Shown one piece after another: positions 1 through 64,000 of a DNA stretch of 64,000 nucleotides. The position numbers and the translations under genes are program-made. Location of the stretch: positions 62,152-126,151 of the forward strand of contig JBHLOC010000006.1 of the NCBI GenBank assembly GCA_048940925.1. The letters run 5' to 3'. A model generated the notes under the pieces. The model did no database searches. It was not told where the DNA came from and saw only the letters and a program-made list of their open reading frames with translations. Source of the stretch: Promethearchaeota archaeon (GTDB taxonomy: Archaea > Asgardarchaeota > Lokiarchaeia > Sigyniarchaeales > SOKP01). Each line of letters starts with the position of its first letter. Position 1 is the first letter of the stretch.

Positions 1-311
1 AGACAGGACTCGGTTTCGGTGGCATAGGATTTATAACCATTTTAGTTCCATTAAGTGCAGTATTATTATTACTCGCAGGATTAAAAAATAAAAAGACAAA
101 TACTCACAATTTAGATATCTTGGGATTGATTGGAGGAGTAACTCTTATATTTGTAGCGATCTGGCGTTTTATTGCCGTTATCAGTTATAGGATAACAGTT
201 ATCGATATCCCGATATATGTTATTCTTATTGCGGGAGTACTAGGAATGTTAGTAGGATTAATAGGTTTTAAGGAAAAATCCTTTAAGGTGGAAGTGCTAC
301 AATCGGATTAA
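1..311 (+). CDS. Membrane protein, 3' part (runs off window start)
   Basis: Frame open from position 3 (TGLGFGGIGFITILVPLSAVLLLLAG...) to TAA at 311; about three hydrophobic helices; T-tract follows. Confidence 0.7.
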   Translation, partial: TGLGFGGIGFITILVPLSAVLLLLAGLKNKKTNTHNLDILGLIGGVTLIFVAIWRFIAVISYRITVIDIPIYVILIAGVLGMLVGLIGFKEKSFKVEVLQSD

Positions 312-716
312 TTTTTTTCTTGTAGGGTATTAAGACCATCATAGTAATCTATCTAATATCTTTTTTTCTTTTTCTTATCATACTCAAACTAAGACTAGTT
401 TGAATTGGAAAATAAGGCTATAAACACCCACCATCTCCCAGAAAGCCTTTTCTCCCTTATAAAATTAAAAAAAATCACTATGATTGAATCATTTCCTGAA
501 AAATAGCTTGGATATCATCTTATGTTTATTCAACTTAAGTTCATTGTCAAGATTATCAGATCCATAAAAAAAGGGGTCACTAATCTTAATTATGAATGAG
601 TGTGACCTGCATAGCATTGGAACTTCAAAATATTTTAAGTAGTGTAAATTTAGAAACGCGCAATGAAGAACTACTTTATTATTGCCCAAAATAATTTTTT
701 CGATGATTATTAGATG

Positions 717-1553
717 TTATTCTTCTCTAAAGTTTGGAATATCCTTTTGATAGAATATTTGAGCAATCCAATCCCTATAATGGATAAATTTTCCAGTTCC
801 TTTGAAGTTTACTAATGGTTGATGCATTCTGTCAAATTTAACATAATTAGAAAAGACAGGGGTAAGGTTATTACAGTCTTCACAAAAGGGTATAATTACT
901 GATTCTACTCCTTTTATTATAGTTTCCGACTGTCCTGGTGCTGTAGCACCGTCTGATTCTGTAAACCTATGGCTAAATTTGGTTGCTAATAAATTTTTTC
1001 TTGAACCGCATCTTAAACACTTTAATAATTTCATTTTTTCAATTGAGTCATAATCAATACGTAAAAAGAAATCTGATGCTTTTCTAATTGCTCTAATTAA
1101 TCGTTCATATTCACTCCTTAATTCATTATTCTGAGAATCAAGATTAATCGCCTCTCCATAATATTTTAACGCTTTTTCCATTTCTCCTCTTTTTATACAT
1201 AAAATTCCTACTTCCTGAAGTGCATCTGGTGCATTAGGATTATATCTTAACCCTTTTTCAATATTTTTAATTGCTTTATTGACTTTTCCTTGTTCAGCAT
1301 TATTCATCCCTATGATATAATATTTTTCAAATTTTTCCATGTTAACTTTTTTCCGTATTTTCTTTGAATAAATTTTAAAATAATAATATACCAATGAAGG
1401 CACAAGGATAATTGAAATAATAACTATCCAAGCTATTGCGGGACCTAAATTGTTCCATATAACCCAAATTATCCCCAATATAACAGTAAAAATCACAATT
1501 CCCCCACAGGTAATTAAGCTTTGCTCTAAAGGTGTACGGTATTTCTTTGGCAT
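717..1553 (-). CDS. Membrane-anchored TPR protein with a Zn-finger-like C-terminal region
   Basis: Two N-terminal TM segments; TPR-like repeats (KAIKNIEKGLRYNPNAPDALQEVG; KALKYYGEAINLDSQN); CLRC...CEDC. Confidence 0.7.
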   Translation of the reverse strand: MPKKYRTPLEQSLITCGGIVIFTVILGIIWVIWNNLGPAIAWIVIISIILVPSLVYYYFKIYSKKIRKKVNMEKFEKYYIIGMNNAEQGKVNKAIKNIEKGLRYNPNAPDALQEVGILCIKRGEMEKALKYYGEAINLDSQNNELRSEYERLIRAIRKASDFFLRIDYDSIEKMKLLKCLRCGSRKNLLATKFSHRFTESDGATAPGQSETIIKGVESVIIPFCEDCNNLTPVFSNYVKFDRMHQPLVNFKGTGKFIHYRDWIAQIFYQKDIPNFREE

Positions 1554-1720
1554 TTCTTAATTTATTACCTCTAAAATTATTGTCTACTATATTAAATTCT
1601 GTTTTTAAATATTAAAATATTATTAAAATAATGAGCCTTTTATATTTCCCTTAACATTAAGAGAAATTAAGTTATAGTAAATTAAATAGATCTTATATTA
1701 GTAGCTTTGATTTTTGAGTT

Positions 1721-2617
1721 TTAAAGTTTATTTATTAATTTTTTACCACATTTTTCACATATATATAAGTTCTTATCTTGAATATGATTACATTTATTAC
1801 AAACAGTTTCAGGATTTTGTGAAAATAAATCTCTTATCTTTAAAAAAAGTTGTTCTCTTTTTCTTGTAAAATCATTAAAAGTTTCATTTTTATCTTGCTT
1901 TGGTAAAAGGGAGAATTTAATTTTGCATATTTTATGTAAGGTAATTGTACCCTCTTTTTCAATATAATCATAATTCATCATAAATGTAAGGTTATTATTC
2001 TGTATTATATTATATGGAACCGTTAAGGGTATAAAATGAAGATAGGAGCAATATGCATCCTTAAATCCAGATTTGTCGTAAAATTGTTTAATCGCAGAAT
2101 GGAAGGCATCTTTTCTTTTAAAAATTCCATGTGCTAAACCATAGGCCACTCCACTCATTAAAGCTCCTGCTACAGTACCATATGGAGACATTTCACTTAA
2201 GCCATGCGCTCCACGATAACTTTCTTTTCGCTTCCAAGTTACGATAAGTATTCTAATATTAGTAATAAAAATATGACCATCAATGTGCATCTTAAGTTTT
2301 GGTAGGTTAAGAGTCCCAGGAAAATCAAGAATTATTTCCTCTTCTTTCTCTTTATGTATGAAGATTCTATTAACAACATTTTTTTCTATTTTCAAAATTT
2401 CTTTTCCTGGAAATTTCTTTAAAAGATTTGATATTAAGATAGGATAAAGTCCATACCAAAAATAATCTGGAGATTGACTTGAAGTAACTATATATAAAAG
2501 TTCACATTTTTTTATTGAATTAGAAGCATAGAAACGAGTGAATTCATCAATAAATTCTTTTACCCATTTTTTTTTGATCCTTTTCCCAATCACATCATAG
2601 CTCATGATAAATTTCAC
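1721..2617 (-). CDS. Hypothetical protein with C-terminal zinc ribbon
   Basis: 298-aa ORF ending CNKC-x10-CEKC. Confidence 0.65.
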   Translation of the reverse strand: MKFIMSYDVIGKRIKKKWVKEFIDEFTRFYASNSIKKCELLYIVTSSQSPDYFWYGLYPILISNLLKKFPGKEILKIEKNVVNRIFIHKEKEEEIILDFPGTLNLPKLKMHIDGHIFITNIRILIVTWKRKESYRGAHGLSEMSPYGTVAGALMSGVAYGLAHGIFKRKDAFHSAIKQFYDKSGFKDAYCSYLHFIPLTVPYNIIQNNNLTFMMNYDYIEKEGTITLHKICKIKFSLLPKQDKNETFNDFTRKREQLFLKIRDLFSQNPETVCNKCNHIQDKNLYICEKCGKKLINKL

Positions 2618-2731
2618 ATTTGCTTTATTTTAAAATTAAGATAAGTAAATTTTTATTAATTTCAATGATTTCTGCACTATTTGAATTAAATGATATTAAT
2701 ATTCTAATTTTAGATTTTTTCTTTATAGTAA

Positions 2732-3108
2732 TCAATTTTTAAATTTCTGAACACCTTTATTTAATATTATGGTTGATCCTATTAATAATCCCTCAAATTG
2801 TGGTACCGGATAATATTTTAATAATAAAAATTTATCATTATATTCACCTTCAACATAAAAGTTTTCAGAAGGTGCCACTGCTATACCTAAACCAGTATCA
2901 TATTGTTAACTACCATAAGTTTCTAACCATTTAAGAATTCCTTGATTATTATAAACCAATGTTAAAATATCAATAGATCCTGTATTAGCTGAATAATCTA
3001 TTCCTGTAATATATATATTTCCCGAGAATCCAAATCAATTCCTCGTCCCCATTCAGAATCCCCATCTCCATATTGTTTTTCCCATCGAGTCCTGTTATTA
3101 GTAGGCAT
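2732..3108 (-). pseudogene. Degraded beta-propeller (SBBP-like) repeat protein fragment
   Basis: Manual translation: RWEKQYGDGDSEWGRGIDLDS / frameshift near 3022 / GNIYITGIDYS...DILTLVYNNQGILKWLETYGS*QYDTGLGIAVAPSENFYVEG. In-frame TAA at 2906-2908. Confidence 0.6.
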
Positions 3109-3471
3109 TTATGAATTAAACTTATTCCTGTTCTTGCATTACCTAAAAGAAAAAGTTTTCTTTTACTAAATTTTCTTTTATACTTTTCAAGTGTAAATTT
3201 ACCTTGTTCTGTCATTAAATCTCCCTCTCTATAGAATTCTTTCTGTTGTAATCTATTAATCATTTGTTATAAGTATAATGACTTCAGCTATCTAGATAAT
3301 TATAAAAAATTTAATTTAGAATTGTTTATCCTTTTTAATATTAAGAAGTTCTTGAAATAAGATAGACTTCTTTTTGATAAAAAAATTATATTTCATTAAG
3401 CAAGATAACTTATAATCTCTTGATTCATTATTAATTAAAAAAAACAGAATTTACAATTAAGGGTTTTACTT

Positions 3472-4881
3472 TTGAGCGATTTAGAAGGATTAACTAGGAG
3501 GTTAATGGAAAAAGGTTCTACAAAGGATGAAATTATTGTACGGCTTGTTAATGAATATATGGATTTTAAAGACATTGATAAGGAGTCTGCAATCTCACTT
3601 TCTGAAGCAATTTATGAAGAATGTCGGAATAGCGACATAAAATTAGTGAGTGATCCCTTTATGAGATATTTATTAGATATTAATAAGGCAAATGTGACCA
3701 TTGGAAAACAAGGAGTGGGTTGTAGGGGATCTGGTGATTTTTTCGTTCATAAGCTCATTGCAAAATTATCTGAAACCGAGAAAAGGGCATATTTATCGCC
3801 AAGCTCCTTAGATGATGCTGGTGCTGTGAGAATAAGTGATATTGAAGGATTTAAAGCTGAAGATGAATTAATCATTGTATCCAAAATGGAAGGAATTCAT
3901 AGTCGCCTAAGTGACTTTCCATTCTTGTGTGGTTTTCACGTAAATTCGCGTAATAAGTTTGCGTGAAGCGTATCGAGAGCCGCACTAAGAGATCTCTATG
4001 TTAAAGGTGCAAAGCCTATTTCAATTATGATTGATACGCATCTAGGAGATGATGCAGATGTAGGGAAACTTTTTGATTTTATGGCAGGTGTTTCTGCAAT
4101 TTCAGAACTAGCGAAAGTTCCAATTACAGCAGGTTCAACACTTCGAATTGGAGGAGATATGGTTATTGGAAACCGCTTAGTTGGAGGAATTAGTGCTGTT
4201 GGAATATGTTCTCGAGTTTTAGCAAGGAAGAATATTAAAGTTGGCGATAAAATTTTAATGACAGAGGGATCGGGTGGAGGGACAATAACGACAACAGCAA
4301 TATATTCAGGTAATCATCATATAGTAAAGGAGACTATGAATATCAAATTTCTTGAAGCTTGTGAAATTATCTTAAATTCTGAATATCTTAATGAGATTCG
4401 TGCTATGTGCGATGTTACAAATGGTGGTCTTAGAGGAGATTTATATGAAATTAATTATGAAGCTAATTGTGGTGTTAATATTTTTGAAGAAAAAGTAAGA
4501 GCACTTGTAAATCCAAATGTTCTAAATATGCTAGAAAAGGTTGGAGTTGATTATCTAGGAGTTTCTTTGGATGCATTATTAATATATTGTTCTGACTCTA
4601 TATCTCAAGAAATTATAAATGATTTAAGAAGAAATAATATTAAGTGTGATGAAATAGGTTCTGTAGATGATTCAAATCAAGTTTATATTAGTTATCAAGG
4701 TAAGGAAAAAAAACAAATCCTTCCAAAATTCAGAGAATCTGCATATACTAAGATAAAACAAGAGATTGGAGAGAAAACCCCCAAGTCTCTTGAAGTAATG
4801 GAAAAAAGTGTTGAGAAAGCAGCTATGGAAGCGTTAGAGAAGCGTAATAAGATAATAGAATATATTTTGAAGCAAGAATAA
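3472..4881 (+). CDS. AIR synthase-related (PurM/HypE/SelD superfamily) protein, archaeal type; exons 3472-3943 and 3974-4881; 459 aa if spliced
   Basis: ORFs 3472-3966 and 4027-4881 share one frame, separated only by TGA 3964-3966. Superfamily motifs span the break: GVGCRGSGD, DDAG, EGIHSRLSDFPF, RAALRDLYVKGAKP, DVTNGGL. Confidence 0.88.
3944..3973 (+). other. Predicted 30-nt BHB (tRNA-type) intron in mRNA
   Basis: Outer helix 3927-3937/3975-3985; 4-bp central helix ACGU 3938-3941/GCGU 3968-3971; 3-nt bulges AAA 3942-3944 and AUC 3972-3974; inner helix 3945-3953/3959-3967. Contains the in-frame UGA. Confidence 0.88.
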
Positions 4882-4978
4882 AATCCAGATTTATTAAAAC
4901 TTACTTATTAGTCTTTACAGACAAATTATGAATTAAGATTATAAGTTTAAAAATTGTAATTTCCTACCTATATTCTAT

Positions 4979-5779
4979 ATGAATGAAACCAAATATTTTC
5001 TTTATAATCTTAATAATGTGGGAATTCAATGGTATTTAAGCAGTAATAAGAATATAGATGACAAAGCTTATTCTCCTCACTTACAACTTAGATGCTCAAA
5101 TTATGTAGATCCTTGGGAGGATAAATCTTCTCATTACCACTCAAAATCACAAGAAATCTTCATTTTGTTAGATGGAGAATTATGGATGATGCTTGATGGT
5201 GAACCATATACTATACTTAGAAATAATCTTTTACTTGTTCAACCGGGAGTTCCTCATATGATTATTGGGGGAAGAACAAAAATTCGACATTTTGTACTTA
5301 AAGTTCCACATCAAGAAGATAAATGGATTCAGCACAATGAAAATATTAATTATGATACTATAAAAGTTAAAATGGCAGAGAATCATTATAAAAGCGATAT
5401 TGATGGATTAAAAGGTTTTTTTGCAGATTTAAATGATAAAAAATTTCAGAATAATTGGTTACTTGGATATGGAGAAGCAATTTATAAAACTAAACACCTC
5501 TGTTTAGCTTATATGGATTTGAAGTGTGAACAAGTTTATAACGAAATGAATCATATTGAAACCTATCATTTTCATGAAGAGTCTACAGAATGGTATTTTA
5601 CGATAAAAGGACAACAGAAATTTTTAATAGATAATAAAGAGATATCTGTTGATCCAGGGTATCTATTAAGAATGCCTGAAAAAACACCTCATTTATTATT
5701 ATCCTATTCATACCCATTTGAAGGGATTACCTTAAGAACACCAGCAATACCTAACGATAAGATAATATTAAATAAATAA
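4979..5779 (+). CDS. Bicupin (two cupin domains)
   Basis: HYHSKSQE...PGVPH and HFHEESTE...PEKTPH metal-binding motifs. Confidence 0.85.
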   Translation: MNETKYFLYNLNNVGIQWYLSSNKNIDDKAYSPHLQLRCSNYVDPWEDKSSHYHSKSQEIFILLDGELWMMLDGEPYTILRNNLLLVQPGVPHMIIGGRTKIRHFVLKVPHQEDKWIQHNENINYDTIKVKMAENHYKSDIDGLKGFFADLNDKKFQNNWLLGYGEAIYKTKHLCLAYMDLKCEQVYNEMNHIETYHFHEESTEWYFTIKGQQKFLIDNKEISVDPGYLLRMPEKTPHLLLSYSYPFEGITLRTPAIPNDKIILNK

Positions 5780-5833
5780 GGCAAGTATTTGATTTAAGAG
5801 TCTGAAATTAAATCTAATTTTACGGTTTTATTT

Positions 5834-6667
5834 TTATTTTTTATTGTTTAAATCCAAAACTTCATTCATAGAACCTGATCTGAATCCCTCAACATCGATT
5901 GTTATATATGTAAATCCAATTTCTTTCAGTTGGTTTTTTATTAATTTTAAATTTTCTACATTTAGAATTTTAGGTAAATCTTCAGGCATAAATTCGATAC
6001 GAGCAAGAGTTTCTTCATGTAATCTTACTCTTAACTGATCCAAATCAAATTTACTTTTAAGAAATTTTTCAGATTCCCTAATCATATATAATTTCTTTTC
6101 ATTAATAATTTGACCATAGGGAATCCGAGATGAAAAGCAAGCCATTGACGGTTTTGATTGAACATCTAAATCAAAATATTTGCTAATTTCTCTTATTTCT
6201 TTCTTATTAAGATTGCAATCGATAAAAGGAGTAGAGATATTTAATTCTTTTAAAGCTTGCATACCAGGTCTGTAATCCGAAAGATCATCAATATTAGAGC
6301 CATCTAAAATTGTATCAAAATTTTTTAACTTCTTAATTTGAAGAATCTCATCATATAAACCAGTTTTACAAATATAACATCGATTTTGAGGGTTACACCT
6401 AAAATCCTCATTTCTTAAAGGATCCCTATCAATTATCATATGAGGGATGTTATAAATTTCAGCGAATTGATGTGCTTCTTCAATTTCTTCTTCAGGATAA
6501 AGGTTTGAACGCTCAGTCACTAGTAACGTCTCTTTAGCATACTTTTTTGAAAGGAAAGCTAATAGAGAGCTGTCTACACCTCCTGAGAAGGCAACTATTA
6601 CTTTTTTGCTGTCTAAAAAAGAAATTAAACTTGCTAACTTTTTTTCAAGAATATCAGATAAATCCAT
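5834..6667 (-). CDS. larE: LarE-family ATP-dependent sulfur transferase
   Basis: PP-loop AFSGGVDS, NRCYICK, DYRPG, ACFSSRIPYG, GFRSGSMN. Confidence 0.9.
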   Translation of the reverse strand: MDLSDILEKKLASLISFLDSKKVIVAFSGGVDSSLLAFLSKKYAKETLLVTERSNLYPEEEIEEAHQFAEIYNIPHMIIDRDPLRNEDFRCNPQNRCYICKTGLYDEILQIKKLKNFDTILDGSNIDDLSDYRPGMQALKELNISTPFIDCNLNKKEIREISKYFDLDVQSKPSMACFSSRIPYGQIINEKKLYMIRESEKFLKSKFDLDQLRVRLHEETLARIEFMPEDLPKILNVENLKLIKNQLKEIGFTYITIDVEGFRSGSMNEVLDLNNKK

Positions 6668-6975
6668 AACTATTTCACTAATAATTAAGAATAATATCTA
6701 ATATAATGAAAACTAAGTTTATAATTTAATATTTTTAAAAGATAAGGAAATTTTCAAAAAAAGATAAATAATTAGGTCACATTAAGAATTATCAATTATT
6801 ACTTCCCCTTATTTTAATAAATCATTATATATACAAAAAACAAATAGGCTTTCAAGTTCGGATTATATTAGTTCTGATTATAAACTAAAATTATTATGGC
6901 TTTATACTTAAGAAAAAAGTATTTCTCGACATTTTTGTAATAAATCTTTTATATTAAAAAATAATAAGAAATCAC

Positions 6976-7119
6976 ATGGAAAAAAAGAAAATAATTATAC
7001 TCAGTGTTGGTGCAATAATAATATTTGTTGTTCTTTTGCTTTTTGTTATTTTGCCCTTTGCGGGTGTTCCTGTTATACCTGGTACTGACTATGGTGGATG
7101 GCGCCCCCAGGGTAATTAG
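6976..7119 (+). CDS. 47-aa single-TM micro-protein (missed by ORF track)
   Basis: MEKKKIIILSVGAIIIFVVLLLFVILPFAGVPVIPGTDYGGWRPQGN*; a paralog about 290 nt downstream conserves the frame, with several synonymous changes. Confidence 0.65.
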   Translation: MEKKKIIILSVGAIIIFVVLLLFVILPFAGVPVIPGTDYGGWRPQGN

Positions 7120-7267
7120 GGGATAATGATGTTAGATGATAAAAGAACTTTTATATATTCAAGGAAATTAACCATCTAAAAATATTGAGCTTGAAATCAA
7201 GAAAAGATATTAATCTACATTTCAGTATTATCATTTTATAAGTATAAAAGAATTGGGACTATTATAA

Positions 7268-7423
7268 AAAAAAAAGAAAATAATAACAATTAGTGTTGCT
7301 GTAATAATCTTATTTGTTATTCTTTTACTCTTTGTTATTTTGCCCTTTGCGGGTGTTCCCGTTATACCTGGGACTGATTATGGTGAACCCACGAGAATTT
7401 CTAGATATCGTTGTGTTCCGTAA
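7268..7423 (+). pseudogene. Second copy of the micro-protein, lacking a start codon
   Basis: KKKKIITISVAVIILFVILLLFVILPFAGVPVIPGTDYGEPTRISRYRCVP*; the ATGG of copy 1 is replaced by an A10 run with in-frame TAA at 7265-7267. Confidence 0.55.
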
Positions 7424-7540
7424 TGTAAGCTAATAGATTGTAAAATTTAAGCACCTTAATACATAGCAAACTTATCCAAAGTTGCAATGCTTAGTTCAGA
7501 TTATCATTTAAGATAGTAATAAATAAAAAAAATTATTTTG

Positions 7541-8320
7541 CTACCATTTAAAGTTTGGATTAAAAAAGAGAAGTGTGTTTAACTTTTGCAACGTAATAAA
7601 TACTAAAACATAATACCAGCCAAGAGAAGAAAACATCATTATCCATTCAAGAAATTGTCTTGTTAAAGGTGCTGGAGCGATTAAAAACATTATAGTTGCT
7701 GTCGATGGACCTATTATCATAAAGTATCCAATAGTTTTAGGGAAAATTCTTCTTCTCAGTACTATTGCTAGTCCAGTGAAAAAAGCACCAAATGCGAACC
7801 CACCAAATGCTGAGGTAGAAAAATAATAATGGATATCGAAAGGGGAACGATCTAAACTAAAAACTCCTACAAAAAACATTCCTATAACTCCAAAAAAAAG
7901 ACAAACCACTCCAATATATCCAAATATTCTCCTAAACAAAACTGTGTAATGTTCTTTCTTTGAATTATCTAATCTAAGATTTTGATGTGAGCTATATAAT
8001 CGGCTTAAATTCAAAATTAAAGGGATTATGAAAATTGCTGACAAAATACATGTCACATCCAAGATAAAGGGAGCTGGTGTATATCTAGTTGATCCTAAAT
8101 CACTTATCCAATTATACCATAAGCTATACTCCATAGGTCCATAAATTTTAGCTATTATGAGTCCAAAGATTAATCCTGGCAAAAACGTCAGCAAGGTTAT
8201 ATAAATACTAATTTTAACTACTTTTGGCTCAGTAAGTTTATTATAAATATATTTACTATTTTTTTTCATTTTTAAAAAAATTGGATTGAAAAATTCCAAA
8301 TATAAATTTCTTTCCTTCAT
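7541..8320 (-). CDS. DUF998-like membrane protein
   Basis: NWISDLG motif, GVFS...IH, about five TMs, late EW motif; true start may be 8269. Confidence 0.75.
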   Translation of the reverse strand: MKERNLYLEFFNPIFLKMKKNSKYIYNKLTEPKVVKISIYITLLTFLPGLIFGLIIAKIYGPMEYSLWYNWISDLGSTRYTPAPFILDVTCILSAIFIIPLILNLSRLYSSHQNLRLDNSKKEHYTVLFRRIFGYIGVVCLFFGVIGMFFVGVFSLDRSPFDIHYYFSTSAFGGFAFGAFFTGLAIVLRRRIFPKTIGYFMIIGPSTATIMFLIAPAPLTRQFLEWIMMFSSLGWYYVLVFITLQKLNTLLFFNPNFKW

Positions 8321-8571
8321 TTTTTTTTTACCCTTATTATTATTTAATTATAAATTCACTCATATTAAATTTTCTCATATCTGAAATTTAATCCAGATAA
8401 CACTTAACCCAACTTCTTTAAGAATTTTATAAATTATATCTATTTATTTATTTTGATTTCAAAAAATTAAATTCTAAATAAATAAAAATAATAATTTCCT
8501 TCTATAATTCTTGAGGATAATTTATTGGAATCCGAATTATTTAATTTTTTTGATTAGATAAAAAAAGAAAA

Positions 8572-9210
8572 ATGACTAGAAGGGTAAAAGAAATTTTAAC
8601 AAAGTGGCCTTTATCGTGTATAATTGGATTTTTACTTGTTATCTTATCTTGGGCTTCAATGTCGATTGCAATCATATTAGCTCCGCGTACTTTCAATCCC
8701 TTTAAAAATTATATGAGTAGTTTAGGTAACTCTTCATTTAATCCTGATGGAGCTTTTTTTTATAATGTCTCAGTAATAGTTTCTGGATTTTTGTTTACAC
8801 TTTTTTTTCTAGGATTATCTATGTGGTATACTGATATAATAATAGATAAAAATATACTAAGAATGACTCAAATGTTTGGTTGCTTATTAGCTTTTACAAT
8901 AATATTAACAGGAATTTTTTCTGAAGATTTTAAGCCACAGCATATATTCTGGTCAATTATAGCGGGGATTTTAGGTTTTGTTGTTAATGTTCTTTTAGCA
9001 ATATTTTTAATTAGACAAAAAGAAGCTATAAGAAAAATATCTTATTCTATATTGATATTAATAGGATTTTATGTGATATTTTTATTTATATTAAGTCCTA
9101 CTCACGTTTTAACTGAATGGATTGTAAGAACTTTGGGAGATATAAATTTGATCTTAATTACATACAATCTTAAGAAAATATATTCAATTAGAATATACTT
9201 ATTTTCTTAA
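8572..9210 (+). CDS. DUF998-like membrane protein
   Basis: NYMSSLG, GIFSEDFKPQH, EW motif, about five TMs. Confidence 0.75.
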   Translation: MTRRVKEILTKWPLSCIIGFLLVILSWASMSIAIILAPRTFNPFKNYMSSLGNSSFNPDGAFFYNVSVIVSGFLFTLFFLGLSMWYTDIIIDKNILRMTQMFGCLLAFTIILTGIFSEDFKPQHIFWSIIAGILGFVVNVLLAIFLIRQKEAIRKISYSILILIGFYVIFLFILSPTHVLTEWIVRTLGDINLILITYNLKKIYSIRIYLFS

Positions 9211-9240
9211 AATCCCTTTTTTCAAAATTAGACGTTTTTA

Positions 9241-9906
9241 TTAAATGATTGATTCTAATTTTAAATGTCTATCCTTTCCTGATAGACGGTATAATTTAGT
9301 AGACATTATAAATATCCAAGAAAGAGGAACAAAAAGCCCTAATCGTTGTATAAGGCCATTGACTAAAGAAATTTCAACCAAAAGTGCAATTGGAGTATAT
9401 ATAATTAAAAAGATCCCAATTTGCAAAAAGAAGAGCCACCAATAGTTTTGCCAATTATAGTCTTTCCATAATGGATATAAAGAAAGAAGAATTGCTGAAG
9501 GCATGGCAATCGAAGGAAATTTAATTAGTGAATTATGACTTATACCTGTAAATGTTATGTTTCTACAACCTGCATCACATGGAAACATTGAAAGTGCAAA
9601 AATACATATACCAGATAGTATAAAGAGAACCATACTTATTGTTATTAATGGATGCTTTTTAACACCTAGATAAAGACCAAATCCAAAAAAAATTAAATAA
9701 AGACCGAATACATTAAAACCAAAAATGTCCATAATCAAATTGTACGGTGCTTCTGAAGTGGCTAGCTCACTGATAAATTGACTCATAGGATTATACCCAG
9801 GATAAAGAGATCCTAAGACTGTAAATACTATTAAATTAATTACAGGACCGACGATTCCAAAAATAGCTGATGTTCTCTGAAGTCGATTCATATGAATTAT
9901 ATCCAT
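9241..9906 (-). CDS. DUF998 membrane protein
   Basis: YPGYNPMSQFISELA, FPCD...H, GLIQR. Confidence 0.8.
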   Translation of the reverse strand: MDIIHMNRLQRTSAIFGIVGPVINLIVFTVLGSLYPGYNPMSQFISELATSEAPYNLIMDIFGFNVFGLYLIFFGFGLYLGVKKHPLITISMVLFILSGICIFALSMFPCDAGCRNITFTGISHNSLIKFPSIAMPSAILLSLYPLWKDYNWQNYWWLFFLQIGIFLIIYTPIALLVEISLVNGLIQRLGLFVPLSWIFIMSTKLYRLSGKDRHLKLESII

Positions 9907-10202
9907 ATCCCCTAACCTATTAACTTAAGATAGCATTTTAAAGAATAAATATTTTCCTAATTCATTAAGTTATAAGAAAAAGTGATATTTTAATTGATTT
10001 TGGAAAAGGAAAACTTTATATACATAAAAAATTGTTTTAGTTCGCAACTTTTTTCTGCTTTCTGTTTCTTTTTTTGAAAAAGATACTGCATAACAAATAC
10101 AAAGATTTAAATACTATATGTGATATAGTATCCATAGAACAATATATATTAAATACAACATAATTATAAAATTTAAAAAAAAGTGGAAAAAGTTGAAAAA
10201 AT

Positions 10203-10745
10203 ATGATAAGACGAGTCAAAGAATTAGATTCAAATGCTTTGATAGCATCGAAAGATTTCAGAGACTATGTCGAAAAACAAGAAACCGAAATCAATCGAGG
10301 TATTTCTTCCCTATGTATACTTTCTATACTTATACAAGCAGGTGAGGAGGGTTTGTATGGCTATAAAATTTTGAAAGATTTAACGGAACAAACTAATGAA
10401 ATGTTAGTTATTGAAGAAGGTACACTTTATCCAATATTAAGAAAATTAGAAGATGATGCTATAATAACAGCTAGAAAAGAGGATTCAGGAAGACGGAGAA
10501 AATTTTACAGTGTTACAGAATACGGAAAAAAAATTTTTAATCATCTAGCAGGATTCTATAGCAAATTAACAGAAGCTATTGCACCACTGTTTGATGTTAA
10601 AGTAAATTTAAAGTCAGAAAAATATTTGTTTTGTCCTATGTGTGCTAACAAAATTGAGCTTACTAATTTAGAGCTCCGTTTTTGTGACGTTTGTGGACAT
10701 AATATTGAAAAAGAATTAAAAGAAAGAGGTTTAAGACATGAGTGA
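10203..10745 (+). CDS. PadR-family regulator with C-terminal zinc ribbon
   Basis: YGYKILK...EGTLYPILRKLE...RRKFYSVTEYG; CPMC...CDVC. Confidence 0.9.
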   Translation: MIRRVKELDSNALIASKDFRDYVEKQETEINRGISSLCILSILIQAGEEGLYGYKILKDLTEQTNEMLVIEEGTLYPILRKLEDDAIITARKEDSGRRRKFYSVTEYGKKIFNHLAGFYSKLTEAIAPLFDVKVNLKSEKYLFCPMCANKIELTNLELRFCDVCGHNIEKELKERGLRHE

Positions 10746-11793
10746 AAAAGAAATGAGGAATATAGTAAAAGAATATTTAAAGGAAGTTAAAAACAAACTC
10801 CCTGATTGGTTAAAAGAGAAAAAAGAGCATAAAGATTTATTAGCTGAACTAGAAGAACACATTTGGAATAAGGCAGAAGAGTTATCAGAAACAGATCAAC
10901 CAACAGTCGAATCAGTTCATATAGCAGTTACTCATATGGGAACTCCAGAGAGCATTGCTAAAGAATATAAACGCCGAGGAACACCAAAAGTTTATATCAC
11001 TGAAGAGATGTGGCCAATATATTTGAGGGTTTTAGGAATTGTATTTGCTGTGATCATCGGGATTACCATATTAACACAGGTGATAGACTTCATTTTTGGA
11101 AACCTTAATGTTGGTGAATTGATTATAAATATCATTCAAGGAATACAGATTGGAGGTCTTGGAGCCTTTGTTATAATCACTATAATATTTGTAGTACTTT
11201 CTATGGAAGGTTACTTTCCTGAAGATTTTAAATCTAAAAAAACTCGTGAGAAGGAAAAACAACAACTTGAAATAGCACGAAAAAAAGGTCTTCCAATTTC
11301 AGTAATAAAGGAAAAACCACTAAAGCCATTTATTAAACCTGCAGGTGAGATTATAGGAGGAGCATTCGGGATTACATTTGGAATATTATTTCTTATCCAA
11401 CCAATTCCTGCCATCACAAGCTTGATTGCCCCAGAATTTCTATTATATCTTCAATTTGCGGGAGTATTCATTTTAATTGAAGGAATATTAGATTTATCAC
11501 GAGGATTAATCGGAAATAGACAAATGATTACTCATCAAATAATTCATGTGATAACCATTGCTATAAAACTTGCATCTATATCCGTAGTGATCTTGGTGAT
11601 GAATCGACCAGAGATATTCCCAATAATAATTGTTGAAGAACCAGGGGCCGGGTTAGTAAATATAGGAATCGCACCAGAATATTACAATATTTTTAGAGGA
11701 ATAGCGGGTTTGGTTATTGCATTAGTAGCACTTAGTACAATTGAAGATTTTTATAAGATTTATAAGGCTGAAGGATACAAATCTAAATATTAA
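10738..11793 (+). CDS. HAAS-domain membrane protein (PadR partner)
   Basis: YLKEVK...ELEEHI...MGTPESIAKEY N-terminus followed by about six TMs; overlaps padR by 8 nt. Confidence 0.75.
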   Translation: MSEKEMRNIVKEYLKEVKNKLPDWLKEKKEHKDLLAELEEHIWNKAEELSETDQPTVESVHIAVTHMGTPESIAKEYKRRGTPKVYITEEMWPIYLRVLGIVFAVIIGITILTQVIDFIFGNLNVGELIINIIQGIQIGGLGAFVIITIIFVVLSMEGYFPEDFKSKKTREKEKQQLEIARKKGLPISVIKEKPLKPFIKPAGEIIGGAFGITFGILFLIQPIPAITSLIAPEFLLYLQFAGVFILIEGILDLSRGLIGNRQMITHQIIHVITIAIKLASISVVILVMNRPEIFPIIIVEEPGAGLVNIGIAPEYYNIFRGIAGLVIALVALSTIEDFYKIYKAEGYKSKY

Positions 11794-11797
11794 AATC

Positions 11798-11823
11798 TTT
11801 TTATTTTTCTTTTTTTTTTTTTT
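11798..11823 (+). terminator. Oligo-T archaeal terminator candidate
   Basis: T-rich tract, including T14 at 11810-11823, just after the stop at 11793. Confidence 0.5.
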
Positions 11824-11990
11824 AACTATCTAATCAAGTAATTTACTGAATCCTATATAAATTAAAAATAGTTAAACCTACTATATTTTTGGTATGATAA
11901 TAGCAATAATGAGTCAGTATAATTAATAAAATTAAAAAAAAAATAAGGATTTATCCTATTTCTTGAAAAAATGGACTATAATTAAGTGTA

Positions 11991-14210
11991 TTATATTGGT
12001 CGTGGAAGTATAATATAGGAAGGATAATCAGGCCCTATTAAAATTGTATTATTTGCGAAAGATTTCTTTAAATATTGGTAAGAGTAAATAGTTTGTGGAA
12101 CTCCTGTATTTGGGTTAGCTGCAAAGCGAGGATAGTTAGAACTGGATATAGCTATTCTAATTTTATGTCCTACATTAAATTGATACGCAGTTGACCATAA
12201 ATCTATATCTACTTCTGCATATTCAACACTATTCATAGCAGGAGCGGTTGCATTAAATCCATTTCTTCGCATAGCATTTATTATTCCATCACTAATTAAA
12301 ATTGATCTTCCATCAGGATACACATCTGTAATTTTCACTGTAAAATCTGTATTTGAACAATTAGATTTTACATAAAGATGAGCCCACATATGCCCAACAA
12401 CTTCATAAGGTTGGGTTAGGACAGAACTTTCAAAAATTAAGATATCTGATCTGTTTTCTATTGAAGATTGATCGTAAGGTCCAGCAGGTAAGGCTAAATT
12501 AGTACCTCCTATTGTAGGTACAGGATTTCGAGGATCATATAAATATGAATAATTAGCATTTACAGTAATTAATTTATTATTTCCTAATATTCCATCAGCA
12601 TTTAAATACCAAGTATCGTTCTCATAAGGAATAGGCCAATCCTTTGCAAAACGATAATCATTTGCATTGACAGAAGCATCATCAACATCTCCCATCATAT
12701 AATAAGCAACCCTATTCCCAGTCCAGTCGAATGCCGAACCTAATAATGCATAGTCAAAAAGTTTTCGTTCCCAATTAAGATATAAATCAAAAGCGCTCAC
12801 AGATTTTGTTGGGAAATATAATTCTCCTTGTTTTCCTTCCCCAGGGAATCCATGAGTAAAAGGCCCCATAATTAAAAGCTGTTTTCCTTGAGCTTCTGGG
12901 AGACTAAAATCGTCATATCCTATATATCCATCTAAAGTCCCTTGTTGCATTACATCATACCATCCTCCAATATGTAGAGCAGCACATCCTACTTTTTGAA
13001 AGCTTGGACCAAGATCCATGAATAGTGAGGTTGAATTGTAAACATAATCTTTTTTAGGATGATTAATAATCATTTCAATTTGATGTTCATAGTTATCTGG
13101 TGCAGCATGCTCGATCCAATAATTAACCATGTATTCTTTAAATGCTCCTCCCGGGTAAATTGCTGTTTTATATAGATCAGGAGTCGCGACCATTATCGAT
13201 TGAGCCAATAAACCATCAGGATTCATACCAGCATAAAAATATTGATTAATACCTAAGGCAGATGCTCCTGCAGATGCGATTTTTCCATTACACCAATTTC
13301 GATCGAGTATCCATTTTAAAGTATCTACTCCATCTTTATAAGCATCGGCAAATAGTAAAAAGTTACCTTCGATCGAAGATTCATGAGTTCCTCTTATATC
13401 TTGAACTACAATATGATAATCCTGTGTAGAATACAACATCCTATACAATCCCATACCACTTTTACCATAAGGTGTTCTTATTAAAATAACTGGTCTTGGG
13501 GCACCAAATGAACCTGGTGAGAAATATACGTCAGTAGCTAATTCTACACCATCTCTCATTGTAACCATATATGTTTTTTTTTCAGGGGGAGCATAAGCTG
13601 CTGATATTGAAAGAATTGTAGTGGGTGTAGCAATCATTAAAATTAATATAGTAATTTGTGCGAATTTTGGAATTGTATTAAATCGTCGTTTATTATATTT
13701 TTCAATTAAATTTCCTAGTGAGAGAGACGAATTTTTTAGACCATAATGGAAATATGTTATTAAGCTTATTCCTATTGCTGCAATTGCATAGTAATTTGAC
13801 TCGATAAATAGAAACCAGATGATCCCGATTAAGGGCAAAAGAATATCAATTAATTTTGCAATATATTTTGTGAATTTGAGTCTAGCTTGCTCTCCAAATT
13901 GCTTAAAATAATTGTTAGCCACTAATAAAGAGTAGAATGAGATAAATACAGCAATAGGAAAATAAAGCATCCCAAATATAATAATAGAAGTCTGTTTTGC
14001 ACTGAAATAAATTATTTCGTTTCTAGTGAATAACTTTTTTCCTTCTTCTAATTGTTTATTATAGTCCTTACAGTAATGAAAATAGTAGGAAGTGATATAT
14101 ATTCCACGACAAACTATCAAAAGTATTAAATTAACACAGAAAATTTGTTCAAGGTCAAGATACCCTAAAGTATATAGCTGATAAAAAATCATTATAACCC
14201 AATTAATCAT
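11991..14210 (-). CDS. CocE/NonD (S15) hydrolase with N-terminal multi-TM domain
   Basis: MRDGVELATDVY, RTPYGK, QDIRG, GASALG nucleophile elbow, GGWYD, GPFTH, ISSSNYPRF. Confidence 0.88.
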   Translation of the reverse strand: MINWVIMIFYQLYTLGYLDLEQIFCVNLILLIVCRGIYITSYYFHYCKDYNKQLEEGKKLFTRNEIIYFSAKQTSIIIFGMLYFPIAVFISFYSLLVANNYFKQFGEQARLKFTKYIAKLIDILLPLIGIIWFLFIESNYYAIAAIGISLITYFHYGLKNSSLSLGNLIEKYNKRRFNTIPKFAQITILILMIATPTTILSISAAYAPPEKKTYMVTMRDGVELATDVYFSPGSFGAPRPVILIRTPYGKSGMGLYRMLYSTQDYHIVVQDIRGTHESSIEGNFLLFADAYKDGVDTLKWILDRNWCNGKIASAGASALGINQYFYAGMNPDGLLAQSIMVATPDLYKTAIYPGGAFKEYMVNYWIEHAAPDNYEHQIEMIINHPKKDYVYNSTSLFMDLGPSFQKVGCAALHIGGWYDVMQQGTLDGYIGYDDFSLPEAQGKQLLIMGPFTHGFPGEGKQGELYFPTKSVSAFDLYLNWERKLFDYALLGSAFDWTGNRVAYYMMGDVDDASVNANDYRFAKDWPIPYENDTWYLNADGILGNNKLITVNANYSYLYDPRNPVPTIGGTNLALPAGPYDQSSIENRSDILIFESSVLTQPYEVVGHMWAHLYVKSNCSNTDFTVKITDVYPDGRSILISDGIINAMRRNGFNATAPAMNSVEYAEVDIDLWSTAYQFNVGHKIRIAISSSNYPRFAANPNTGVPQTIYSYQYLKKSFANNTILIGPDYPSYIILPRPI

Positions 14211-14281
14211 AAAATTATATTGAGAATAACTTATTTATAAAAGTATCTGTTCTTTTTAAAGAACTAATTTGTATATTTTCA

Positions 14282-15709
14282 ATGAGAAATAATTCGAAAA
14301 AAATTAGAGAAAATAATTATCGGAGATCGTATGGTATTCATTTAACTTCAAAAGATATTTTCTTAAAATTTATTTTTACAGATATTGAAGATAAATTATG
14401 GGATTTTAAATGGGTTGATTTATATGCTGGTGAAGGAAATTTAATTTTCCCTATTTTAAATTCTATTTCACCAGAAAAACGAATTCAATTTTTTGAAGAT
14501 CATATTTATCTATCTGATATTCAACCAGAGATGATAGGGAAGAGTATTGAGAATGCTGAAAAATATGGTATTCCCTCTAAAATAGCTAGAATGAACATTC
14601 AATTGAGAAACAACTTAGAGAAATTTCCAGAGTTTTTGAAATGCACTCAATTCCCCTTGTTCCATATAACAAATCCACCGTATCTCTATTTAGGATATAT
14701 TAGAAAGCATAGAGAAACTCAGAAATATTTAGAGTTTTTTAAAGGTAAAAATAAAGGGTATCAAGATTTATATCAAATTGCCATGATAAATGATTTAAGA
14801 AATGGAGTAGAAAATTTAATTTATATTGTTCCATCAAACTTCTTATATGGTGCTTCTGTTTCAAATAAATTCCGTAAAGATTTTCTCGAATATTATAATA
14901 TTACTAAAATGATTATATTTGAAACAAAGTTATTTGAATTCACGGGAACAAACATTTGTATAGGTTTTTTTAAAAGAAAGAATGTGTCTAAAGCTGAAAA
15001 TATAAAATTTGAAGGAATCAAAATAAAAAAAGATAATAAAAAACTTGAAAAAAGTTATATCCTTAAACCAGATTATAATTATCGCGCTGGTTATGAATTT
15101 AATGAATTCATTAAAAAATATCTTGTTCAGAATCACTTGAAAATAAATTTTTACTTATTAAAAAAAGTAGTTTTAAATAATCAAGGGAGATTTAAGATTA
15201 GAGTTATTGATGCAAATATTTACCAAAATAATGAATATCAGAAACTAAGCCTTTACATTAATAAACAAATTAAGGAAAAAATTGAATCTAATATTTTATA
15301 TGTTCGAACTGTTGATACAGGTACTTATAATGGTAGGGTTGGTTTAGGAATTATTTCTGAGGATTTTGGTGTGGAAGGCATATATGTATCAGCGAATACA
15401 TATCGAACTCATCCAATTCAATTATTTATTGAACCAACTATTAGTAAAGATGATCAAAGATTATTGAAATACTATTTTAATTCTGTTTTAGAAATATTTA
15501 GAAAAAAATTAGATAGTGAATTTCTCACAACTTATAAATATTCTGATGCTGAATATACAAGAAAATATTTGGGATTAACGCAAGTAAGATCTTTAATAGA
15601 AACATTTCCTATTCTCGAAATGAATTCAGGTGATAGAGTTACCTTAAATAATTTAATAAATTATAAGGATTTTGAGGGTATAGTCTTATTTCTAAAACAA
15701 TTCAAATAA
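14282..15709 (+). CDS. N6-adenine DNA methyltransferase (gamma-class-like), orphan
   Basis: YGIHLT (motif X), DLYAGEGN (motif I), NPPY (motif IV), DLYQ. Confidence 0.8.
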   Translation: MRNNSKKIRENNYRRSYGIHLTSKDIFLKFIFTDIEDKLWDFKWVDLYAGEGNLIFPILNSISPEKRIQFFEDHIYLSDIQPEMIGKSIENAEKYGIPSKIARMNIQLRNNLEKFPEFLKCTQFPLFHITNPPYLYLGYIRKHRETQKYLEFFKGKNKGYQDLYQIAMINDLRNGVENLIYIVPSNFLYGASVSNKFRKDFLEYYNITKMIIFETKLFEFTGTNICIGFFKRKNVSKAENIKFEGIKIKKDNKKLEKSYILKPDYNYRAGYEFNEFIKKYLVQNHLKINFYLLKKVVLNNQGRFKIRVIDANIYQNNEYQKLSLYINKQIKEKIESNILYVRTVDTGTYNGRVGLGIISEDFGVEGIYVSANTYRTHPIQLFIEPTISKDDQRLLKYYFNSVLEIFRKKLDSEFLTTYKYSDAEYTRKYLGLTQVRSLIETFPILEMNSGDRVTLNNLINYKDFEGIVLFLKQFK

Positions 15710-15733
15710 ATTTAAATTACATTATTTTTAAAT

Positions 15734-16606
15734 TTAGATACTTGCTAAAATAATAGCAATAAGCCCTAAAAACATTCCGATTTTTAATAATAAACTTATT
15801 CTTGAGAAATCTTTTTTATCCATATTCTTTTTAGGCATTAATATAGCTGCATAAAACACCACTGCTATACCAAAAATCATTGCAATTGAAAAGGCTAAGC
15901 GATTTATTAAGTCCGTGAATGCAGCAAGTATGAAGAATAATATAGATAGAAATGCGCTAATCATAGAAAAATAAGGTGCTTTTTTTATCCCTATTTTAAT
16001 AGCTAAAGTATTTACTCCTGATTCTTTATCACCCTCGATATCTTCACATCCCTTTATAATCTCACGAGATAATAAACCAAAAATACTATTTAAAAAAAAG
16101 AAATAAATATAAATTGGAATAATTAAGCTATTCAAAATTGCTCCATATATAAAACCTATAGAAAAAGATACACTAACTATAATATTCCCTAAAAAGCCAC
16201 TTCTTTTACCCCATTTTGCATATATCCAACCCATAAAACCAAAAAATGTAGCTATAATTACATTTAAAAACAGCAAGTTGCTAATAATGCTATGAATAAT
16301 AGAAAGTAATATCCCTATAGTAATACTTCCAGCATACAGATATTTTGCTTCTGAGAGAGTTATGGCTCCTCTGGGAATGGGTCTTTCTGGCCTATTAATT
16401 TTATCAATCTCAACATCATAAATATCATTTATTACCATTCCTGAACCAGCAATAAAAAAATAAGTCATTACACCAAGAATTATGTTAATGATGATTGTTC
16501 CAAAACTAATATTTGATCTCGTAACTAAAATTCCAATTATAACAGTGAGACTGCCCATTAAATCATTGATTGGTCGAAGAATTTCGACAGCTTCTTTAAA
16601 TTTCAT
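15734..16606 (-). CDS. Digeranylgeranylglyceryl phosphate synthase (UbiA family)
   Basis: NDIYDVEIDKINRPERPIPRG, REIIKGCEDIEGD; adjacent to GGGPS. Confidence 0.9.
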   Translation of the reverse strand: MKFKEAVEILRPINDLMGSLTVIIGILVTRSNISFGTIIINIILGVMTYFFIAGSGMVINDIYDVEIDKINRPERPIPRGAITLSEAKYLYAGSITIGILLSIIHSIISNLLFLNVIIATFFGFMGWIYAKWGKRSGFLGNIIVSVSFSIGFIYGAILNSLIIPIYIYFFFLNSIFGLLSREIIKGCEDIEGDKESGVNTLAIKIGIKKAPYFSMISAFLSILFFILAAFTDLINRLAFSIAMIFGIAVVFYAAILMPKKNMDKKDFSRISLLLKIGMFLGLIAIILASI

Positions 16607-16629
16607 GCGAATTAAAAATAATAATAGTT

Positions 16630-17460
16630 TTATTTTTTTTTAACATAATTTTTTTTTTGCATTTTCCCTGTATTTTTGATTTCATCAATAATAAGTTTTA
16701 AGGAGTTTCCATTATCTCTTAAAACATTATTTTCAAGATAGGTTCCCATAACGATTATATCTGCTCCTGCTTCTACAAACAAACTAGCATCATCTTTGTT
16801 TTCTACACCACCTCCAACAATTATAGGAATATTTAGAATTTGTGAACTTGTTTTTATATGCTCTATCGGAATTTTTTCACTTCCAGAACCTGCTTCTAAA
16901 TAAACGATTTTAAATCCAATCATATCTGCTGCAAGAGCATATGCTGCTGTTAGTTTAGGTTTATTTCTCGGTAGCAATCTTGCATCTCCAATCCATCCTG
17001 CAGTAGCACCTGGTTCTATTATTAAATAACCCATTGATATATATTCCAGATTAGCAGCTTTTACTGTATATGACGCAAGGGCTTGTTGACCAATAATAAA
17101 ATAAGGATCAGATGAGTTTAATAAAGACATGAAAAAAATAGCATCAGCATGCTTAGAAATATTACTAATACCACCAGGAAATATAATGATCGGAACTTCT
17201 ACCTTTTCCTTTATCGCTAAGATTGTTTTATCAACAAATCCTTGATCAAAGACTGTACTCCCACCAATTAATATCGCATCAGTACCAGCTTCTTCTGCGT
17301 ATTTTGCTATTTTCGCTGCTTTAATTGGTCCCTGTCTTAAGGGATCTGGATCTATTAAAGAAAAATGCAAAGCTCCTTCATTATTAATCTTGTTAATTAT
17401 ATATTCATATGTACGCTGCTCAATATACTCATCAATTATTATATCGACCATACATACCAC
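16630..17460 (-). CDS. Geranylgeranylglyceryl phosphate synthase
   Basis: SLIDPD, IGGST, FMSLLNS, YLEAGSG, VGGG. Confidence 0.93.
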   Translation of the reverse strand: MVCMVDIIIDEYIEQRTYEYIINKINNEGALHFSLIDPDPLRQGPIKAAKIAKYAEEAGTDAILIGGSTVFDQGFVDKTILAIKEKVEVPIIIFPGGISNISKHADAIFFMSLLNSSDPYFIIGQQALASYTVKAANLEYISMGYLIIEPGATAGWIGDARLLPRNKPKLTAAYALAADMIGFKIVYLEAGSGSEKIPIEHIKTSSQILNIPIIVGGGVENKDDASLFVEAGADIIVMGTYLENNVLRDNGNSLKLIIDEIKNTGKMQKKNYVKKK

Positions 17461-17474
17461 ACCTATATAAAATT

Positions 17475-18866
17475 TTATTTCTTTTTAGTATTCAAAATCA
17501 ACTTTTTAATTTTCTCATAAATTGAAATTACCTTATTTTTCCATTCTGGAAAATCATCGACTTTAATAGGAAATTTCTTATAGAGAGTAGAAATTTCTTT
17601 CATTCTAAGTCTAAGATAATTTAAATCTAATAATAAATTGGGGCGAGAAATACCCTTAAATGCTTTAACTGCCATATTTATGAAAGAGAGGTTCAACCCT
17701 CCAGTTGATGAAATTTGTAAAATTTCATCTCCAGTCAACAAATCACGTTCTAAACCAAAGTTTAAATCATCATTTGAAAGAGTCTGAAGTACAATTCTTA
17801 ACAAATCTAAAGCAGCAAATTCAGAACCAAAACTTGTCATTATGTTATAATTATAATTCCATAATTCGCGAATTGAATAATCATTACTCTCTATAGCGTT
17901 TATCGCAGAATTTGCTGCGTGAAATCCAGCTCTCATAGAAGGATCAATCCCCCCACCATGAAGCGGATTAACTTGGCAACCAGCATCCCCTATAAATAAG
18001 ATCCTATTATCTACACATGACCATAAAGGTCTTCTTACAGGAACTACCCCTCCTCCTGAAGATATAATTTTATAATCTGAAGATTTTATAAATTCATGAA
18101 ATACATTATTTTGATATAATTTTTTTATTTTATCCCCATAATCCATGAAAGTTCCTATTCCAATATTTACAGAAGATTCATTCTTAGGAAAATACCAGAT
18201 ATAACCACCTGGCGCTTTTTCTTGATCCAGAATAATTGAGATAAATTCAGGATCTTGGACTTCTTGTTGACTTGTAGTAAATTTTACTATTTCTCTATAA
18301 CAGATTATACTATCTTCTTTTAATATTTCTTTTTCAACTAAACTACTTCTTATTTTCCTCCTTAATGGAGTATAAAAACCACTCCCATCAATTAAAATAT
18401 TAGCTTTAAGCTCAGTTCGTTCTCCGTTTGGTAATTTTACCTTTAAACCATTTATTTCTCCATTTTTATATAATAGGTCTAATGCCATAGTATTATCTAA
18501 AAATTGCTCCACACCAGCATCCAGAGTTTCATTCAATAATCTCTGACCAAATTCTAATCTGTTTATAATATATCCTGCTTGTTTTGGATCCTTCAAGGTA
18601 ATACATTTTTTAAGATTTGGTGAATAAAGCTTTGCTCCTTTTATATGGCATGATAGTTCTTCATCTTTTGGATGGTTAATATTTAAAAAATCAAAAATTT
18701 CATTTCCCACAGCATCACCGCATATTTTATCCCCAATGTGATCTCTCTGCTTCCTATCAATCAAACATACCTTTAAGCCATTTTTGGAAGCAAATCTAGC
18801 CGCAGTTGTACCTGCAGTACCAGCACCAACAACAATTACATCAAAAGAATTTTGGATCTTTTCCAT
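17475..18866 (-). CDS. Geranylgeranyl reductase family flavoprotein
   Basis: VVGAGTAG, KICGDA, PGGYIWYFP, GDAGCQVNPLHGGGI. Confidence 0.9.
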   Translation of the reverse strand: MEKIQNSFDVIVVGAGTAGTTAARFASKNGLKVCLIDRKQRDHIGDKICGDAVGNEIFDFLNINHPKDEELSCHIKGAKLYSPNLKKCITLKDPKQAGYIINRLEFGQRLLNETLDAGVEQFLDNTMALDLLYKNGEINGLKVKLPNGERTELKANILIDGSGFYTPLRRKIRSSLVEKEILKEDSIICYREIVKFTTSQQEVQDPEFISIILDQEKAPGGYIWYFPKNESSVNIGIGTFMDYGDKIKKLYQNNVFHEFIKSSDYKIISSGGGVVPVRRPLWSCVDNRILFIGDAGCQVNPLHGGGIDPSMRAGFHAANSAINAIESNDYSIRELWNYNYNIMTSFGSEFAALDLLRIVLQTLSNDDLNFGLERDLLTGDEILQISSTGGLNLSFINMAVKAFKGISRPNLLLDLNYLRLRMKEISTLYKKFPIKVDDFPEWKNKVISIYEKIKKLILNTKKK

Positions 18867-18931
18867 GACAGAGAGTATAAATTACTTATATTTTATATTT
18901 ATTGTTTATATCAAATAAAAAAATGATAAAC

Positions 18932-19681
18932 CTATAGTAAAGTTAACAGATATATAATTAATGTACTACCTATGGGAACTGTTAAATCATCGTAAGTACT
19001 AGGAGAAATTAATTCAATTATAGTTGCAATTACGCTTGTTATCAAAGAATAAATTAGAATAGTAGAAAAAGAGAGTGGGTCTTGAAAAGTTGGAATTAGG
19101 AAACCAAATAAGAAAAACGAAAGAAAGCATAATAAACATGCACTTACGAAAAATGTTGACGATCCCTCAAGTGTTCTTTTTGAATTTGTCCAAGGTAGAC
19201 TTAAACCTATTTTTCCCCAACGTTTTCCAATCACTGATGCTAAAGTATCAGCAACTATCATTATCAGTATACCAGCTATTGGAAAATAAAATTGATCGTG
19301 AGCAAATATTGCAAAAATAGATACTAATAATGTAATGGAAAGACAGTAGAAAAAGGGACCTTGAAGAAAAGCCCTCTTTAATCCCTCTTCCTGTTCTTCA
19401 GAGATAACATCATACAAATCTTTCAATTGTTTTATTTTAGATTCTTTTGAACTGAAGTATACCAACAATGTTAGAGAAGCTGCTATAATTGTGGGCCAAA
19501 ATGGCCAGTAATAAAATGGTGAGCTAAGTATTGCTAATCCTGCAGACATATGTACAGTTTTTCTCGCAGCAAACTTAGAAATCTTTTGTTTTTTATATAA
19601 TCTAAAAGGGATAAAAATGGTGAAAATAATGTATAAGTAAGTAATACCTACAATTCCAAGGTCAAAAAGAAATCCATTCAT
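18932..19681 (-). CDS. CTP-dependent polyprenol/phytol/diacylglycerol kinase family membrane protein
   Basis: RKTVH, GPFFY, ADTLASVIGKRWG, KRTLEGS, DDLTVP; ATG 19681 preferred over 19819. Confidence 0.8.
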   Translation of the reverse strand: MNGFLFDLGIVGITYLYIIFTIFIPFRLYKKQKISKFAARKTVHMSAGLAILSSPFYYWPFWPTIIAASLTLLVYFSSKESKIKQLKDLYDVISEEQEEGLKRAFLQGPFFYCLSITLLVSIFAIFAHDQFYFPIAGILIMIVADTLASVIGKRWGKIGLSLPWTNSKRTLEGSSTFFVSACLLCFLSFFLFGFLIPTFQDPLSFSTILIYSLITSVIATIIELISPSTYDDLTVPIGSTLIIYLLTLL

Positions 19682-19827
19682 TTTTGCATTAGTTCTATTA
19701 ATAATTAAGCCAATAAAGTATTCTTGCTTTAAAGACTTTATTAACAAACAAGACTTTCCGAATCTTCCGAATATTTTTAGTAAGAAAACGAAAAATTTGT
19801 GAAGAATACTAGATAGCAATACTATTT

Positions 19828-21021
19828 TTAAAGCTTGTCTGGTGGCAATGGAGGTACAATATTATATTCCCAATCATCAACTAAGGGAGAAGTCCACCAA
19901 TGTTCTGGAATATGATCGTAAACACCATACTTTTTTAAACCATTAATGAAAGCATTAATATTCGACTCAGGTACTCGAATGTGATCTACTTGTGGATAGA
20001 AATATGCACCAAAACCCCCTTCTCGAGTTCCTAAATTACGAATCATATGCCAAACTTCTCTTTCACATTCTTGTGGTGTATCCTGGGTATAAATCGATTG
20101 AATATTTAAGCAAGCCCATATCATAATTTTTCCTCTGAATTGATTTAATGCAGGGTAACCTGTCATTCGGGGACTATCCAGTTCAAGAGCATCTAAATCC
20201 CATTCAAGTAACAAGGGAATTATTGAATCAATTTTTCCACAACAATGTAAATGAAATTCACACCCAAGTTCATGCGCGGTTTCAATTATAGGTCTATATA
20301 CCGGTTCATAGAATTCTTTAAATAACTTTGGACTTAAAAAAGGTCCTTTTTGTTCACCTAAGTCATCATAAATCACAAATCCATGGGGCTTGGCTCCATA
20401 TTTTACCCACATTTTTTCATAATTTACATAAATATTTGTAAGATGTTTTAAAAGTTTCCTGAGTTCATTTTTATTTTTATAATGATCTAATAAAAACCTA
20501 TTAAAACCGCGCATTTGACTAGCAATTTGAAATGGTCCAAGATTAAGCGTACACATACGATATTTTTCTCTTGCTTTTGTTTTACTTCTGTCTATACTAA
20601 AAGAATAACGGCTTTTTTCATCAAAATTTGGAGTATATTTTTCAAAATATTCATCAAATGTATTATAATCTGTAAGTGATGGTCTCCCTGGGTGTCCCAT
20701 TGTATTAATACCCTTCCTAATCCAGATAGTTCCAAATTCATCAATTTCTTCTCTTGGTAAGTTTTGCCAATTTTTATATTTAGGATCATTAGCCCATTCG
20801 GGTTTATCCCATTTCCATAACCCATATCTTATAAAATATTCAGTTCCATAAGGAAATAAGCCAATCTCATTCTCATCATGCCCAGGTCTCCAATTTTTAG
20901 ATGGTGATGAGGTAAGAACATAGATATCACTTCCACTACCAAATCTCCATATTGGAACCTTATCTGGACCTCTGAAATTTATGGCAGATCTAACTCGTTC
21001 AATTGAATTTACAGCATTCAC
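19828..21021 (-). CDS. Uroporphyrinogen decarboxylase / MtaA-CmuA family protein
   Basis: ERVRSAINF...PDKVP, DEFG, DDLG...SPKLFKEFYEP, HCCG. Confidence 0.8.
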   Translation of the reverse strand: MNAVNSIERVRSAINFRGPDKVPIWRFGSGSDIYVLTSSPSKNWRPGHDENEIGLFPYGTEYFIRYGLWKWDKPEWANDPKYKNWQNLPREEIDEFGTIWIRKGINTMGHPGRPSLTDYNTFDEYFEKYTPNFDEKSRYSFSIDRSKTKAREKYRMCTLNLGPFQIASQMRGFNRFLLDHYKNKNELRKLLKHLTNIYVNYEKMWVKYGAKPHGFVIYDDLGEQKGPFLSPKLFKEFYEPVYRPIIETAHELGCEFHLHCCGKIDSIIPLLLEWDLDALELDSPRMTGYPALNQFRGKIMIWACLNIQSIYTQDTPQECEREVWHMIRNLGTREGGFGAYFYPQVDHIRVPESNINAFINGLKKYGVYDHIPEHWWTSPLVDDWEYNIVPPLPPDKL

Positions 21022-21158
21022 CCTTTTTTTAGAATAAAATATATTTATTGAACATACAAATATGACTATTAAAACTAAAAAATGATTGTTATTTTATAAA
21101 CAAAATACTGATCCTAAATTTAATATTAAAAAAAAAGAAAATTAATAAAAGAAATAAC

Positions 21159-21584
21159 CTATTCGAAGAATTCTTCACCTAATTCCATAGCAAGCCCTAG
21201 TGTTTCTCCATATGCTATTGCATCCTGAAGATTTCCTTCTATTACGAGATCTCCTGACATATATGCACTAGTAGAGTCAATCTCACCTGCACTCAATCCA
21301 GTCCAAGTTGCTTGAGCTGCTTTCATAGTAACGGTTGCCTCATCATTCGTACCTTCCCCATAATCAACAGTTCCTTCACCGAAACTTACCCAGTATTTAA
21401 AATCAACATCAGTAACTTCCATCTGGGCAATAATTTTATCCATATCTTCTAATTCTTCTTTTAATTCTTCATTTTCCTCTGCTAGTTGTTTAACAAATTC
21501 AAACATTTTAAGTGCATCAGAAGGTTGGCTTGGACCTTTGCTTCTCATTTCTTTTAGTTTATTTACTAAATTTTCGTCAACCAT
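21159..21584 (-). CDS. SCP2 sterol/lipid-binding domain protein
   Basis: GEIDSTSAYMSGDLVIEGNL; likely start ATG 21584. Confidence 0.85.
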   Translation of the reverse strand: MVDENLVNKLKEMRSKGPSQPSDALKMFEFVKQLAEENEELKEELEDMDKIIAQMEVTDVDFKYWVSFGEGTVDYGEGTNDEATVTMKAAQATWTGLSAGEIDSTSAYMSGDLVIEGNLQDAIAYGETLGLAMELGEEFFE

Positions 21585-21811
21585 TTTTATATTCAACTCA
21601 ATATCTTTTTTTAAAAATAATATTAAGGTTATGGTTTGAAATGACATTTTATTTTAAAATTTTATTTTTTGATGATTATAGAGAAATGGAATAATGAGAA
21701 TGGTAACTCGAGATTTTTGTCGGAATTTTGTAGAATATAGTAAATTTACAAGATTGATCAATTTGAATAGAAATAAAAAGAATATAATTTTATTTCTGTA
21801 TAAAGCTATGA

Positions 21812-23017
21812 TTATAAACAACAATTTTTATACTTTTTTCCGCTTCCACAAGGACATGGTAAATTTCTGCCGATTTTTTTTGTTTTTATTTGAATTGATT
21901 CATCAACTTTTTTACTATCTCTTAGCTGTTCCGCTAGTACCTTAAAGTAGGGTAACGAATAAGTATAAAACTTTTTCCATCCTTTACACAAAACACTTAA
22001 TTTATTAAAAGAATTAGTATTACCAATACGGAATTTTTGACAATCTCCATTGCAGAGATATATGTAGGAACATGTATAGCAGTTTTTATTGTATAAAGAC
22101 TTTTGCATTCCAAATTTATGATATATGGGAGATTTTAAAAAATCCTCCCATTCACTGGTCATAATATTTCCTAATAATAGATCTTTCTGGACAAAAAAAT
22201 CACAGGGATAAATATTACCATCATATTCAACTACAAAATATTGACGACAATCATTTCCCATATAGCATACAGAATATTGTCTATTTAGTAAGAAATTTAG
22301 TATTGAATCAAATAATCGGATTGACACCCGATTAATATCTCCTTTTATCCACTCGTCAAATAAATCGCACAAGAAATTACCCCATTCTTTTCCTGTTATT
22401 GAGAAAGGTTTTGGATTATAATTTTCATCAAATTCTATACACGGAATATATTGGTGATAATCAAAATTGTTGTTTTTTAAATATTGATAAATTTCTCTGC
22501 CTTTTTTTACAGTTTCATTATTTATTAACGTTAAAATATTAAATTCAACGTTGTAGTTTTTTAATCGTTCAATACCACGCATAACAAGCGAGTGGGAAGA
22601 CTTTTGATTTATTGTTTTTCGATAATAATTATGAAGGTGTGCAGGTCCATCAAGGCTTACTCCAATAAGAAAGTTATAATCGGCAAAAAACTCCGCCATC
22701 TCATCGGTAATAAGAGTCCCATTTGTTTGAAGTCCATTACTTATTGTTGCACCAGAAGGGGCATATCGCTTTTGCAATTTTATAACATTTTTAAAAAATT
22801 CTAAACCCATTAAAGTAGGTTCTCCACCTTGCCATCCGAAAATATAATTATTATTCTGATTTGTCTTCATATATTTAGCAATTATTTTTTCCAAGACGTC
22901 ATCAGACATTCGAGGTTTATTTTCTGCACTATTTAGGTGATCTATATAAAAACAGTATTCACACCTTAGATTACAATCAGCTGAAACAGGTTTTATCAGT
23001 AAGGAAAATGGTTCCAT
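21812..23017 (-). CDS. Anaerobic sulfatase maturase family radical SAM/SPASM protein with SEC-C tail
   Basis: IKPVSADCNLRCEYCFY, WQGGEPT, YPCDF, CPCGSGKKYKNCC. Confidence 0.9.
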   Translation of the reverse strand: MEPFSLLIKPVSADCNLRCEYCFYIDHLNSAENKPRMSDDVLEKIIAKYMKTNQNNNYIFGWQGGEPTLMGLEFFKNVIKLQKRYAPSGATISNGLQTNGTLITDEMAEFFADYNFLIGVSLDGPAHLHNYYRKTINQKSSHSLVMRGIERLKNYNVEFNILTLINNETVKKGREIYQYLKNNNFDYHQYIPCIEFDENYNPKPFSITGKEWGNFLCDLFDEWIKGDINRVSIRLFDSILNFLLNRQYSVCYMGNDCRQYFVVEYDGNIYPCDFFVQKDLLLGNIMTSEWEDFLKSPIYHKFGMQKSLYNKNCYTCSYIYLCNGDCQKFRIGNTNSFNKLSVLCKGWKKFYTYSLPYFKVLAEQLRDSKKVDESIQIKTKKIGRNLPCPCGSGKKYKNCCL

Positions 23018-23232
23018 ATTAAATTTTACTTTAACTCACAAGTCTTTTATCTATTTATATTTAAGAACCAACTTCTTAAATAATGCTCTTGATAAAAAGT
23101 TTATCCTTAAGTTATTATACTTTCATTTAAAATACTTATTTATTGTGCATTTATTTACATCCTAATTACACTTATATAAAGATTTATAATCTTGAGCAAA
23201 TTTAATACATTTAATATCTATTATTCGGTAAT

Positions 23233-24507
23233 TTGACAAGCATGTTACGAGTTGGATTAATTGGTTGTGGTGATATTGCATACTTAAATCTATTAGGATA
23301 CCTTCATTCGCAGGATACAGAACTAGTTGCTGTTTCTGATATAGATATTAAAAAAGCTAGTAACAAATTAGAACAATGGGCTTTGAGAACTTTAAAAGTT
23401 TATCCAGATTATCGGAAAATGATTGATAGGGAAGATTTAGATATAGTTGAAATTTTAACTCCACATCATCTTCATGGACCAATGACGGTATATTGTGCTA
23501 AAGCTGGAGTCTCAGGAATTTCAGTTCAAAAACCAATGGCTCATACCATAACAGATTGTGAAAAAATGATTAAAGTTTGTGAAGATGAAAATGTTAAACT
23601 AAAACTATTTGAGAATTTTCGCTTTTATCCAATATACCTTAAAGCAAAAGAATTATTGGATAAAGGGATTATTGGAGAATTATTAAATTTTAGAATTAAT
23701 ACGATACATGCTGGAGGGCCTAGTATGTTAAGAGATCCTAAATCAACGGGATGGCGTCAAAATTTTGATATATGTGGAGGAGGTCCATGGGTTTATGATG
23801 ATGGTATTCATAAATTTTCAATGGCTCTCTGGCTAATGGGTCAAAAACGAGTTGAAAAAGTATATAGTTGGATTGATTATTTCTCAGTTGCTTTTGATGG
23901 ACCAAGTTATATATTGTGGAAATATTCCCGCAAATATCCTGATGATCCTCCAAAATATGGTATTATGGAAATTACATTAGCTCCAAATCTCTATTACCCA
24001 AGCAACTACTATAAATGCGATGAATTTATTGAAATATCTGGCAAAAAAGGATCAATGTGGATAAATCAATGTACCTGTGGTGGTAATTTTGTATCAAAAA
24101 GTTCTCAGTTTCCTCCAATTGTAGTATATTCTGAAGGAGAAGTACACATTTATGGTAAAAATCTACCAAGAGATTGGAGATATTCTTTTATAAAGTCAAC
24201 AGAACATTTCATAGAAGTTATGAAAAAAGGAGGAGAACCAGTTTATACAGGAGAACAAGGAAAAAATCTATCTATATTTGCTAAAATGGCACATATCTCA
24301 GATCAGCAAAAGAGAACTGTTTTTTGGGAAGAAATCACTCCTGAAAGTGAAAAAAATCGATCTTGTTTCGTTGAAGCTCCTAAAGATGTCAATACTGCGG
24401 GATTACATAGATTTTTGTCAAGAAAAAGAGGGGATTTAAGAAAAGGTATCAAACAAGGTTTGATTCACAAAGAATTGAAATACGATAAAGATTTATTATT
24501 AGATTAG
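23233..24507 (+). CDS. Gfo/Idh/MocA oxidoreductase
   Basis: VGLIGCG, TPHHLH, QKPMA, DDGIH. Confidence 0.88.
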   Translation: MTSMLRVGLIGCGDIAYLNLLGYLHSQDTELVAVSDIDIKKASNKLEQWALRTLKVYPDYRKMIDREDLDIVEILTPHHLHGPMTVYCAKAGVSGISVQKPMAHTITDCEKMIKVCEDENVKLKLFENFRFYPIYLKAKELLDKGIIGELLNFRINTIHAGGPSMLRDPKSTGWRQNFDICGGGPWVYDDGIHKFSMALWLMGQKRVEKVYSWIDYFSVAFDGPSYILWKYSRKYPDDPPKYGIMEITLAPNLYYPSNYYKCDEFIEISGKKGSMWINQCTCGGNFVSKSSQFPPIVVYSEGEVHIYGKNLPRDWRYSFIKSTEHFIEVMKKGGEPVYTGEQGKNLSIFAKMAHISDQQKRTVFWEEITPESEKNRSCFVEAPKDVNTAGLHRFLSRKRGDLRKGIKQGLIHKELKYDKDLLLD

Positions 24508-25613
24508 TTTATTTCGTCAAGAAATATATCTCTTTTTTCTTCAACAGATTTGATAGCAGCTAAATCAAATTTTAGTATATATCTTGCCTGATCCCCTGAA
24601 AGTAAAGGTTCATTATTATGTTTTATCGCATCTACAAAATGATTTGTTGCGTTAATAAAGCTATATTTCCAGTCTTTTTCAAAATCTGTATATGTTTCTA
24701 CTTTACCATCTCTTATAATAACTATAGGTGAGAAAATTTCTGAAGCGGATACTTTATTTCCTATAGATGTCGCTTGGTTTATCTTAATTATACCCCGACT
24801 AGCTATAATCTCTATAAATTCGTCTACAGGATAATATTTTGAATCTGAAAAATTCATTTCTGGCATTAATGCAAATTCCATATTTCCATATTGAGGAACC
24901 ACATGTTCCCTATTCTGTTTATATTTAAACATTACATAAGCTGGAGCGTCTAATCCTTGATAATTATCTGTCCATGCGAATACTTTTTCAATTTCTTCTT
25001 TAAAAAACCACCAAGCCAAAGAAAAAGCATGCCACCCATTATCTAATAGTACAGGGGATCCTTTTTTTGCACCTCCTATTTTTTTTGGATCTTTTCTCCA
25101 TTCTTTAGCACTTTGTGGAATTTCCCAACCACCTTTAGCCCCCATAGCAGTTTTAATTCGAATTGAAGATGGATCCCCGATATAATCTTTATCAAGTAAC
25201 TCTTTAGCTTTCATTATGTGAGGGGCAAAAATAAAATTCTCATAAATTGAAAGAATTGAACCTGAATTTTTACAAGTATGTATCATATCATCTGCTTCTT
25301 TTAATGTTAACGCCATTGGTTTTTGAACTGAAATTCCCTTTATTCCTTTTCGGGCAGCATAAATAGTCGCATCAGCATGAAGATGATGAGGAAGAAGTAT
25401 TTCCACAATATCCAATTCTTCCTTATCTATCATTTCCTTATAGTCGGAATAAATGGGGATCTTTTTGTTTAAGTTAAAAGTTTTAACTTTTTGTTTTGCT
25501 TTTTCAATAGTTCTATTGCATAAGCACGTGATTTCTACATCATTTCGTCTTAAATATCCTAATATATTAAGATCAAAGATTACTCCAGTACCAATGATCC
25601 CTACTTTTAACAT
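24504..25613 (-). CDS. Gfo/Idh/MocA oxidoreductase (paralog, convergent)
   Basis: VGIIGTG, LPHHLH, QKPMA, DNGWH. Confidence 0.88.
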   Translation of the reverse strand: MLKVGIIGTGVIFDLNILGYLRRNDVEITCLCNRTIEKAKQKVKTFNLNKKIPIYSDYKEMIDKEELDIVEILLPHHLHADATIYAARKGIKGISVQKPMALTLKEADDMIHTCKNSGSILSIYENFIFAPHIMKAKELLDKDYIGDPSSIRIKTAMGAKGGWEIPQSAKEWRKDPKKIGGAKKGSPVLLDNGWHAFSLAWWFFKEEIEKVFAWTDNYQGLDAPAYVMFKYKQNREHVVPQYGNMEFALMPEMNFSDSKYYPVDEFIEIIASRGIIKINQATSIGNKVSASEIFSPIVIIRDGKVETYTDFEKDWKYSFINATNHFVDAIKHNNEPLLSGDQARYILKFDLAAIKSVEEKRDIFLDEIN

Positions 25614-25702
25614 AAACTATTCAAACATGAAATCATTATTAATCTTATCTAATATCCTTTGGTAAAAATAGTTATCTAAAAAGGGATAAAAGGTAATAAC
25701 CA

Positions 25703-26608
25703 TTGATTGATGAATTATATAAACAAATTACATCTTTTTTTGAAACCAGCAAACTTAATCGTCTTCACGAAAATTATGGTGGAGGAAAAATCTTTTCCAA
25801 TCCTAAAATTGGGATTGCTAGTGGTGACGATCCAATTTTTCAAAAGTTAAAAAAAGTTGTTGGTCCAGAACATCTAACGCCTTTAGAATTATGGTTAACA
25901 GAAGGTCAGGATAAATTAAAAGCTTCAGATTTACGTGTTATTTCAATTGTGTTCCCTTATGTTGATAAAATTCGAAAAGAGAGTGAGAATGTTAAAAAAC
26001 GATTACGGATAACATTACCAGCAGAAATATATTCTGTGGGAAGGAATTATGCTAATGCTTTTAAGAAGGATACATGTAGAGAAATTATTGATTTTTTTAA
26101 GAAAAGAAATTGTAAGGCTGTAGCTGGAATGTTAAGCGATTCATTTAATTTAATTGTAAAGGGAGGATTTCGCTCAAATTGGTCAGAGCGTCATATAGCA
26201 TTTGCAGCTGGCTTAGGAACATTTAGTTTACATGAGGGTTTAATAACAGAGGTTGGGTGTAATATTAGATTAGCATCTGTTGTAACTAATGCACCTCTCA
26301 AAGTTACTCCAAGAAATAGTGATAACCCATATGATAATTGTTTATATTATTCAAAGGGTACATGTAGAAAATGTGAAGAAAAATGTCCAGGGAATGCCAT
26401 TGATAAAGATGGTCATAATAAAGTTAAATGTTATGAATATGGTCGAAAAGTAGCAAGAAAAGTAGTTGCTAGAATAGGTAAAATTTTAAAACCTCATATT
26501 CGTCAGATTGATGGTAAATTAAGACCATCTACTTTTCCTGTTGGTTGCGCATTTTGTCAATTTGGAGTACCTTGCATGGAGAGAAACCCAATGGCAAATT
26601 ATGAGTAA
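25703..26608 (+). CDS. QueG/reductive-dehalogenase-like 4Fe-4S (corrinoid) protein
   Basis: WSERHIAFAAGLG, RLASVVT, CRKCEEKCP, CAFCQFGVPC. Confidence 0.8.
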   Translation: MIDELYKQITSFFETSKLNRLHENYGGGKIFSNPKIGIASGDDPIFQKLKKVVGPEHLTPLELWLTEGQDKLKASDLRVISIVFPYVDKIRKESENVKKRLRITLPAEIYSVGRNYANAFKKDTCREIIDFFKKRNCKAVAGMLSDSFNLIVKGGFRSNWSERHIAFAAGLGTFSLHEGLITEVGCNIRLASVVTNAPLKVTPRNSDNPYDNCLYYSKGTCRKCEEKCPGNAIDKDGHNKVKCYEYGRKVARKVVARIGKILKPHIRQIDGKLRPSTFPVGCAFCQFGVPCMERNPMANYE

Positions 26609-26634
26609 CCTTTTCAAACAAGAACTAAATTTGA

Positions 26635-27402
26635 TTGATCATGTTGAACTATGCTATTGTGAGAAAACCTGCTAAAAATTTTCAAGATGGCATAACTTCT
26701 TCTAATCTAGGGAAACCAGATTACGAAAAAACTAAGTTTCAACACTCACTCTATATTGAAGCATTGAAAAAATGTAACCTAAAAATTATTAAATTAAAGG
26801 CTGATGAAAGGTTTCCAGACTCCACATTTATAGAAGATACAGCAGTGGTAAATAAAGATATAGCGATAATTACTAATTTAGGTGTAACTAGTCGAAAAGG
26901 TGAGGAAGTAGAAATTAGCACTGTTTTAAAGAGTTTTTATGATAACATAGAAACAATCAAAAGTCCTGGAACTCTAGAAGGAGGAGACATCCTAAGAGTA
27001 GAGAACCAGTATTTTATTGGACTTTCTAAGCGAACAAATAAGGAAGGAGCAAGACAAATAATAAAAATCTTAAAGAAATATGATTATTCATGCAAAATTA
27101 TACCATTAGTTAACGTCCTTCATCTTAAAACAGGAATATCTTACATTGGTAATGATAATATGGTAGTATCCGGCGAATTTATTGTTAATCCTATCTTCAA
27201 AAGGTATAATTTAATTCAAGTCCCTAAAGATGAGAGTTATGCTGCCAATTGTATTAAAATAAATAATTTTGTGCTAATACCTAAGGGATTTAAAAAGCTT
27301 AATATGTCAGTAATAAATTTGGGTTATAAAACTATTGAAATTGAAATGTCAGAATTTAGAAAAATGGATGGAGGTCTTTCTTGTTTATCTATAAGATTCT
27401 AA
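26635..27402 (+). CDS. Dimethylarginine dimethylaminohydrolase (amidinotransferase family)
   Basis: PDSTFIED, LEGGD, HLKT, DGGLSCLS. Confidence 0.9.
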   Translation: MIMLNYAIVRKPAKNFQDGITSSNLGKPDYEKTKFQHSLYIEALKKCNLKIIKLKADERFPDSTFIEDTAVVNKDIAIITNLGVTSRKGEEVEISTVLKSFYDNIETIKSPGTLEGGDILRVENQYFIGLSKRTNKEGARQIIKILKKYDYSCKIIPLVNVLHLKTGISYIGNDNMVVSGEFIVNPIFKRYNLIQVPKDESYAANCIKINNFVLIPKGFKKLNMSVINLGYKTIEIEMSEFRKMDGGLSCLSIRF

Positions 27403-27484
27403 TATTTCAGAATTTATGATAGATCTCTAAATTGCCTATTAAGTAATTAATTTTATATTATCTCTATTGGTAGAATAATTAACT

Positions 27485-29152
27485 ATGTCATATCAGAATG
27501 AAGAATTGGATCCAAGTAAAGCATATGAAAGAGCTTTATATCGGGCTTGTGGATTTTCAAATGAAGATTTACGAAAACCTAAAATTGCTATAGTAAATTC
27601 GTGGAATGAAATCAATCCTGGGCATATTCATTTACAAAAATTAGCTAATATCGTTAAAGCAGAAATTAGAAAGATAGGAGGAACTCCTATGGAATTTAAC
27701 AGCATTGCAATTTGCGATGGAATTGCTAATTCGGGAGATTTCTCCAATTATGTGTTACCTTCTCGAGAAATTATTGCTGCTTCTGTTGAATGCATGATAA
27801 AACCATATGCTTTTAATGGAATGGTGATGTTATGTTCATGTGATAAAATTATACCCGGAATGCTTTTAGCTGCTGCTAGATGTAATATCCCTACAATTTT
27901 CTTAACTGGAGGTATTATGCTCCCCAAAATTTTTCAAAGTGGACCACTTAAAGGAAAAACATTTGTAACTTCAGATATTAAGGAAGCAATTGGGAAGTAT
28001 AATGCAGGTATAATATCAAAAGAAGAATTTTTTCTTATCGAATCTGAAACATGTTGTTCTCCAGGTGCTTGTAATATGATGGGTACAGCAAATACTATGG
28101 CATGTATTGTTGAAGCAATGGGACTTTCTTTACCAGATTGTGCAACAATGAGTGCTGTAAGTAAAGAGAGAGAAAAACTATGTATAAAAACTGCAAAAAC
28201 TATAATGAATTTAATCAAAAAGAATATTAGGGCTTTAGATATTATTACCCATGATTCGATCGAAAATGCTATCAAAGTTGCATTATCATTTGGTGGTTCC
28301 AGTAATATGATTCTACATCTATGTGCATTATCACATGAGATTGGAGGTAATTTGAGTCATTTTGATTTCGATAAATTTAGCAAGTTAACTCCTTTATTAG
28401 CAAAGTTCAAACCAGCTTCAGAATATAATCTTTCTGAGTTTCATGAGGCTGGTGGTATTAAAGTTTTAATGAAAAAATTATCAAAATTATTAAATTTATC
28501 CACAAAAACAGTTCTAGGGTTAAGTCTTAAAGAATTTCTTGAAAATATTACTTTTAAAGATTATCAAATTATAAGAAATTTAGAAGATCCGATCTATCGT
28601 GAAGGAGGGATTGCAGTTTTAAAGGGAACTTTAGCACCTGATGGAGCAATTGTCAAGCAAAGTGCTATTGAACCAAAAATGAGACAATTTAGGGGGTATG
28701 CAAAAGTTTTTGATTGTGAGGAAGACTTAAGGGAAGCCTTATTTTCAAAAAAAATAAAGGAAGGAGATGTATTAATTATTCGTTATGAAGGCCCAAAAGG
28801 TTCTCCAGGGATGAAAGAATTATCAATTGCAGCAGCTATTTTAGTGGGAATGGGATTAGATAATTCAGTCGTAATGATAACAGATGGAAGATATTCTGGA
28901 GCTACAAAAGGCCTATGCATTGGACATGTATGTCCTGAGGCTTATGAAGGTGGTCCTATTGCTATTGTTGAAGATGGAGATGAAATAGGAATTGATATTG
29001 AAAATCGCGTATTGAATCTACTAGTTACCCGAGAAGAAATAGAAAAAAGACTGAGTAATTGGAAAAAACCACAACCAAAAATTAAGACAGGATATTTAAA
29101 TCTTTACAAGAAAATTGTAAGCTCTGCAAAAGTAGGTGCTTATTTAAATTAA
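27485..29152 (+). CDS. ilvD: Dihydroxy-acid dehydratase
   Basis: [34 protein letters not shown]. Confidence 0.9.
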
Positions 29153-29172
29153 TTTATGTAAAATTATGTAAT

Positions 29173-30360
29173 ATGATAAATGAAAACCATATTTTAGAAA
29201 ATCTTAAGGAATTTTCTTTTCCTAGATTATCAGGCACATCTTCAGAGAGAAAAAGCTTTGTTCTTGCCAAGAAAAAGATAGAAAGTCTAAATCTTATCCC
29301 AACTGTTCAGGAATTCTCTTTCAGTATATTCTATTCAAGATTTTATCCTAAAATATCCTTAGGTCTATTATTTTGGCTTCATTTTATTTTATTTTTAAAT
29401 ATCCAAATTATTTTTACCTATACAAATATTCTGTTAGTTGTATTCTTACTTACCATTCTAATCATTATTACAAGGAAACCAGAAGAGATTAAAATTGGAA
29501 AGAAATTACACTCTCAAAATATTTTTGTAAAGATTCCTCCAAACACTGAACAGAAAACGATAAAGAATGAAGAAAAAAATAGTAGATTATATTGGAATAA
29601 AGACATCCTTCTTTTTTCGCATTTAGATTCAAAAGGTCAATCATTTTCTGTAAAATTACGTATATTGCTATATTATTTATGGATTTTTAGTTTCATTATT
29701 GGATTATTAATTAATATCACGAATTCATATTATATACATCATTCAATTATTTTTCTTCAGATCTTTGGTATTTTGGTTTTAATAATTAACGGACTGAGCA
29801 CAATATTTATCAATATAAATAGAACGAATAATAATTCAAAAGGAGCGATAGATAATGCATCTGGAATCTCAATTGTTATGGAATTGCTAAATTTTTATTC
29901 AAGTTCAAAAAACCGATTAAAAAATATTAATTTATGGTTTGTATTTACAGGAGCAGAAGAATCTGGAACCATGGGAATTAGGAATTTCTATAAAAAAATT
30001 AAGCATTTTGATAGAAACAGAACCTTTATCATCAATTTTGATTCAATTGCGAGAAAGGTTATTTTATATAATCATGGTCTCATTAATAATAAAAATTTTA
30101 AATCTAACAATTTTATTTTAGAGAATAAGGATATAATGAACTTAGAAAAAGCAAAGAGAATTTATATTGGTACATATAGTGATGGATTATTCCTTTTGAG
30201 TAAGAAATTTAAAGGACTTGGCAATGGAGATAAAACATCATATAATTCTATCCATTCCATTTATGATGATATTGATAAAATTGATCCATTAGTTATAAAG
30301 AAGCTTTGTCAATTTTATACCATTTTATTAGATGAAATTGATTCCTCAATAAAATATTAA
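29173..30360 (+). CDS. Membrane-embedded M28 metallopeptidase
   Basis: SHLDSK, GAIDNASG, GAEESG, about four TMs. Confidence 0.8.
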   Translation: MINENHILENLKEFSFPRLSGTSSERKSFVLAKKKIESLNLIPTVQEFSFSIFYSRFYPKISLGLLFWLHFILFLNIQIIFTYTNILLVVFLLTILIIITRKPEEIKIGKKLHSQNIFVKIPPNTEQKTIKNEEKNSRLYWNKDILLFSHLDSKGQSFSVKLRILLYYLWIFSFIIGLLINITNSYYIHHSIIFLQIFGILVLIINGLSTIFININRTNNNSKGAIDNASGISIVMELLNFYSSSKNRLKNINLWFVFTGAEESGTMGIRNFYKKIKHFDRNRTFIINFDSIARKVILYNHGLINNKNFKSNNFILENKDIMNLEKAKRIYIGTYSDGLFLLSKKFKGLGNGDKTSYNSIHSIYDDIDKIDPLVIKKLCQFYTILLDEIDSSIKY

Positions 30361-30375
30361 ATTTAAAAGTGTTGA

Positions 30376-31920
30376 TTAGCAATCGAATTCGATAGTAGAG
30401 ATCTGGGAGTAGTCATAACTCCACCTAAAACAGTTGAATATATCATTTCTCGACTAGGACTAATTAAAAAAGAGCAAAAAATTTTGGATCCCTGTGTAGG
30501 ATCAGGTATATTCGTAAAGAAGTTATTAGAACATGGAATAGGTAAGAATCAAATAACTACTTATGATATAAATCCTAGTTTTAAACATGAAATAGAAAGG
30601 TTAGGGGTTTCATTTAAATTACACGATACGCTTCTGTCGTTATATCCAGATTCCTATAACAAATTTGATTTTATTGTAGGAAATCCTCCCTATTTAAATA
30701 AAGCTAGTTTCTATATAAAAAAAAATAGAATAAATTTAAGACCTATTTATGGTAAAATTAATGCCCATGAAACTTATGCTATGTTTATTGTTAACAGTAT
30801 ATGGCGATTAAAAGAAGGAGGAAAATTAGGGTTTATCACTAGCGATTCATTTTTATCCCTAAGTACGCACAAAAAGTTAAGAAAATTCATTCTTAGAAAC
30901 TGTTTAATTAATGAAATTCTTCTAGCACCAAAAAATTTGTTTTCTAATCAAAATGTAAGTACAAGTCCAGTTATTTTTTTTTTAACAAAATGTTCAGGTC
31001 AAAAAAATAAGAAAATTAGAGAAAATAATGTAATAAAGGTAATACCTAGGATTAATAGTGAGGAAGATTATGAAACTCCTCAAAATGTTAATGAAATTAA
31101 ACAGATTAAGTATAATTCTTTACCTTTTAGTATATTTTTCGTTGATGTTGAAGACCAAGTGATTAAATTATTTGAAAATTCATCGAGATTAGAAGAGTAT
31201 CTACAAGGATTTATTGGAATGCACACCCACGATAACAGAAAACATATAGCTGCTATTAAGGGTACTAAATTGGCTGAATTATTTTCCAAAAGAAATATGA
31301 AAATATCAGATTTAGATAAAAAATATAAGATTATAACTAGAGATGAATTAGAATCAAAAGATTGGAAACCATATTTAAAACAGGGGGGAGCAGATCAATA
31401 TTACAGACCAATAATGGAAGCATTAGATTGGAATGTACATTCAAGACAAAATTACGATATTCCTAAAAATGTTCCATTTGAAGAAGAGGGTATAGTAATT
31501 AGCGGTATTAGTTCAAATTTAGCCGCACGATATATGCCAAAAGGGTGTTATTGGGATTCGAATAAAGCAATTGGTTTTATAATTAAAGATAGAGCAATTT
31601 CAATTCTCTATATGTTAGGTTTACTCAATAGCTCTTTATATAATTATCTTGCTAAAGGAATTATCAATAATACAAATAGTATTCAAATAACAGGAATTCA
31701 TGCCTTACCATTTATTTTACCAAACATTAAAACAAAAAGTAAAATTGAAGGAATAGTTAAACAAATCATTATAGGAAAAGAAAAAAACCAAAATTATGAT
31801 TATAGAGATGCTCAAAAAGAAATAGATGATTTGGTTTATTCTTTATATTCAAATAAATTTAATTTTCCATCGAATCTAAAAAAAGAGTTAGATGAAACAT
31901 ACTCTATTTATAAAAATTAA
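30376..31920 (+). CDS. TaqI/Eco57I-like N6-adenine DNA methyltransferase, orphan; start uncertain
   Basis: DPCVGSG, VGNPPY, LGLLNS in the C-terminal TRD. The frame is open from 30376 and includes motif X (LGVVITP) upstream of the called TTG at 30484. Confidence 0.8.
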   Translation, partial: LAIEFDSRDLGVVITPPKTVEYIISRLGLIKKEQKILDPCVGSGIFVKKLLEHGIGKNQITTYDINPSFKHEIERLGVSFKLHDTLLSLYPDSYNKFDFIVGNPPYLNKASFYIKKNRINLRPIYGKINAHETYAMFIVNSIWRLKEGGKLGFITSDSFLSLSTHKKLRKFILRNCLINEILLAPKNLFSNQNVSTSPVIFFLTKCSGQKNKKIRENNVIKVIPRINSEEDYETPQNVNEIKQIKYNSLPFSIFFVDVEDQVIKLFENSSRLEEYLQGFIGMHTHDNRKHIAAIKGTKLAELFSKRNMKISDLDKKYKIITRDELESKDWKPYLKQGGADQYYRPIMEALDWNVHSRQNYDIPKNVPFEEEGIVISGISSNLAARYMPKGCYWDSNKAIGFIIKDRAISILYMLGLLNSSLYNYLAKGIINNTNSIQITGIHALPFILPNIKTKSKIEGIVKQIIIGKEKNQNYDYRDAQKEIDDLVYSLYSNKFNFPSNLKKELDETYSIYKN

Positions 31921-31961
31921 GCAATAAAATAATTAATTAATAAATTTAAATATGAGTTAAA

Positions 31962-32801
31962 ATGAAAAATTTGGAGAGACTAAAAGAGATTAGACAAAAG
32001 GGTGTTGAGACTGCTAATATAGAAGATATTCCTATTGTGTTTCAAGTAATCTGTGAATTTATCAATACCAATTCAGAAGCTCAGAAGCTTCTTGAAGATT
32101 ATCGGTTATCTATGCAGGTAAAAATAAAAGATACCAAACCGTATTACATAGTTATAGAAAATAAAAATGCTAATTTTAATGAGGGGACTTTAAAAAATCC
32201 TGATTTCGTGATAATATCAGATTTAAATACAATTTCAAAATTATTGCTTGGTCATTTAGATCCATTAGAAGCCTATTTCTCGGAAATTCTTTCTATCAAT
32301 GGGGATTTATTTAAGGTGGTTTTGTTTATGGAAGTTTTAGAATTAGCTTTTAAAATATTAGAAATCGGAGAGGATACAGAAGATACAAATTTAGTCAATA
32401 CAAGTTCAATGAAACGTCTTATAGAAGTGTATTTACATGGATCACCAGTTGAAGCCTCCCAAGTACCACTTTTCTTGGAAATCTTAACTATTTTTGTTAA
32501 TTCTAATCCTGAAGCTAGAGATATTATTTCAGGAGAAGATTTAACCATTCAAATTAAAATTACTGACTTAGAAAATTATTTAATCCGAATTAATGAAAAT
32601 AGAATGCAATGGTCCAAAGAAACAGTTCCCAATCCTAATCTAATATTAGAAATGAGTCTTGAAACCTCTGTTGAAGTACTACTTAATGGTGATCCTGTGT
32701 CTGCCTACATGGCTGGAAAAATAATCATAGAGGGATATATCGTTAAAGCGTTAGTCCTTCAAAGTCTAATTGACCTATTTTTGGAATTTATTAACTTATA
32801 A
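31962..32801 (+). CDS. Tandem SCP2-domain protein
   Basis: Internal repeat: GHLDPLEAYFSEILSINGD / GDPVSAYMAGKIIIEG. Confidence 0.8.
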   Translation: MKNLERLKEIRQKGVETANIEDIPIVFQVICEFINTNSEAQKLLEDYRLSMQVKIKDTKPYYIVIENKNANFNEGTLKNPDFVIISDLNTISKLLLGHLDPLEAYFSEILSINGDLFKVVLFMEVLELAFKILEIGEDTEDTNLVNTSSMKRLIEVYLHGSPVEASQVPLFLEILTIFVNSNPEARDIISGEDLTIQIKITDLENYLIRINENRMQWSKETVPNPNLILEMSLETSVEVLLNGDPVSAYMAGKIIIEGYIVKALVLQSLIDLFLEFINL

Positions 32802-32832
32802 ACATAATAAATAACAGATACTCAATTAATAA

Positions 32833-33735
32833 ATGAGTAATAAAAAAATTCCAGTTATTCTAGATACTGATATAGGTTTCGATATTGATGATACATGGGC
32901 TCTCGGGTTATTATTAAAATGCCCAGAATTAGATGTAAAACTAATAACAACAGTATCTCATGATACTCATATTAAGGCTAGAATAGTTGCTAAATTTCTT
33001 GAATGTGCAAATCGGACAGACATTCCAATAGGAATTGGACCTCAAAAGAATAGTAATAAAGGATCATTATATAACTGGGTAAAAAACTATGATTTATCAA
33101 ACTATCCTGGAATTATCTACAAAGATGGGATTGAAGCAATCAGTTCTACAATAGAAGACTCTAATGGTTTTATAAGCCTCATTGCTATTGGTCCCTTAGG
33201 AAATATTGCTGAAGCACTTAAATTAAACAGTAAAATTATTGAAAATCCTTGTTTTATAGGAATGCACGGCAGTATATTTATTGGATATAAAGGAAGGCCT
33301 ATACCTACGGTGGAATACAATGTTTTTAGCGATTTTACTGCATGTAGAAAGGTTTTTCAAGCTCCATGGAAAAAAACAATAACACCTTTAGATACATGTG
33401 GAAAGATTGTGTTATCTGGCGATAATTATACGCATATAATGGATTGTGATAATCTTGTAGTAAATGTAATAAAAGAATGCTTTGAAATATGGGCTGAAAA
33501 AACAGGGCTTAGAAGGTTAATAAATAAGGATCATAAAACTTCAGTTCTATTTGATACTGTTGCTATATATCTTGCTCTTTCTGAAGATTTAGTTAACATT
33601 GAAGATTTAAAATTAGAAGTTTCTGAAACTGGTTTTACTATAATAAGCAATGATGGAAATATGATAAGAGGTGCAACTTCTTGGAAAGATCTCCCAGCTT
33701 TTAAAAAATTTATCGTTAATCGTTTAATTAATTAA
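32833..33735 (+). CDS. Nucleoside hydrolase (IU-NH family)
   Basis: DTDIGFDIDD, IGPLGNIA, EYNV, PLD, LFD. Confidence 0.88.
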   Translation: MSNKKIPVILDTDIGFDIDDTWALGLLLKCPELDVKLITTVSHDTHIKARIVAKFLECANRTDIPIGIGPQKNSNKGSLYNWVKNYDLSNYPGIIYKDGIEAISSTIEDSNGFISLIAIGPLGNIAEALKLNSKIIENPCFIGMHGSIFIGYKGRPIPTVEYNVFSDFTACRKVFQAPWKKTITPLDTCGKIVLSGDNYTHIMDCDNLVVNVIKECFEIWAEKTGLRRLINKDHKTSVLFDTVAIYLALSEDLVNIEDLKLEVSETGFTIISNDGNMIRGATSWKDLPAFKKFIVNRLIN

Positions 33736-33846
33736 AAATTTATCTGTAAATTAAATATATGAAAATTGAATTCAAATTGTATAGAGAAAACCAAAAATTG
33801 GAATTGTAAGAATGTTAAAAATATTCGAAATTTTTAAAATTATAAT

Positions 33847-35076
33847 TTGCTTATTATAATTCATATTTATACCCTGAAATCTAATAAAAACGTAAAAAAT
33901 TTCATTTTGATGATAATGTTTGATATCGATCAATGTACAAGATGTGGAACATGTTTAGAAAGGTGTCCTGTAATTGAACTAGATCTTAATCAAGCTCAAG
34001 AAGAAATTGAAAACTTAATCAATGGTTCAAGTTTTATTATAAATCAATGTACTATTTGTGGGACATGTGATCTTAATTGTCCTGAGAACTTGACTCCAAT
34101 GGACTTAATTAAAGAATTAAAATATACTTTGATAAAGGAATTAGAGGAAAATGGGAAAATTCGAAGGTCAAACAAGTTTATTTTTCCATTTCATAAACCA
34201 AATCTTTTTACCTTTTATGAAAGTGTCATGATGTCTGATGAAGAAAGGAGAAATTTAAAAGATTGGGAATCTCCTCAAAAATCTAAAGAATTAGTTTTAT
34301 TGGGATGTGCGATTTCATATAGTCTACAGGACTTTTATAAAAATCCCACAATTGAGAGTTTATTAAATGGAAAAACCGTTGCTGGTGGTATAAATTATTG
34401 TTGCGGTGAAGTATATCATAGAACATGTTTTCCTATTTCGAAATATGAAATTGAAGATCGACTCCATTCAAGTTTTACTAGCTTAGGGGTTGAAAAATTA
34501 ATTGTTTTCTGTAATGAATGCTATGAAGCTTATAATAATGAATATAAGAGAATTTCAAGCGATTTTGCAATAGTTTCAATATGGGAAATTATTACAAAAG
34601 CACTTGAATCTGGAGATTTAAAAATAACTAATAAATTAGACTATCGTGTTGTTTTTCAGGATCAATGCGTAATAAAAAAATATCCCCTATTAATGGACTA
34701 TCCTCGAAGAATAATAGAAGCTACTGGATGTAAATTGATGGAACTAGAACATAACCGTGAGAATGCTCTTTGTTGTGGTTTACCACTTGGTTTAGTCGAC
34801 CGAAAAGCCATGGAAAAAGTGAGAAGGAAAAGATTTAATGAAATTAAAAAAGTAGATACTAAGTATTTAATAAATACTTGTATAGGATGTATCTTTAACT
34901 TTTCAATGGATTTAAAAATTCAACGAGGGGAATATAAAGTACTCTCTGTGTTGGATCTTGTAAGAATGAGTTGTAGTGAAAAAATTGATGAATTGAAAAA
35001 TGTGAAGATATTTAATAATATTATAAATACCTCGATGGAGATGGCAGCAAAAAGAAGGTCAACAAGCAATCAATAG
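33847..35076 (+). CDS. Fe-S oxidoreductase (HdrD/GlpC-like; 2x4Fe-4S plus CCG domains)
   Basis: CTRCGTCLERCP, CTICGTCDLNCP, YCCG, LCCG; start likely at 33910 or 33916. Confidence 0.85.
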   Translation: MLIIIHIYTLKSNKNVKNFILMIMFDIDQCTRCGTCLERCPVIELDLNQAQEEIENLINGSSFIINQCTICGTCDLNCPENLTPMDLIKELKYTLIKELEENGKIRRSNKFIFPFHKPNLFTFYESVMMSDEERRNLKDWESPQKSKELVLLGCAISYSLQDFYKNPTIESLLNGKTVAGGINYCCGEVYHRTCFPISKYEIEDRLHSSFTSLGVEKLIVFCNECYEAYNNEYKRISSDFAIVSIWEIITKALESGDLKITNKLDYRVVFQDQCVIKKYPLLMDYPRRIIEATGCKLMELEHNRENALCCGLPLGLVDRKAMEKVRRKRFNEIKKVDTKYLINTCIGCIFNFSMDLKIQRGEYKVLSVLDLVRMSCSEKIDELKNVKIFNNIINTSMEMAAKRRSTSNQ

Positions 35077-35158
35077 ATTATGAAAAATTTACAATTTAAA
35101 AGATATTCTTTGCTATTTATCAATATATACTTTATACGGATTATTAGTTAAAAGGAAA

Positions 35159-35839
35159 TTAATTTATCCCTACTACATGAGGACATACTCTTCTACAAGT
35201 ATTGCATTTTTTCAAAACATAACCTTTCTGATGTTTGTAAATGGAGTGTGATCTACAGAGTTTTTGATTTACTGTAGTTCCGTCTAATGCTCCTTTAGGA
35301 CAAGAATTTAAACAAATTTCACAATCTCGCAAACATCCTTCGTAATCAGCAATTAAATCACCCTCTAAATCTATATTAACTAAAATAGCTCCGAGTTGAA
35401 TCATGTTGCCAAAAGATTCGTTAATTAAAAGAGTATTTTTTCCCAAAACTCCAAGTCCAGCAAGGTGACCAGCATGCCTTAATGATAGAATTGCCCTTCC
35501 ATACATTCTATCAGGTTCCCAATATTCATAAGGATCATCAGAAGGAATTGGAACCGCTCCAACCCCCAATTCTTCTAATTTTCTTGTAAATTGTACAGTG
35601 AGATTATCAACTTCCTGAATAATTAGACTTCCTAGATGCGAGTATGGCACAAAACTCGAAGCATTAAGAGGTTCATTAGGAACTGTTTTTGCAAATACAA
35701 TAACAGAATTACAATCTTTATAAATATCAATGGGTCGAAAACCATCTGGTGCCCCTTCAAATCGCTCAACTGGAGCAATACCACATAAATCAAAACCTAA
35801 ATCAAATGCTATCTCTTTAATCAATTTTGAATTGATCAT
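35159..35839 (-). CDS. Epoxyqueuosine-reductase-like 4Fe-4S protein
   Basis: GFDLCGIA, SLRHAGHLAGLG.LGKN, CxxCxxCxxxCP, CNTCRRVCP. Confidence 0.8.
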   Translation of the reverse strand: MINSKLIKEIAFDLGFDLCGIAPVERFEGAPDGFRPIDIYKDCNSVIVFAKTVPNEPLNASSFVPYSHLGSLIIQEVDNLTVQFTRKLEELGVGAVPIPSDDPYEYWEPDRMYGRAILSLRHAGHLAGLGVLGKNTLLINESFGNMIQLGAILVNIDLEGDLIADYEGCLRDCEICLNSCPKGALDGTTVNQKLCRSHSIYKHQKGYVLKKCNTCRRVCPHVVGIN

Positions 35840-37656
35840 TATAGTTTTTCTCCTTTAATTTCTTCTTCGTATTTCTTTCGTCTCTCTTTTAAATAATCTG
35901 GAACTGGAACATCCCACCAACCAACAGCTGGAGAACCAGTGAATGGATATTCCCTTTGAACTTCAATTTCTATTACTGCTGGTCTTCCTGATTTAGCAGC
36001 TCTTTCAAATGCGGGAATTATCTCGTCCTTTCTAGAAATTTTTTCAGAATAACACCCAAATGCTTCGCCAATTTTGGCAAAATCAGGTGAATAAGGATTT
36101 CCCTCGTTATCATAAAATGCTGTGCCATATCCTCTATCTTCCCCAAATGCAGATTGCTGAAGGTCTTTAATAGCAATCCATCCGTAGTTATTCAATACTA
36201 TAAAGAAAATATTGGTTAATCCTAATTGTACCGCAACAGAAAGCTCTGAAATGGTCATCATAAAATCTCCATCTCCTACTAATGCAACCACTTGCCTATC
36301 TGGCTTTCTTATATCAATTGAGCCTAATTTGGCTCCTATCGCAGCAGGAATACTATATCCCATGGTAGAAAACCCTCCTGCCGTTAAACAAGTCTTCGGT
36401 TCATAGAATTTTAATTCCTGAATCATTTGTGCTTGGACATTACCAGAACTAGTAATAAAGACTGCATCCCTATCGAAAAATTCTCTAATTTCTTTTAATA
36501 CTGTTGATATCATTACTGGAACTTTCCCATCATCTCGATTTTTGTCAAGGAAATCAAACCATTTCTTTTTTTCTTCCTGAATTTCCTTAAAAAAATCCGT
36601 ATTTTTATAGTCTTTTGAATAATCACCCAATTCCTCAATAATTTGTTGAAGACATGCTTTAGCATCTCCAACAATGCCAATTTCAACAGGATAATTCTTA
36701 CCAATTTCATGTGGGTCGATATCTATTTGAATGAGTTTTGTTGGTGGAATGGAAAAACTTACACCCTCTTTATAAGAACTTGCGGTTTCATCAGCAAAAC
36801 GGCAACCTATAGCAAGTATCACATCAGCAGTAGAAGTCATCTTCAAACCTATAGTAGTCCCTTTGCTCCCTGTACTCCAACAGAAAAGAGGGTGGTCATT
36901 TGGAAAGGCATCTTTTCCCATCATTGTGACTACTATCCCAGCACCCAATTTTTCAGCTAAATTTTTAACTTCTTCAAAAGCGTTAGATATGACAACACCT
37001 CCTCCCAAAAGAAAAATGAGTCTTTTTGAACTCTTTAATAACCCAATAGCTTTCCTAATTAATCCAGGATCACCCCAAACTCGCCCGATCGCTCTTCTTT
37101 CAAGAGGTTTTGGTATTTCAACATCAATACTATCTGCTTGTATATTCATTGGGAGATCAATATGTACAGGTCCAAGTCTCCCTGTCATCATTTGATTAAA
37201 TGCTCTCTGTAATATTGAAGGCAATTGAGAAACTTGACTAACTTGCCAGTTACGCTTTACAATCGGTTCAAGCACCCTTAGCATATCAGAATCTCTTTTT
37301 CTTTCAATTTCTTGAAGAACTCCCTTCCCACGCATATGAGTATGAGTAGTTCCAGTCAAGCATAGAACAGGGAAGCTATCTGCATACGCATCTGCCAATC
37401 CTATTGTTGTATTCATTGCACCTGGACCAATTGATGTAAATACGACAAGGGGTTTTCCTGTAATTCTATAATACCCTATTGCTAGATGTACACCTGCCAT
37501 TTCCTGTTTAGGTTGAATTAATTGCAATTTATCCTTATTCCTGTAAAATGCATCTGTTAATGATAGATTTCCATGTCCGGGAATACCGATAACGTATTTA
37601 ACTCCTTCTTTAATTAAATATTTGGCGATTATTTCGCCTCCAGTATATTTAGGCAT
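35839..37656 (-). CDS. Thiamine-diphosphate enzyme (acetolactate synthase-like)
   Basis: GIPG, SIGPG, GPVHIDLP, GDGDF...NN ThDP motif. Confidence 0.88.
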   Translation of the reverse strand: MPKYTGGEIIAKYLIKEGVKYVIGIPGHGNLSLTDAFYRNKDKLQLIQPKQEMAGVHLAIGYYRITGKPLVVFTSIGPGAMNTTIGLADAYADSFPVLCLTGTTHTHMRGKGVLQEIERKRDSDMLRVLEPIVKRNWQVSQVSQLPSILQRAFNQMMTGRLGPVHIDLPMNIQADSIDVEIPKPLERRAIGRVWGDPGLIRKAIGLLKSSKRLIFLLGGGVVISNAFEEVKNLAEKLGAGIVVTMMGKDAFPNDHPLFCWSTGSKGTTIGLKMTSTADVILAIGCRFADETASSYKEGVSFSIPPTKLIQIDIDPHEIGKNYPVEIGIVGDAKACLQQIIEELGDYSKDYKNTDFFKEIQEEKKKWFDFLDKNRDDGKVPVMISTVLKEIREFFDRDAVFITSSGNVQAQMIQELKFYEPKTCLTAGGFSTMGYSIPAAIGAKLGSIDIRKPDRQVVALVGDGDFMMTISELSVAVQLGLTNIFFIVLNNYGWIAIKDLQQSAFGEDRGYGTAFYDNEGNPYSPDFAKIGEAFGCYSEKISRKDEIIPAFERAAKSGRPAVIEIEVQREYPFTGSPAVGWWDVPVPDYLKERRKKYEEEIKGEKL

Positions 37657-37846
37657 TTTATTTATTAATTCAGATTAATATGTATTATTTGTTAAATATA
37701 ATATAGGAAGGTAAAAATAGATTTAAGTTTAAATTTCAAGGTTTTTTGTTTATTAAAATATAAAATCAAAATTTATTTAAGAGTAATTGAATATATTTTT
37801 AAGAAAGTTATATAAAACAAAAGGGTTTTTTAAAGGATACATTATT

Positions 37847-39148
37847 ATGAGTATATCCTCAGATTTGCTAATATTATTAGATGAGTTTGTAAAAGAAATT
37901 CCAGATTTATTAGCAGCACTGGTGGTTGATTTTAATGGCCTTATAATCGCAGAAAAGTCATTAATAAAATTTGATGATGAATTAATTGGAGGTATAACTT
38001 CTCTTTTAGACCAGACTTTAAATAGGATAAAAGGATTTACTCAGTCAGAATTAGGAAGTGGATCGTTTGACATTGATCAATTCCGCTTATTTTACATCCA
38101 ATTGGGTAAAAATGTTGGGGCATTATTAGTATTAATTGGAAATCCATATTCTAATTTAGATAAATATATTCCATACTCTCATATCGTTGCAGATAAAATC
38201 TCTCTAATCTTAAGTAATTCTGACATTTCATGTAAGTTTCCAAGCATCGATAAAGAAGCTAAAATTATCTTGAAACCAAGAAGTAATAATATAATAATAA
38301 TTGGATCTGAAGCTGTAGGTAAATCTGCTTTGGCTAGAAGAGTATGTAATAATTCTTTCATCGAAAATTATCATCCTACTATTGGGATCTCATTAATAGA
38401 AAAAGAACTTGAAATAAAGAAAGATGAGACAATTAAAATTAACATTTTTGATTTATCAAGCCTTAAAAGTTTTGGGAAAGTAAGAAGGTATTTTTTTGAT
38501 TATTCTAATGTTATTTTAATCATGTTTGATTACTCTCGGGAAGAAACCGTTCATGAGCTTGAAGATTGGATTACAGAAGCACGCCAATTCGTTGATGATA
38601 AAGAAACCCCCTTCTTAATTGTAGGTAATAAAATTGACCTGGTTCCTAACAGAGAAGAAATTAAGCAATATGCTGAAAAAATAGCGATAGATAATAATTA
38701 CCAGTTTTTTGAAACATCTGTACTAAATAGGCAAGGTATAGATGAGCTATTAGAATATTTGACAACTCAAATTTTTCTCGATTATAATGAAAAAATAACT
38801 GCCACACCCATCACTAGCAATTTTCTTAAAACATTAACCGAAGATGAGAGAATTGTATTTATTTGTACTGTTAATTGTGAATCAGTCGATCAAAGCAATA
38901 TTCCAAATGTATTAGAAAAAAACATAATAAAAAACATTGCTAAATATAAAGAAATTAGCTTGGCAGTTTTAATGAGTAAGATAGCTCCCTTAGAAAAAGC
39001 TCTAAATAGAAAAATTGATAAAAATACGATTTTAAAGATAACTGATAAATATATTCAAAAAGGCCAAATTAAGAAACAATTTTTAAAATTTGATAAAGAT
39101 TTAGATTCATTCGAAAATTCAAATATAATTCAGAAAGAAGATATTTAA
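37847..39148 (+). CDS. Roadblock/LC7 + Rab-like small GTPase + C-terminal helical domain fusion
   Basis: Roadblock-like N-terminus (IPDLLAALVVDFNGLIIA); G1 GSEAVGKS, G2 PTIG, G3 DLSS (degenerate), G4 NKID, G5 ETSV. Confidence 0.85.
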   Translation: MSISSDLLILLDEFVKEIPDLLAALVVDFNGLIIAEKSLIKFDDELIGGITSLLDQTLNRIKGFTQSELGSGSFDIDQFRLFYIQLGKNVGALLVLIGNPYSNLDKYIPYSHIVADKISLILSNSDISCKFPSIDKEAKIILKPRSNNIIIIGSEAVGKSALARRVCNNSFIENYHPTIGISLIEKELEIKKDETIKINIFDLSSLKSFGKVRRYFFDYSNVILIMFDYSREETVHELEDWITEARQFVDDKETPFLIVGNKIDLVPNREEIKQYAEKIAIDNNYQFFETSVLNRQGIDELLEYLTTQIFLDYNEKITATPITSNFLKTLTEDERIVFICTVNCESVDQSNIPNVLEKNIIKNIAKYKEISLAVLMSKIAPLEKALNRKIDKNTILKITDKYIQKGQIKKQFLKFDKDLDSFENSNIIQKEDI

Positions 39149-39275
39149 ATAGTTTCACTCTAAGTAGAGAAATTATTCCAAATAATAAATTTAAATATTA
39201 ATTACTTTATTATTATTTTAAAATTCTTCATATTTATTAGATTAAGTACTACAAGGGAATCTAAGGGAATTATAA

Positions 39276-39860
39276 TTGCCTGAGAATATAACTATTAAGA
39301 GCAATTGTCCAATCTGCAATAAAAGTATTATTTTTGATTTGGATAAGGAATTTATATTGAATTCAGAACGATTTCCTGTTCAATTTCTAATTGAACACTG
39401 TGATAAATCATTAATTGCGTATATTGATAAGAATTTTGAAATAAAGGGAATAGAATCAGTTAGTAACATATTAAAAAATAAGAATCAAATCCAAAAAGAT
39501 CATATTCAAGGTGAACCAATTACACCTGAATTTATTCAGAAGATACCATTAGAAGAAAAATTAATAGTGAGCTCTAACTATGATTTTAATTATTTAAAAA
39601 AGCAACAATTTCCTAATGTTATCGAAAAACAAATCTTATTGCAAATTTCTAAATTTAATGAAATAAGTATTGGAGTCTTATTACAAAAACTCTCTGTTTT
39701 AAGCAAAGCACTAAATAGAACTATTGATCAAGATTCCTTGTTAAAAATTGTCGATAAATATGTTGAAAAAGGTTTAATTAATAAATACTTTATGAAATTT
39801 GGAAAAAAAAAATCTGATCTTAACGATTTGAAAATTAACTTAAGAAGTGATATAATTTGA
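39276..39860 (+). CDS. Hypothetical Zn-binding protein sharing the GTPase's C-terminal domain
   Basis: CPIC...EHC N-terminus; PNVIEKQIL...KALNRTID...IVDKYVEKG matches the GTPase C-terminus. Confidence 0.75.
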   Translation: MPENITIKSNCPICNKSIIFDLDKEFILNSERFPVQFLIEHCDKSLIAYIDKNFEIKGIESVSNILKNKNQIQKDHIQGEPITPEFIQKIPLEEKLIVSSNYDFNYLKKQQFPNVIEKQILLQISKFNEISIGVLLQKLSVLSKALNRTIDQDSLLKIVDKYVEKGLINKYFMKFGKKKSDLNDLKINLRSDII

Positions 39861-40351
39861 AAATATTCAAAAAGAAAGATAAAAGTAAAGATTCCAATTA
39901 TCTAAACAGAATGATCATTGGATTAGGACTCGGTTTGGTAAAAAGCAGAGATTTTATTTTAAACAAAGATTTTGGTGTATCACCTCAGGATGCTATGGAT
40001 TCATTAAGTATTTGGATAGGAAGAGAATTAATGAAAACAATGTTAGAAAATAAGATAGTAAGTGTTAAAGACTCTGACGAGCGCTTAATTAATGGTTTAA
40101 CAAGTGTCATTAATTTAGCAGAAGAATTAGATGTGGAAGTAACAGATGAACAAGTAAAGTTGGTAGTACAAAAATGCCTAATTTGCCCAAAAAGAATTGG
40201 TGGGTACGATCTTGAGGGAAATACTGCTTGTCCTGTAGGAGGTGTCTTAACAGGAGCAATTTCCTACGCCAGGGGGATAGATCCTAATATAACCAAAAAC
40301 CGTCTTCAAACTGCGGAAATTTGTCATATTGAAATGGATTTTAACAGGTAA
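39857..40351 (+). CDS. V4R / methanogen-output-domain-like protein
   Basis: WIGREL; KCLIC...ACPVGG.L.GAI...C pattern; 4-nt overlap with the upstream gene. Confidence 0.6.
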   Translation: MKIFKKKDKSKDSNYLNRMIIGLGLGLVKSRDFILNKDFGVSPQDAMDSLSIWIGRELMKTMLENKIVSVKDSDERLINGLTSVINLAEELDVEVTDEQVKLVVQKCLICPKRIGGYDLEGNTACPVGGVLTGAISYARGIDPNITKNRLQTAEICHIEMDFNR

Positions 40352-40528
40352 TCTTTTTTTTTTAGTTTTATTTTTTTGAGTAATTAATCCTTGAAACTAT
40401 TAAAAATAAGATTCATTAGTAAAATTTTTTTTAAAATTCAATAATCCCCCTCTCTTTATAAAGTAAATATCAAAATTTAAACTTATAAGCAATACTAAAG
40501 TACTTTTTTCACGAAACTGAGAATTACC

Positions 40529-41857
40529 GTGCCATCTACCCTAGAAAAGATTCGAGTATTAGGAGAAAATTCCAAATATGATATATGTGCCAGTACTGCT
40601 TCTAGTCGTACCGATAAATATCCAAAACTTTTTGGAGGTACAAAAAATTGGATTGGGAATACAGCAAGCGCGGGAATTTGTCATAGCTATACACCCGATG
40701 GACGATGTATGAGTCTTTTCAAAACTCTATATACTAATAAATGTATTTACAATTGTAAGTACTGTTTTTCCCACAGCTGTAAGCAAAAGATGAGTTTTAC
40801 ACCTGAAGAATATGCTCGTACATTTATGAAGCTATATTCGATGAATGTTGTCGAAGGTGTATTCATTTCATCAGCTGTTTGTAGTAGTGCTGATAAAACT
40901 ACCGAAGAAATGTTAGAAGCAATTCGATTACTTCGCTTTAAATATAATTTTATGGGGTATGTACACTTTAAATGTTTACCTGGTGTAAGTCAATATCTCC
41001 TTAAAGAAGCAATAACACTTTCAGATCGTATTTCAATAAATACAGAAGCTTCTTCAAAGGATTATCTAGCAGAAATTGCAGAACAAAAAGATTTTAATAA
41101 TGATATTATAACACGCCAACGCTGGTTAAAGCAGATTAGGATCAAACATAATGATGAAACTCTCAAATATATGAGAGATACTGAGCAAGATAATAACTTG
41201 AGTTATCAAGAAAAAATGATTAAAGATCGAAGAGAAAATGGTTACAAAAAATTCCGATGGGATGGCGCCCCAATCCTTAATAGTGGACAGACTACCCAAT
41301 TTGTAGTGGGTGCCGCTGAAAATGAAAGTGATTATGATCTACTTAAAAGGATCGATTGGGGATATCGAAAAATTGATTTAAGGCGAGCTTATTTCTCATC
41401 ATTTATTCCAATCGAAGGGACACCTCTAGCTGGCAAACAAGCAGCCTCATTAGCAAGGGAACATCGTTTATATCAAAGTGATTGGTTATTAAGAATATAT
41501 CACTACAAATTAAAAGATTTAGAATATATTTTCAACGATGAAGGTAATTTACCTAAAGGAGACCCAAAAATTCATTTAGCAAGAAAATATTTTAGAGATC
41601 ATAATCTTGTAGATCCCAATCGAGCCTCTTACCATGAGTTGTTGCGTGTTCCTGGAATTGGACCTATATCTGCTAAACGTATTATTAATTTACAATCCAA
41701 AAAATTCATATTTAAACATCGACAAGACCTTAAATCTGTAGGAGTAGTATTAAAACGAGCTGAACCTTTCCTTCTGATAGATGGACATAATCAAACGACT
41801 TTAAATAAATATTTCAACATAATTAATGATAATATTCCACAGAGGGAAATCGTGTGA
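40529..41857 (+). CDS. Putative DNA modification/repair radical SAM protein with HhH motif
   Basis: SKYDICAS, GICHS.TPDGRC, CIYNCKYC, REHRLYQSDWLLR, LLRVPGIG. Confidence 0.9.
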   Translation: MPSTLEKIRVLGENSKYDICASTASSRTDKYPKLFGGTKNWIGNTASAGICHSYTPDGRCMSLFKTLYTNKCIYNCKYCFSHSCKQKMSFTPEEYARTFMKLYSMNVVEGVFISSAVCSSADKTTEEMLEAIRLLRFKYNFMGYVHFKCLPGVSQYLLKEAITLSDRISINTEASSKDYLAEIAEQKDFNNDIITRQRWLKQIRIKHNDETLKYMRDTEQDNNLSYQEKMIKDRRENGYKKFRWDGAPILNSGQTTQFVVGAAENESDYDLLKRIDWGYRKIDLRRAYFSSFIPIEGTPLAGKQAASLAREHRLYQSDWLLRIYHYKLKDLEYIFNDEGNLPKGDPKIHLARKYFRDHNLVDPNRASYHELLRVPGIGPISAKRIINLQSKKFIFKHRQDLKSVGVVLKRAEPFLLIDGHNQTTLNKYFNIINDNIPQREIV

Positions 41858-42516
41858 AAAAAATAACGAAAGGAAATGATCCTCTGGAAGTTGTTGGGTG
41901 CGCTAAAGGTCATTCACATGAGGAATTAATACATAATCTTCCCCGCCATTGTAATTTTTATCCTGCTCTTATCCAACAGATTAAAAGAATTCCAGAAGTT
42001 GTCTTACGTAATTCTGGTACTCCAATCGCAAAAAAAATTAATCGTATGATGCGTGAAATTTCTAAAGAAACCTATAGAGCGATACAATTCACTCGTACAC
42101 AAATAAATAATAGAGGGGTATTATTTGGAGTAGTTTCCCTCAAACACAATGTGATGGACCGTGTTTTAAGTTATTTCCATAAGAGATGGCCAGATTGTAT
42201 AGTCTGTCTATATAATGAATATAACCATAAAACATCAACAATGGATGAGGGAGGGAAACTTTGTAATATTGACAGTTCCCTTAAAACATTAGTAGAACAA
42301 GTAAGTAAAAATCGCCCCATTGTTCCATATTTCAATGATATCCAATTTTCTGGTGAACAAATTTTCGAGACATTGTATAATTCACAGTTCATTCCTGAAC
42401 GAGAGAACCAGTCTTTTTTTAAAAAGATGATCCCAGGCAAGTGTTTTGAATTACCTGGGTTGAGAGGTGGAGTAGAAAAGCGTTTTCGAAATAAAAGGAT
42501 TAATGATTTTATATAA
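41854..42516 (+). CDS. DUF4130-like partner of the radical SAM protein
   Basis: Overlapping downstream gene; HNVM...YFHKRW and Y.SQFIPEREN...KKMIP resemble the usual partner family. Confidence 0.65.
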   Translation: MKKITKGNDPLEVVGCAKGHSHEELIHNLPRHCNFYPALIQQIKRIPEVVLRNSGTPIAKKINRMMREISKETYRAIQFTRTQINNRGVLFGVVSLKHNVMDRVLSYFHKRWPDCIVCLYNEYNHKTSTMDEGGKLCNIDSSLKTLVEQVSKNRPIVPYFNDIQFSGEQIFETLYNSQFIPERENQSFFKKMIPGKCFELPGLRGGVEKRFRNKRINDFI

Positions 42517-42524
42517 TATCAGAT

Positions 42525-42647
42525 TATTTTCGTGAATATTCTTGAGCTTCTTATTATGATAAATTTTCATTAGAGATATTCAATAAGTTCCCGCCAGTTA
42601 AGTTTACTCGACTTATTTCATCATTGTTAAAAATAAACCCTAGCAAC
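42525..42647 (-). repeat. Degenerate ~120-nt copy of the cooC 3' end
   Basis: Aligns to 45289-45412, including the exact block ccagttaagtttactcgacttatttcatcattgtta. Confidence 0.85.
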
Positions 42648-42895
42648 TATAGAAATAACATCCTAAGAGGGGATTTACTATCGAAAAAAATAGAGTAGCA
42701 GAGTGTGTAGAATTGTATGAATCAATTAGTTATGAAGAACATGTTGAATCTACTAATCTAGATGACAAGGAAGAATGTCAAACGTGTTATAAAGTTGATT
42801 TTGATAATTTACGTATTCTATATATCAAGAGAGAGAAAAATGAAGATATTAATGGAGTTTTAGAAGAATTAATATAATTTTAAATTAAGTTATAC

Positions 42896-44152
42896 CTAAA
42901 AAGCCCATTCTCCCTTTCGCATGATAGGTTCTACTTTACCATCTTTAGTAGTCCCATCAACATCCATTTCCCCTGAACCAATCATGACATCGACATGAAT
43001 TAAGCTAATATTTCCCCCAGCAGCAAGAAATTCTTCATCTGACATTTTTTTCCCATTTTTTAATAATGGTTTATAAGCAAAACCTAAAGCGATATGGTTA
43101 GAAGCATTTTCATCAATCAAACTATTGAAAAAGATTAATCCCGATTGTGAAATAGGTGTACTATTTGGAATAAGAGCGATCTCTCCTAATTTACTTGCCC
43201 CTTCATCAGTATGGATAAGCATATTTAGAAGATCCTTACCTCTTTCTGCTTTTAATTCTACAACTTTCCCTTCTGAAAATTTCAATTCAATATTTTCAAT
43301 TAAATAGCCTCCATAATTGAGGGGTTTTGTTATTTTTACAGTTCCTTCTGTCATATCTTTATGAGGGAGAGTGCAAATCTCCTCTGTTGGGATATTACTT
43401 ACATAATCGATTCCTTTTTGACTAGTAGATTTTGCACTTTCCCATATATGCCCTTCAGGTAAACCGATTGTTAAATTTGTACCTGGAGCTTTTAATTGTA
43501 AAGATGTATATTGTCTCTCATTTAAATAATCTTTTCTTGCATTGAGTTGGTCAATATGATCATTCCAAGCTTCAACAGGATCTTTTTGTTTTACACGACA
43601 AATTTCAAAGATTTTATCCCATAATTTGACTATCCGTTTATCAGGGGGAAGATCAGGGAATGTTTTCTCTGCCCAAGCATCACAAGATGCAGATACAACA
43701 CACCCATTTCTAGCTTTTTTTTGATTCAAGAGATCAGTAACAAGTTTCTGTTTCTTTCTTATTGTCTGTATCATAGTTGTCATAAGCTCAGGATCTTGAT
43801 TATTGAAAAAAAGAGGGTCAGCACTCAATATATTAAGGCCAGCTCCACCTTTTTCAATGTTCTCCAACGAAGCATCTCGTTGCCAACTGGAGAATTCTTC
43901 AAATGAATCTCGGGATGCATACTTGAGTCTAATTAAATGTAGTTTGGGATTATTCCATAATACATCAACAAATCTAGCACCCAATTGATATGCCTTCTTT
44001 ACAACTAATTCAATAAAAGGAGCTAAATCAAGAAGAGATGTACCTAAACCATATGGAGTGATTAATAACCATTGTCCTTTTTGTAAATTTACACCTACTT
44101 TTAATATTATATCTACATACTTTTCTAAATTCTGCTCGAATTCTGATGACAT
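42896..44152 (-). CDS. Aminopeptidase, M29 (AmpS/aminopeptidase T) family
   Basis: NIPTEE, LGEIAL, DENASNHIALG, SLIHVD. Confidence 0.92.
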   Translation of the reverse strand: MSSEFEQNLEKYVDIILKVGVNLQKGQWLLITPYGLGTSLLDLAPFIELVVKKAYQLGARFVDVLWNNPKLHLIRLKYASRDSFEEFSSWQRDASLENIEKGGAGLNILSADPLFFNNQDPELMTTMIQTIRKKQKLVTDLLNQKKARNGCVVSASCDAWAEKTFPDLPPDKRIVKLWDKIFEICRVKQKDPVEAWNDHIDQLNARKDYLNERQYTSLQLKAPGTNLTIGLPEGHIWESAKSTSQKGIDYVSNIPTEEICTLPHKDMTEGTVKITKPLNYGGYLIENIELKFSEGKVVELKAERGKDLLNMLIHTDEGASKLGEIALIPNSTPISQSGLIFFNSLIDENASNHIALGFAYKPLLKNGKKMSDEEFLAAGGNISLIHVDVMIGSGEMDVDGTTKDGKVEPIMRKGEWAF

Positions 44153-44597
44153 TGGAATTTCATCTAAATTATTAATTTTGGAATAATATTATTAGATTAT
44201 ATTCAATATATAAATATAATGCTTAGAAACTGATGTCTACCAGCGAAAAGTGGGATTTGTTTATATAGTTAAAATAACCAGACTACGAATATAATCTATG
44301 ATGAGGGAACTATCAAGGAGCTAAAATTATCTCTTAATAAGGAGTTCGAAATAGTTAGTTAAAAACGCCTAATTATACCATATTTTTATGAAATACAATT
44401 TTCCGGTAAGGATATCTTAGAATCATTATACGAATCTTAAAATGTAATTGAGTGTGAGAATCCATGTTTTTTTAAGAGAATCATCCTTGAGAAGTGTTAT
44501 AAATTTCCAGGACTGAGATTTGGGGTAAAAAAAGGGTATAAAGAAAAAAGAACTTTAAATTGAAATAAAGGATCAGTGATTATCTTTAATAGCATAT

Positions 44598-44619
44598 TAT
44601 TTTCGTGAATATTTCTTGA
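44598..44619. repeat. 22-bp exact copy of the cooC terminal sequence
   Basis: tattttcgtgaatatttcttga is identical to 45289-45310. Confidence 0.75.
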
Positions 44620-44663
44620 TATCTTATAACAAGAACATAAAAAGCATATAGTCTCTAATAACT

Positions 44664-45107
44664 TTAGGTTTGTCCTTTAAGGAAATAATGAGTATCTTCA
44701 TTCTTCCTAATTGATTGAATCCTTCCATCAGTAACCATTTCATCCGGGATTTTTTCACCATTTCTCATTACATACTTCTTAAAATTTGGATTTTTAATGG
44801 TTTCTCCTACTCTCTTTAACAAGGCTTTTGTTGTGAATGCTTTTCCGATGTTAGTTCCTAGATATTTATATAACTTCTTTTCAGTAGCATTATATAACTC
44901 TGATGTCTTATCACCATACTTTTCTAACTTATCTAACCCAAAAACTCCTCTATTTTTGTAAAGAACAAAGGAACCAATAAGTATAAACACAACACATACT
45001 AGTACAGCAATCCATAATGACCAATTTATAATACCTACAGATATCACTGAGATAATAACAATCAAGCCTGCAATTATAAAACTAAAAGCTATATAAATGT
45101 TGTACAT
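44664..45107 (-). CDS. Hypothetical 2-TM protein with a winged-helix-like C-terminus
   Basis: Two TMs, then KLYKYL...GKAFT..ALL...GRIQS. Confidence 0.55.
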   Translation of the reverse strand: MYNIYIAFSFIIAGLIVIISVISVGIINWSLWIAVLVCVVFILIGSFVLYKNRGVFGLDKLEKYGDKTSELYNATEKKLYKYLGTNIGKAFTTKALLKRVGETIKNPNFKKYVMRNGEKIPDEMVTDGRIQSIRKNEDTHYFLKGQT

Positions 45108-45282
45108 TCTGCGAGGTTTATCACTAAATATTTATAGCACCACTTATTTTCGTTTAAACTTTAAATTTCTTTTATTATGTTATATTTAAGCTTCAATATA
45201 TGTATTTCACATATTAATAACATCCAAGGATGATTCAGTAATGTGACTGCTAAGAACTAGGAAAAATACTTTTTATTTGATA

Positions 45283-46068
45283 CTATACTATTTTCGTGAA
45301 TATTTCTTGAGCTTCTTGATATGATGAATTTTCAATAGGTAATTTTAGTAAATTCCCACCAGTTAAGTTTACTCGACTTATTTCATCATTGTTAGATATA
45401 AATCCTAATAATTTTACATGATCTTCATTTATTTTCTCTACTTCTTCCTTTAAAATATCCCTTAAATTTTCTGGAAACCTATTCCCAAGGATCCATATGT
45501 TTTCAAATCGTAAATCTACCTCTTTGCTTACTTCTAATATCCGTTTCATGGTATGAATGCCCATTTTAGAAGGATCAGTTACAATTACTAAATCTGTGAC
45601 GTTTCGACCAGTTTTTCGTGCAAAATGTTCTAATCCAGCGGGTGAATCAAGCAATGTTATATCATAATTCTTAGCCAGGGTATCAATAACATTTTTTAGT
45701 ACGGAATTAATATAACAGTAACATCCCTCTCCTTCTGTCCGTCCCATTTCTAAAAGATCAAACTCACTCATCTCAATGAGACAATTATACACATCTCCTT
45801 CGATAATCTGATTCTTCGGTAAATCTAAGGGCAATTTTCGTGCCTGTATTTTATCTTTGAGCACCTTCATCTTTCCTCCAATAGTATCACTAAAGCTGAT
45901 TTCTTCACCAATAACATCAGCAACATTAGCATCGGGGTCAGAATCGATTACGAGAATATCGAGTTTATTTTTATTTTCTAAAATGTATTTTAAAAAAAGT
46001 GCCAAAGCTGTAGTTTTACCCACTCCACCTTTTCCGGAAAAAGCTATTATCTTTTTAATATTTAACAC
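45283..46068 (-). CDS. cooC: CooC/AcsF nickel-insertion ATPase
   Basis: SGKGGVGKT, IDSDPD, GEGCYC, DSPAGLEH. Confidence 0.9.
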   Translation of the reverse strand: MLNIKKIIAFSGKGGVGKTTALALFLKYILENKNKLDILVIDSDPDANVADVIGEEISFSDTIGGKMKVLKDKIQARKLPLDLPKNQIIEGDVYNCLIEMSEFDLLEMGRTEGEGCYCYINSVLKNVIDTLAKNYDITLLDSPAGLEHFARKTGRNVTDLVIVTDPSKMGIHTMKRILEVSKEVDLRFENIWILGNRFPENLRDILKEEVEKINEDHVKLLGFISNNDEISRVNLTGGNLLKLPIENSSYQEAQEIFTKIV

Positions 46069-46339
46069 TTAAAATAAGTTATTATTCCTTAAGGTAATGA
46101 AATTGATTAAAGATTAAAAATGTTATATACATAATTCAAAAGAAGAGATATTTTTCTATTAAAAAGTTAAAACTTAAATGGATACCGTAATAATATTTAA
46201 TAAATTTATAAAGAGAGGTTATAGTGGAAGAATAATTATTTAGCTATTGGTTATTATTCAATTTTTCTATTCTATTTTCATTAATATACATAGTTTCACT
46301 TAATTTGCTTTCAACAATTGAGAAAAGAAAAAGATTTAT

Positions 46340-47725
46340 TTATGCCCATGCTTCATAAGATTCCTTGAGATGTGCCAGAGCTTCTATTTCAAATGGCTTG
46401 GTTGCTCTGAGGATTTCAGCTCCCTCAATGAGCTTTTCTCTGGGCATTGCTCCCTCCAGTGCGAAGGGAAATATACGTTGAAATTTTGCTAGCCATTTCA
46501 CGATCTCAAAAAACTTTTGGGATGCCTCATCGAGGTATTTTGCTTGGGGTCTTCCTTGATATTTTTCTGAAAGCCGTTTTGTGAAGATCTGCGCGATTCG
46601 TTTTGCCTCCAGGACACATTCGCCGTTGTAACTGTTTCCATGGTAAGGATGGTCATCCTCTATCTCGCTTTCCAAACATTCTGCCCACTCGTCATAAGCC
46701 GAAGAACCAGCCACATATTGGTCGTACACTAGAGTACCTTCGGAGAACTTGATCGCACGATGAACAGCTTCCTTGTCGACATCTTCTGAAATATCTGGAG
46801 CTTCCTCCTCAAAGAAAATTGCATGAAGACTTCCAGGTGCATGAAGATCATCATAGTGGATCGGTGTATCTGGTCTCCGTATCTGGATCGGTGTATCTGG
46901 TCGGTTTACAGTAGTACTTGCGATGTAAGAATCTCTAGTATACCCCTTCACGATACAATATTCAATGACGTCTAAGCCCCAAAGGACAACTGGTTTGTCG
47001 TTATCAATTGAGGATTTTACAAGTTCAAAGAGCTCCTTTGCCCTTTCCCTATCATCGTCCGTCACTTCATCGGATGTGGGATAAGATCCATCATTAATAT
47101 ACCTATGAACCCTAAAACCAAGATTTCCCGTGGAGTTTACAATGTCTTCCCAGATGGCAAGGGCGGTCGGTCCTGAAGGACAGGTCACACCTTTCATAAC
47201 ATTTGGTAGTGCAAAAGCATAACCAGTATAACCCCCAACACTCACCATATCAATTTCTTTTTCCTTCCCCAGGGATTGCAACACCCCCAAGACGGCACCA
47301 AGGTATGAAATCCAAGCTCTCTGAATCGTTGGTTCGTGAGAAACTAAATTTTCAGTTTTTTTCATTCTTTTCACCATCATATTTGAATAGCGTCTCCTGA
47401 GCTTTTCTCTTTCTAATTGCTCTCTCGACCTTGAATCTTTATAGACTGTAGTCATGGCTTTCAATAAATCCCTTCCATCTGTGGTGATGTGATAACTACC
47501 TCTCCCATATTTTTCCACAAGATGGTGTGTTAATAATTGCGATAAATGATTAGAAAGAGCCGTTTTCTTCAGGTTAGTTTTGTCAATGAGTGTTGAGAAA
47601 TCTAGAGACTTATCTAGCAACAAACTTAATAGTTGAAGCCTTTTTGGATGCGCAATTGCTTTGGCTAGTTTTGAAATACTGTCCAGTGAACCAATTATTT
47701 CTTTGTTATCGAGCTCTTTGCTCAA
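46340..47725 (-). CDS. ArsR-type winged-helix regulator fused to a large C-terminal domain (BtrH/C39-like?)
   Basis: AIAHPKRLQLL...ALSNHLSQL...GSYHITTDG; probable TTG start at 47725 behind GGTGG; elevated GC. Confidence 0.75.
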   Translation of the reverse strand: MSKELDNKEIIGSLDSISKLAKAIAHPKRLQLLSLLLDKSLDFSTLIDKTNLKKTALSNHLSQLLTHHLVEKYGRGSYHITTDGRDLLKAMTTVYKDSRSREQLEREKLRRRYSNMMVKRMKKTENLVSHEPTIQRAWISYLGAVLGVLQSLGKEKEIDMVSVGGYTGYAFALPNVMKGVTCPSGPTALAIWEDIVNSTGNLGFRVHRYINDGSYPTSDEVTDDDRERAKELFELVKSSIDNDKPVVLWGLDVIEYCIVKGYTRDSYIASTTVNRPDTPIQIRRPDTPIHYDDLHAPGSLHAIFFEEEAPDISEDVDKEAVHRAIKFSEGTLVYDQYVAGSSAYDEWAECLESEIEDDHPYHGNSYNGECVLEAKRIAQIFTKRLSEKYQGRPQAKYLDEASQKFFEIVKWLAKFQRIFPFALEGAMPREKLIEGAEILRATKPFEIEALAHLKESYEAWA

Positions 47726-48016
47726 ATCAAGCCACCATTCAATTATTAATATGTATATAGGAACAAGTGTATTTAAATGTTTCGGTCTTTTAGGAGGTTT
47801 GTTCACAAAAATTAGGGATTCACTCTGAGAAAAGTAGCTTTGTTCACAAGAAATAGGAAATCTAAAATTATTTTTATAATAATTAGTTTCCAAATTTAAA
47901 AAAATTGATTTTAGGTCAAAAAATAAATAATTAAAAGGACTAAATGGCTTTCTAATAAGAAAAATTAACTTGGTAATGATAGAAATTAATAATAAATAGA
48001 AAATTCTATATAAACC

Positions 48017-48472
48017 ATGTCAATAAGGTATATAAAGAAAAATGAAATGGGTGAATTATTAGACCTTTATGCTCATCTCCATAGGAAAGATGAACAATTA
48101 CCAGAAAAATCTATATTAATGTCTATTTGGGATGAAATCATGTCTAATTCCCTGTTACACTATTTTGTAGTAGAACATAATAATAAATTCATTTCATCTT
48201 GTGCTCTTTCAATCATTCCGAATTTAACACGAGGTGGACGACCATATGGATTGATTGAAAATGTAGTAACTCATACTGATCACCGTCAACAGGGATTTGG
48301 AATTTCGGTTCTCCAACATGCCCTCAATGTTGCATGGAAAAATAAATGCTATAAAGTTATGTTATTAACAGGTTCAAAAGAGCCAGCAGTTCATCACTTT
48401 TATGAAAAGGCAGGATTTAAAAAAGGAATAAAAACTGGTTTTGTCGCTAACCCACCTGATTTTCTGGATTAA
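48017..48472 (+). CDS. GNAT acetyltransferase
   Basis: IENVVTHTDHRQQGFG, CYKVMLLTG, FYEKAGF. Confidence 0.9.
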   Translation: MSIRYIKKNEMGELLDLYAHLHRKDEQLPEKSILMSIWDEIMSNSLLHYFVVEHNNKFISSCALSIIPNLTRGGRPYGLIENVVTHTDHRQQGFGISVLQHALNVAWKNKCYKVMLLTGSKEPAVHHFYEKAGFKKGIKTGFVANPPDFLD

Positions 48473-48485
48473 GAGGGCAAAAAAA

Positions 48486-49157
48486 TTGAAAAACAAACTT
48501 AAGGCTATTAAAGGAATTTTATTTGATTTTGACTATACCCTTGCTGACTCTTCTAGGGGAGTGGTTAAGTGTATTAATTATGCATTAGAAAGACTTAAAT
48601 TCGCAAAAGTTCCAGCAGAGGAGGTTAGGAAGACAATTGGTCTTACTCTTGAACATACATTTTTGATGCTTTTAGGAAAACAACACATTGATGAAACTGA
48701 AAGGTTCAAATCTTATTTTATCGAAAAGGCAGATGAAGTTATGGCAGATAATACCACAATGTTTGTAGAGACATCAAATGTAATTAAGTTGTTACATAAC
48801 AAAGGTCTCAGACTCGGGATTGTTTCCACGAAATTTCGATATCGAATAGAAAATATTCTCTGTAGAGAAAATCTTTTAGAGTTTTTTGATGTAATCGTTG
48901 GTGGGGAGGATATTTCACATCTTAAACCAGATCCTCTTGGTTTAATGCATGCAATTAAGAAGTTAAATTTACATACCTCAGAAGTCATATATATAGGTGA
49001 TAGTGCTGTTGATGCTGAAACAGCTCAAAGAGCAGGAATTCATTTTGTTGCTGTTCTTTCAGGTATTACTCCTCAAGACGCATTCAATCAGTCTCAGGTG
49101 ATTATTTTTCTAAAGAACCTTTCTGAGCTTCCATTAATATTAGGGATTAAGTTATAA
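48486..49157 (+). CDS. HAD-superfamily phosphatase (phosphoglycolate phosphatase-like)
   Basis: FDFDYTLADS, KPDP, YIGDS..D; TTG at 48486 preferred as start. Confidence 0.9.
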   Translation: MKNKLKAIKGILFDFDYTLADSSRGVVKCINYALERLKFAKVPAEEVRKTIGLTLEHTFLMLLGKQHIDETERFKSYFIEKADEVMADNTTMFVETSNVIKLLHNKGLRLGIVSTKFRYRIENILCRENLLEFFDVIVGGEDISHLKPDPLGLMHAIKKLNLHTSEVIYIGDSAVDAETAQRAGIHFVAVLSGITPQDAFNQSQVIIFLKNLSELPLILGIKL

Positions 49158-49180
49158 ATTAGAAATACATATCAAATTTA

Positions 49181-49990
49181 TTACTGTTCCTGTCTATAAA
49201 CTGGAACAATTTTAGAAGTAAATTCCTCTAAAGTGTGTGGAAATTCTTCTTCACTTGATATCTTACCAAGATCTAACATAATTTGTCGTGCTAATAACCA
49301 AAAAGCTAAACCTAATGCTTTCTTTCCACGATTATTTGCTGGAATCGCAAGATCTATACCTCTTAAGGTATCATCTGTATCGAAAAGGGATACTACTGGA
49401 ATTCGGGCTAATTTTGCTTCTCTCAGAATAACTTTATCTGCATGAGGATCAACAATTAGAACAACACTGGCGTCCTTAATATATGGATCGATTGAAGGAT
49501 TTGTTAAACTTCCTGGTATAAAACGTTCAGTTATCGCTTTACATCCAAGAACTTTGCAAAATGTTCGAACTGGTTCTTTCCCATATCTTCGTACACTTGT
49601 TACGATTACTCTATCACTTCCTTCTTCAATATATTTACTCAAGAATTTAGCAGCTATTTTCAATCGATCATCAGTTTTAGTTAAATCAATTACGTATAGG
49701 CCATAATTTGTTTGACGATATATAAAACGTCTAGCATCCCCTGTAAGAAGCTTAGTTCCAATATGAATTCCGCAACTTAAGTATAGTTGCTTTCGTTCTT
49801 CATCCTTATCTATTAATTCTTCTTTAGCCTCAATACCAGCTTCTATGTCTTCAGTATCTAATAATTCAAGTTCTTCTTCTAAATCCAAATCTTCTTCAAA
49901 GTCAATATCAAAATTGTCTTCAAAATCTTCTAACATTTCATCTTTTCTTTCTGTTTCCTCACTGTCAGTCTTTTTTTTCTTTTTTGCCAC
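49181..49990 (-). CDS. rps2: 30S ribosomal protein uS2 with acidic N-terminal extension
   Basis: YLSCGIHIGT, RFIPGSLTNP, AIPANNRG. Confidence 0.95.
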   Translation of the reverse strand: MAKKKKKTDSEETERKDEMLEDFEDNFDIDFEEDLDLEEELELLDTEDIEAGIEAKEELIDKDEERKQLYLSCGIHIGTKLLTGDARRFIYRQTNYGLYVIDLTKTDDRLKIAAKFLSKYIEEGSDRVIVTSVRRYGKEPVRTFCKVLGCKAITERFIPGSLTNPSIDPYIKDASVVLIVDPHADKVILREAKLARIPVVSLFDTDDTLRGIDLAIPANNRGKKALGLAFWLLARQIMLDLGKISSEEEFPHTLEEFTSKIVPVYRQEQ

Positions 49991-50223
49991 AATAAAAGCC
50001 TTGTTAATATTTTTCTTATATCAATTTTAATTTGTTATTCTGAAATATTCAAACTTCAGTGAATAATTACTTAAATATACCATAACTTTAATATTTTATT
50101 AAGGGATTTTAGCTCATTCTCTTAGAACTAAAGATTTAATATAACAATGATGATTTTAATTATTAATATATCTAATCAATTACATTTATTATATAAAAAT
50201 TTAAATTTATATTGGTTTAAATC

Positions 50224-50712
50224 ATGGCTTCTTATCGATTAATATTGGGAATAATAATTGGTATTGTTTTAAGTTTTTTTAGTGTATTTTTCTTTAATAT
50301 GGAGAATCTGATTAATCAAATCAAAACTAATGCCAATTCTGATCTATTGAAAGCAATTGCTTTATTAGTTGGTGCGAATTTTAAGTTTGATATTATTGCA
50401 TTTTTCTCGGGAACTTTAACAGTTACAGGATTTTTCGCAGCGCAACTTTTAGCTTGGCTCTTCATTGGATATGTCAGTGGTACAATTGCAAAAGGTTTAA
50501 AAAGAGGTATTATATCAAGCGTATTAGTAGTAGTAGTAGTTTTATTAATTTGGATTATTTTAAGTATAATTTCTGGGGTAGATTTAATGGCTTTATTTCA
50601 AGGTAATCAGTTAACTGAAACATTAGGTGGGATATTTAGTGGCTTTTTAGGAGCATTTATAGGAGGACTAATCGGCGGATCAGTAAGTGGACCATATGAA
50701 GAGTTTTATTAA
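50224..50712 (+). CDS. Hypothetical 4-TM glycine-rich membrane protein
   Basis: Hydrophobic helices with GxxxG motifs. Confidence 0.7.
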   Translation: MASYRLILGIIIGIVLSFFSVFFFNMENLINQIKTNANSDLLKAIALLVGANFKFDIIAFFSGTLTVTGFFAAQLLAWLFIGYVSGTIAKGLKRGIISSVLVVVVVLLIWIILSIISGVDLMALFQGNQLTETLGGIFSGFLGAFIGGLIGGSVSGPYEEFY

Positions 50713-50816
50713 TCAGTTTATTGTTTATCTTTTTCCTTTCTTTTAGAAATACTAATTAGGTTTTAATCCATCTTGTCTTAAAAAAATTTAATATTTGTTA
50801 ATAATATAAGTTATTA

Positions 50817-51356
50817 ATGGGGAATAAAAAAGAAGAAATTCTACCTGATCGGGAATTTGCACTTGATCTACTAAGAAATTTAAAAATTCAACATTCAGTT
50901 AGGCGTCATTCTGAAAAAGTTGCAGATAAGGCTTTAGACATAGCAAAAAAAATAACAAAGGCTAAAGTTGATATGAATTTAATTGAAATTGGAGCGTTAT
51001 TACATGACATAGGAAGAACTACAACTCATGGGTTTAAACATGCGTTAATTGGAGGTAAGATATTAAGAGGGAGAGGTTTTTCAGATAAACTCGCAAAAAT
51101 CTGTGAAAGGCATATTTTAGGAGGATTGGATAAAGGAGACGCTAAGAGGTTTGGATTACCTGAAAAAGATTACTTACCGATAACATTGGAAGAGAAAATT
51201 ATATGTTTAGCCGATAAACACATGGCAGGAACTAGAGAAGTAACAATAAATGAAAGATTTAAAAGATGGTTTCAAAAATATGGTAGAAGTAAAATTCTAA
51301 TAAAATCAAAAAGAAGAATCGAAGCGATTCAAAAAGAAATAGAAAGGTTAATGTAA
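50817..51356 (+). CDS. HD-domain (HDIG) phosphohydrolase
   Basis: HS...LLHDIGR, ERH, LEEKIICLADK. Confidence 0.9.
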   Translation: MGNKKEEILPDREFALDLLRNLKIQHSVRRHSEKVADKALDIAKKITKAKVDMNLIEIGALLHDIGRTTTHGFKHALIGGKILRGRGFSDKLAKICERHILGGLDKGDAKRFGLPEKDYLPITLEEKIICLADKHMAGTREVTINERFKRWFQKYGRSKILIKSKRRIEAIQKEIERLM

Positions 51357-51361
51357 TAAAA

Positions 51362-51862
51362 TTACTTCCTTAATTTCCTTTTTAACTGGTTTAAAATTCC
51401 TCCTCCTTCCAGAATATCTGTTAAAAAAACAGGTAACTTTTCAAATTCAATCTCTAGATTCTTGCTTTTATTAAAAATTATTCCTTTGTCAAGTGATATC
51501 TCTAACTTATTTTCTTTCTAAAATTGATTATCTTCCCATTCTACCTGAATACCTGGAATACCTAAATTAATCAGATTTCTAAAATAAATTCGTGCAAAAG
51601 ATTTAGCAATAATAGCTTTTATACCTAAAGTCTTAACCACATTAACAGCTTCTTCCCGAGAACTGCCTGATCCAAAATTTTCTCCTGCTACAATAATATT
51701 ACCCTTATTAATATTGTGTACAAATTGTTGATCAATGTATTTCAGAGTATTATTAGCCATCTCATTAGGATCTCTTATTGTTAAAACATCACTAGGAACA
51801 ATGTCATCAGTAGTAATATCATCTCCCAAAATATAAGTGAAACCTTCAATTGTATCAACCAT
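51362..51862 (-). pseudogene. leuD: LeuD/HacB small subunit with internal TAG
   Basis: DDITTD, NFGSGSSRE, AKSFARIYFRN; homology continues in frame past TAG 51518-51520 (...LPVFLTDILEGGGILN) to TAA at 51362. Confidence 0.85.
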
Positions 51863-53123
51863 TTATAAAACCTCTCTTGGATCAGTAATTTTACCCCTTA
51901 TAGCAGAAGCCGCAATAGTAGCAGGTGTTGCTAAGTAGACCTTGGACCTCGGTGAACCCATTCTTCCTTCAAAATTTCGATTAGAACTACTTATACAAAT
52001 CTCATCTGGTCCTAATACTCCCATATGTCCCCCAAAACAAGGACCACAAGTGGAATGTCCAAATATTGCTCCCGCATTGATAAAGATTTCAATTAATCCC
52101 TCATGAAATGCTGCTTTATATATCTCTTTAGAGGCAGGAATGATTATCATTCTCATTTTAGAACTTATCTTCTTGCCTTTTAATATTTTGGCAGCAATCC
52201 TAAGATCTTCCATTCTTACATTTGTACAACTTCCAATAAATGCTTGATCAAATTCAATTCCTTCTACTTCTTCAATATAAGCTAAATTGTCAGGAGTAGA
52301 TGGTTTTGCGACAACAGGAGTAATCTCCGATAAATTATAATCAAAAGATTTTTCGTACAGGGCATCTTTATCAGGAAATACAAACTCATATGTTTCATTA
52401 GTCCTATTATGTAGCCAATCATTTACTTTTTCATCAGGTAAAAAAATTCCAAATTTAGCACCCGCTTCTACAACCATATTTGAAATTGTCATACGTCCAT
52501 CAATTGATAATGATTTTGCACCATCTCCATGAAATTCTAAAGATTTATAAATAGCACCCTTGGTTGATATATCACCTATTAGTTTTAGAATAAAATCTTT
52601 TGGCATTACACCTTTATTTAATTTACCAGAAAGATTTATTTCAAATGATTCTGGAACCTTAAACCATAACTTTCCGGTAGTAAAAACAACAGAAACATTA
52701 GTAGCTCCTATTCCTATAGATAAGCTATTAAATGCGCCATAAGTAATTGTATGGCTATCAGAACCTACTATTAACATACCTGGTCGTGCAAATCCCATCT
52801 CTGGTAAGACCTGGTGACAAATACCTTTATCCATACCAATATCGTGAATAAAATTGTACTTTCTCGCAAACTTTCTACAATCCTGGTGCATTTCAACTGC
52901 TGAAATTGTAGGTGCGGGTATCCAATGATCTAGAATGAAAAAGAATTTTTTTAGGATCCCAAATATAATCAATCCTTAATTTTTCATATTCTTTATGTAT
53001 TCGTCCTCCTAATTGTTCATGAACCATTATTAACTCAATATTACAGTCTATAAATTGTCCGGGGTAAAGTTCTTTAAGATTTGAATGATCTAACAGAATT
53101 TTTTCAGCAATTGTATAATTTAA
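51863..53123 (-). pseudogene. leuC: LeuC/HacA large subunit, frameshifted and start-less
   Basis: N-terminus (NYTIAEKIL...PGQFI...VHE...WDPKK) is in another frame with a 1-nt shift near 52940-52952. The start position reads TTA, and GSCTNVR replaces GSCTNGR. Confidence 0.85.
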
Positions 53124-54409
53124 TTATCCTCACATATTAATTGTTGATTTTGGCATAGTATTTTATAATCATTATCAATCATTAATATAACTTTTTTAAT
53201 AATTAGGCATGCTTGTAGTAATATTTTTGGATCAACTTTATCTGGAGTATCTTGTATAGTATGAGTATGTTTTCCAGCAACTCTCGTAGTGATATCAACA
53301 GAATTATATCCTCTTAAATGAAATGGAACAGAATCTGTATGAGCACCTGTAGATAGATGAAATCCTGTTATATTCAAATTTTGATCTTCCGAGGCTTTTT
53401 CTAAATATTGACTGAGTAAAGGAGCTATCTTTTTACGAGGAAAAACTCCATAGGATTGCAAATATTGTAACTTATTGTTTTTATCATTCGCACATGAAAC
53501 CATATCTAAATTAATCTGAAATACTCTTCCTTTAAGGAATTGTTTTTCGTAAGTATTGACAAAGATTCTTGATCCCATAGTTCCTAATTCTTCAGCAGAA
53601 AACTGACAAAACCAGATATTGAAGTTCTCTAATGGATTCTCTTTAAAGTATTTGCTCAATTCAAATGTAATTACCATACCCGATGCATTATCTAAAGCAC
53701 CTGGTGATTTATTATGAGTGTTTAAAAACATTAAAAATATGTTTGAAATTGAAATTAAGATTGTAAATAACCAAAGACCTATTCTCAGGATTAATAAATT
53801 TAGTTTTAAAACAGTATAAGTACGAATAAAGAACGCAATAAGAAATCCTCCTAAAAAAATTCCTCCATAAAGCCAAACACGGTAGAGTATTACTCTCCAA
53901 TATGTTTTAAAGGTTTGTGACTTTGAATCTAAGTGTGCGGAAATAATAATGTTTCCAGCTTTTTCAGTTGGAATTCCAGTAGCGTTTACTCTTACAAATA
54001 CATTTGTAGCCGAAATAGTTTTTCCATAGTATTCCCCCCAAAATCCAGATTCTTCAGGATGTTTTAATCCTTTAATAATTAAAATAATTAATATTATCCC
54101 TGTACCAATTATAAATGTTGTAATAAATAACTGAATATATACAAACATCAAAATAAATAAAGAAAAAGTTAAGTTGATAACCATAATTAACTTAATTAAG
54201 GTCGTAGAATAAAAATCAGAGAATTCAAAGGGTTGTTTTTGGATTTGTGAATCATCAAATCCATTTTTCTTAAATAAATCCACAGCAAGCTCTACAGCTT
54301 TTTGTTCACCTTCAGTTCCAGCTAATCTGGGAAAACTAAATAGTTTTACTAAATCAAATAATTGATCAGCATTAAAGGAAAAATTTTCAGTAGATTTACT
54401 ATTCTTCAA
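53120..54409 (-). CDS. Membrane-embedded M28 metallopeptidase
   Basis: SAHLDSK, GALDNASG, SAEELG, HTD; paralog of 29173-30360. Confidence 0.85.
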   Translation of the reverse strand: MKNSKSTENFSFNADQLFDLVKLFSFPRLAGTEGEQKAVELAVDLFKKNGFDDSQIQKQPFEFSDFYSTTLIKLIMVINLTFSLFILMFVYIQLFITTFIIGTGIILIILIIKGLKHPEESGFWGEYYGKTISATNVFVRVNATGIPTEKAGNIIISAHLDSKSQTFKTYWRVILYRVWLYGGIFLGGFLIAFFIRTYTVLKLNLLILRIGLWLFTILISISNIFLMFLNTHNKSPGALDNASGMVITFELSKYFKENPLENFNIWFCQFSAEELGTMGSRIFVNTYEKQFLKGRVFQINLDMVSCANDKNNKLQYLQSYGVFPRKKIAPLLSQYLEKASEDQNLNITGFHLSTGAHTDSVPFHLRGYNSVDITTRVAGKHTHTIQDTPDKVDPKILLQACLIIKKVILMIDNDYKILCQNQQLICEDN

Positions 54410-54490
54410 CTTTTCTCAAAAAAATTTTATAGATTCAGAATAAATTATCCCAATTTCTAAAATGCCAATTATAATTTAGATTTTATTGTT

Positions 54491-55108
54491 TTAACTTATA
54501 ACATAACCCAATTTGCTGAGTTTATCCAATATAATTTTTTGAATCTTTTCTTGGACTAATTCTATTATATTATCCGAACTAATAATATTATATTTATTTT
54601 GTTTAGCCCGAGAGTAATAAAGATCTCTCACTTGATCTAAAAAGTTAGTATCTTCAAATTTTTCTAAATCTTTATCTTCCTTTCTTGCTAATGCTATTTT
54701 TGGATCAATATCTAAAATTATCGTTATGTCAGGTAAACCTACAAATTTATTAATTTCTTTAACCCAATCAACTGAAATTTCATCAGATTGTACCGATTGA
54801 TATACTATTGAAGATTCCAGATATCGATCAGAAATGACAATATATCCCTCTTCAAGTTTATATTGTATTTCATTTTTATAATGGAGATCTCTATCAGCCG
54901 CGAATAGTAAAGCATCCGTAGTAGGAGGCACTTTTTTATCTTTTAAATATTTTCTCACCAATTTCCCTATATCGCTTTTAGATGGTTCCATTGTTAAATG
55001 AACTTTTAGACCTTTACTTTCTAAAAATCCTTTAAGGAGTTGACTATGAGTACTTGTACCTGATCCATCAATACCTTCTAATGCAATAAACAATGATTTC
55101 TGCGTCAA
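54491..55108 (-). CDS. tmk: Thymidylate kinase
   Basis: EGIDGSGTST, LLFAADR, SDRY..SS..YQ. Confidence 0.95.
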   Translation of the reverse strand: MTQKSLFIALEGIDGSGTSTHSQLLKGFLESKGLKVHLTMEPSKSDIGKLVRKYLKDKKVPPTTDALLFAADRDLHYKNEIQYKLEEGYIVISDRYLESSIVYQSVQSDEISVDWVKEINKFVGLPDITIILDIDPKIALARKEDKDLEKFEDTNFLDQVRDLYYSRAKQNKYNIISSDNIIELVQEKIQKIILDKLSKLGYVIS

Positions 55109-55298
55109 ATTAACTCAAAACTAATAATATTCAAAATCAAAATTCTATAGATTATAAAACAATAAGGACATATTGATTTTATTTTTAATGAACTTATCTT
55201 ATTAATTTTTTAACAAGTTGAAGTATAAAATTTTTTCATCTAATAGAATAAAAAAGGTTTACCAGAAAAATTAAAATGATTGTGTAATCTTATTTAAA

Positions 55299-55694
55299 TT
55301 GAGAGAGATGGATAAAAACAAGCAATTTGCATATTGCGATAATTGTGAGAGAGAGATCGAAAATCCAAAAAGAAAAGCTTTTGAAGGCATGTATCTTAAT
55401 ATATGGATTCTGTGTATTTTAGCTTCATTAGGCTTTGCTCTCATTCCTTTTTTAATTTATCGTTATATTTATTTAAAGAAGAATGTTTGTCCATTTTGCC
55501 ACAATCAGTTAGAATTTTACAGTACCCGTGAAGAAATTCCTGAACCAAAAGCCCAAATAGCCCGAATCCTTAATAAAATAGAAGAAGAAAAAAGAGAAAA
55601 AGAAGAAAATAAAGATTATTGTCCTTATTGCAAACAAGAAATAACTAAAAACGTAGAAATTTGCCCAAATTGTGGTGTCACTCTTAAAGAATAA
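55299..55694 (+). CDS. LITAF-like (CxxC-hydrophobic-CxxC) protein with C-terminal zinc ribbon
   Basis: CDNC...hydrophobic segment...CPFC; CPYC...CPNC. Confidence 0.7.
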   Translation: MREMDKNKQFAYCDNCEREIENPKRKAFEGMYLNIWILCILASLGFALIPFLIYRYIYLKKNVCPFCHNQLEFYSTREEIPEPKAQIARILNKIEEEKREKEENKDYCPYCKQEITKNVEICPNCGVTLKE

Positions 55695-55768
55695 AAATAT
55701 ATATGAATATAATCATTCTTTATTTTAAATATAACAGTAAAATAATTATTATAACATAAGGTTTAGAA

Positions 55769-56149
55769 ATGCCAACAGTTAATCCTACCGGCTTTTGTCC
55801 TAGGTGTAATCAATATGTGTTGTTAACTCGTGAAAGAATTGACACTTGCCTCGCAATAATTTTGCTAATTTTTACTGCTGGAATTGGTTTGATAATTTAT
55901 TTGATTTGGTATTATTCTAAGGCTGAAGACACCTGTGTACATTGTGGGACTAAAATCACAGTCTCTCAACCGCAGAGTCAATTTGCATATCAATCCCAAC
56001 CCCAAAATCTGCAAGGACCTTATTCTGCACAAGCTCCCATTGAGGAAACTGAGAAAGTAACAGGAGATATAACTAATTATTGCGCGTTATGCGGTGAAAA
56101 ATTAGAAACTGGAGTAAAATATTGTCCAAATTGCGGTGGCAAAGTTTAA
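55769..56149 (+). CDS. LITAF-like protein with C-terminal zinc ribbon
   Basis: CPRC...LAIILLIFTAGIGLIIYLIW...CVHC; CALC...CPNC. Confidence 0.72.
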   Translation: MPTVNPTGFCPRCNQYVLLTRERIDTCLAIILLIFTAGIGLIIYLIWYYSKAEDTCVHCGTKITVSQPQSQFAYQSQPQNLQGPYSAQAPIEETEKVTGDITNYCALCGEKLETGVKYCPNCGGKV

Positions 56150-56314
56150 AACAATAATTTTTTTTATTTATAACTTCAATCTTTTTTAAATTTTTGAATT
56201 TGGTATTCTTTCTCCAATTAAAAATTGGTCTAAAGATCATTTTAGTATCTCTTTGTCTATTTCTTAATTAAAGAAAAGAAATAGATTTAAAAAAGAAAAA
56301 TTGGAGGTAAAAAA

Positions 56315-56698
56315 ATGTCTATGTCTGTAATGTATTGTCCTCATTGTAAGATGAACGTTTTTACAAAAAAAGAGGATTTCAGAATCGGTTTAGCAATACT
56401 TTTAGCAATATTTACAGGTGGATTAGGTTTATTAATTTATGTTGCAATTTATTTGGACAAACCTCAGAATCGTTGTACAAATTGTAATCATGTTTGTGAA
56501 CCACATCAAATGATTACGACTCAGTCGAGTTCAAATTATCAATTAATTAGTACTTCTACTCAGATTCAAAATCAGAAACCTGTTGTAAAAACACATATGA
56601 ATGAGGAAAAGGTTAAATTCTGTTATAATTGTGGTGTGGAATTAGATCTGAGAGAAGGCGCCAAGTTTTGTCCTTTATGTGGAAGTAATACTGAATAA
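56315..56698 (+). CDS. LITAF-like protein with C-terminal zinc ribbon
   Basis: CPHC...LAILLAIFTGGLGLLIYVAI...CTNC; CYNC...CPLC; GGAGG upstream. Confidence 0.72.
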   Translation: MSMSVMYCPHCKMNVFTKKEDFRIGLAILLAIFTGGLGLLIYVAIYLDKPQNRCTNCNHVCEPHQMITTQSSSNYQLISTSTQIQNQKPVVKTHMNEEKVKFCYNCGVELDLREGAKFCPLCGSNTE

Positions 56699-56719
56699 AT
56701 TTAATTATTTTTATTCTTT

Positions 56720-57622
56720 TTATTTTTTTAGGATTTTCATAAATTCATAGAAGTAGTTATATGAATTCTCAAAGTGGATATCTTCTTTGGAGTATTCTAA
56801 ATCCTGAGAAAAAATCTTGGAAAATTTCTTTAAATCTTTTGTTTTAATTATGTTTTTATACTCTTTAATTAAATTTTCAAATAATTCTAAGATGGTATAA
56901 AATTCTTGATTTTCTATTTGAATTTCTCCAAACATTTCCATTTCTCTTTGGATAATGCTTTCTGCGAAGACTTTTTGGAGTAAGAATGTGGTGCCAGTAT
57001 ATTGTGTTAATTCGGATAAAGATTCATTAGTTCTTCTTAATAAATTCAAAAATAGGATGTTGAACATATGCGGTACTCCTAGTGTTAAAGCAATACGTTT
57101 ATCATGTACCTCTAATGTAGTTTCAGTTATGAATAATCCATCTGATTTAAATAAATCTAAGAGTTCTGCCACGATGTTGTTATAATGTTTTGTACCTCCA
57201 ACTCTCAAAACAATAAGAGTGTAGTTTTTAAAATTTGTAATACCAGGACCAAACATAGGATGAAGAGATAAACAATTTATAGGGAATTTGCTTTGAGCTA
57301 TCTTTAACATTCTGAATGTTTCTTGTTTTATTGATGTTATATCAAAAATCAATGAATTTTCTTTCATGAATGGAGCAACATTTTCAACCATTTTAGGTGT
57401 AGAGTGAATTGGAATTGAAATCATTACGATATCGGCATTGCTTACACTTTTTTTAAGATCCACTTCATAATTTACTTCTAAGTCTTCAGCAACTAGTCTT
57501 AGTTTTTTTGCATTTCGGGCATGTATTGTTACATTAAAACCATGTTCTTTAAAAAATCTTGAAAATACGCTGCCCATTCCTCCTGAACCGCCTATTATTG
57601 TTAAATTTTTCCCTAACATCAT
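56720..57622 (-). CDS. tyrA: Prephenate dehydrogenase
   Basis: IIGGSGGMG, DITSIK, HPMFGP, HD. Confidence 0.9.
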   Translation of the reverse strand: MMLGKNLTIIGGSGGMGSVFSRFFKEHGFNVTIHARNAKKLRLVAEDLEVNYEVDLKKSVSNADIVMISIPIHSTPKMVENVAPFMKENSLIFDITSIKQETFRMLKIAQSKFPINCLSLHPMFGPGITNFKNYTLIVLRVGGTKHYNNIVAELLDLFKSDGLFITETTLEVHDKRIALTLGVPHMFNILFLNLLRRTNESLSELTQYTGTTFLLQKVFAESIIQREMEMFGEIQIENQEFYTILELFENLIKEYKNIIKTKDLKKFSKIFSQDLEYSKEDIHFENSYNYFYEFMKILKK

Positions 57623-58494
57623 TATAACCCTAAATATTCAACTACTTTATTTCTCATAATTATTTTATTTGGTTTTTTATCTGTCCACCATTCAAATGCT
57701 AATGCTCCTTGGTTTACTAACATATCTAAACCCCCTAATATTTTACAACCTCTTTCTTTTGCATTCTTTATTAATTGAGTCTCTAGAGGATTGTATATTA
57801 CATCAAAAACAGTCAAATTTTCATGTAAAATCTCTAAAGGGATTGGTGATTCGTTTATTTTTGGATACATACCGATAGGTGTCGTATTGATTAAGATATC
57901 AGCATTTTTAATTTCTTCTTCCAAAATTTTATTACTAAATTTTTTTCCTTCCAAATCCAGTTCATAAGATTTTTTTAGATCAGATACAATTTTTAGAGCT
58001 TTTTTTTCAGTTCTATTTACAATAACTATTTTGTTCACATCCTCTGCTAATGTGAATGCAAGTGCTCTAGCGGCCCCACCAGCCCCTACTATCAAGACAA
58101 TTTTATCAGAAAAATCGCATTCTGCGTCAATTAAAGCCCTTTTAGCCCCTATTGCATCTGTATTTTTTGCTTTCAGGAAACCATCATCGTTCTTTATTGT
58201 ATTGACTGCCCCGATTTTTTTTGCTAAAGGATCTATTTCGTCTAAATATTTCATTATAGTCTGTTTGTAAGGAAGAGTGACATTTATACCCTTAATATTT
58301 AAAGCCTTGAAACCTCTTACTGCATCTCTTAATCTTTCTGGAAGAATATTAAATGAAACATATATATAGTTAAGATTTAAATCTTTTATGGCAGCATTAT
58401 GCATAATTGGACTCATAGAATGTTCTATTGGATGTCCAATAACACAAAGGATCTGTGTACGAGCTGTAATAGAATTTATTGCCGACACCTTCAA
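57622..58494 (-). CDS. aroE: Shikimate dehydrogenase
   Basis: HSMSPIMHN, NVTLPYK, GAVNT, NTD, GAGGAA. Confidence 0.95.
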   Translation of the reverse strand: MKVSAINSITARTQILCVIGHPIEHSMSPIMHNAAIKDLNLNYIYVSFNILPERLRDAVRGFKALNIKGINVTLPYKQTIMKYLDEIDPLAKKIGAVNTIKNDDGFLKAKNTDAIGAKRALIDAECDFSDKIVLIVGAGGAARALAFTLAEDVNKIVIVNRTEKKALKIVSDLKKSYELDLEGKKFSNKILEEEIKNADILINTTPIGMYPKINESPIPLEILHENLTVFDVIYNPLETQLIKNAKERGCKILGGLDMLVNQGALAFEWWTDKKPNKIIMRNKVVEYLGL

Positions 58495-58592
58495 AAATTA
58501 CCTAATTAAATTAAAAATTTATAATATCTTTTAAGATTATAAACAATTTATAATTATATTACCAATTTATTGAATGACAGAAGAGAAAAAAC

Positions 58593-59153
58593 ATGAATAA
58601 AATACTTCTTAGTCCAAAAGTCTCCACTTTTCCTATGCCTGCTGCAGTTATCTCAGTAGGATTTGATGAAAAAGCAAATTTAATAACTTTAGCTTATGTT
58701 GGTAAAGTGTGTTTAAACCCCCCAATTATAGCTATCTCTATACAACCTAAACGTCATTCATACCAATTAATTGAAAAATATAGAGAATTTGTAATTAATT
58801 ATCCTACAGTAGAACAATTAAAAGAATTGGATTTTTGTGGAACGAGATCAGGAAGAGATGTTAATAAGTGGACGGAGTTAAATCTAACAAGGGAAGAAGC
58901 TTCAATAGTAAAAGTTCCAATGATAAAGGAGTTTCCATGGAATATGGAATGCAAAGTAATAAAAAGATTTGAGCTAGGTTCACACGTATGTTATTTTGGC
59001 GAAGTTCTTGCTGTACATTCTGATCCATATTATACCAGAAATGGTAATTTAGATCCTGAAAAGATTAATTTATTTGCGTATTTATCTGGTTTTTATATCG
59101 AATTGAAGAAGACTATTTTAGGAACTCATGGCTTTTCATTAGAGGTGTCATAG
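58593..59153 (+). CDS. Flavin reductase family protein
   Basis: EFVINYP, CGTRSGR, ECKV, GSH. Confidence 0.88.
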   Translation: MNKILLSPKVSTFPMPAAVISVGFDEKANLITLAYVGKVCLNPPIIAISIQPKRHSYQLIEKYREFVINYPTVEQLKELDFCGTRSGRDVNKWTELNLTREEASIVKVPMIKEFPWNMECKVIKRFELGSHVCYFGEVLAVHSDPYYTRNGNLDPEKINLFAYLSGFYIELKKTILGTHGFSLEVS

Positions 59154-59200
59154 GATAAATTATTGCTAAATACCATCATTAAAGCAAAATTGTTGTTGAA

Positions 59201-59731
59201 ATGAAGAAGGACTCTATTGCGCTCATAGGTTTTATGGCTACAGGAAAAACTACTATTGGAAAAGCAATAGTAAAAAAGCTTGGAGATGATTATAAGTTTA
59301 TTGAAACCGACGAGATTATTGTTAAAGAAACAGGTAAATCAATTCCAAGAATTTTTGAGAAGGAAGGAGAACAAAAATTTAGAGAATATGAAGTTTTAGC
59401 ATGTAAAAAAGCATCTAAGTTAAAAAAAACTGTAATTTCATGTGGGGGTGGAGTTGTTTTAAATAAAATTAATATTGATAATTTGAAAAAGAATTGTATA
59501 TTAGTCCTTTTGACAGCGACACCAGAAGAAATATTTAATAGAATAATGATGAATGGAAAAGAGACTAGACCTGTTATCAATAAACAAGATCCTAAATTAG
59601 AAATAGAAAGAGTTTTAAATTTTCGAAATCCTTTTTATGAAGCATCAGCAGATATTATTATTGATACCACCAATAAGAAAATAAAAGATATTGTGAAAGA
59701 GATTATAATAAAAACCCTAGCAAAAACCTAA
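59201..59731 (+). CDS. aroK: Shikimate kinase, bacterial P-loop type
   Basis: GFMATGKT, GEQKFREYE, SCGGG, RP, R.PFY. Confidence 0.92.
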   Translation: MKKDSIALIGFMATGKTTIGKAIVKKLGDDYKFIETDEIIVKETGKSIPRIFEKEGEQKFREYEVLACKKASKLKKTVISCGGGVVLNKINIDNLKKNCILVLLTATPEEIFNRIMMNGKETRPVINKQDPKLEIERVLNFRNPFYEASADIIIDTTNKKIKDIVKEIIIKTLAKT

Positions 59732-59793
59732 ATTTATATTTATAGAACCCACTAAATATGTAAAAAACTCATTTTAGAGTTAAGGGGATTAAA

Positions 59794-59993
59794 TTGACTG
59801 AGTATAAAAGGGTTAAATGTCCGAAGTGTGGTAATGAGAACCCACGTAAGCTTCATGAGGAGTCCGATAAAAGTAAGGTACTTTACTATAGTATAAGTAA
59901 TGCTATTTAAGCATACTGCTGAAGCAAGGTACTCCAGTATATGCTAAGAATGTGAAGTGTGGCGGGTGTGGTAATATTTTTAAAAAGGAATAA
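59794..59993 (+). CDS. 56-aa zinc-ribbon protein; exons 59794-59894 and 59924-59993 (not in ORF track)
   Basis: Predicted spliced product MTEYKRVKCPKCGNENPRKLHEESDKSKVLYYSMQGTPVYAKNVKCGGCGNIFKKE; AAGGGGA upstream of the TTG; T-rich tract after the stop. Confidence 0.78.
59895..59923 (+). other. Predicted 29-nt relaxed-BHB intron in mRNA
   Basis: Central helix UAGU 59889-59892/GCUG 59918-59921; bulges AUA 59893-59895 and AAG 59922-59924; inner hairpin AGU-A-AUGCU/AGCAU-ACU; outer helix GUACUUU/AAGGUAC beyond an internal loop. Contains in-frame UAA. Confidence 0.75.
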
Positions 59994-60297
59994 ATCTTGA
60001 ATATTTTTATTCTTATTTTTTTAATTTTATTGATACTAGAATTAGAAATACAACTAAATACAGAGATAAAATTATTTTATTCTGTGCCTTTTGCATATCT
60101 TCTATAATAAGCACCATCGCATCATTTAATCCAGAATTAATTATGGCTCAATTATTTTCAAGAAAACTAGGTTTAGTCTTCACAATCATAATCAATTTAA
60201 TAATCAGCTTTAAAATAGATTAAGATTTATTAAGAAGGTTTAACTTATTCAATAGTATTTTATCAAAATTTAAATTAAAATATAAATAGGTGGTTTT

Positions 60298-61605
60298 TTG
60301 GAAAAAAAAACTGAACAAGCACCTGAGCCAGCGACCCAGCAAATTAACGAGAATTTAAGAAATCTAATGAATATGTTGAAAGCGAGAGCACTTTCAGGAA
60401 TATTGACTTCTTTTCGATCACCAAAGGTTATTTTTGGAATGACAGCATTAAACCGACTAATCGATTATTTAAATGGTAATCTTGAAGAGGAAGAGAAAAG
60501 AGCTTTAATAATAACTGATGATTTTACTGAAAAATATGGTAATCAAATTAGTAATATGTTAAATAAAATAAATATAGAGTCAAAAGTATGGGCTGGAGTG
60601 AAACCAGAGGGACCTGTCGCTACTATTGAAGAGGCATTTAAAATATGTGAAGACTTTAAACCTAAAATATTTATAGCGATTGGTGGAGGGAGTGTACTTG
60701 ACAGTACGAAAGGTTTAATGGTTAGATATGAGAGACCTGAAATAGATCTATTTAATGTTACAGCTTTAAAACCTCTTGGTTTACGCAAAAAATTTAAATA
60801 TTTTATTGCTATTCCGACAACATCTGGAACTGGATCTGAAGCAACTCTAGCTTCGATGTTAACTGATACACGTTTTAATCCACCAAAAAAATTTACTGTC
60901 TCTCATCCAGAGTTGATTCCTGATTATGCTATATTAATTACTGATTTTGTAAAAGATATGCCGCCCTTTTTAACAATGGCTACAGGACTTGACGCATTAG
61001 CGCATGCAGTAGGATCTTATGTATCAACTATAGGAACTCCATTTTCTGATGCCATGAATACCTATGCTATTAAACAAATAGTGAAGTATTTACCTCGTGC
61101 ATATAAATATGGAGCTAAAGATATAGAAGCACGATCACGAATGCAAATAGCTGCACTGATGGCAGGATTAGGATTTATTCATTCTCGTGTTGGAATTGAT
61201 CATGCCTTAGGTCATAGTTTAGGGAAAGTACTCAATGTTCATCATGGACTTTGTGTTGGGATGTTTCTTCAGTATAGTATTGCTTTCCAAATGAAAATTT
61301 CAGAAAGGTGGAAAGATTTGTGTCCACTTTTTGGAATTGATATTAAAGATAAAGACAATAATAAATTATCGATCGAATTTCTTCAATGTATTAAAGATTT
61401 CATACATTCATTAGATGGCCCAGTATGCGTAAAAGAAATGAAGAATCCTATTATTACTGAGGAAGAGTACATTAAAAATTTAGATCTACTAGTGAAGTAT
61501 GCTGAAACCGATCCAGTAGCTTTTATGGTTACTCGTTATATTGATAGCGAAATTATAAAAAGAATATTTGAATATGCTTGGGATGGTAGAACCATTGATT
61601 TTTAA
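60298..61605 (+). CDS. Iron-containing alcohol dehydrogenase
   Basis: GGGSVLD, PTTSGTGSE, DALAH, HALGH, HG. Confidence 0.92.
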   Translation: MEKKTEQAPEPATQQINENLRNLMNMLKARALSGILTSFRSPKVIFGMTALNRLIDYLNGNLEEEEKRALIITDDFTEKYGNQISNMLNKINIESKVWAGVKPEGPVATIEEAFKICEDFKPKIFIAIGGGSVLDSTKGLMVRYERPEIDLFNVTALKPLGLRKKFKYFIAIPTTSGTGSEATLASMLTDTRFNPPKKFTVSHPELIPDYAILITDFVKDMPPFLTMATGLDALAHAVGSYVSTIGTPFSDAMNTYAIKQIVKYLPRAYKYGAKDIEARSRMQIAALMAGLGFIHSRVGIDHALGHSLGKVLNVHHGLCVGMFLQYSIAFQMKISERWKDLCPLFGIDIKDKDNNKLSIEFLQCIKDFIHSLDGPVCVKEMKNPIITEEEYIKNLDLLVKYAETDPVAFMVTRYIDSEIIKRIFEYAWDGRTIDF

Positions 61606-61628
61606 ATTATTTGGAGTGATTTAAAAGA

Positions 61629-63527
61629 ATGAATGATAAATTATATGGCTATAATGGAAAAATCCTCTTTGTGGATTTAAGCAGAGAAAGTTTTGAAATA
61701 AAGGATTTAAGCCCCAAAATTGCACAAGAATATTTGGGAGGGACTGGATTAAGTGCGAAAATAACATATGATCTGCTCTCAGAAGATGATTACATTAAAT
61801 TAAAAGAAAATCCTTACTCAGAAGTTAATCCTTTAATTTTTGCTACTGGTCCCATAACAGGCACTATTCGACCAAATTCTGGTCGCTATACCGTGAGTGG
61901 AATCTCACCTTTAACTGGGATTTGGGGTGAGGGATCTTCAGGAGGTTTATTTTGTATCTCTTTAAGAAATAGTGGCTTTGATGCTATTGTTTTCTTAGGA
62001 AAAGCAAATAGATTAAATTATGTATATATTCACGATGGAAATGTAGAGTTTAAAGATGCTTCAAAATTACATGGTAAAGATTGTTATGAAACTCAAAAAT
62101 TAATTAAAGATGAATTAAATAAGCCTAAGGTTCGAATAGCTTGTATAGGTCAAGGGGGAGAAAACCTTGTTAAATATAGTGCTATAATAAATGATGAAGG
62201 GAGAGCAGTAGGGAGATGTGGGTTAGGGGCTCTTATGGGTTCAAAGAATTTGAAGGCATTAGTAGTAGACGGAAAAGAAAAGATTAATCTTGCAGATAAT
62301 GAAGTAGGGAAGGAATTAAGAAAACAGGCACAACTGGAAAGAGAAGCAAATCCAATGGGAAATTTGGGGAATTTACTTTTTACTTTATATGGTACTAACA
62401 TGTATCTCGATTTAGGAATGGTTAGTGGTGATACACCAGGATATTACTTTACAGAAACAGAATTTTTTGCCGAGAATTTAACATCGAAAACTTTAACAGA
62501 AGAATATCCAATGTTTAGTTATGGATGTGCAGGGTGTACTCTGAAGTGTGGAAAATCAGCAATTATTGAAATAGATGGAAATGAAATTGAGAGCGATGGA
62601 CCAGAATATGAATCTGTGGCTGCTCTAGGTACTTTATGCGGTGTTTTTGATTCAAAAGCAGTACTTCTTGCCAATCATTTATGTAATAAATTTGGTATCG
62701 ATACTATTTCTTGCGGAGTCTCAATTGCTTTTCTAATTTATTTGGTTGAGAACAATATTGGGGTTGAGAAAATAAATCATTTTTTAAATGATATTCCAAT
62801 ACAAGATATTAAATGGGGAAACGGAAAGGTTGTTTGTAGACTTATTGAAAAAATCGTTAATAGGGAAGGTATTGGAGATATACTTGCAGAAGGGGTGAGA
62901 ATAATGGCAAAGAAGCTGGAAGTGGATCCTGAATTAGCAGCACATGTAAAAGGATTAGAAATACCTATGCATGAACCACGAGCATTCGCCGGACAGGCAT
63001 TAAGTTATATGACTGGATGTGTTGGTGCAAATCATAATAAATGTGATTGGTATGCGGCGGAATCTGGGACCGTTAATATTCCAATTCTTGATATTAAAAG
63101 GGGTAAAAATAGATATGATGTAACAGGACGAGAAAAGGGACTTGTTAATCTTCAAGATCTTAGAGCTATTGATGATTCAGCAGTAAATTGTAATTTTGCA
63201 ACCCCTAAACTTGAGCATATTATCGGTTATATCAATGCTGCTACTGGATTTAAATATAATAGAAAATCACTGATGAAAGTTGGATCGCGAATAAATACTG
63301 TGAAACGTTTAATCAGCTGTAATTTAGGAATTACAAGGAAAGATGATAGGTTGACAAATCATAATATGAAAGTTTTATCATCAGGAAGAACAAAAGGCGT
63401 AAAACTCGATTTAGAAGACAATTTGAAAAAGTATTATAGCATCCGTGGCTGGGATTGGGAAACAGGAAGACCCACTGAAGAAAAATTGAAGGAATTAGGA
63501 ATATCTCCTTTAAATGTGACAAACTAA
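61629..63527 (+). CDS. aor: Tungsten aldehyde:ferredoxin oxidoreductase
   Basis: YLGGTGL, SPLTG, GRCGLGALMGSKNLKA, GPEYE, GIDTIS, VKGLE. Confidence 0.92.
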   Translation: MNDKLYGYNGKILFVDLSRESFEIKDLSPKIAQEYLGGTGLSAKITYDLLSEDDYIKLKENPYSEVNPLIFATGPITGTIRPNSGRYTVSGISPLTGIWGEGSSGGLFCISLRNSGFDAIVFLGKANRLNYVYIHDGNVEFKDASKLHGKDCYETQKLIKDELNKPKVRIACIGQGGENLVKYSAIINDEGRAVGRCGLGALMGSKNLKALVVDGKEKINLADNEVGKELRKQAQLEREANPMGNLGNLLFTLYGTNMYLDLGMVSGDTPGYYFTETEFFAENLTSKTLTEEYPMFSYGCAGCTLKCGKSAIIEIDGNEIESDGPEYESVAALGTLCGVFDSKAVLLANHLCNKFGIDTISCGVSIAFLIYLVENNIGVEKINHFLNDIPIQDIKWGNGKVVCRLIEKIVNREGIGDILAEGVRIMAKKLEVDPELAAHVKGLEIPMHEPRAFAGQALSYMTGCVGANHNKCDWYAAESGTVNIPILDIKRGKNRYDVTGREKGLVNLQDLRAIDDSAVNCNFATPKLEHIIGYINAATGFKYNRKSLMKVGSRINTVKRLISCNLGITRKDDRLTNHNMKVLSSGRTKGVKLDLEDNLKKYYSIRGWDWETGRPTEEKLKELGISPLNVTN

Positions 63528-63755
63528 AGTCAAGAGAATATTTTATTTAGGAAAAATCTTTTCAAAAAATAATTTCTTCTTTTTTTTCAATTTTTACATG
63601 AAATAGAGAATTATTTTATTTTGAGCTTTCAACATATCTTCCATAATAAATTTCATTGCATTAGTTTTATCTTTTTAAATTTAAGGAGAAACATAATGAT
63701 TAAATAATTGTCTTTCTTATAACTCCTAATATTTATTTATCATTGGAGAAATCTT

Positions 63756-64000
63756 ATGAAACTTACTAATCTTAAAATAAATGATTTGTTAAAATTGAAT
63801 AAAAAATTCACTTTCTTGGTAGGGGCAGGTTGTTCTGTTAGTGCTCCTTCATGTCTTCCTGCAGGATATTCAATGATGAAAGCACTTATTAATCATACAT
63901 GTGTTCAATCTGAGATTAATAATATATTAGAGTTAATGACATTAGGAAAATTACGATTTGAAGCTCTAGTTGAGATTATTCGAGATCAATTAGACGAAAA
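63756..64000 (+). CDS. SIR2-like domain protein, 5' part (runs off window end)
   Basis: MKLTNLKINDLLKLNKKFTFLVGAGCSVSAPSCLPAG...LRFEALVEII; GAGxS...LP motif; GGAG upstream. Confidence 0.75.
   Translation, partial: MKLTNLKINDLLKLNKKFTFLVGAGCSVSAPSCLPAGYSMMKALINHTCVQSEINNILELMTLGKLRFEALVEIIRDQLDE

What the first reader, a model, noticed from the sequence alone, without database searches (positions are those of the whole stretch)
3923..3990. Near-perfect bulge-helix-bulge intron inside an mRNA (AIR-synthase-related gene)
Seen: the two ORFs are one reading frame broken by a single UGA. The surrounding RNA folds as an 11-bp outer helix (GUGUGGUUUUC 3927-3937 / GAGAGCCGCAC 3975-3985, extendable by UCUU/AAGA), a 4-bp central helix (ACGU/GCGU), two 3-nt bulges on opposite strands (AAA, AUC) and a 9-bp inner stem (UUCGCGUAA/UUGCGUGAA) with a 5-nt loop. 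Several G-U pairs imply selection on RNA structure rather than a DNA palindrome. Established: archaeal tRNA splicing endonuclease (EndA) cuts BHB motifs after the second bulge nucleotide and RtcB ligates the exons; crenarchaeal cbf5 is the classic mRNA example. Applying that rule removes exactly 30 nt (3944-3973), deletes the UGA and yields CAC GTA ACG AGA GCC = H-V-T-R-A. This gives GFHVTRAALRD, which matches my recollection of intron-less archaeal homologs (not verified here). Inference: the 459-aa protein requires tRNA-type splicing, while unspliced RNA gives a 164-aa truncation.
Basis: partly seen in the sequence, partly recalled or inferred. Interest (0 to 1): 0.95.

Follow-up and report, generated by a model that had tools for sequence, protein, structure and literature searches.

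The report
tRNA-type intron in Asgard enzyme gene
The only copy of a conserved ATP-using enzyme gene in this Asgard archaeon is broken by a 30-base insert shaped like the introns archaea cut out of tRNAs, so its message almost certainly has to be spliced by the tRNA-splicing enzymes, which the papers I could search report for only two other archaeal messenger RNAs.

Summary
ORFs 3472-3966 and 4027-4881 share one frame, broken by a single TGA. The RNA 3923-3990 folds as its minimum-energy structure into a canonical hBHBh' motif: two 3-nt bulges separated by 4 bp (z = -5.2).

Cutting after the second nucleotide of each bulge removes 3944-3973 and gives GFHVTRAALRD, the sequence of intron-less homologues, which lack exactly these 10 codons.

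I found the insert at the same codon in 30 orthologues from six related genera and in 35 metagenome contigs, 49 distinct sequences in all.
- All 40 distinct 30-nt forms carry an in-frame stop.
- Nine forms are 29 nt long and shift the frame, so read-through or recoding cannot rescue them.
- 94% of pair cells are paired and 9 pairs show compensatory changes.
- Exon codons are tuned to the outer helix.
- dN/dS is 0.10-0.17.

The genome encodes EndA alpha and beta and RtcB, has a single copy of this gene, and holds at least six more 30-31-nt introns of the same build in other genes.

No RNA data could be obtained, so splicing is inferred. It is a new member of a known kind (cbf5-type mRNA intron). 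This scan had already noted the same intron, and many like it, on other Asgard DNA.

The parts
3472..3943 (+). Exon 1 of the PurM-superfamily (AIR-synthase-related) gene. It has a TTG start and ends with the first two nucleotides (AA) of the 5' bulge.
   Evidence: Homologues start at the same MSDLEGL/LSDLEGL.
3944..3973 (+). 30-nt BHB intron: third nucleotide of the 5' bulge, 9-bp inner stem with 5-nt loop, 3' strand of the central helix, and the first two nucleotides of the 3' bulge.
   Evidence: Fold. Homologues lack exactly these 10 codons. Removal gives an intact 459-aa ORF. Covariation.
3974..4881 (+). Exon 2, including the TAA stop. It encodes the rest of the AIRS N-domain and the AIRS_C domain.
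   Evidence: Pfam PF00586 and PF02769. dN/dS is 0.10-0.17 across intron-bearing orthologues.
3923..3990 (+). Complete hBHBh' motif: outer exon-exon helix, 4-bp central helix, two 3-nt bulges and inner intron hairpin.
   Evidence: MFE equals centroid, z = -5.2; 94% of 833 pair cells are paired across 30 orthologues.
3927..3937 (+). 5' strand of the outer helix h (exon 1). It pairs with 3975-3985.
   Evidence: On average 10.7 of 11 pairs form in intron-bearing genes, against 6.3 of 11 at the same codons of intron-less genes.
3975..3985 (+). 3' strand of the outer helix h (exon 2).
3938..3941 (+). 5' strand (ACGU, exon) of the 4-bp central helix H. It pairs with GCGU at 3968-3971 (intron).
   Evidence: 98% paired across orthologues, with one C-G to U-A double change.
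3942..3944 (+). 5' bulge AAA. The predicted cut lies between 3943 and 3944.
   Evidence: Only a cut after the second bulge nucleotide gives the conserved Thr codon ACG.
3972..3974 (+). 3' bulge AUC. The predicted cut lies between 3973 and 3974.
   Evidence: The junction codon is ACG in 30 of 30 orthologues.
3945..3967 (+). Inner helix h' (9 bp) with the 5-nt loop UAAGU.
   Evidence: 6 of the 9 pairs show changes on both sides among orthologues.
3964..3966 (+). In-frame UGA inside the intron. It stops translation of unspliced RNA.
   Evidence: All 40 distinct 30-nt variants carry an in-frame TGA or TAA.

Best explanation
Positions 3944-3973 are an archaeal bulge-helix-bulge (tRNA-type) intron inside the coding sequence of the genome's only copy of a conserved PurM-superfamily enzyme gene.

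Proposed mechanism, all steps inferred: the pre-mRNA folds locally into an hBHBh' motif built half from exon and half from intron. The (alpha-beta)2 splicing endonuclease EndA cuts after the second nucleotide of each 3-nt bulge (after A3943 and after U3973). RtcB joins the exons into ...CAC GUA A|CG AGA GCC..., and probably circularises the 30-nt intron. The joined message encodes a 459-aa protein reading GFHVTRAALRD.

Unspliced RNA stops at UGA 3964-3966 and cannot give the enzyme.

Shown here: the structure, its conservation and covariation, the exact match of the predicted product to intron-less homologues, purifying selection on both exons, and the presence of the enzymes.

Inferred only: that cleavage and ligation actually occur, and where.
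For: (1) Canonical geometry as the MFE fold, z = -5.2.

(2) Intron-less homologues lack exactly the 10 codons and read GFHV-TRAALRD.

(3) The insert sits at the same codon in 30 orthologues of six genera of one family. It is also in 35 metagenome contigs, 28 of them distinct and 22 new.

(4) After excision all give intact 458-468-aa ORFs, apart from two orthologues on truncated contigs that give 374 and 397 aa.

(5) 8 orthologues have a 29-nt insert that shifts the frame (9 of the 49 distinct sequences once metagenome contigs are counted). Some 30-nt forms have TAA instead of TGA. All 40 distinct 30-nt forms carry a stop. Only removal of the insert, not read-through, can give the protein.

(6) Covariation: 94% of cells are paired and 9 pairs have changes on both sides, 6 of them among the 9 pairs of the non-coding inner stem. 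0 of 500 shuffles reach the observed values, and slid controls give 33-59% paired.

(7) Exon codons are tuned to the motif. In intron-bearing genes His is CAC in 28 of 30, Thr is ACG in 30 of 30 and Arg is AGR in 30 of 30. In intron-less genes the same codons are CAT in 15 of 15, ACT/ACA/ACC/GCG, and mostly CGN. Outer-helix pairing is 10.7 of 11 against 6.3 of 11.

(8) dN/dS is 0.10-0.17 between intron-bearing orthologues, including pairs with the frameshifting form.

(9) The genome encodes two EndA paralogues and RtcB. One paralogue has the Tyr/His/Lys catalytic residues and the other lacks them (the residue assignment rests on my knowledge of EndA).

(10) G000 has one copy of the gene.

(11) My own scan found the same build (1 + 9 bp + 5-6-nt loop + 9 bp + 4 + 2) in other genes of this genome. 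These include an EF-2-like gene, a GH38 mannosidase, an AMP phosphorylase, a Rab-like GTPase, an acyl-CoA mutase and an Elp3-like gene. In each, the same cut rule restores a conserved motif, for example WDIAGQ|PQF and DKHS|TGG. ORF-restoring 30-nt hits numbered 9, against 2 in a mirrored-geometry control.
Against: No RNA evidence. No RNA run was listed for this sequence, so neither the spliced junction nor a circular intron has been seen.

No contig with the predicted spliced junction was found in the metagenome or genome collections. These collections are probably DNA, so this says little about RNA.

The cut position (after bulge nucleotide 2) is taken from established EndA biochemistry as I recall it, plus the fit to the conserved Thr. 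I could not confirm it from a held paper. I also could not calibrate it on this genome's tRNAs.

Raw counts of BHB-like shapes in the genome are not above a mirrored control. The shape alone would therefore not be significant without the coding and comparative evidence.
Confidence: 0.92

Rival explanations
1. The UGA is recoded (selenocysteine, Trp or another read-through), and the ten extra residues are part of the protein.
For: The insert is a multiple of three with a single UGA in this genome. Automatic gene callers read two relatives (P0002, P0042) through with TGA=W. SelD, a PurM-superfamily member, is a selenoprotein in some organisms (my knowledge).
Against: 8 of the 30 orthologues have a 29-nt insert that shifts the frame. 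Others carry TAA, or two stops. Intron-less homologues lack all ten residues. Substitutions in the insert preserve base pairs, not amino acids.
Confidence: 0.01
2. The gene is a pseudogene inactivated by insertion of a small palindromic element, or the insert is an assembly artefact.
For: There is a stop codon in a conserved motif. The insert is a hairpin, as many small mobile or repeat elements are.
Against: The same insert is in 30 independent genome assemblies and 35 metagenome contigs. Both exons stay open, with dN/dS of 0.10-0.17. The insert has been kept at one codon across six genera, with compensatory changes and exon codon tuning. It is the only copy of the gene in G000.
Confidence: 0.02
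3. The ribosome bypasses the insert (gene-60-like hopping from GUA at 3940-3942 to GUA at 3970-3972), or the two CGUA repeats mediate slippage, giving GFHV-SRAALRD without RNA cutting.
For: A direct repeat CGUA flanks the insert, and a stable hairpin lies between take-off and landing codons, as in T4 gene 60 (my knowledge). Ser would be a conservative replacement of Thr.
Against: The repeat is a by-product of the near-palindromic central helix ACGU/GCGU. In L004 the helix covaries to AUGU/GCAU, which keeps the pairing but removes the landing GUA. The other mRNA inserts of this genome have the same BHB build but no such repeats. The two precisely placed 3-nt bulges and the 4-bp spacing are conserved, and hopping does not require them.
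Confidence: 0.02
4. It is a real BHB intron whose removal is regulated. Splicing efficiency acts as an on/off gate for the enzyme, possibly together with the other intron-bearing genes, rather than being constitutive housekeeping.
For: Every variant blocks translation of unspliced RNA by a stop or a frameshift. The intron has been retained for a long time although loss is possible: the intron-less G205/P0017 sits inside the intron-bearing clade. Several unrelated genes of the genome carry introns of the same build.
Against: There is no expression data. The retained stops lie in conserved stem positions and may be a by-product. The patchy distribution fits neutral persistence equally well.
Confidence: 0.15

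Closest known systems
cbf5 pre-mRNA intron of Crenarchaeota (Desulfurococcales and Sulfolobales; Watanabe 2002, Yoshinari 2006, Yokobori 2009 = PMC2738675)
   Same: A short BHB-type intron inside an archaeal protein-coding sequence. It is removed by the tRNA splicing endonuclease and a ligase. The hosts have a hetero-oligomeric (alpha-beta)2 EndA. Its distribution among relatives is patchy, with gains and losses.
   Different: The host gene differs (a PurM-superfamily enzyme, not the pseudouridine synthase) and so does the phylum (Asgard). According to the 2023 review PMC10485636 the cbf5 motif is a relaxed BHB, whereas this one is strictly canonical with an 11-bp exon helix. Splicing of cbf5 has been shown experimentally. 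Here it is inferred.
HVO_1309 mRNA intron of Haloferax volcanii (cited in PMC10485636)
   Same: An archaeal mRNA cut by the tRNA splicing endonuclease at a BHB. RNA-seq shows the spliced form.
   Different: It is in a euryarchaeon with an alpha2-type enzyme. It is described as a 5' UTR intron only in an unchecked note from this scan, which I did not verify. The review does not state its location. The present intron interrupts a conserved catalytic-domain motif.
Archaeal tRNA and rRNA BHB introns (hBHBh' motif; Marck and Grosjean 2003)
   Same: Identical motif definition: two 3-nt bulges, a 4-bp helix and flanking helices. Same enzymes.
   Different: The substrate is an mRNA. The exon half of the motif has to be built from codons, and synonymous sites are visibly tuned for it.
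HAC1/XBP1 unconventional mRNA splicing in eukaryotes (RtcB-dependent ligation in metazoa)
   Same: Non-spliceosomal, protein-catalysed excision of a short intron from an mRNA at stem-loop sites. RtcB does the ligation, and the reading frame or product changes on splicing.
   Different: The endonuclease is IRE1, not EndA/TSEN. The recognition motif is different. The eukaryotic case is a regulated stress response.

Membership tests
Archaeal BHB (hBHBh') intron spliced by EndA/RtcB | [quoted passage not shown] | tested here: met
   bulges at 3942-3944 and 3972-3974, helix 3938-3941 with 3968-3971. The geometry is kept in all 30 orthologues.
Archaeal BHB (hBHBh') intron spliced by EndA/RtcB | Flanking helices h (exon-exon) and h' (intron-intron) | tested here: met
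   11 (+4) bp outer helix and 9-bp inner helix. These are 97% and 94% paired across orthologues.
Archaeal BHB (hBHBh') intron spliced by EndA/RtcB | Structure maintained by selection (compensatory changes) | tested here: met
   9 pairs changed on both sides, 0 of 500 shuffles reach the observed values, slid controls 33-59% paired. Exon codon tuning.
Archaeal BHB (hBHBh') intron spliced by EndA/RtcB | Excision at the bulges yields the functional product | tested here: met
   the product equals intron-less homologues (GFHVTRAALRD). ORFs are intact in all 30 orthologues, including the eight 29-nt frameshifting forms.
Archaeal BHB (hBHBh') intron spliced by EndA/RtcB | Splicing endonuclease and RtcB ligase encoded by the organism | tested here: met
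   two PF01974 hits, 102 and 70 bits. RtcB, 556 bits; the N-terminal and catalytic domains are both present in the alpha paralogue.
Archaeal BHB (hBHBh') intron spliced by EndA/RtcB | Spliced RNA junction or excised (circular) intron observed | not testable with these tools
cbf5 pre-mRNA intron family | Located in the cbf5 gene at the homologous site | tested here: not met
   The host is an AIRS/AIRS_C protein. This intron works like the cbf5 intron but is not homologous to it.
PurM superfamily (AIR-synthase-related proteins) | AIRS N-terminal and AIRS_C domains | tested here: met
   PF02769 at 50 bits and PF00586 at 24.7 bits, found in exon 2 alone. Intron-less homologues carry both domains.
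ThiL / HypE / SelD / PurM / PurL (characterised PurM-fold enzymes) | Score above the NCBIfam equivalog cut-off | tested here: not met
   the best score is 60 bits against cut-offs of 125-648. The nearest solved structures are HypE and SelD, at E about 1e-7 to 1e-5. The enzyme's specific function is unknown.
Selenocysteine or stop-codon recoding site | Reading frame continuous through the stop in all members | tested here: not met
   Eight of the 30 orthologues have a 29-nt frameshifting insert. Others have TAA or two stops.

The most novel reading that the evidence does not exclude
EndA/RtcB splicing of messenger RNAs is a general layer of gene expression in this Asgard lineage. Many unrelated genes, here at least seven in one genome, can only be expressed after tRNA-type splicing. 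The obligatory stop or frameshift in each intron makes that splicing a gate that could couple their expression to the state of the tRNA-splicing machinery. That would be a prokaryotic counterpart of HAC1/XBP1-type cytoplasmic mRNA splicing, in the closest archaeal relatives of eukaryotes.
Probability: 0.2. Interest if true: 0.9.

Novelty: new member of a known kind. Interest (0 to 1): 0.8.

Why it matters
The papers I could search document tRNA-type splicing of archaeal mRNAs for only two genes: cbf5 in Crenarchaeota and HVO_1309 in Haloferax. A 2023 review (PMC10485636) says more probably remain to be found. A preprint of October 2026 on Asgard introns deals with tRNA genes only.

This case extends the mechanism to Asgard archaea and to an ordinary enzyme gene, and its comparative evidence is unusually clean. 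There are 49 distinct intron sequences at one codon. The frameshifting variants rule out read-through. The exon codons show visible selection to build the splice motif.

The same genome holds at least six further introns of the same build. Protein-catalysed mRNA splicing may therefore be routine in the archaeal lineage closest to eukaryotes.

There is also a practical consequence. Automatic annotation splits such genes or reads them with the wrong genetic code: two relatives were called with TGA=W. Gene inventories and metabolic reconstructions of Asgard genomes are distorted wherever these introns occur.

Tried and rejected
- **RNA evidence:** no RNA holder was listed for 3472-4881. Read laying therefore could not be used.
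- **Spliced-junction search:** a 26-nt degenerate pattern for the predicted junction found 0 matches in metagenome contigs and 0 in genome contigs. No assembled transcript or precise DNA deletion allele was seen. The collections are probably DNA, so this is not evidence about RNA.
- **Naive genome-wide shape scans:** BHB-like shapes are no more frequent than a mirrored-geometry control (3967 against 4077; 135 against 149). Loose ORF-restoration filters gave equal counts (16 against 13, 25 against 25, 194 against 191). Only the fixed 30-nt build plus long open frames separated signal from noise (9 against 2).
- **Calibrating the cut rule on this genome's tRNAs:** this failed. ARAGORN called 34 tRNAs, 22 with introns, but none of its intron lengths matched a BHB. 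Its models are probably confused by multiple or non-canonical introns.
- **Literature on the cut rule:** Marck and Grosjean 2003 is not held, and PMC3241643 does not state the cut position within the bulge.
- **Window scans:** Rfam and tRNA scans of the window found nothing.
- **Rejected readings:** recoding, pseudogene or artefact, and ribosome hopping were considered and rejected on the evidence given under the rival explanations.

Full report
**What is in the sequence**

ORFs 3472-3966 (164 aa, TTG start) and 4027-4881 lie in the same frame. A single TGA at 3964-3966 separates them.

- an 11-bp outer helix, 3927-3937 with 3975-3985, extended by 3923-3926 with 3987-3990 across one unpaired U;
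- a 4-bp central helix, ACGU 3938-3941 with GCGU 3968-3971;
- two 3-nt bulges on opposite strands, AAA 3942-3944 and AUC 3972-3974;
- a 9-bp inner stem with a 5-nt loop.

The energy is -31.8 kcal/mol, against -16.3 +/- 3.0 for shuffles (z = -5.2). This is the canonical hBHBh' geometry of archaeal introns.

**Organism and machinery**

The window is part of a 4.8-Mb, 90-contig genome with 29.6% G+C. The closest homologues of its proteins are named Promethearchaeota, Lokiarchaeia or Hodarchaeota, so it is an Asgard archaeon.

The genome encodes two EndA paralogues (PF01974, 102 and 70 bits) and RtcB (556 bits). One paralogue has the N-terminal and catalytic domains and the Tyr/His/Lys residues. 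The other lacks them (the residue assignment rests on my knowledge of EndA). This fits the (alpha-beta)2 enzyme with broad specificity reported for Asgard and TACK archaea (PMC5829648).

ARAGORN finds only 34 tRNAs, 22 of them with introns. Its models are unreliable here. The picture still agrees with the heavily interrupted tRNA genes described for Asgard archaea (bioRxiv 10.64898/2026.10.13.758758).

**The host gene**

Exon 2 carries AIRS and AIRS_C domains. The whole protein falls far below the equivalog cut-offs for ThiL, HypE, SelD and PurL. Its nearest solved relatives are HypE and SelD, at E about 1e-7 to 1e-5. It is therefore a PurM-fold, presumably ATP-dependent, enzyme of unknown specific function.

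It is very well conserved among Asgard archaea (70-80% identity) and is present once in this genome.

**The predicted product matches intron-less homologues**

In an alignment of the read-through translation with 16 homologues, 14 lack exactly ten residues and read GFHV-TRA(A/C)LRD. Cutting after the second nucleotide of each bulge removes 3944-3973 and gives CAC GUA A|CG AGA GCC, which is H-V-T-R-A.

A cut after the first bulge nucleotide would give Ser, and a cut after the third would give Lys. Only the canonical position reproduces the conserved Thr.

The same rule applied to other introns of this genome restores invariant motifs, for example the Gln of DxxGQ in a Rab-like GTPase.

**Comparative evidence**

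A six-frame search of 400 genomes of the phylum found the gene in 156. I extracted 30 intron-bearing orthologues in total: 28 from six genera of the window's family and two from assembled contigs.
- 22 have a 30-nt insert.
- 8 have a 29-nt insert that shifts the frame.
- After excision all give intact 458-468-aa ORFs with GFHVTRA(A/T)LRD. Two orthologues on truncated contigs give 374 and 397 aa.

A pattern search found the insert in 35 further metagenome contigs, 28 distinct and 22 new. They include contigs with LAZR01 accessions.

Over all the data there are 49 distinct junction-plus-intron sequences. All 40 of the 30-nt forms carry an in-frame TGA or TAA, and nine forms are 29 nt long.

**Structure conservation**

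On the 30-sequence alignment (A2), 94% of 833 pair cells form standard pairs. Nine pairs show changes on both sides, six of them among the nine pairs of the inner stem. No shuffle out of 500 reaches the observed values, and sliding the partners drops pairing to 33-59%.

In the 29-nt forms of two genera the missing base is the partner of one inner-stem C. That leaves the bulge-helix-bulge core untouched.

**Exon tuning and selection**

| Codon or measure | Intron-bearing genes | Intron-less genes |
|---|---|---|
| His | CAC in 28 of 30 | CAT in 15 of 15 |
| Thr at the junction | ACG in 30 of 30 | ACT, ACA, ACC or GCG |
| Arg | AGR in 30 of 30 | CGN in 12 of 15 |
| Outer-helix pairs formed | 10.7 of 11 | 6.3 of 11 |

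dN/dS between intron-bearing orthologues is 0.10-0.17, including pairs with the frameshifting form. Both exons are therefore translated in the spliced frame.

**History**

In a maximum-likelihood tree the intron-bearing genes cluster.
- One well-supported clade has 18 intron-bearing genes plus one intron-less lineage (G205/P0017), which is most simply an intron loss.
- A separate well-supported clade has 21 intron-less genes.
- A weakly supported group holds seven of the eight 29-nt forms (genera g6 and g11) and one divergent 30-nt form.

Both kinds of gene occur within the window's genus, and some genomes hold two or three copies. The intron is therefore old and mostly vertically inherited within one gene lineage. 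I did not resolve whether paralogy or transfer explains the mixture.

**Rivals**

- Recoding of UGA is excluded by the frameshifting and TAA variants.
- Pseudogene and artefact are excluded by the intact ORFs, purifying selection, and recurrence in independent assemblies.
- Ribosome hopping or deletion between the flanking CGUA repeats is unlikely. The repeat follows from the near-palindromic central helix. In L004 the helix covaries (C-G to U-A), and this destroys the repeat but keeps the pair.
- A regulatory role for splicing can be neither supported nor excluded.

**Context in the genome**

Simple shape scans are not informative. Requiring the fixed build and long open frames gave nine 30-nt ORF-restoring hits against two in a mirrored control. 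Among the 30- and 31-nt hits, the convincing ones besides this intron are:
- an EF-2-like gene (C32:27895-27924);
- a GH38 mannosidase (C43:76068-76097);
- an AMP phosphorylase (C64:13177-13206);
- a Rab-like GTPase (C78:59767-59796);
- an acyl-CoA mutase (C71:54629-54659, 31 nt);
- an Elp3-like gene (C40:183124-183154, 31 nt).

All are built as 1 nt + 9-bp stem + 5-6-nt loop + 9 bp + 4 nt + 2 nt, and they share no sequence similarity.

Earlier notes of this scan had listed most of these. They also listed the same PurM-gene intron in other genomes, and several hundred similar notes in at least 95 genomes. One note reports environmental RNA reads joining the exons of another Asgard gene. I did not check that.

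**Literature**

The held library documents EndA-dependent mRNA splicing for cbf5 (PMC2738675) and HVO_1309. A 2023 review expects more to be found (PMC10485636). Searches combining BHB, Asgard or Lokiarchaeota, and mRNA or protein-coding introns found no report of such introns in Asgard protein genes.

**Verdict**

This is a real, strongly supported BHB intron in an Asgard protein-coding gene: a new member of a known kind. Splicing itself remains to be shown at the RNA level.

Noticed in passing
G000 contigs outside the window, plus-strand coordinates: C32:27895-27924; C43:76068-76097; C64:13177-13206; C78:59767-59796; C71:54629-54659; C40:183124-183154; C77:31160-31189: Further 30-31-nt inserts of the same build (9-bp hairpin, 4-bp helix, two 3-nt bulges) interrupt other protein genes. 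They are an EF-2-like gene, a GH38 mannosidase, an AMP phosphorylase, a Rab-like GTPase, an acyl-CoA mutase, an Elp3-like gene and one gene of unknown function. Excision by the same rule restores conserved motifs. The inserts share no sequence similarity with each other.
   Followed up: partly
window 4979-5779 (+) and 5834-6667 (-): A double-cupin protein lies downstream of the intron-bearing gene, followed by a convergent PP-loop ATPase (QueC/NAD-synthase/LarE-like, SGGVDSS motif). Earlier notes report the PurM-like gene next to a LarE-like gene or to mptG/mptD in other genomes. This is a possible lead to its function.
   Followed up: no
window 7541-8320 (-), 8572-9210 (+), 9241-9906 (-): Three neighbouring DUF998 membrane-protein paralogues, followed by a PadR-family regulator and a HAAS-domain protein at 10203-11793.
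   Followed up: no
L025 (G205:C1:150900-155267) and protein P0017: An intron-less copy of the gene sits inside the otherwise intron-bearing clade of the gene tree. This is most simply an intron loss. Its junction codons (ACC CGT) no longer carry the intron-type codon signature.
   Followed up: partly
G252, G145, G227, G204: Some related genomes hold two or three copies of this PurM-like gene. G252 has one intron-bearing and two intron-less copies. Whether this reflects paralogy, transfer or mixed bins was not resolved.
   Followed up: no
L004 (Logan SRR26113683 contig) and L005 (ENA ERZ23486235 contig): Automatic gene calling read these intron-bearing genes through with TGA=W (genetic code 4) and stored proteins with a spurious 10-residue insert containing W. 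BHB introns thus cause wrong code assignment and wrong protein sequences in public collections.
   Followed up: yes
whole genome G000: ARAGORN finds only 34 tRNA genes, 22 of them with introns of 9-89 nt, in a genome scored 100% complete. None of its intron calls matched a BHB of the same length. Many tRNA genes are probably interrupted in ways the program cannot model.
   Followed up: partly

Follow-up and report, generated by a model that had tools for sequence, protein, structure and literature searches.

Short BHB introns in protein genes of a Lokiarchaeia archaeon, which very probably require mRNA splicing by the tRNA machinery

Archaeal protein genes are held to be almost intron-free, and within the literature open to search BHB introns in coding sequence are reported only for cbf5, the one confirmed case. 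The window analysed here, a stretch of 64,000 nucleotides from a Promethearchaeota archaeon (G000; the other G-numbers are relatives' genomes and the C-numbers are contigs of G000), contains two protein genes that are each broken by an insert of 29-30 nt. This raises the question whether such inserts are introns removed from the mRNA by EndA and RtcB, how many of them the genome has, and whether they control the genes that they interrupt. The first gene encodes an AIR-synthase-like protein of 459 aa and is arranged as follows (window numbering).

1-3471, no strand given: part of a gene block of about 4 kb, with a decayed remnant of the native exon 1 on one side and the replacement exon 1 on the other
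3472-3943, + strand: exon 1 of the AIR-synthase-like gene, TTG start at 3472
3931-3981, + strand: full BHB motif of intron 1, with outer helix 3931-3937/3975-3981, central helix 3938-3941/3968-3971 and bulges 3942-3944 and 3972-3974
3944-3973, + strand: intron 1, 30 nt, with in-frame TGA 3964-3966, a 9-bp stem and a 5-nt loop at 3954-3958
3974-4881, + strand: exon 2 of the AIR-synthase-like gene, native

Intron 1 splits a Thr codon (A|CG), and its removal yields HV-T-RAAL as in intron-less orthologs. The strict h-B-H-B-h' structure is the minimum-energy fold and also the centroid structure (-19.4 kcal/mol, z -4.8), and none of 200 shuffles was as good. Only two of 29 scorable genomes carry the intron, the other 27 having orthologs without it; G024 contains a 29-nt version at the identical site, which shifts the frame. 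Exon 2 shows a dN/dS of 0.11 against G024, which indicates purifying selection. Exon 1 is foreign by its affinities, as it groups with the intron-carrying G024 rather than with G018, the closest genome: its nucleotide identity is 86% to G024 and 69% to G018, and the exon-1 tree joins G000, G024, and G002 (support 100/99). Just 3' of the intron 1 junction the identity to G018 rises to 90-95%; recombination crossed over some 60 nt beyond the 3' end of the intron, co-converting flanking sequence. This mosaic identity shows that intron 1 must have been imported horizontally by recombination, together with a replacement first exon. The decayed remnant of the native exon 1 lies at C30:61194-61535, upstream of the window. 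The ~4-kb gene block is absent at the corresponding position in G006, G024, and G002, and no nuclease was recognised in its part at 1-3471.

The second gene encodes a small zinc-ribbon protein.

59794-59894, + strand: exon 1 of the zinc-ribbon gene, TTG start, first CxxC
59878-59932, + strand: relaxed BHB motif of intron 2, with central helix 59889-59892/59918-59921, bulges 59893-59895 and 59922-59924, and a displaced outer helix 59878-59884/59926-59932
59895-59923, + strand: intron 2, which is 29 nt long, shifts the frame and has TAA 59908-59910 in the frame of exon 1; 5-nt loop at 59905-59909
59924-59993, + strand: exon 2 of the zinc-ribbon gene, second CxxC

Removal of intron 2, which splits a Met codon (AT|G), restores YYS-M-QGTP as in intron-less orthologs and gives a predicted spliced product of 56 aa. 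The motif is relaxed, with a central helix of 4/4 pairs, a displaced outer helix and a fold z of -2.3. Among 42 scorable related loci there are 22 carriers and 20 without the intron, and exon 2 of the carriers shows a pN of 0.08 and a pS of 0.76. Across 23 sequences 93.8% of the cells are paired and eight pairs have two-sided changes, compared with 24-51% paired in slid controls; this test of compensatory change rests on intron 2, intron 1 being present in two copies only. Coordinates and restored ortholog sequences thus confirm the two real introns of 29-30 nt with 5-nt loops and in-frame stops that an earlier note had read from the window. As it had also described, the two share no sequence (global score -6), their hosts are unrelated (AIR-synthase-like vs. 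zinc-ribbon) and neither encodes a homing endonuclease; nor was one found beside either of them, or at the related loci of intron 2 with a LAGLIDADG profile.

A motif-free comparison with the relative G006, for which 2.4 of 3.34 Mb were compared, covered 1616 G006 orthologs and gave 14 frame-breaking inserts in G000, 13 of them 29-31 nt long and one of 65 nt resolving into 30 + 35 nt. Follow-ups brought the number of distinct introns to 21, distributed over 20 G000 genes, and the total is estimated at about 20-45. Insert lengths cluster at 28-31 nt. One 35-nt match, on C35, proved to be the antisense reading of a tRNA-Cys intron and was left out of the count. The earlier note had deduced from their density in the window that more introns exist genome-wide, and more were indeed found; however, two per 64 kb is above the genome average, and with a probability of 0.04-0.19 for at least two introns in 64 kb, given 22-60 sites genome-wide, the window density overstates the genome total. 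It had also foreseen that the introns would be annotated as split genes. Annotations of the genus give marker genes such as those for RpoA', EF-2, and uL11 in truncated form, and this affects completeness estimates and phylogenomics. Searching by BHB descriptors alone, as the earlier note had advised, did not rise above decoys, and homology is therefore needed: a loose scan with an ORF-gain test equalled the L+/-1 decoys, and a learned descriptor combined with coding potential exceeded them only at the strictest setting (16 vs. 6-8), giving two true leads, CobO and Elp3, that were confirmed by homology. When introns common to G000 and G006 were sought with no intron-less sequence for comparison, the hits did not outnumber those of decoys, and the positive control was lost at the last filter, so that shared introns are under-counted.

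The hosts in G000 include the single-copy genes for RpoA', in which two introns flank a 4-nt micro-exon, and aIF2-gamma, as well as EF-2, FwdA, MCM, AacS, MBL, CobO, and Elp3, i.e., single-copy essential genes and unrelated enzymes with no common pathway. Each intron occurs in its own patchy subset of relatives: RpoA' is interrupted in 4/27 and aIF2-gamma in 3/27 genomes of the same genus, and the Elp3 intron is present in 1/18. In the other families of the order, none of the orthologs is interrupted at the five genes examined. Identical-site inserts recur in independent assemblies, with compensatory changes. Split codons occur at introns 1 and 2 and in aIF2-gamma, FwdA, and MCM, where removal restores the ortholog sequence exactly. 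A preference for conserved sites is weak (mean percentile 0.64, P 0.06), yet many sites lie in catalytic motifs.

The BHB motif is present in 20 of 22 frame-breaking inserts of 27-33 nt compared with 3 of 84 in-frame inserts, and the strict motif in 13/18 introns compared with 0.2-1.2% at random coding sites, cut sites being the best motif among 1-7 near-equal alignments and the nulls permitting the best of five. A central helix of 4/4 pairs is formed by 17/23 introns and one of at least three pairs by all 23, whereas the same introns placed at random sites reach 1.8% and 15%, respectively; six of the 23 have only 3/4 central pairs, and the outer helix is weak in many. The penultimate base is A in 22/23. 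Every intron breaks the frame, with stops that include TAA and TAG or with a frameshift instead. All 17 introns of 3n length have an in-frame stop, compared with 15/34 in the other frames (P about 6e-4 for the 13 3n introns detected without a break filter). A stop bias is also known from eukaryotic 3n introns. As far as can be told from the genome sequence, both enzymes that the earlier note wanted typed are present and of the expected type: EndA is of the (alpha-beta)2 type with a broad-specificity loop and a beta subunit, and RtcB is intact. The alpha subunit is closest to Aeropyrum 3P1Z_B, with K44 and H133 aligned; the role of the loop lysine, K44 of Aeropyrum EndA, is taken from PMC5829648.

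Since inserts of ~30 bases with the shape of tRNA introns interrupt about twenty protein genes, mRNAs of G000 very probably must be cut and re-joined. It is highly likely that the inserts are host-spliced BHB introns in mRNAs, some 20-45 in G000, and tolerated passengers that enter by recombination. In such a motif, half exon and half intron, the (alpha-beta)2 EndA would cut each bulge behind its second base, and RtcB would then join the exons, a step that would be routine for making essential proteins. Introns would arrive by recombination from other genomes, in the case of intron 1 along with the first exon and in several others next to a free-standing LAGLIDADG nuclease. Selection seems to act against 3n introns that lack a stop, probably since such a message, if left unspliced, would be translated into a full-length product carrying ten additional residues within a catalytic motif. 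A broader version is reasonably probable: the tRNA machinery would routinely splice mRNAs genome-wide in this Lokiarchaeia genus, including an ordered removal of the two RpoA' introns, with spread via homing-nuclease cassettes, selection for stops and perhaps co-option of a few old introns (e.g., intron 2) for regulation.

XBP1/HAC1 splicing also removes a short frame-breaking intron, and RtcB ligates XBP1, but IRE1 cuts two separate stem-loops under stress. The earlier note drew this parallel and proposed that splicing makes the expression of a gene set conditional, so that intron retention would gate these genes as IRE1/RtcB does with XBP1. In its favour, retention would silence each gene, given that all introns are frame-breaking; intron 2 is preserved with covariation across many lineages, and for the cbf5 intron a negative-regulator role was proposed (PMC2738675). 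Nevertheless, such control is unlikely: it is unsupported because the hosts are essential single-copy genes and unrelated enzymes that are patchily interrupted, with sets mostly different between G000 and G006. Moreover, intron 1 is a horizontal import, and the same EndA is required for tRNA maturation. The parallel holds for ligase family and size only. In G000 a BHB motif and a housekeeping EndA are used with no sign of a regulator, and the fold shows both cuts within one BHB motif across a single hairpin instead of an IRE1-type pair of separate stem-loops. The introns do not demonstrate an ancestor of XBP1-type regulation; they look like passengers moving between genomes, not like a regulatory switch.

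Translational bypass, in which ribosomes would hop across an insert left in the mRNA as in the families of T4 gene 60 and the mitochondrial byps, is very improbable. The inserts are short hairpins with a stop, mostly of 30 nt, and three of 16 (intron 1, AacS, MBL) have matched take-off and landing codons, but 13/16 do not, and a hop at intron 1 would give Ser, where orthologs have Thr in 24/27 and Ser in 0/27. Five introns need a split codon, and therefore no codon-boundary skip can yield the restored ortholog sequence; hopping would also require neither the pairing between exon and intron nor the conserved A in the bulge. Pseudogenes broken by small insertions, or assembly errors, would suit a bin with 8.4% contamination, but this reading has next to no probability left and is refuted by conservation data: independent assemblies show the same inserts, compensatory changes included, purifying selection acts on the downstream exons, the sole RpoA' and aIF2-gamma are affected, and lengths cluster. 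Read-through of the stop, e.g., as selenocysteine at the single TGA of the 3n intron 1, for which G000 has a tRNA-Sec call, is just as implausible, since ten extra residues would remain inside an invariant motif, the G024 copy of 29 nt shifts the frame, and other introns have TAA, TAG or a frameshift. Group I or II introns were rejected, as the inserts have only 29-30 nt and no Rfam match was found in the window.

The nearest known system is the BHB intron of cbf5 pre-mRNA in Desulfurococcales and Sulfolobales (Watanabe 2002; Yokobori 2009, PMC2738675), which is likewise short, ORF-less and located in coding sequence, often has a relaxed BHB-like motif in which cleavage falls between bulge bases two and three, and goes along with a hetero-oligomeric EndA, a catalytic-motif insertion and patchy loss. 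However, cbf5 is one gene, whereas in G000 about twenty are concerned; some of these are essential for information processing, one holds two introns around a micro-exon of 4 nt, and there are horizontal gains of recent date. Splicing of cbf5 was demonstrated experimentally, whereas the G000 introns are known from sequence alone. Haloferax HVO_1309 also has an EndA-processed BHB intron in an mRNA, but as a single case of 46 nt in the 5' untranslated region (PMC7714728); that study gives cbf5 as the sole other mRNA example. If the present reading is true, translated messages that depend on splicing, by a non-spliceosomal route, already exist in prokaryotes closely related to eukaryotes.

A preprint on tRNA introns in Asgard archaea (bioRxiv 10.64898/2026.10.13.758758) likewise describes repeated independent gains at BHB sites and an (alpha-beta)2 EndA, but it treats tRNA genes only, and the word mRNA is absent from its text. 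How introns arrive is the question left open by this 2026 preprint, and recombination with the first exon together with nuclease cassettes offers a testable model for ORF-less introns. The collaborative homing of phages (PMC3984707) is similar in that a nuclease gene lies beside an ORF-less intron and flanking sequence is co-converted; there the intron is a group I ribozyme, whereas here it is a host-spliced BHB element of ~30 nt in a cellular genome, cleavage is deduced, and neither window intron is beside a nuclease. A free-standing LAGLIDADG nuclease adjoins the intron at C70, C17, and C57 of G000 and at one locus each in G002, G004, and G024, and its target is probably disrupted by the insert. 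At C26 and C73 such free-standing nucleases have no intron detected nearby. By blastn no near copy of any intron exists elsewhere except for the AacS duplicate: in the two AacS paralogs, which are 75-80% alike, the intron is identical and the nuclease ~90% identical.

The window corresponds to C30:62152-126151 of the G000 bin (4.82 Mb, 29.6% G+C), and its two short inserts lie in the following genes:

3472-4881, AIR-synthase-like gene, 459 aa once spliced
3944-3973, intron 1, within the AIR-synthase-like gene
59895-59923, intron 2, within the zinc-ribbon gene (56 aa)

By structure prediction the region of intron 1 folds into a strict bulge-helix-bulge (BHB) motif, and its removal after the second base of each bulge yields GFHV-T-RAAL, the junction residue being Thr in 24, Ala in 3 and Ser in none of 27 intron-less orthologs. 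Intron 2 splits the Met codon of YYS-M-QGTP and is present at 22 and absent from 20 of the 42 scorable loci. Across 23 copies of its motif 93.8% of the cells are paired, with two-sided changes at eight pairs; one of these pairs belongs to the exon-exon helix, and its changes are synonymous. The earlier note had described both inserts as micro-introns, and its description is correct. In relatives, the zinc-ribbon gene has further intron sites, namely in L069 (a second, 30-nt insert, 10155-10184), L103 (10123-10152) and probably L049.

A census in which the motif was not used compared 2.4 Mb of the related genome G006 with G000. Among 1616 G006 orthologs, G000 carries 14 frame-breaking inserts of at least 14 nt (29-31 nt in 13 cases, 65 nt in the remaining one), and G006 has four of its own (28-30 nt). 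Relaxed thresholds and paralogs led to three more introns in G000, and a descriptor scan to those of CobO and Elp3, for which comparison with relatives and profile positions that follow on without a gap (2-135 and 136-522) gave confirmation; the 53-nt gyrB intron is assigned by its motif only. With 21 distinct introns in 20 genes, or 22 sites counting the duplicated acetoacetate-CoA ligase (AacS), further such introns do exist across the genome, as had been predicted from the two in the window. Comparators cover 28% of the genome, and if poorly conserved genes have an equal intron load, the extrapolated total is at most about 45. The BHB motif occurs in 20 of 22 frame-breaking inserts of 27-33 nt versus 3 of 84 open ones, and the strict motif in 13 of 18 versus 0.2% of random coding sites (1.2% if the best-scoring of five positions is taken). 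Of 23 introns, 22 have A as their last base but one, and no open-frame insert with a convincing BHB motif turned up. We regard these inserts as a genuine variant, spread across the genome, of a known type of intron, and it is very likely that they are spliced. One coding-sequence BHB intron, that of cbf5, has been confirmed, others being only predicted (PMC2738675; PMC7714728). For Asgard archaea no report of such coding-sequence introns was found in the open full-text literature searched. In about half of the introns, a pyrimidine-rich run (TCC or CC) at the 3' side of the apical loop faces AAG or AGG. The mean pairwise similarity of the introns exceeds a base-shuffle null, an excess for which hairpin shape alone may account.

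All 17 introns with a length divisible by three contain an in-frame stop, the figure for the other frames being 15 of 34; shuffling gives P ~6e-4 for those 13 that were found without the break filter. The simplest reading is selection against a retained intron being translated into a full-length damaged enzyme. The stops could also serve a regulatory use, and the earlier note had proposed splicing as control of a gene set, but the hosts are essential and unrelated, and each intron is patchy in its own way. The hosts comprise RpoA', aIF2-gamma, EF-2, GyrB and Elp3, an E1-like enzyme, two Ras-family GTPases, AMP phosphorylase, FwdA, thiolase, methylmalonyl-CoA mutase, AacS, CobO, an alpha-mannosidase-like hydrolase, a metallo-beta-lactamase-fold protein, a hexapeptide-repeat protein, DUF6125 and both window genes. 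Neither RpoA' nor aIF2-gamma has a second copy within the bin, and the only other EF-2 copy is a 34% paralog. Intron sets differ between related genomes. None of these data speak for a regulated gene set, and regulated splicing is unlikely. In this genus, aIF2-gamma is extended N-terminally by a helix-hairpin-helix region of ~100 aa (L175:8860-10398 in G006; C68 in G000).

Inserts in RpoA' and, in relatives, in ribosomal uL11 are located as follows:

G000 C62 7922-7990, minus strand, RpoA', two introns flanking a 4-nt micro-exon
L069 15779-15814, L095 18813-18848 and L081 17528-17555, also L086, L087 and L107, uL11 inserts

The RpoA' introns (30 and 35 nt) interrupt the GHFGHIEL motif. For the second intron, the central helix becomes complete only once the first is gone. 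Their removal is probably ordered. Elsewhere the sites are occupied singly, the first in G017 and the second in G041 and G022. Two relatives (L263, L264, 1742-1826) have an 85-nt insert resembling nested introns at the second site. In several relatives uL11 is interrupted at one or more of three sites, two with inserts of 35-37 nt and one with an insert of 28 nt; it is intact in G000.

EndA is encoded twice in G000. One gene is for the alpha subunit, most similar to Aeropyrum 3P1Z_B and with catalytic His and loop Lys44 aligned; in the other Phe replaces the catalytic Tyr and His is absent, as in a structural beta subunit. An EndA of this type cuts relaxed motifs (PMC5829648). RtcB is intact. 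Motif, gene restoration, selection and the presence of the enzymes are demonstrated, and in the cell these enzymes would cut out the introns and ligate the exons. The suggested parallel to XBP1 splicing holds for the ligase family and for nothing beyond. No interruption was seen in other-family orthologs across the order, in the stretch searched, for the five genes examined (both window genes, RpoA', aIF2-gamma and Elp3), so an ancestral Asgard state lacks support.

By its identity pattern, the AIR-synthase-like gene is a mosaic. The sole ortholog with an insert at the intron 1 site is that of G024 (same base, 29 nt), and exon 2 has a dN/dS of 0.11 between the two carriers. Against G018, the closest genome (92% in RpoA'), exon 1 of G000 shows 69% identity and the sequence just past the junction 90-95%; against G024 (83% in RpoA'), exon 1 shows 86%, dropping to 71-81% ~60 nt past the junction. 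A decayed native exon 1 with a stop, which groups with G018, is found in syntenic position 4 kb upstream, just upstream of the window (L324:543-884 = G000 C30:61194-61535). Exon 1 and intron 1 therefore arrived together by recombination. A block of ~4 kb, at whose end lie the foreign exon 1 and intron 1, has displaced the native exon 1; no nuclease is recognisable in it. This block encodes a 298-aa protein (window 1721-2617, minus strand) of no Pfam family, for which the Atlas gives weak leads towards proteins with PH domains and zinc ribbons.

Elsewhere in the genome, introns are clearly associated with free-standing LAGLIDADG homing nuclease genes, three of five having an intron no more than 1.1 kb away (two of four as independent loci, P ~7e-4). 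Loci concerned are:

G000 C17 4134-7279 and C57 75448-78599, AacS paralogs with intron and adjacent nuclease
L314 1954-1984, 31-nt BHB intron of pfkA (phosphofructokinase) in G024, splitting the Asp codon of GGDCPG

The AacS paralogs are 75-80% alike, yet their introns are identical and their nucleases agree to ~90%; contamination of the bin (8.4%) could account for one of the two copies. Two of five LAGLIDADG loci sampled in G024 and G002 have an intron within 250 nt, that of pfkA and the hydrolase intron as in G000, and a nuclease is also near the G004 CobO intron. In G024 the LAGLIDADG gene is directly upstream of phosphofructokinase. A free-standing LAGLIDADG gene of G002 (L321 890-990) adjoins a tRNA-like sequence, with no interrupted protein gene. 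In G000, a LAGLIDADG domain also occurs in a long ORF (C54 3-3254, plus strand), probably an intein, whose end is ~100 nt away from the intron in the metallo-beta-lactamase-fold gene of the opposite strand.

What the first reader, a model, noticed from the sequence alone, without database searches (positions are those of the whole stretch)
59794..59993. Hidden 56-aa zinc-ribbon gene split by a second, frameshifting BHB-type intron
Seen: an apparently intergenic stretch encodes two zinc knuckles in different frames (KCPKCG and KCGGCG), and the first frame stops at TAA 59908-59910. Between them lies a hairpin with a 4-bp central helix (UAGU/GCUG) flanked by 3-nt bulges AUA and AAG. The outer helix GUACUUU/AAGGUAC is offset by an internal loop, making it a relaxed BHB. 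Cutting after the second nucleotide of each bulge removes 29 nt, creates AU|G (Met) and puts both CxxC motifs in one frame (...VLYYSMQGTPVYAK...). Frame restoration is a check independent of the fold, though only a one-in-three test by itself. Established: some EndA architectures accept relaxed BHB/BHL substrates. Inference: a real intron-containing gene invisible to gene callers.
Basis: partly seen in the sequence, partly recalled or inferred. Interest (0 to 1): 0.88.

Follow-up and report, generated by a model that had tools for sequence, protein, structure and literature searches.

The report
tRNA-type mini-intron splitting tiny zinc-ribbon gene
A 56-residue zinc-binding protein gene of a Loki-type (Promethearchaeota) Asgard archaeon is broken by a conserved 29-base insert shaped like a tRNA intron. 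The gene reads correctly only if that insert is cut out of the messenger RNA, which published work has confirmed inside an archaeal protein gene only for cbf5.

Summary

- **The split gene.** Window 59794-59993 holds a 171-nt gene for a 56-aa zinc ribbon, split by a 29-nt insert at 59895-59923.
- **The junction.** Relatives in the same genus and in other genera that lack the insert read straight through ...YYSMQGTPVY.... Their DNA fixes the junction uniquely at AGTAT|GCA, exactly as predicted.
- **Conservation.** A model of the insert matched 35 of 54 genomes of the genus and 0 of 81 in the rest of the family. In all 29 distinct copies read it is exactly 29 nt.
- **RNA structure.** 93% of cells pair, against 25-50% in slid controls. 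Nine pairs change on both sides.
- **Selection.** Both exons have dN/dS of about 0.08, each in its own frame.
- **Splicing enzymes.** The genome encodes EndA alpha (with the loop that gives broad specificity), EndA beta and RtcB.
- **The motif is relaxed.** The central helix, 5' bulge and inner helix are canonical. The 3' cut lies in an internal loop.
- **Other sites.** Other lineages carry 30-32-nt inserts at other sites in the same gene, and two genomes carry two. One second insert is a copy of the first.

No RNA-level evidence was obtainable. This scan has already reported the same kind of intron in other genes of this genome.

The parts
59722..59739 (+). Conserved A/T-rich block upstream of the gene, overlapping the stop of the shikimate-kinase-like gene. 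Probably the gene's own BRE/TATA promoter.
   Evidence: Nearly invariant across 12 genomes while the flanking sequence diverges. The promoter role is inferred and was not tested.
59794..59894 (+). Exon 1: TTG start, 33 codons plus the first two bases (AU) of the Met-34 codon. Holds the first zinc knuckle, CPKC.
   Evidence: dN/dS is 0.084 over 27 distinct genes. The start aligns with ATG or GTG in relatives.
59895..59923 (+). 29-nt BHB-type (HBh' class) intron.
   Evidence: Absent, to the base, from homologues L017, L019, L020, L021 and L023. Always 29 nt in 29 distinct copies. Scores 62 bits against the covariance model.
59924..59993 (+). Exon 2: the G that completes the Met codon, then 21 codons with the second knuckle CGGC, and the stop.
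   Evidence: dN/dS is 0.083 in the spliced frame, and 0.9-1.6 in the other two frames.
59889..59892 (+). 5' strand of the 4-bp central helix H (UAGU), pairing with 59918-59921 (GCUG).
   Evidence: 99.1% of cells pair in 29 sequences, with C-G, U-G, U-A and A-U variants.
59893..59895 (+). 5' three-base bulge AUA. The cut falls after the second base (59894|59895).
   Evidence: Unpaired in the single-sequence fold and in the consensus fold. The cut position is fixed by the junction in homologues that lack the intron.
59896..59917 (+). Inner helix h' (59896-59904 with 59910-59917, one bulged base) and a 5-nt loop (59905-59909).
   Evidence: 7 of 8 pairs show changes on both sides that keep the pair.
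59918..59921 (+). 3' strand of the central helix H (GCUG).
59922..59925 (+). 3' cut region AA|GC. It lies in a 4x4 internal loop opposite 59885-59888, or alternatively in a 2-bp mini-helix, not in a clean three-base bulge.
   Evidence: The cut still lies two bases after H, as in canonical BHB substrates.
59878..59884 (+). Outer exon-exon helix, 5' strand, pairing with 59926-59932.
   Evidence: 94% paired. The synonymous third positions of the Val and Gly codons covary (A-U, G-C, G-U).

Best explanation
Window 59794-59993 is a real gene for a 56-residue zinc-ribbon protein that is conserved across Promethearchaeota (Lokiarchaeia-type Asgard archaea). In this genome and in a clade of its genus, the coding sequence is interrupted by a 29-nt intron of the archaeal bulge-helix-bulge type, inside the codon of an invariant Met at the tip of the protein's beta-hairpin.

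The proposed mechanism is as follows. The pre-mRNA folds into a 4-bp central helix, a three-base 5' bulge and an 8-bp inner hairpin, plus a displaced outer helix. The heterotetrameric tRNA-splicing endonuclease (EndA alpha2 beta2, with the Crenarchaea-type specific loop) cuts after the second base following each strand of the central helix. RtcB then joins the exons, recreating AUG and restoring the frame.

Shown here: the exact boundaries, conservation, covariation, selection on both exons, and presence of the enzymes. Inferred: that these enzymes perform the cut and the ligation.
For: - **Junction.** Homologues that lack the intron, in four species of the same genus and one of another genus, lack exactly 59895-59923 and read ...VLYYSMQGTPVY.... 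About 55 further loci keep an invariant 111 nt between the two zinc knuckles, against 140 nt here.
- **Invariant Met.** The split Met codon is invariant in 64 family members.
- **Distribution.** The intron model matches 35 of 54 genomes of the genus and 0 of 81 in 12 other genera of the family.
- **Length.** The insert is always 29 nt, although synonymous divergence (dS) is about 1.
- **Covariation.** 93.1% of cells pair against 25-50% in slid controls. Nine pairs change on both sides, and 0 of 500 shuffles reach the observed values.
- **Selection.** dN/dS is 0.084 for exon 1 and 0.083 for exon 2.
- **Chance.** Motif geometry at a fixed boundary occurs at about 0.0009 of positions.
- **Enzymes.** EndA alpha aligns without gaps to the A. 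pernix alpha subunit (3P1Z_B), including the K and R of the specific loop. That loop confers broad specificity (PMC3241643), and Asgard EndA is reported as (alpha-beta)2 with this loop (PMC5829648). EndA beta and RtcB are also present.
- **Other inserts.** Inserts of 30-32 nt at other sites in the same gene, some in frame but carrying stop codons, also obey the cut rule and splice to the family consensus.
Against: - There is no RNA-level evidence: no junction reads, no cDNA, no peptide.
- The 3' cut site is not a clean three-base bulge. The energy-based folds pair two of its bases.
- The outer helix is offset by a 4x4 internal loop.
- The single-sequence fold is unremarkable (z = -1.48).
- No database protein is 95% or more identical to a spliced product of an intron-bearing lineage, so no assembled transcript supports splicing.
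Confidence: 0.88

Rival explanations
1. The 29 nt stay in the mRNA, and the ribosome joins the two frames by a programmed -1 frameshift or by translational bypassing (hopping).
For: Exon 2 lies in the -1 frame relative to exon 1. A hairpin lies between them, and the zero frame ends in a stop, as at some recoding sites.
Against: - No X_XXY_YYZ slippery heptamer exists in any of 29 sequences.
- Orthologues lack the 29 nt entirely, with no extra residues.
- The insert evolves by paired compensatory changes, not by codon position.
- A frameshift or a hop cannot recreate the invariant Met codon, which is assembled from AU and G across the junction.
- The in-frame inserts in L084, L111 and L121 carry stop codons, so a frameshift cannot rescue them.
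Confidence: 0.03
2. The insert is removed from the RNA, but by an activity other than EndA and RtcB, such as another endonuclease and ligase pair, with the resemblance to a BHB motif incidental.
For: The 3' site is non-canonical. Cleavage by EndA was not tested.
Against: - The cuts fall exactly two bases after each strand of a 4-bp helix, as in EndA substrates. The same rule fits five further inserts of unrelated sequence.
- The host EndA carries the loop shown to allow cleavage of bulge-helix-loop substrates (PMC3241643).
- No other archaeal system for removing about 30 nt from RNA is known (my own knowledge).
Confidence: 0.05
3. The gene is a decaying pseudogene, or only the 38-aa N-terminal peptide is made.
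For: Public annotation calls only truncated 42-aa products in relatives.
Against: - Exon 2 has no start codon of its own, yet its dN/dS is 0.083 in the spliced frame and 0.9-1.6 in the other frames.
- There are no indels in 29 copies despite dS of about 1.
- The second CxxC is invariant.
Confidence: 0.02

Closest known systems
BHB intron of the cbf5 (aCBF5 pseudouridine synthase) pre-mRNA in Desulfurococcales and Sulfolobales (PMC2738675 and the work it cites)
   Same: - A short intron inside an archaeal protein-coding sequence.
- Often a relaxed cleavage motif.
- A host with a heterotetrameric, broad-specificity EndA.
- Patchy phylogenetic distribution, with gain and loss.
   Different: - A different host gene: a 56-aa zinc ribbon of unknown function.
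- A different phylum (Promethearchaeota, Asgard).
- Several intron sites within one 171-nt gene, including two introns in single genes.
- Splicing has been shown experimentally for cbf5 but not here.
Non-canonical tRNA introns of Thermoproteales and Asgard archaea (HBh' and hBH classes; PMC5829648, PMC3241643, bioRxiv 10.64898/2026.10.13.758758)
   Same: - The same motif class: 4 central pairs plus one flanking helix.
- The same size range.
- The same predicted enzymes.
- Repeated gains are reported for Asgard tRNA genes.
   Different: The host is an mRNA. The intron must therefore also restore a reading frame, and its outer helix is built from coding sequence.
Small archaeal zinc-ribbon proteins (TFIIS/Rpb9 C-terminal ribbon, RNase P Rpp21, eS27/eS31)
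   Same: Two CxxC knuckles holding a long beta-hairpin.
   Different: - No Pfam or NCBIfam model reaches its cut-off.
- Foldseek finds nothing below E = 0.1.
- The JGI label 'ribosomal protein S27AE' is not supported (16.7 bits against a cut-off of 54).

Membership tests
Archaeal BHB-type intron (EndA/RtcB substrate) | 4-bp central helix between the two cut sites | tested here: met
   UAGU/GCUG at 59889-92 and 59918-21. 99.1% of cells pair in 29 sequences, with compensating variants.
Archaeal BHB-type intron (EndA/RtcB substrate) | Three-base bulge at the 5' splice site, cut after its second base | tested here: met
   AU|A at 59893-95 is unpaired in all folds. The cut is fixed by homologues that lack the intron.
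Archaeal BHB-type intron (EndA/RtcB substrate) | Three-base bulge at the 3' splice site, on the opposite strand | tested here: inconclusive
   AA|G lies two bases after H, as required. However, it sits in a 4x4 internal loop, or a 2-bp mini-helix, rather than a clean bulge. This makes it the relaxed HBh' class.
Archaeal BHB-type intron (EndA/RtcB substrate) | At least one flanking helix (h or h') | tested here: met
   The inner helix has 8 bp, and 7 of its pairs change on both sides. The outer 7-bp helix is displaced but 94% paired.
Archaeal BHB-type intron (EndA/RtcB substrate) | Excision restores the uninterrupted gene sequence seen in homologues | tested here: met
   an exact 29-nt difference and a unique junction AGTAT|GCA.
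Archaeal BHB-type intron (EndA/RtcB substrate) | The host encodes a splicing endonuclease able to cut relaxed motifs, and an RNA ligase | tested here: met
   EndA alpha with the specific-loop K and R, EndA beta, RtcB.
Archaeal BHB-type intron (EndA/RtcB substrate) | Spliced RNA, or cleavage, observed | not testable with these tools
Programmed -1 ribosomal frameshift site | Slippery heptamer X_XXY_YYZ in the overlap of the two frames | tested here: not met
   Found in 0 of 29 sequences.
Ribosomal protein eS31 (S27ae) / eS27 | Score above the curated family cut-off | tested here: not met
   S27ae scores 16.7 bits against a cut-off of 54. S27e scores 19-20 bits against 70.
Zinc-ribbon fold | Two CxxC knuckles bracketing a beta-hairpin | tested here: met
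   All four Cys are invariant. The AlphaFold model has pLDDT 85 with strands 21-33 and 39-47. No specific family could be assigned.

The most novel reading that the evidence does not exclude
This 171-nt gene may be a hot spot where tRNA-type mini-introns are repeatedly gained and move.

- At least five intron sequence types occupy four positions in it across Promethearchaeota.
- Two genomes carry two introns each.
- In one of them (G016) the second intron is about 76% identical to the resident first intron. It is inserted 19 nt downstream, after the same CAGUAU exon context. Its sister genome lacks it.

That would be a caught-in-the-act transposition of a BHB intron within a protein-coding gene, for example by reverse splicing followed by retro-insertion, or by gene conversion. 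It would suggest how such introns colonise Asgard mRNAs.
Probability: 0.45. Interest if true: 0.85.

Novelty: new member of a known kind. Interest (0 to 1): 0.7.

Why it matters
In the papers I could search, endonuclease-type splicing inside an archaeal coding sequence is confirmed only for cbf5 of Crenarchaeota (PMC2738675). Three things follow from this case.

- **A well-constrained example in Asgard archaea.** It lies in the closest prokaryotic relatives of eukaryotes. The junction is fixed exactly by orthologues, with covariation and purifying selection in both exons.
- **Annotation is wrong for this family.** The gene is missed in this genome and truncated to 42 aa in relatives.
- **A small substrate for experiments.** The motif is relaxed, and the same tiny gene holds several intron sites and one duplicated intron. 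That makes it a compact, testable system for EndA specificity and for how such introns arise and spread.

Tried and rejected
- **Rfam and tRNA scans of the window:** nothing found.
- **Covariance model R1 on the own genome:** only the intron itself scored (62 bits); the next hit was 19 bits.
- **R1 hit at window 22951-22989:** antisense inside an intact radical-SAM ORF, so a chance match.
- **Second R1 hit in G090:** inside an intact short-chain dehydrogenase ORF, so a chance match.
- **Assembled spliced transcripts:** I looked for database proteins 95% or more identical to spliced products of intron-bearing lineages. None was found; the best were 82-93% and came from relatives that lack the intron.
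- **Metagenome scan for the spliced junction:** I left the step out.
- **Function of the protein:** Pfam, NCBIfam and Foldseek against the PDB gave only generic zinc-ribbon signals.
- **Frameshift, bypass and pseudogene readings:** rejected.
- **Tree from aroK alone:** it placed G000 and G018 away from the other intron-bearing loci. The concatenated tree puts them as sister to that clade, but with weak support (0.47). A single origin of the site-A intron is therefore likely but not proven.

Full report
**1. What is in the sequence**

Between a shikimate-kinase-like gene (59201-59731) and an iron-type alcohol dehydrogenase gene (60298-61605) lies a stretch with no long ORF.
- A TTG-started frame at 59794 encodes 38 residues with a CPKC knuckle and stops at TAA 59908-59910.
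- The -1 frame from 59925 encodes QGTPVYAKNVKCGGCGNIFKKE and then stops.
- The single-sequence fold gives the 4-bp helix UAGU/GCUG, the bulge AUA and an 8-bp inner hairpin with one bulged A.
- That fold pairs part of the proposed 3' bulge, and its energy is ordinary (z = -1.48).

On this sequence alone the case would be weak.

**2. Relatives decide it**

A DNA search of 41 related genomes found the locus in 23 of 24 genomes of the same genus.

*Copies with the insert.* In the alignment of the first 12 copies, the insert is present with no indel. The exons change mostly at third codon positions, and the hairpin changes by paired substitutions.

*Copies without the insert.* Further loci include copies in four species of the same genus (L017, L019, L020, L021) and one of another genus (L023). 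All read ...VLYYSMQGTPVY...KCGxCG as one ORF of 56-57 codons.
- In L019, BLAST places the gap exactly at query positions 116-144, which is window 59895-59923.
- The intron starts with A and exon 2 starts with G. The DNA of the copies without the insert (...AGTATGCAAGG...) therefore fits only one junction, AGTAT|GCA.
- This junction is the one obtained by cutting after the second base following each strand of the central helix.

*The wider family.* A scan of species-representative genomes found 102 loci of this gene, labelled almost entirely Promethearchaeota or Promethearchaeia.

| Distance between the first Cys codons of the two knuckles | Loci |
|---|---|
| 111 nt | about 55 copies without any intron |
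| 140 nt | copies with the insert at the window's site (site A) |

*Annotation.* The Met whose codon is split is invariant in a 64-sequence family alignment.

**3. Is the structure real?**

On 29 distinct intron-bearing sequences (a first pass on 17 is):
- 93.1% of cells form standard pairs, against 25-50% when partners are slid by 1-3 columns.
- Nine of 19 pairs show changes on both sides, and 0 of 500 shuffles reach the observed covariation.
- The central helix is 99.1% paired.
- The inner helix has double changes in 7 of 8 pairs. One copy (G013) has a wholly different helix sequence with the same shape.
- In the outer helix, the synonymous third positions of a Val codon and a Gly codon covary (A-U, G-C, G-U).

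With start and length fixed, the geometry of 4 of 4 central pairs plus at least 4 inner pairs occurs at 0.09% of positions in this window.

The consensus fold again prefers a 2-bp mini-helix over a clean 3' bulge. The motif is therefore the HBh' class: central helix, 5' bulge and inner helix, with the 3' cut in a 4x4 internal loop and a displaced outer helix. A recent census of Asgard tRNA introns counts HBh' among its canonical classes, and warns that looser definitions match by chance (bioRxiv 10.64898/2026.10.13.758758).

**4. Is the gene alive?**

Over 27 distinct intron-bearing genes:

| Region and frame | dN/dS |
|---|---|
| Exon 1, spliced frame | 0.084 |
| Exon 2, spliced frame | 0.083 |
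| Exon 2, the other two frames | 0.9-1.6, and mostly interrupted by stops |

- Synonymous divergence (dS) is about 1.
- Despite that divergence, the insert is 29 nt in every copy.
- Exon 2 has no start codon of its own.

A pseudogene is excluded.

**5. Recoding alternatives**

- No slippery heptamer exists in any of the 29 sequences, and the exon-1 frame always meets a stop inside the insert.
- Neither a frameshift nor a hop can rebuild the invariant Met codon from AU and G.
- The in-frame inserts found elsewhere in the family carry stop codons.

**6. Machinery**

The genome encodes two EndA paralogues.
- One (198 aa) aligns end to end and without gaps with the catalytic alpha subunit of Aeropyrum pernix (3P1Z_B, E = 4e-33). 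The alignment includes the Crenarchaea-specific loop, where SKPRL matches the K44 and R46 of EKPRG.
- That loop, and K44 in particular, gives A. pernix EndA its ability to cut relaxed and bulge-helix-loop substrates (PMC3241643).
- Asgard EndA has been described as (alpha-beta)2 with this loop (PMC5829648).
- The second paralogue is the beta-like subunit.
- RtcB is present and intact.

**7. Distribution and history**

- A covariance model of the intron matches 35 of 54 genomes of the genus and 0 of 81 in 12 other genera of the family. It matches once per genome, except for a second real copy in G016 and a chance hit in G090.
- In the window's own genome it matches only itself.
- In a tree of the two upstream genes, the site-A loci form one clade (support 0.95). 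G000 and G018 are its sister at weak support (0.47).
- A single gain within the genus is the simplest reading.

**8. More introns in the same tiny gene**

This goes beyond the finding as given. Five other loci have longer knuckle spacings.

| Locus | Extra insert | Position | Note |
|---|---|---|---|
| L084 | 30 nt | after GTTTATAA | about 70% identical to the L111 insert |
| L111 | 30 nt | after GTTTATAA | about 70% identical to the L084 insert |
| L112 | 32 nt | same place | unrelated sequence |
| G017 (L121) | second insert, 30 nt | three bases further on | carried in addition to the site-A intron |
| G016 (L105) | second insert, 31 nt | after CCAGTAT | carried in addition to the site-A intron |

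- With length fixed by the 111-nt rule, the best placement of each has 3-4 central pairs and a 3-8-bp inner helix.
- Each then splices to the peptide of its nearest relatives without an intron. For example, PVYKKRIKCGSC in L084 equals L080.
- In the tree, L111, L112 and L084 each sit among sisters without an intron (L095, L100, L080). The distribution is therefore patchy. The cause is repeated gain or lateral spread, or repeated precise loss.
- The second intron of G016 scores 40 bits against the site-A model (E = 3e-7 genome-wide). It shares about 76% of its bases with the first intron and follows the same CAGUAU context. The sister genome G014 lacks it. It looks like a recent duplication of the resident intron.
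- Truncated database proteins ending ...PVYK plus a few odd residues (P0101, P0104, P0110, P0112, P0113) indicate more such genes.

**9. The protein**

- The family has 141 members at E of 0.001 or less, nearly all 55-58 aa and nearly all 'hypothetical protein'.
- In relatives, the intron-bearing gene is annotated only as a truncated 42-aa 'hypothetical protein', for example GAH49967.1. The window's own 38-aa ORF is not on record at all.
- No Pfam or NCBIfam model reaches its cut-off, and the occasional label 'ribosomal protein S27AE' is unsupported.
- An AlphaFold model of an orthologue without the intron (pLDDT 85) shows a long beta-hairpin clamped by the two knuckles. The invariant SMQG lies at the hairpin tip, which is where the site-A intron sits.
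- Foldseek finds only weak resemblance to TFIIS/Rpb9-type and Rpp21-type ribbons.
- The gene follows the shikimate-kinase-like gene in at least 70 loci. A conserved A/T-rich block upstream suggests that it has its own promoter.
- Its function remains unknown.

**10. Comparison and verdict**

The closest known case is the cbf5 pre-mRNA intron of Crenarchaeota. It also often has a relaxed motif and a patchy distribution. Its authors noted that no other archaeal pre-mRNA splicing had been confirmed (PMC2738675). My literature searches found no report of such introns in Asgard protein genes.

This scan has already reported the same kind of intron in other genes of this genome. One is in this window at about 3927-3985, where I confirmed only that two ORFs are split there. 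I did not test those other reports.

I file this as a new member of a known kind, very probably spliced (0.88). Two added points of interest are the hidden small gene and the multiple, partly duplicated introns within 171 nt. What is missing is any RNA-level observation.

Noticed in passing
L016:371-401 (minus strand), the same as L105; genome G016: A second intron of 31 nt lies in the same gene, 19 nt downstream of the first. It follows the same CAGUAU context and shares about 76% of its bases with the first intron. The sister genome G014 lacks it. It looks like a recent intron duplication.
   Followed up: partly
L015:523-555, the same as L121; genome G017: A second, unrelated 30-nt insert carrying a TAA lies between ...PVYAK and MKCGDCG. 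The best BHB placement splices it to VYAKSMKC, matching relatives without an intron.
   Followed up: partly
L084, L111, L112 (about 1620-1660 in each): Inserts of 30, 30 and 32 nt follow GTTTATAA in genes of other Promethearchaeota lineages. Each sits among sister genomes that lack an intron. The L084 and L111 inserts are about 70% identical. Several truncated database proteins ending ...PVYK point to more cases.
   Followed up: partly
window 3472-4881: An enzyme gene (AIR-synthase-like by eye) is split into ORFs 3472-3966 and 4027-4881 around a hairpin at about 3927-3985. This is the 'first' BHB intron of the window, reported elsewhere in this scan. Its sequence is unrelated to the intron studied here.
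   Followed up: partly
window 22951-22989: This stretch shares the CAGUAU...GCUGAA ends with the intron model (16.8 bits). It lies antisense inside an intact 401-aa radical-SAM ORF, so it is a chance match.
   Followed up: yes
window 58593-59993 and at least 70 related loci: The gene order flavin-reductase-like, shikimate-kinase-like, zinc-ribbon gene is conserved widely across Promethearchaeota.
   Followed up: partly
window 59722-59739: A nearly invariant A/T-rich block overlaps the stop of the upstream gene, about 55 nt before the zinc-ribbon start. It is probably a BRE/TATA promoter. An oligo-T run follows the gene's stop, from about 60006.
   Followed up: no
L022 (genome G023): The orthologous gene is masked by a run of N after the first knuckle, so its intron status is unknown.
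   Followed up: no
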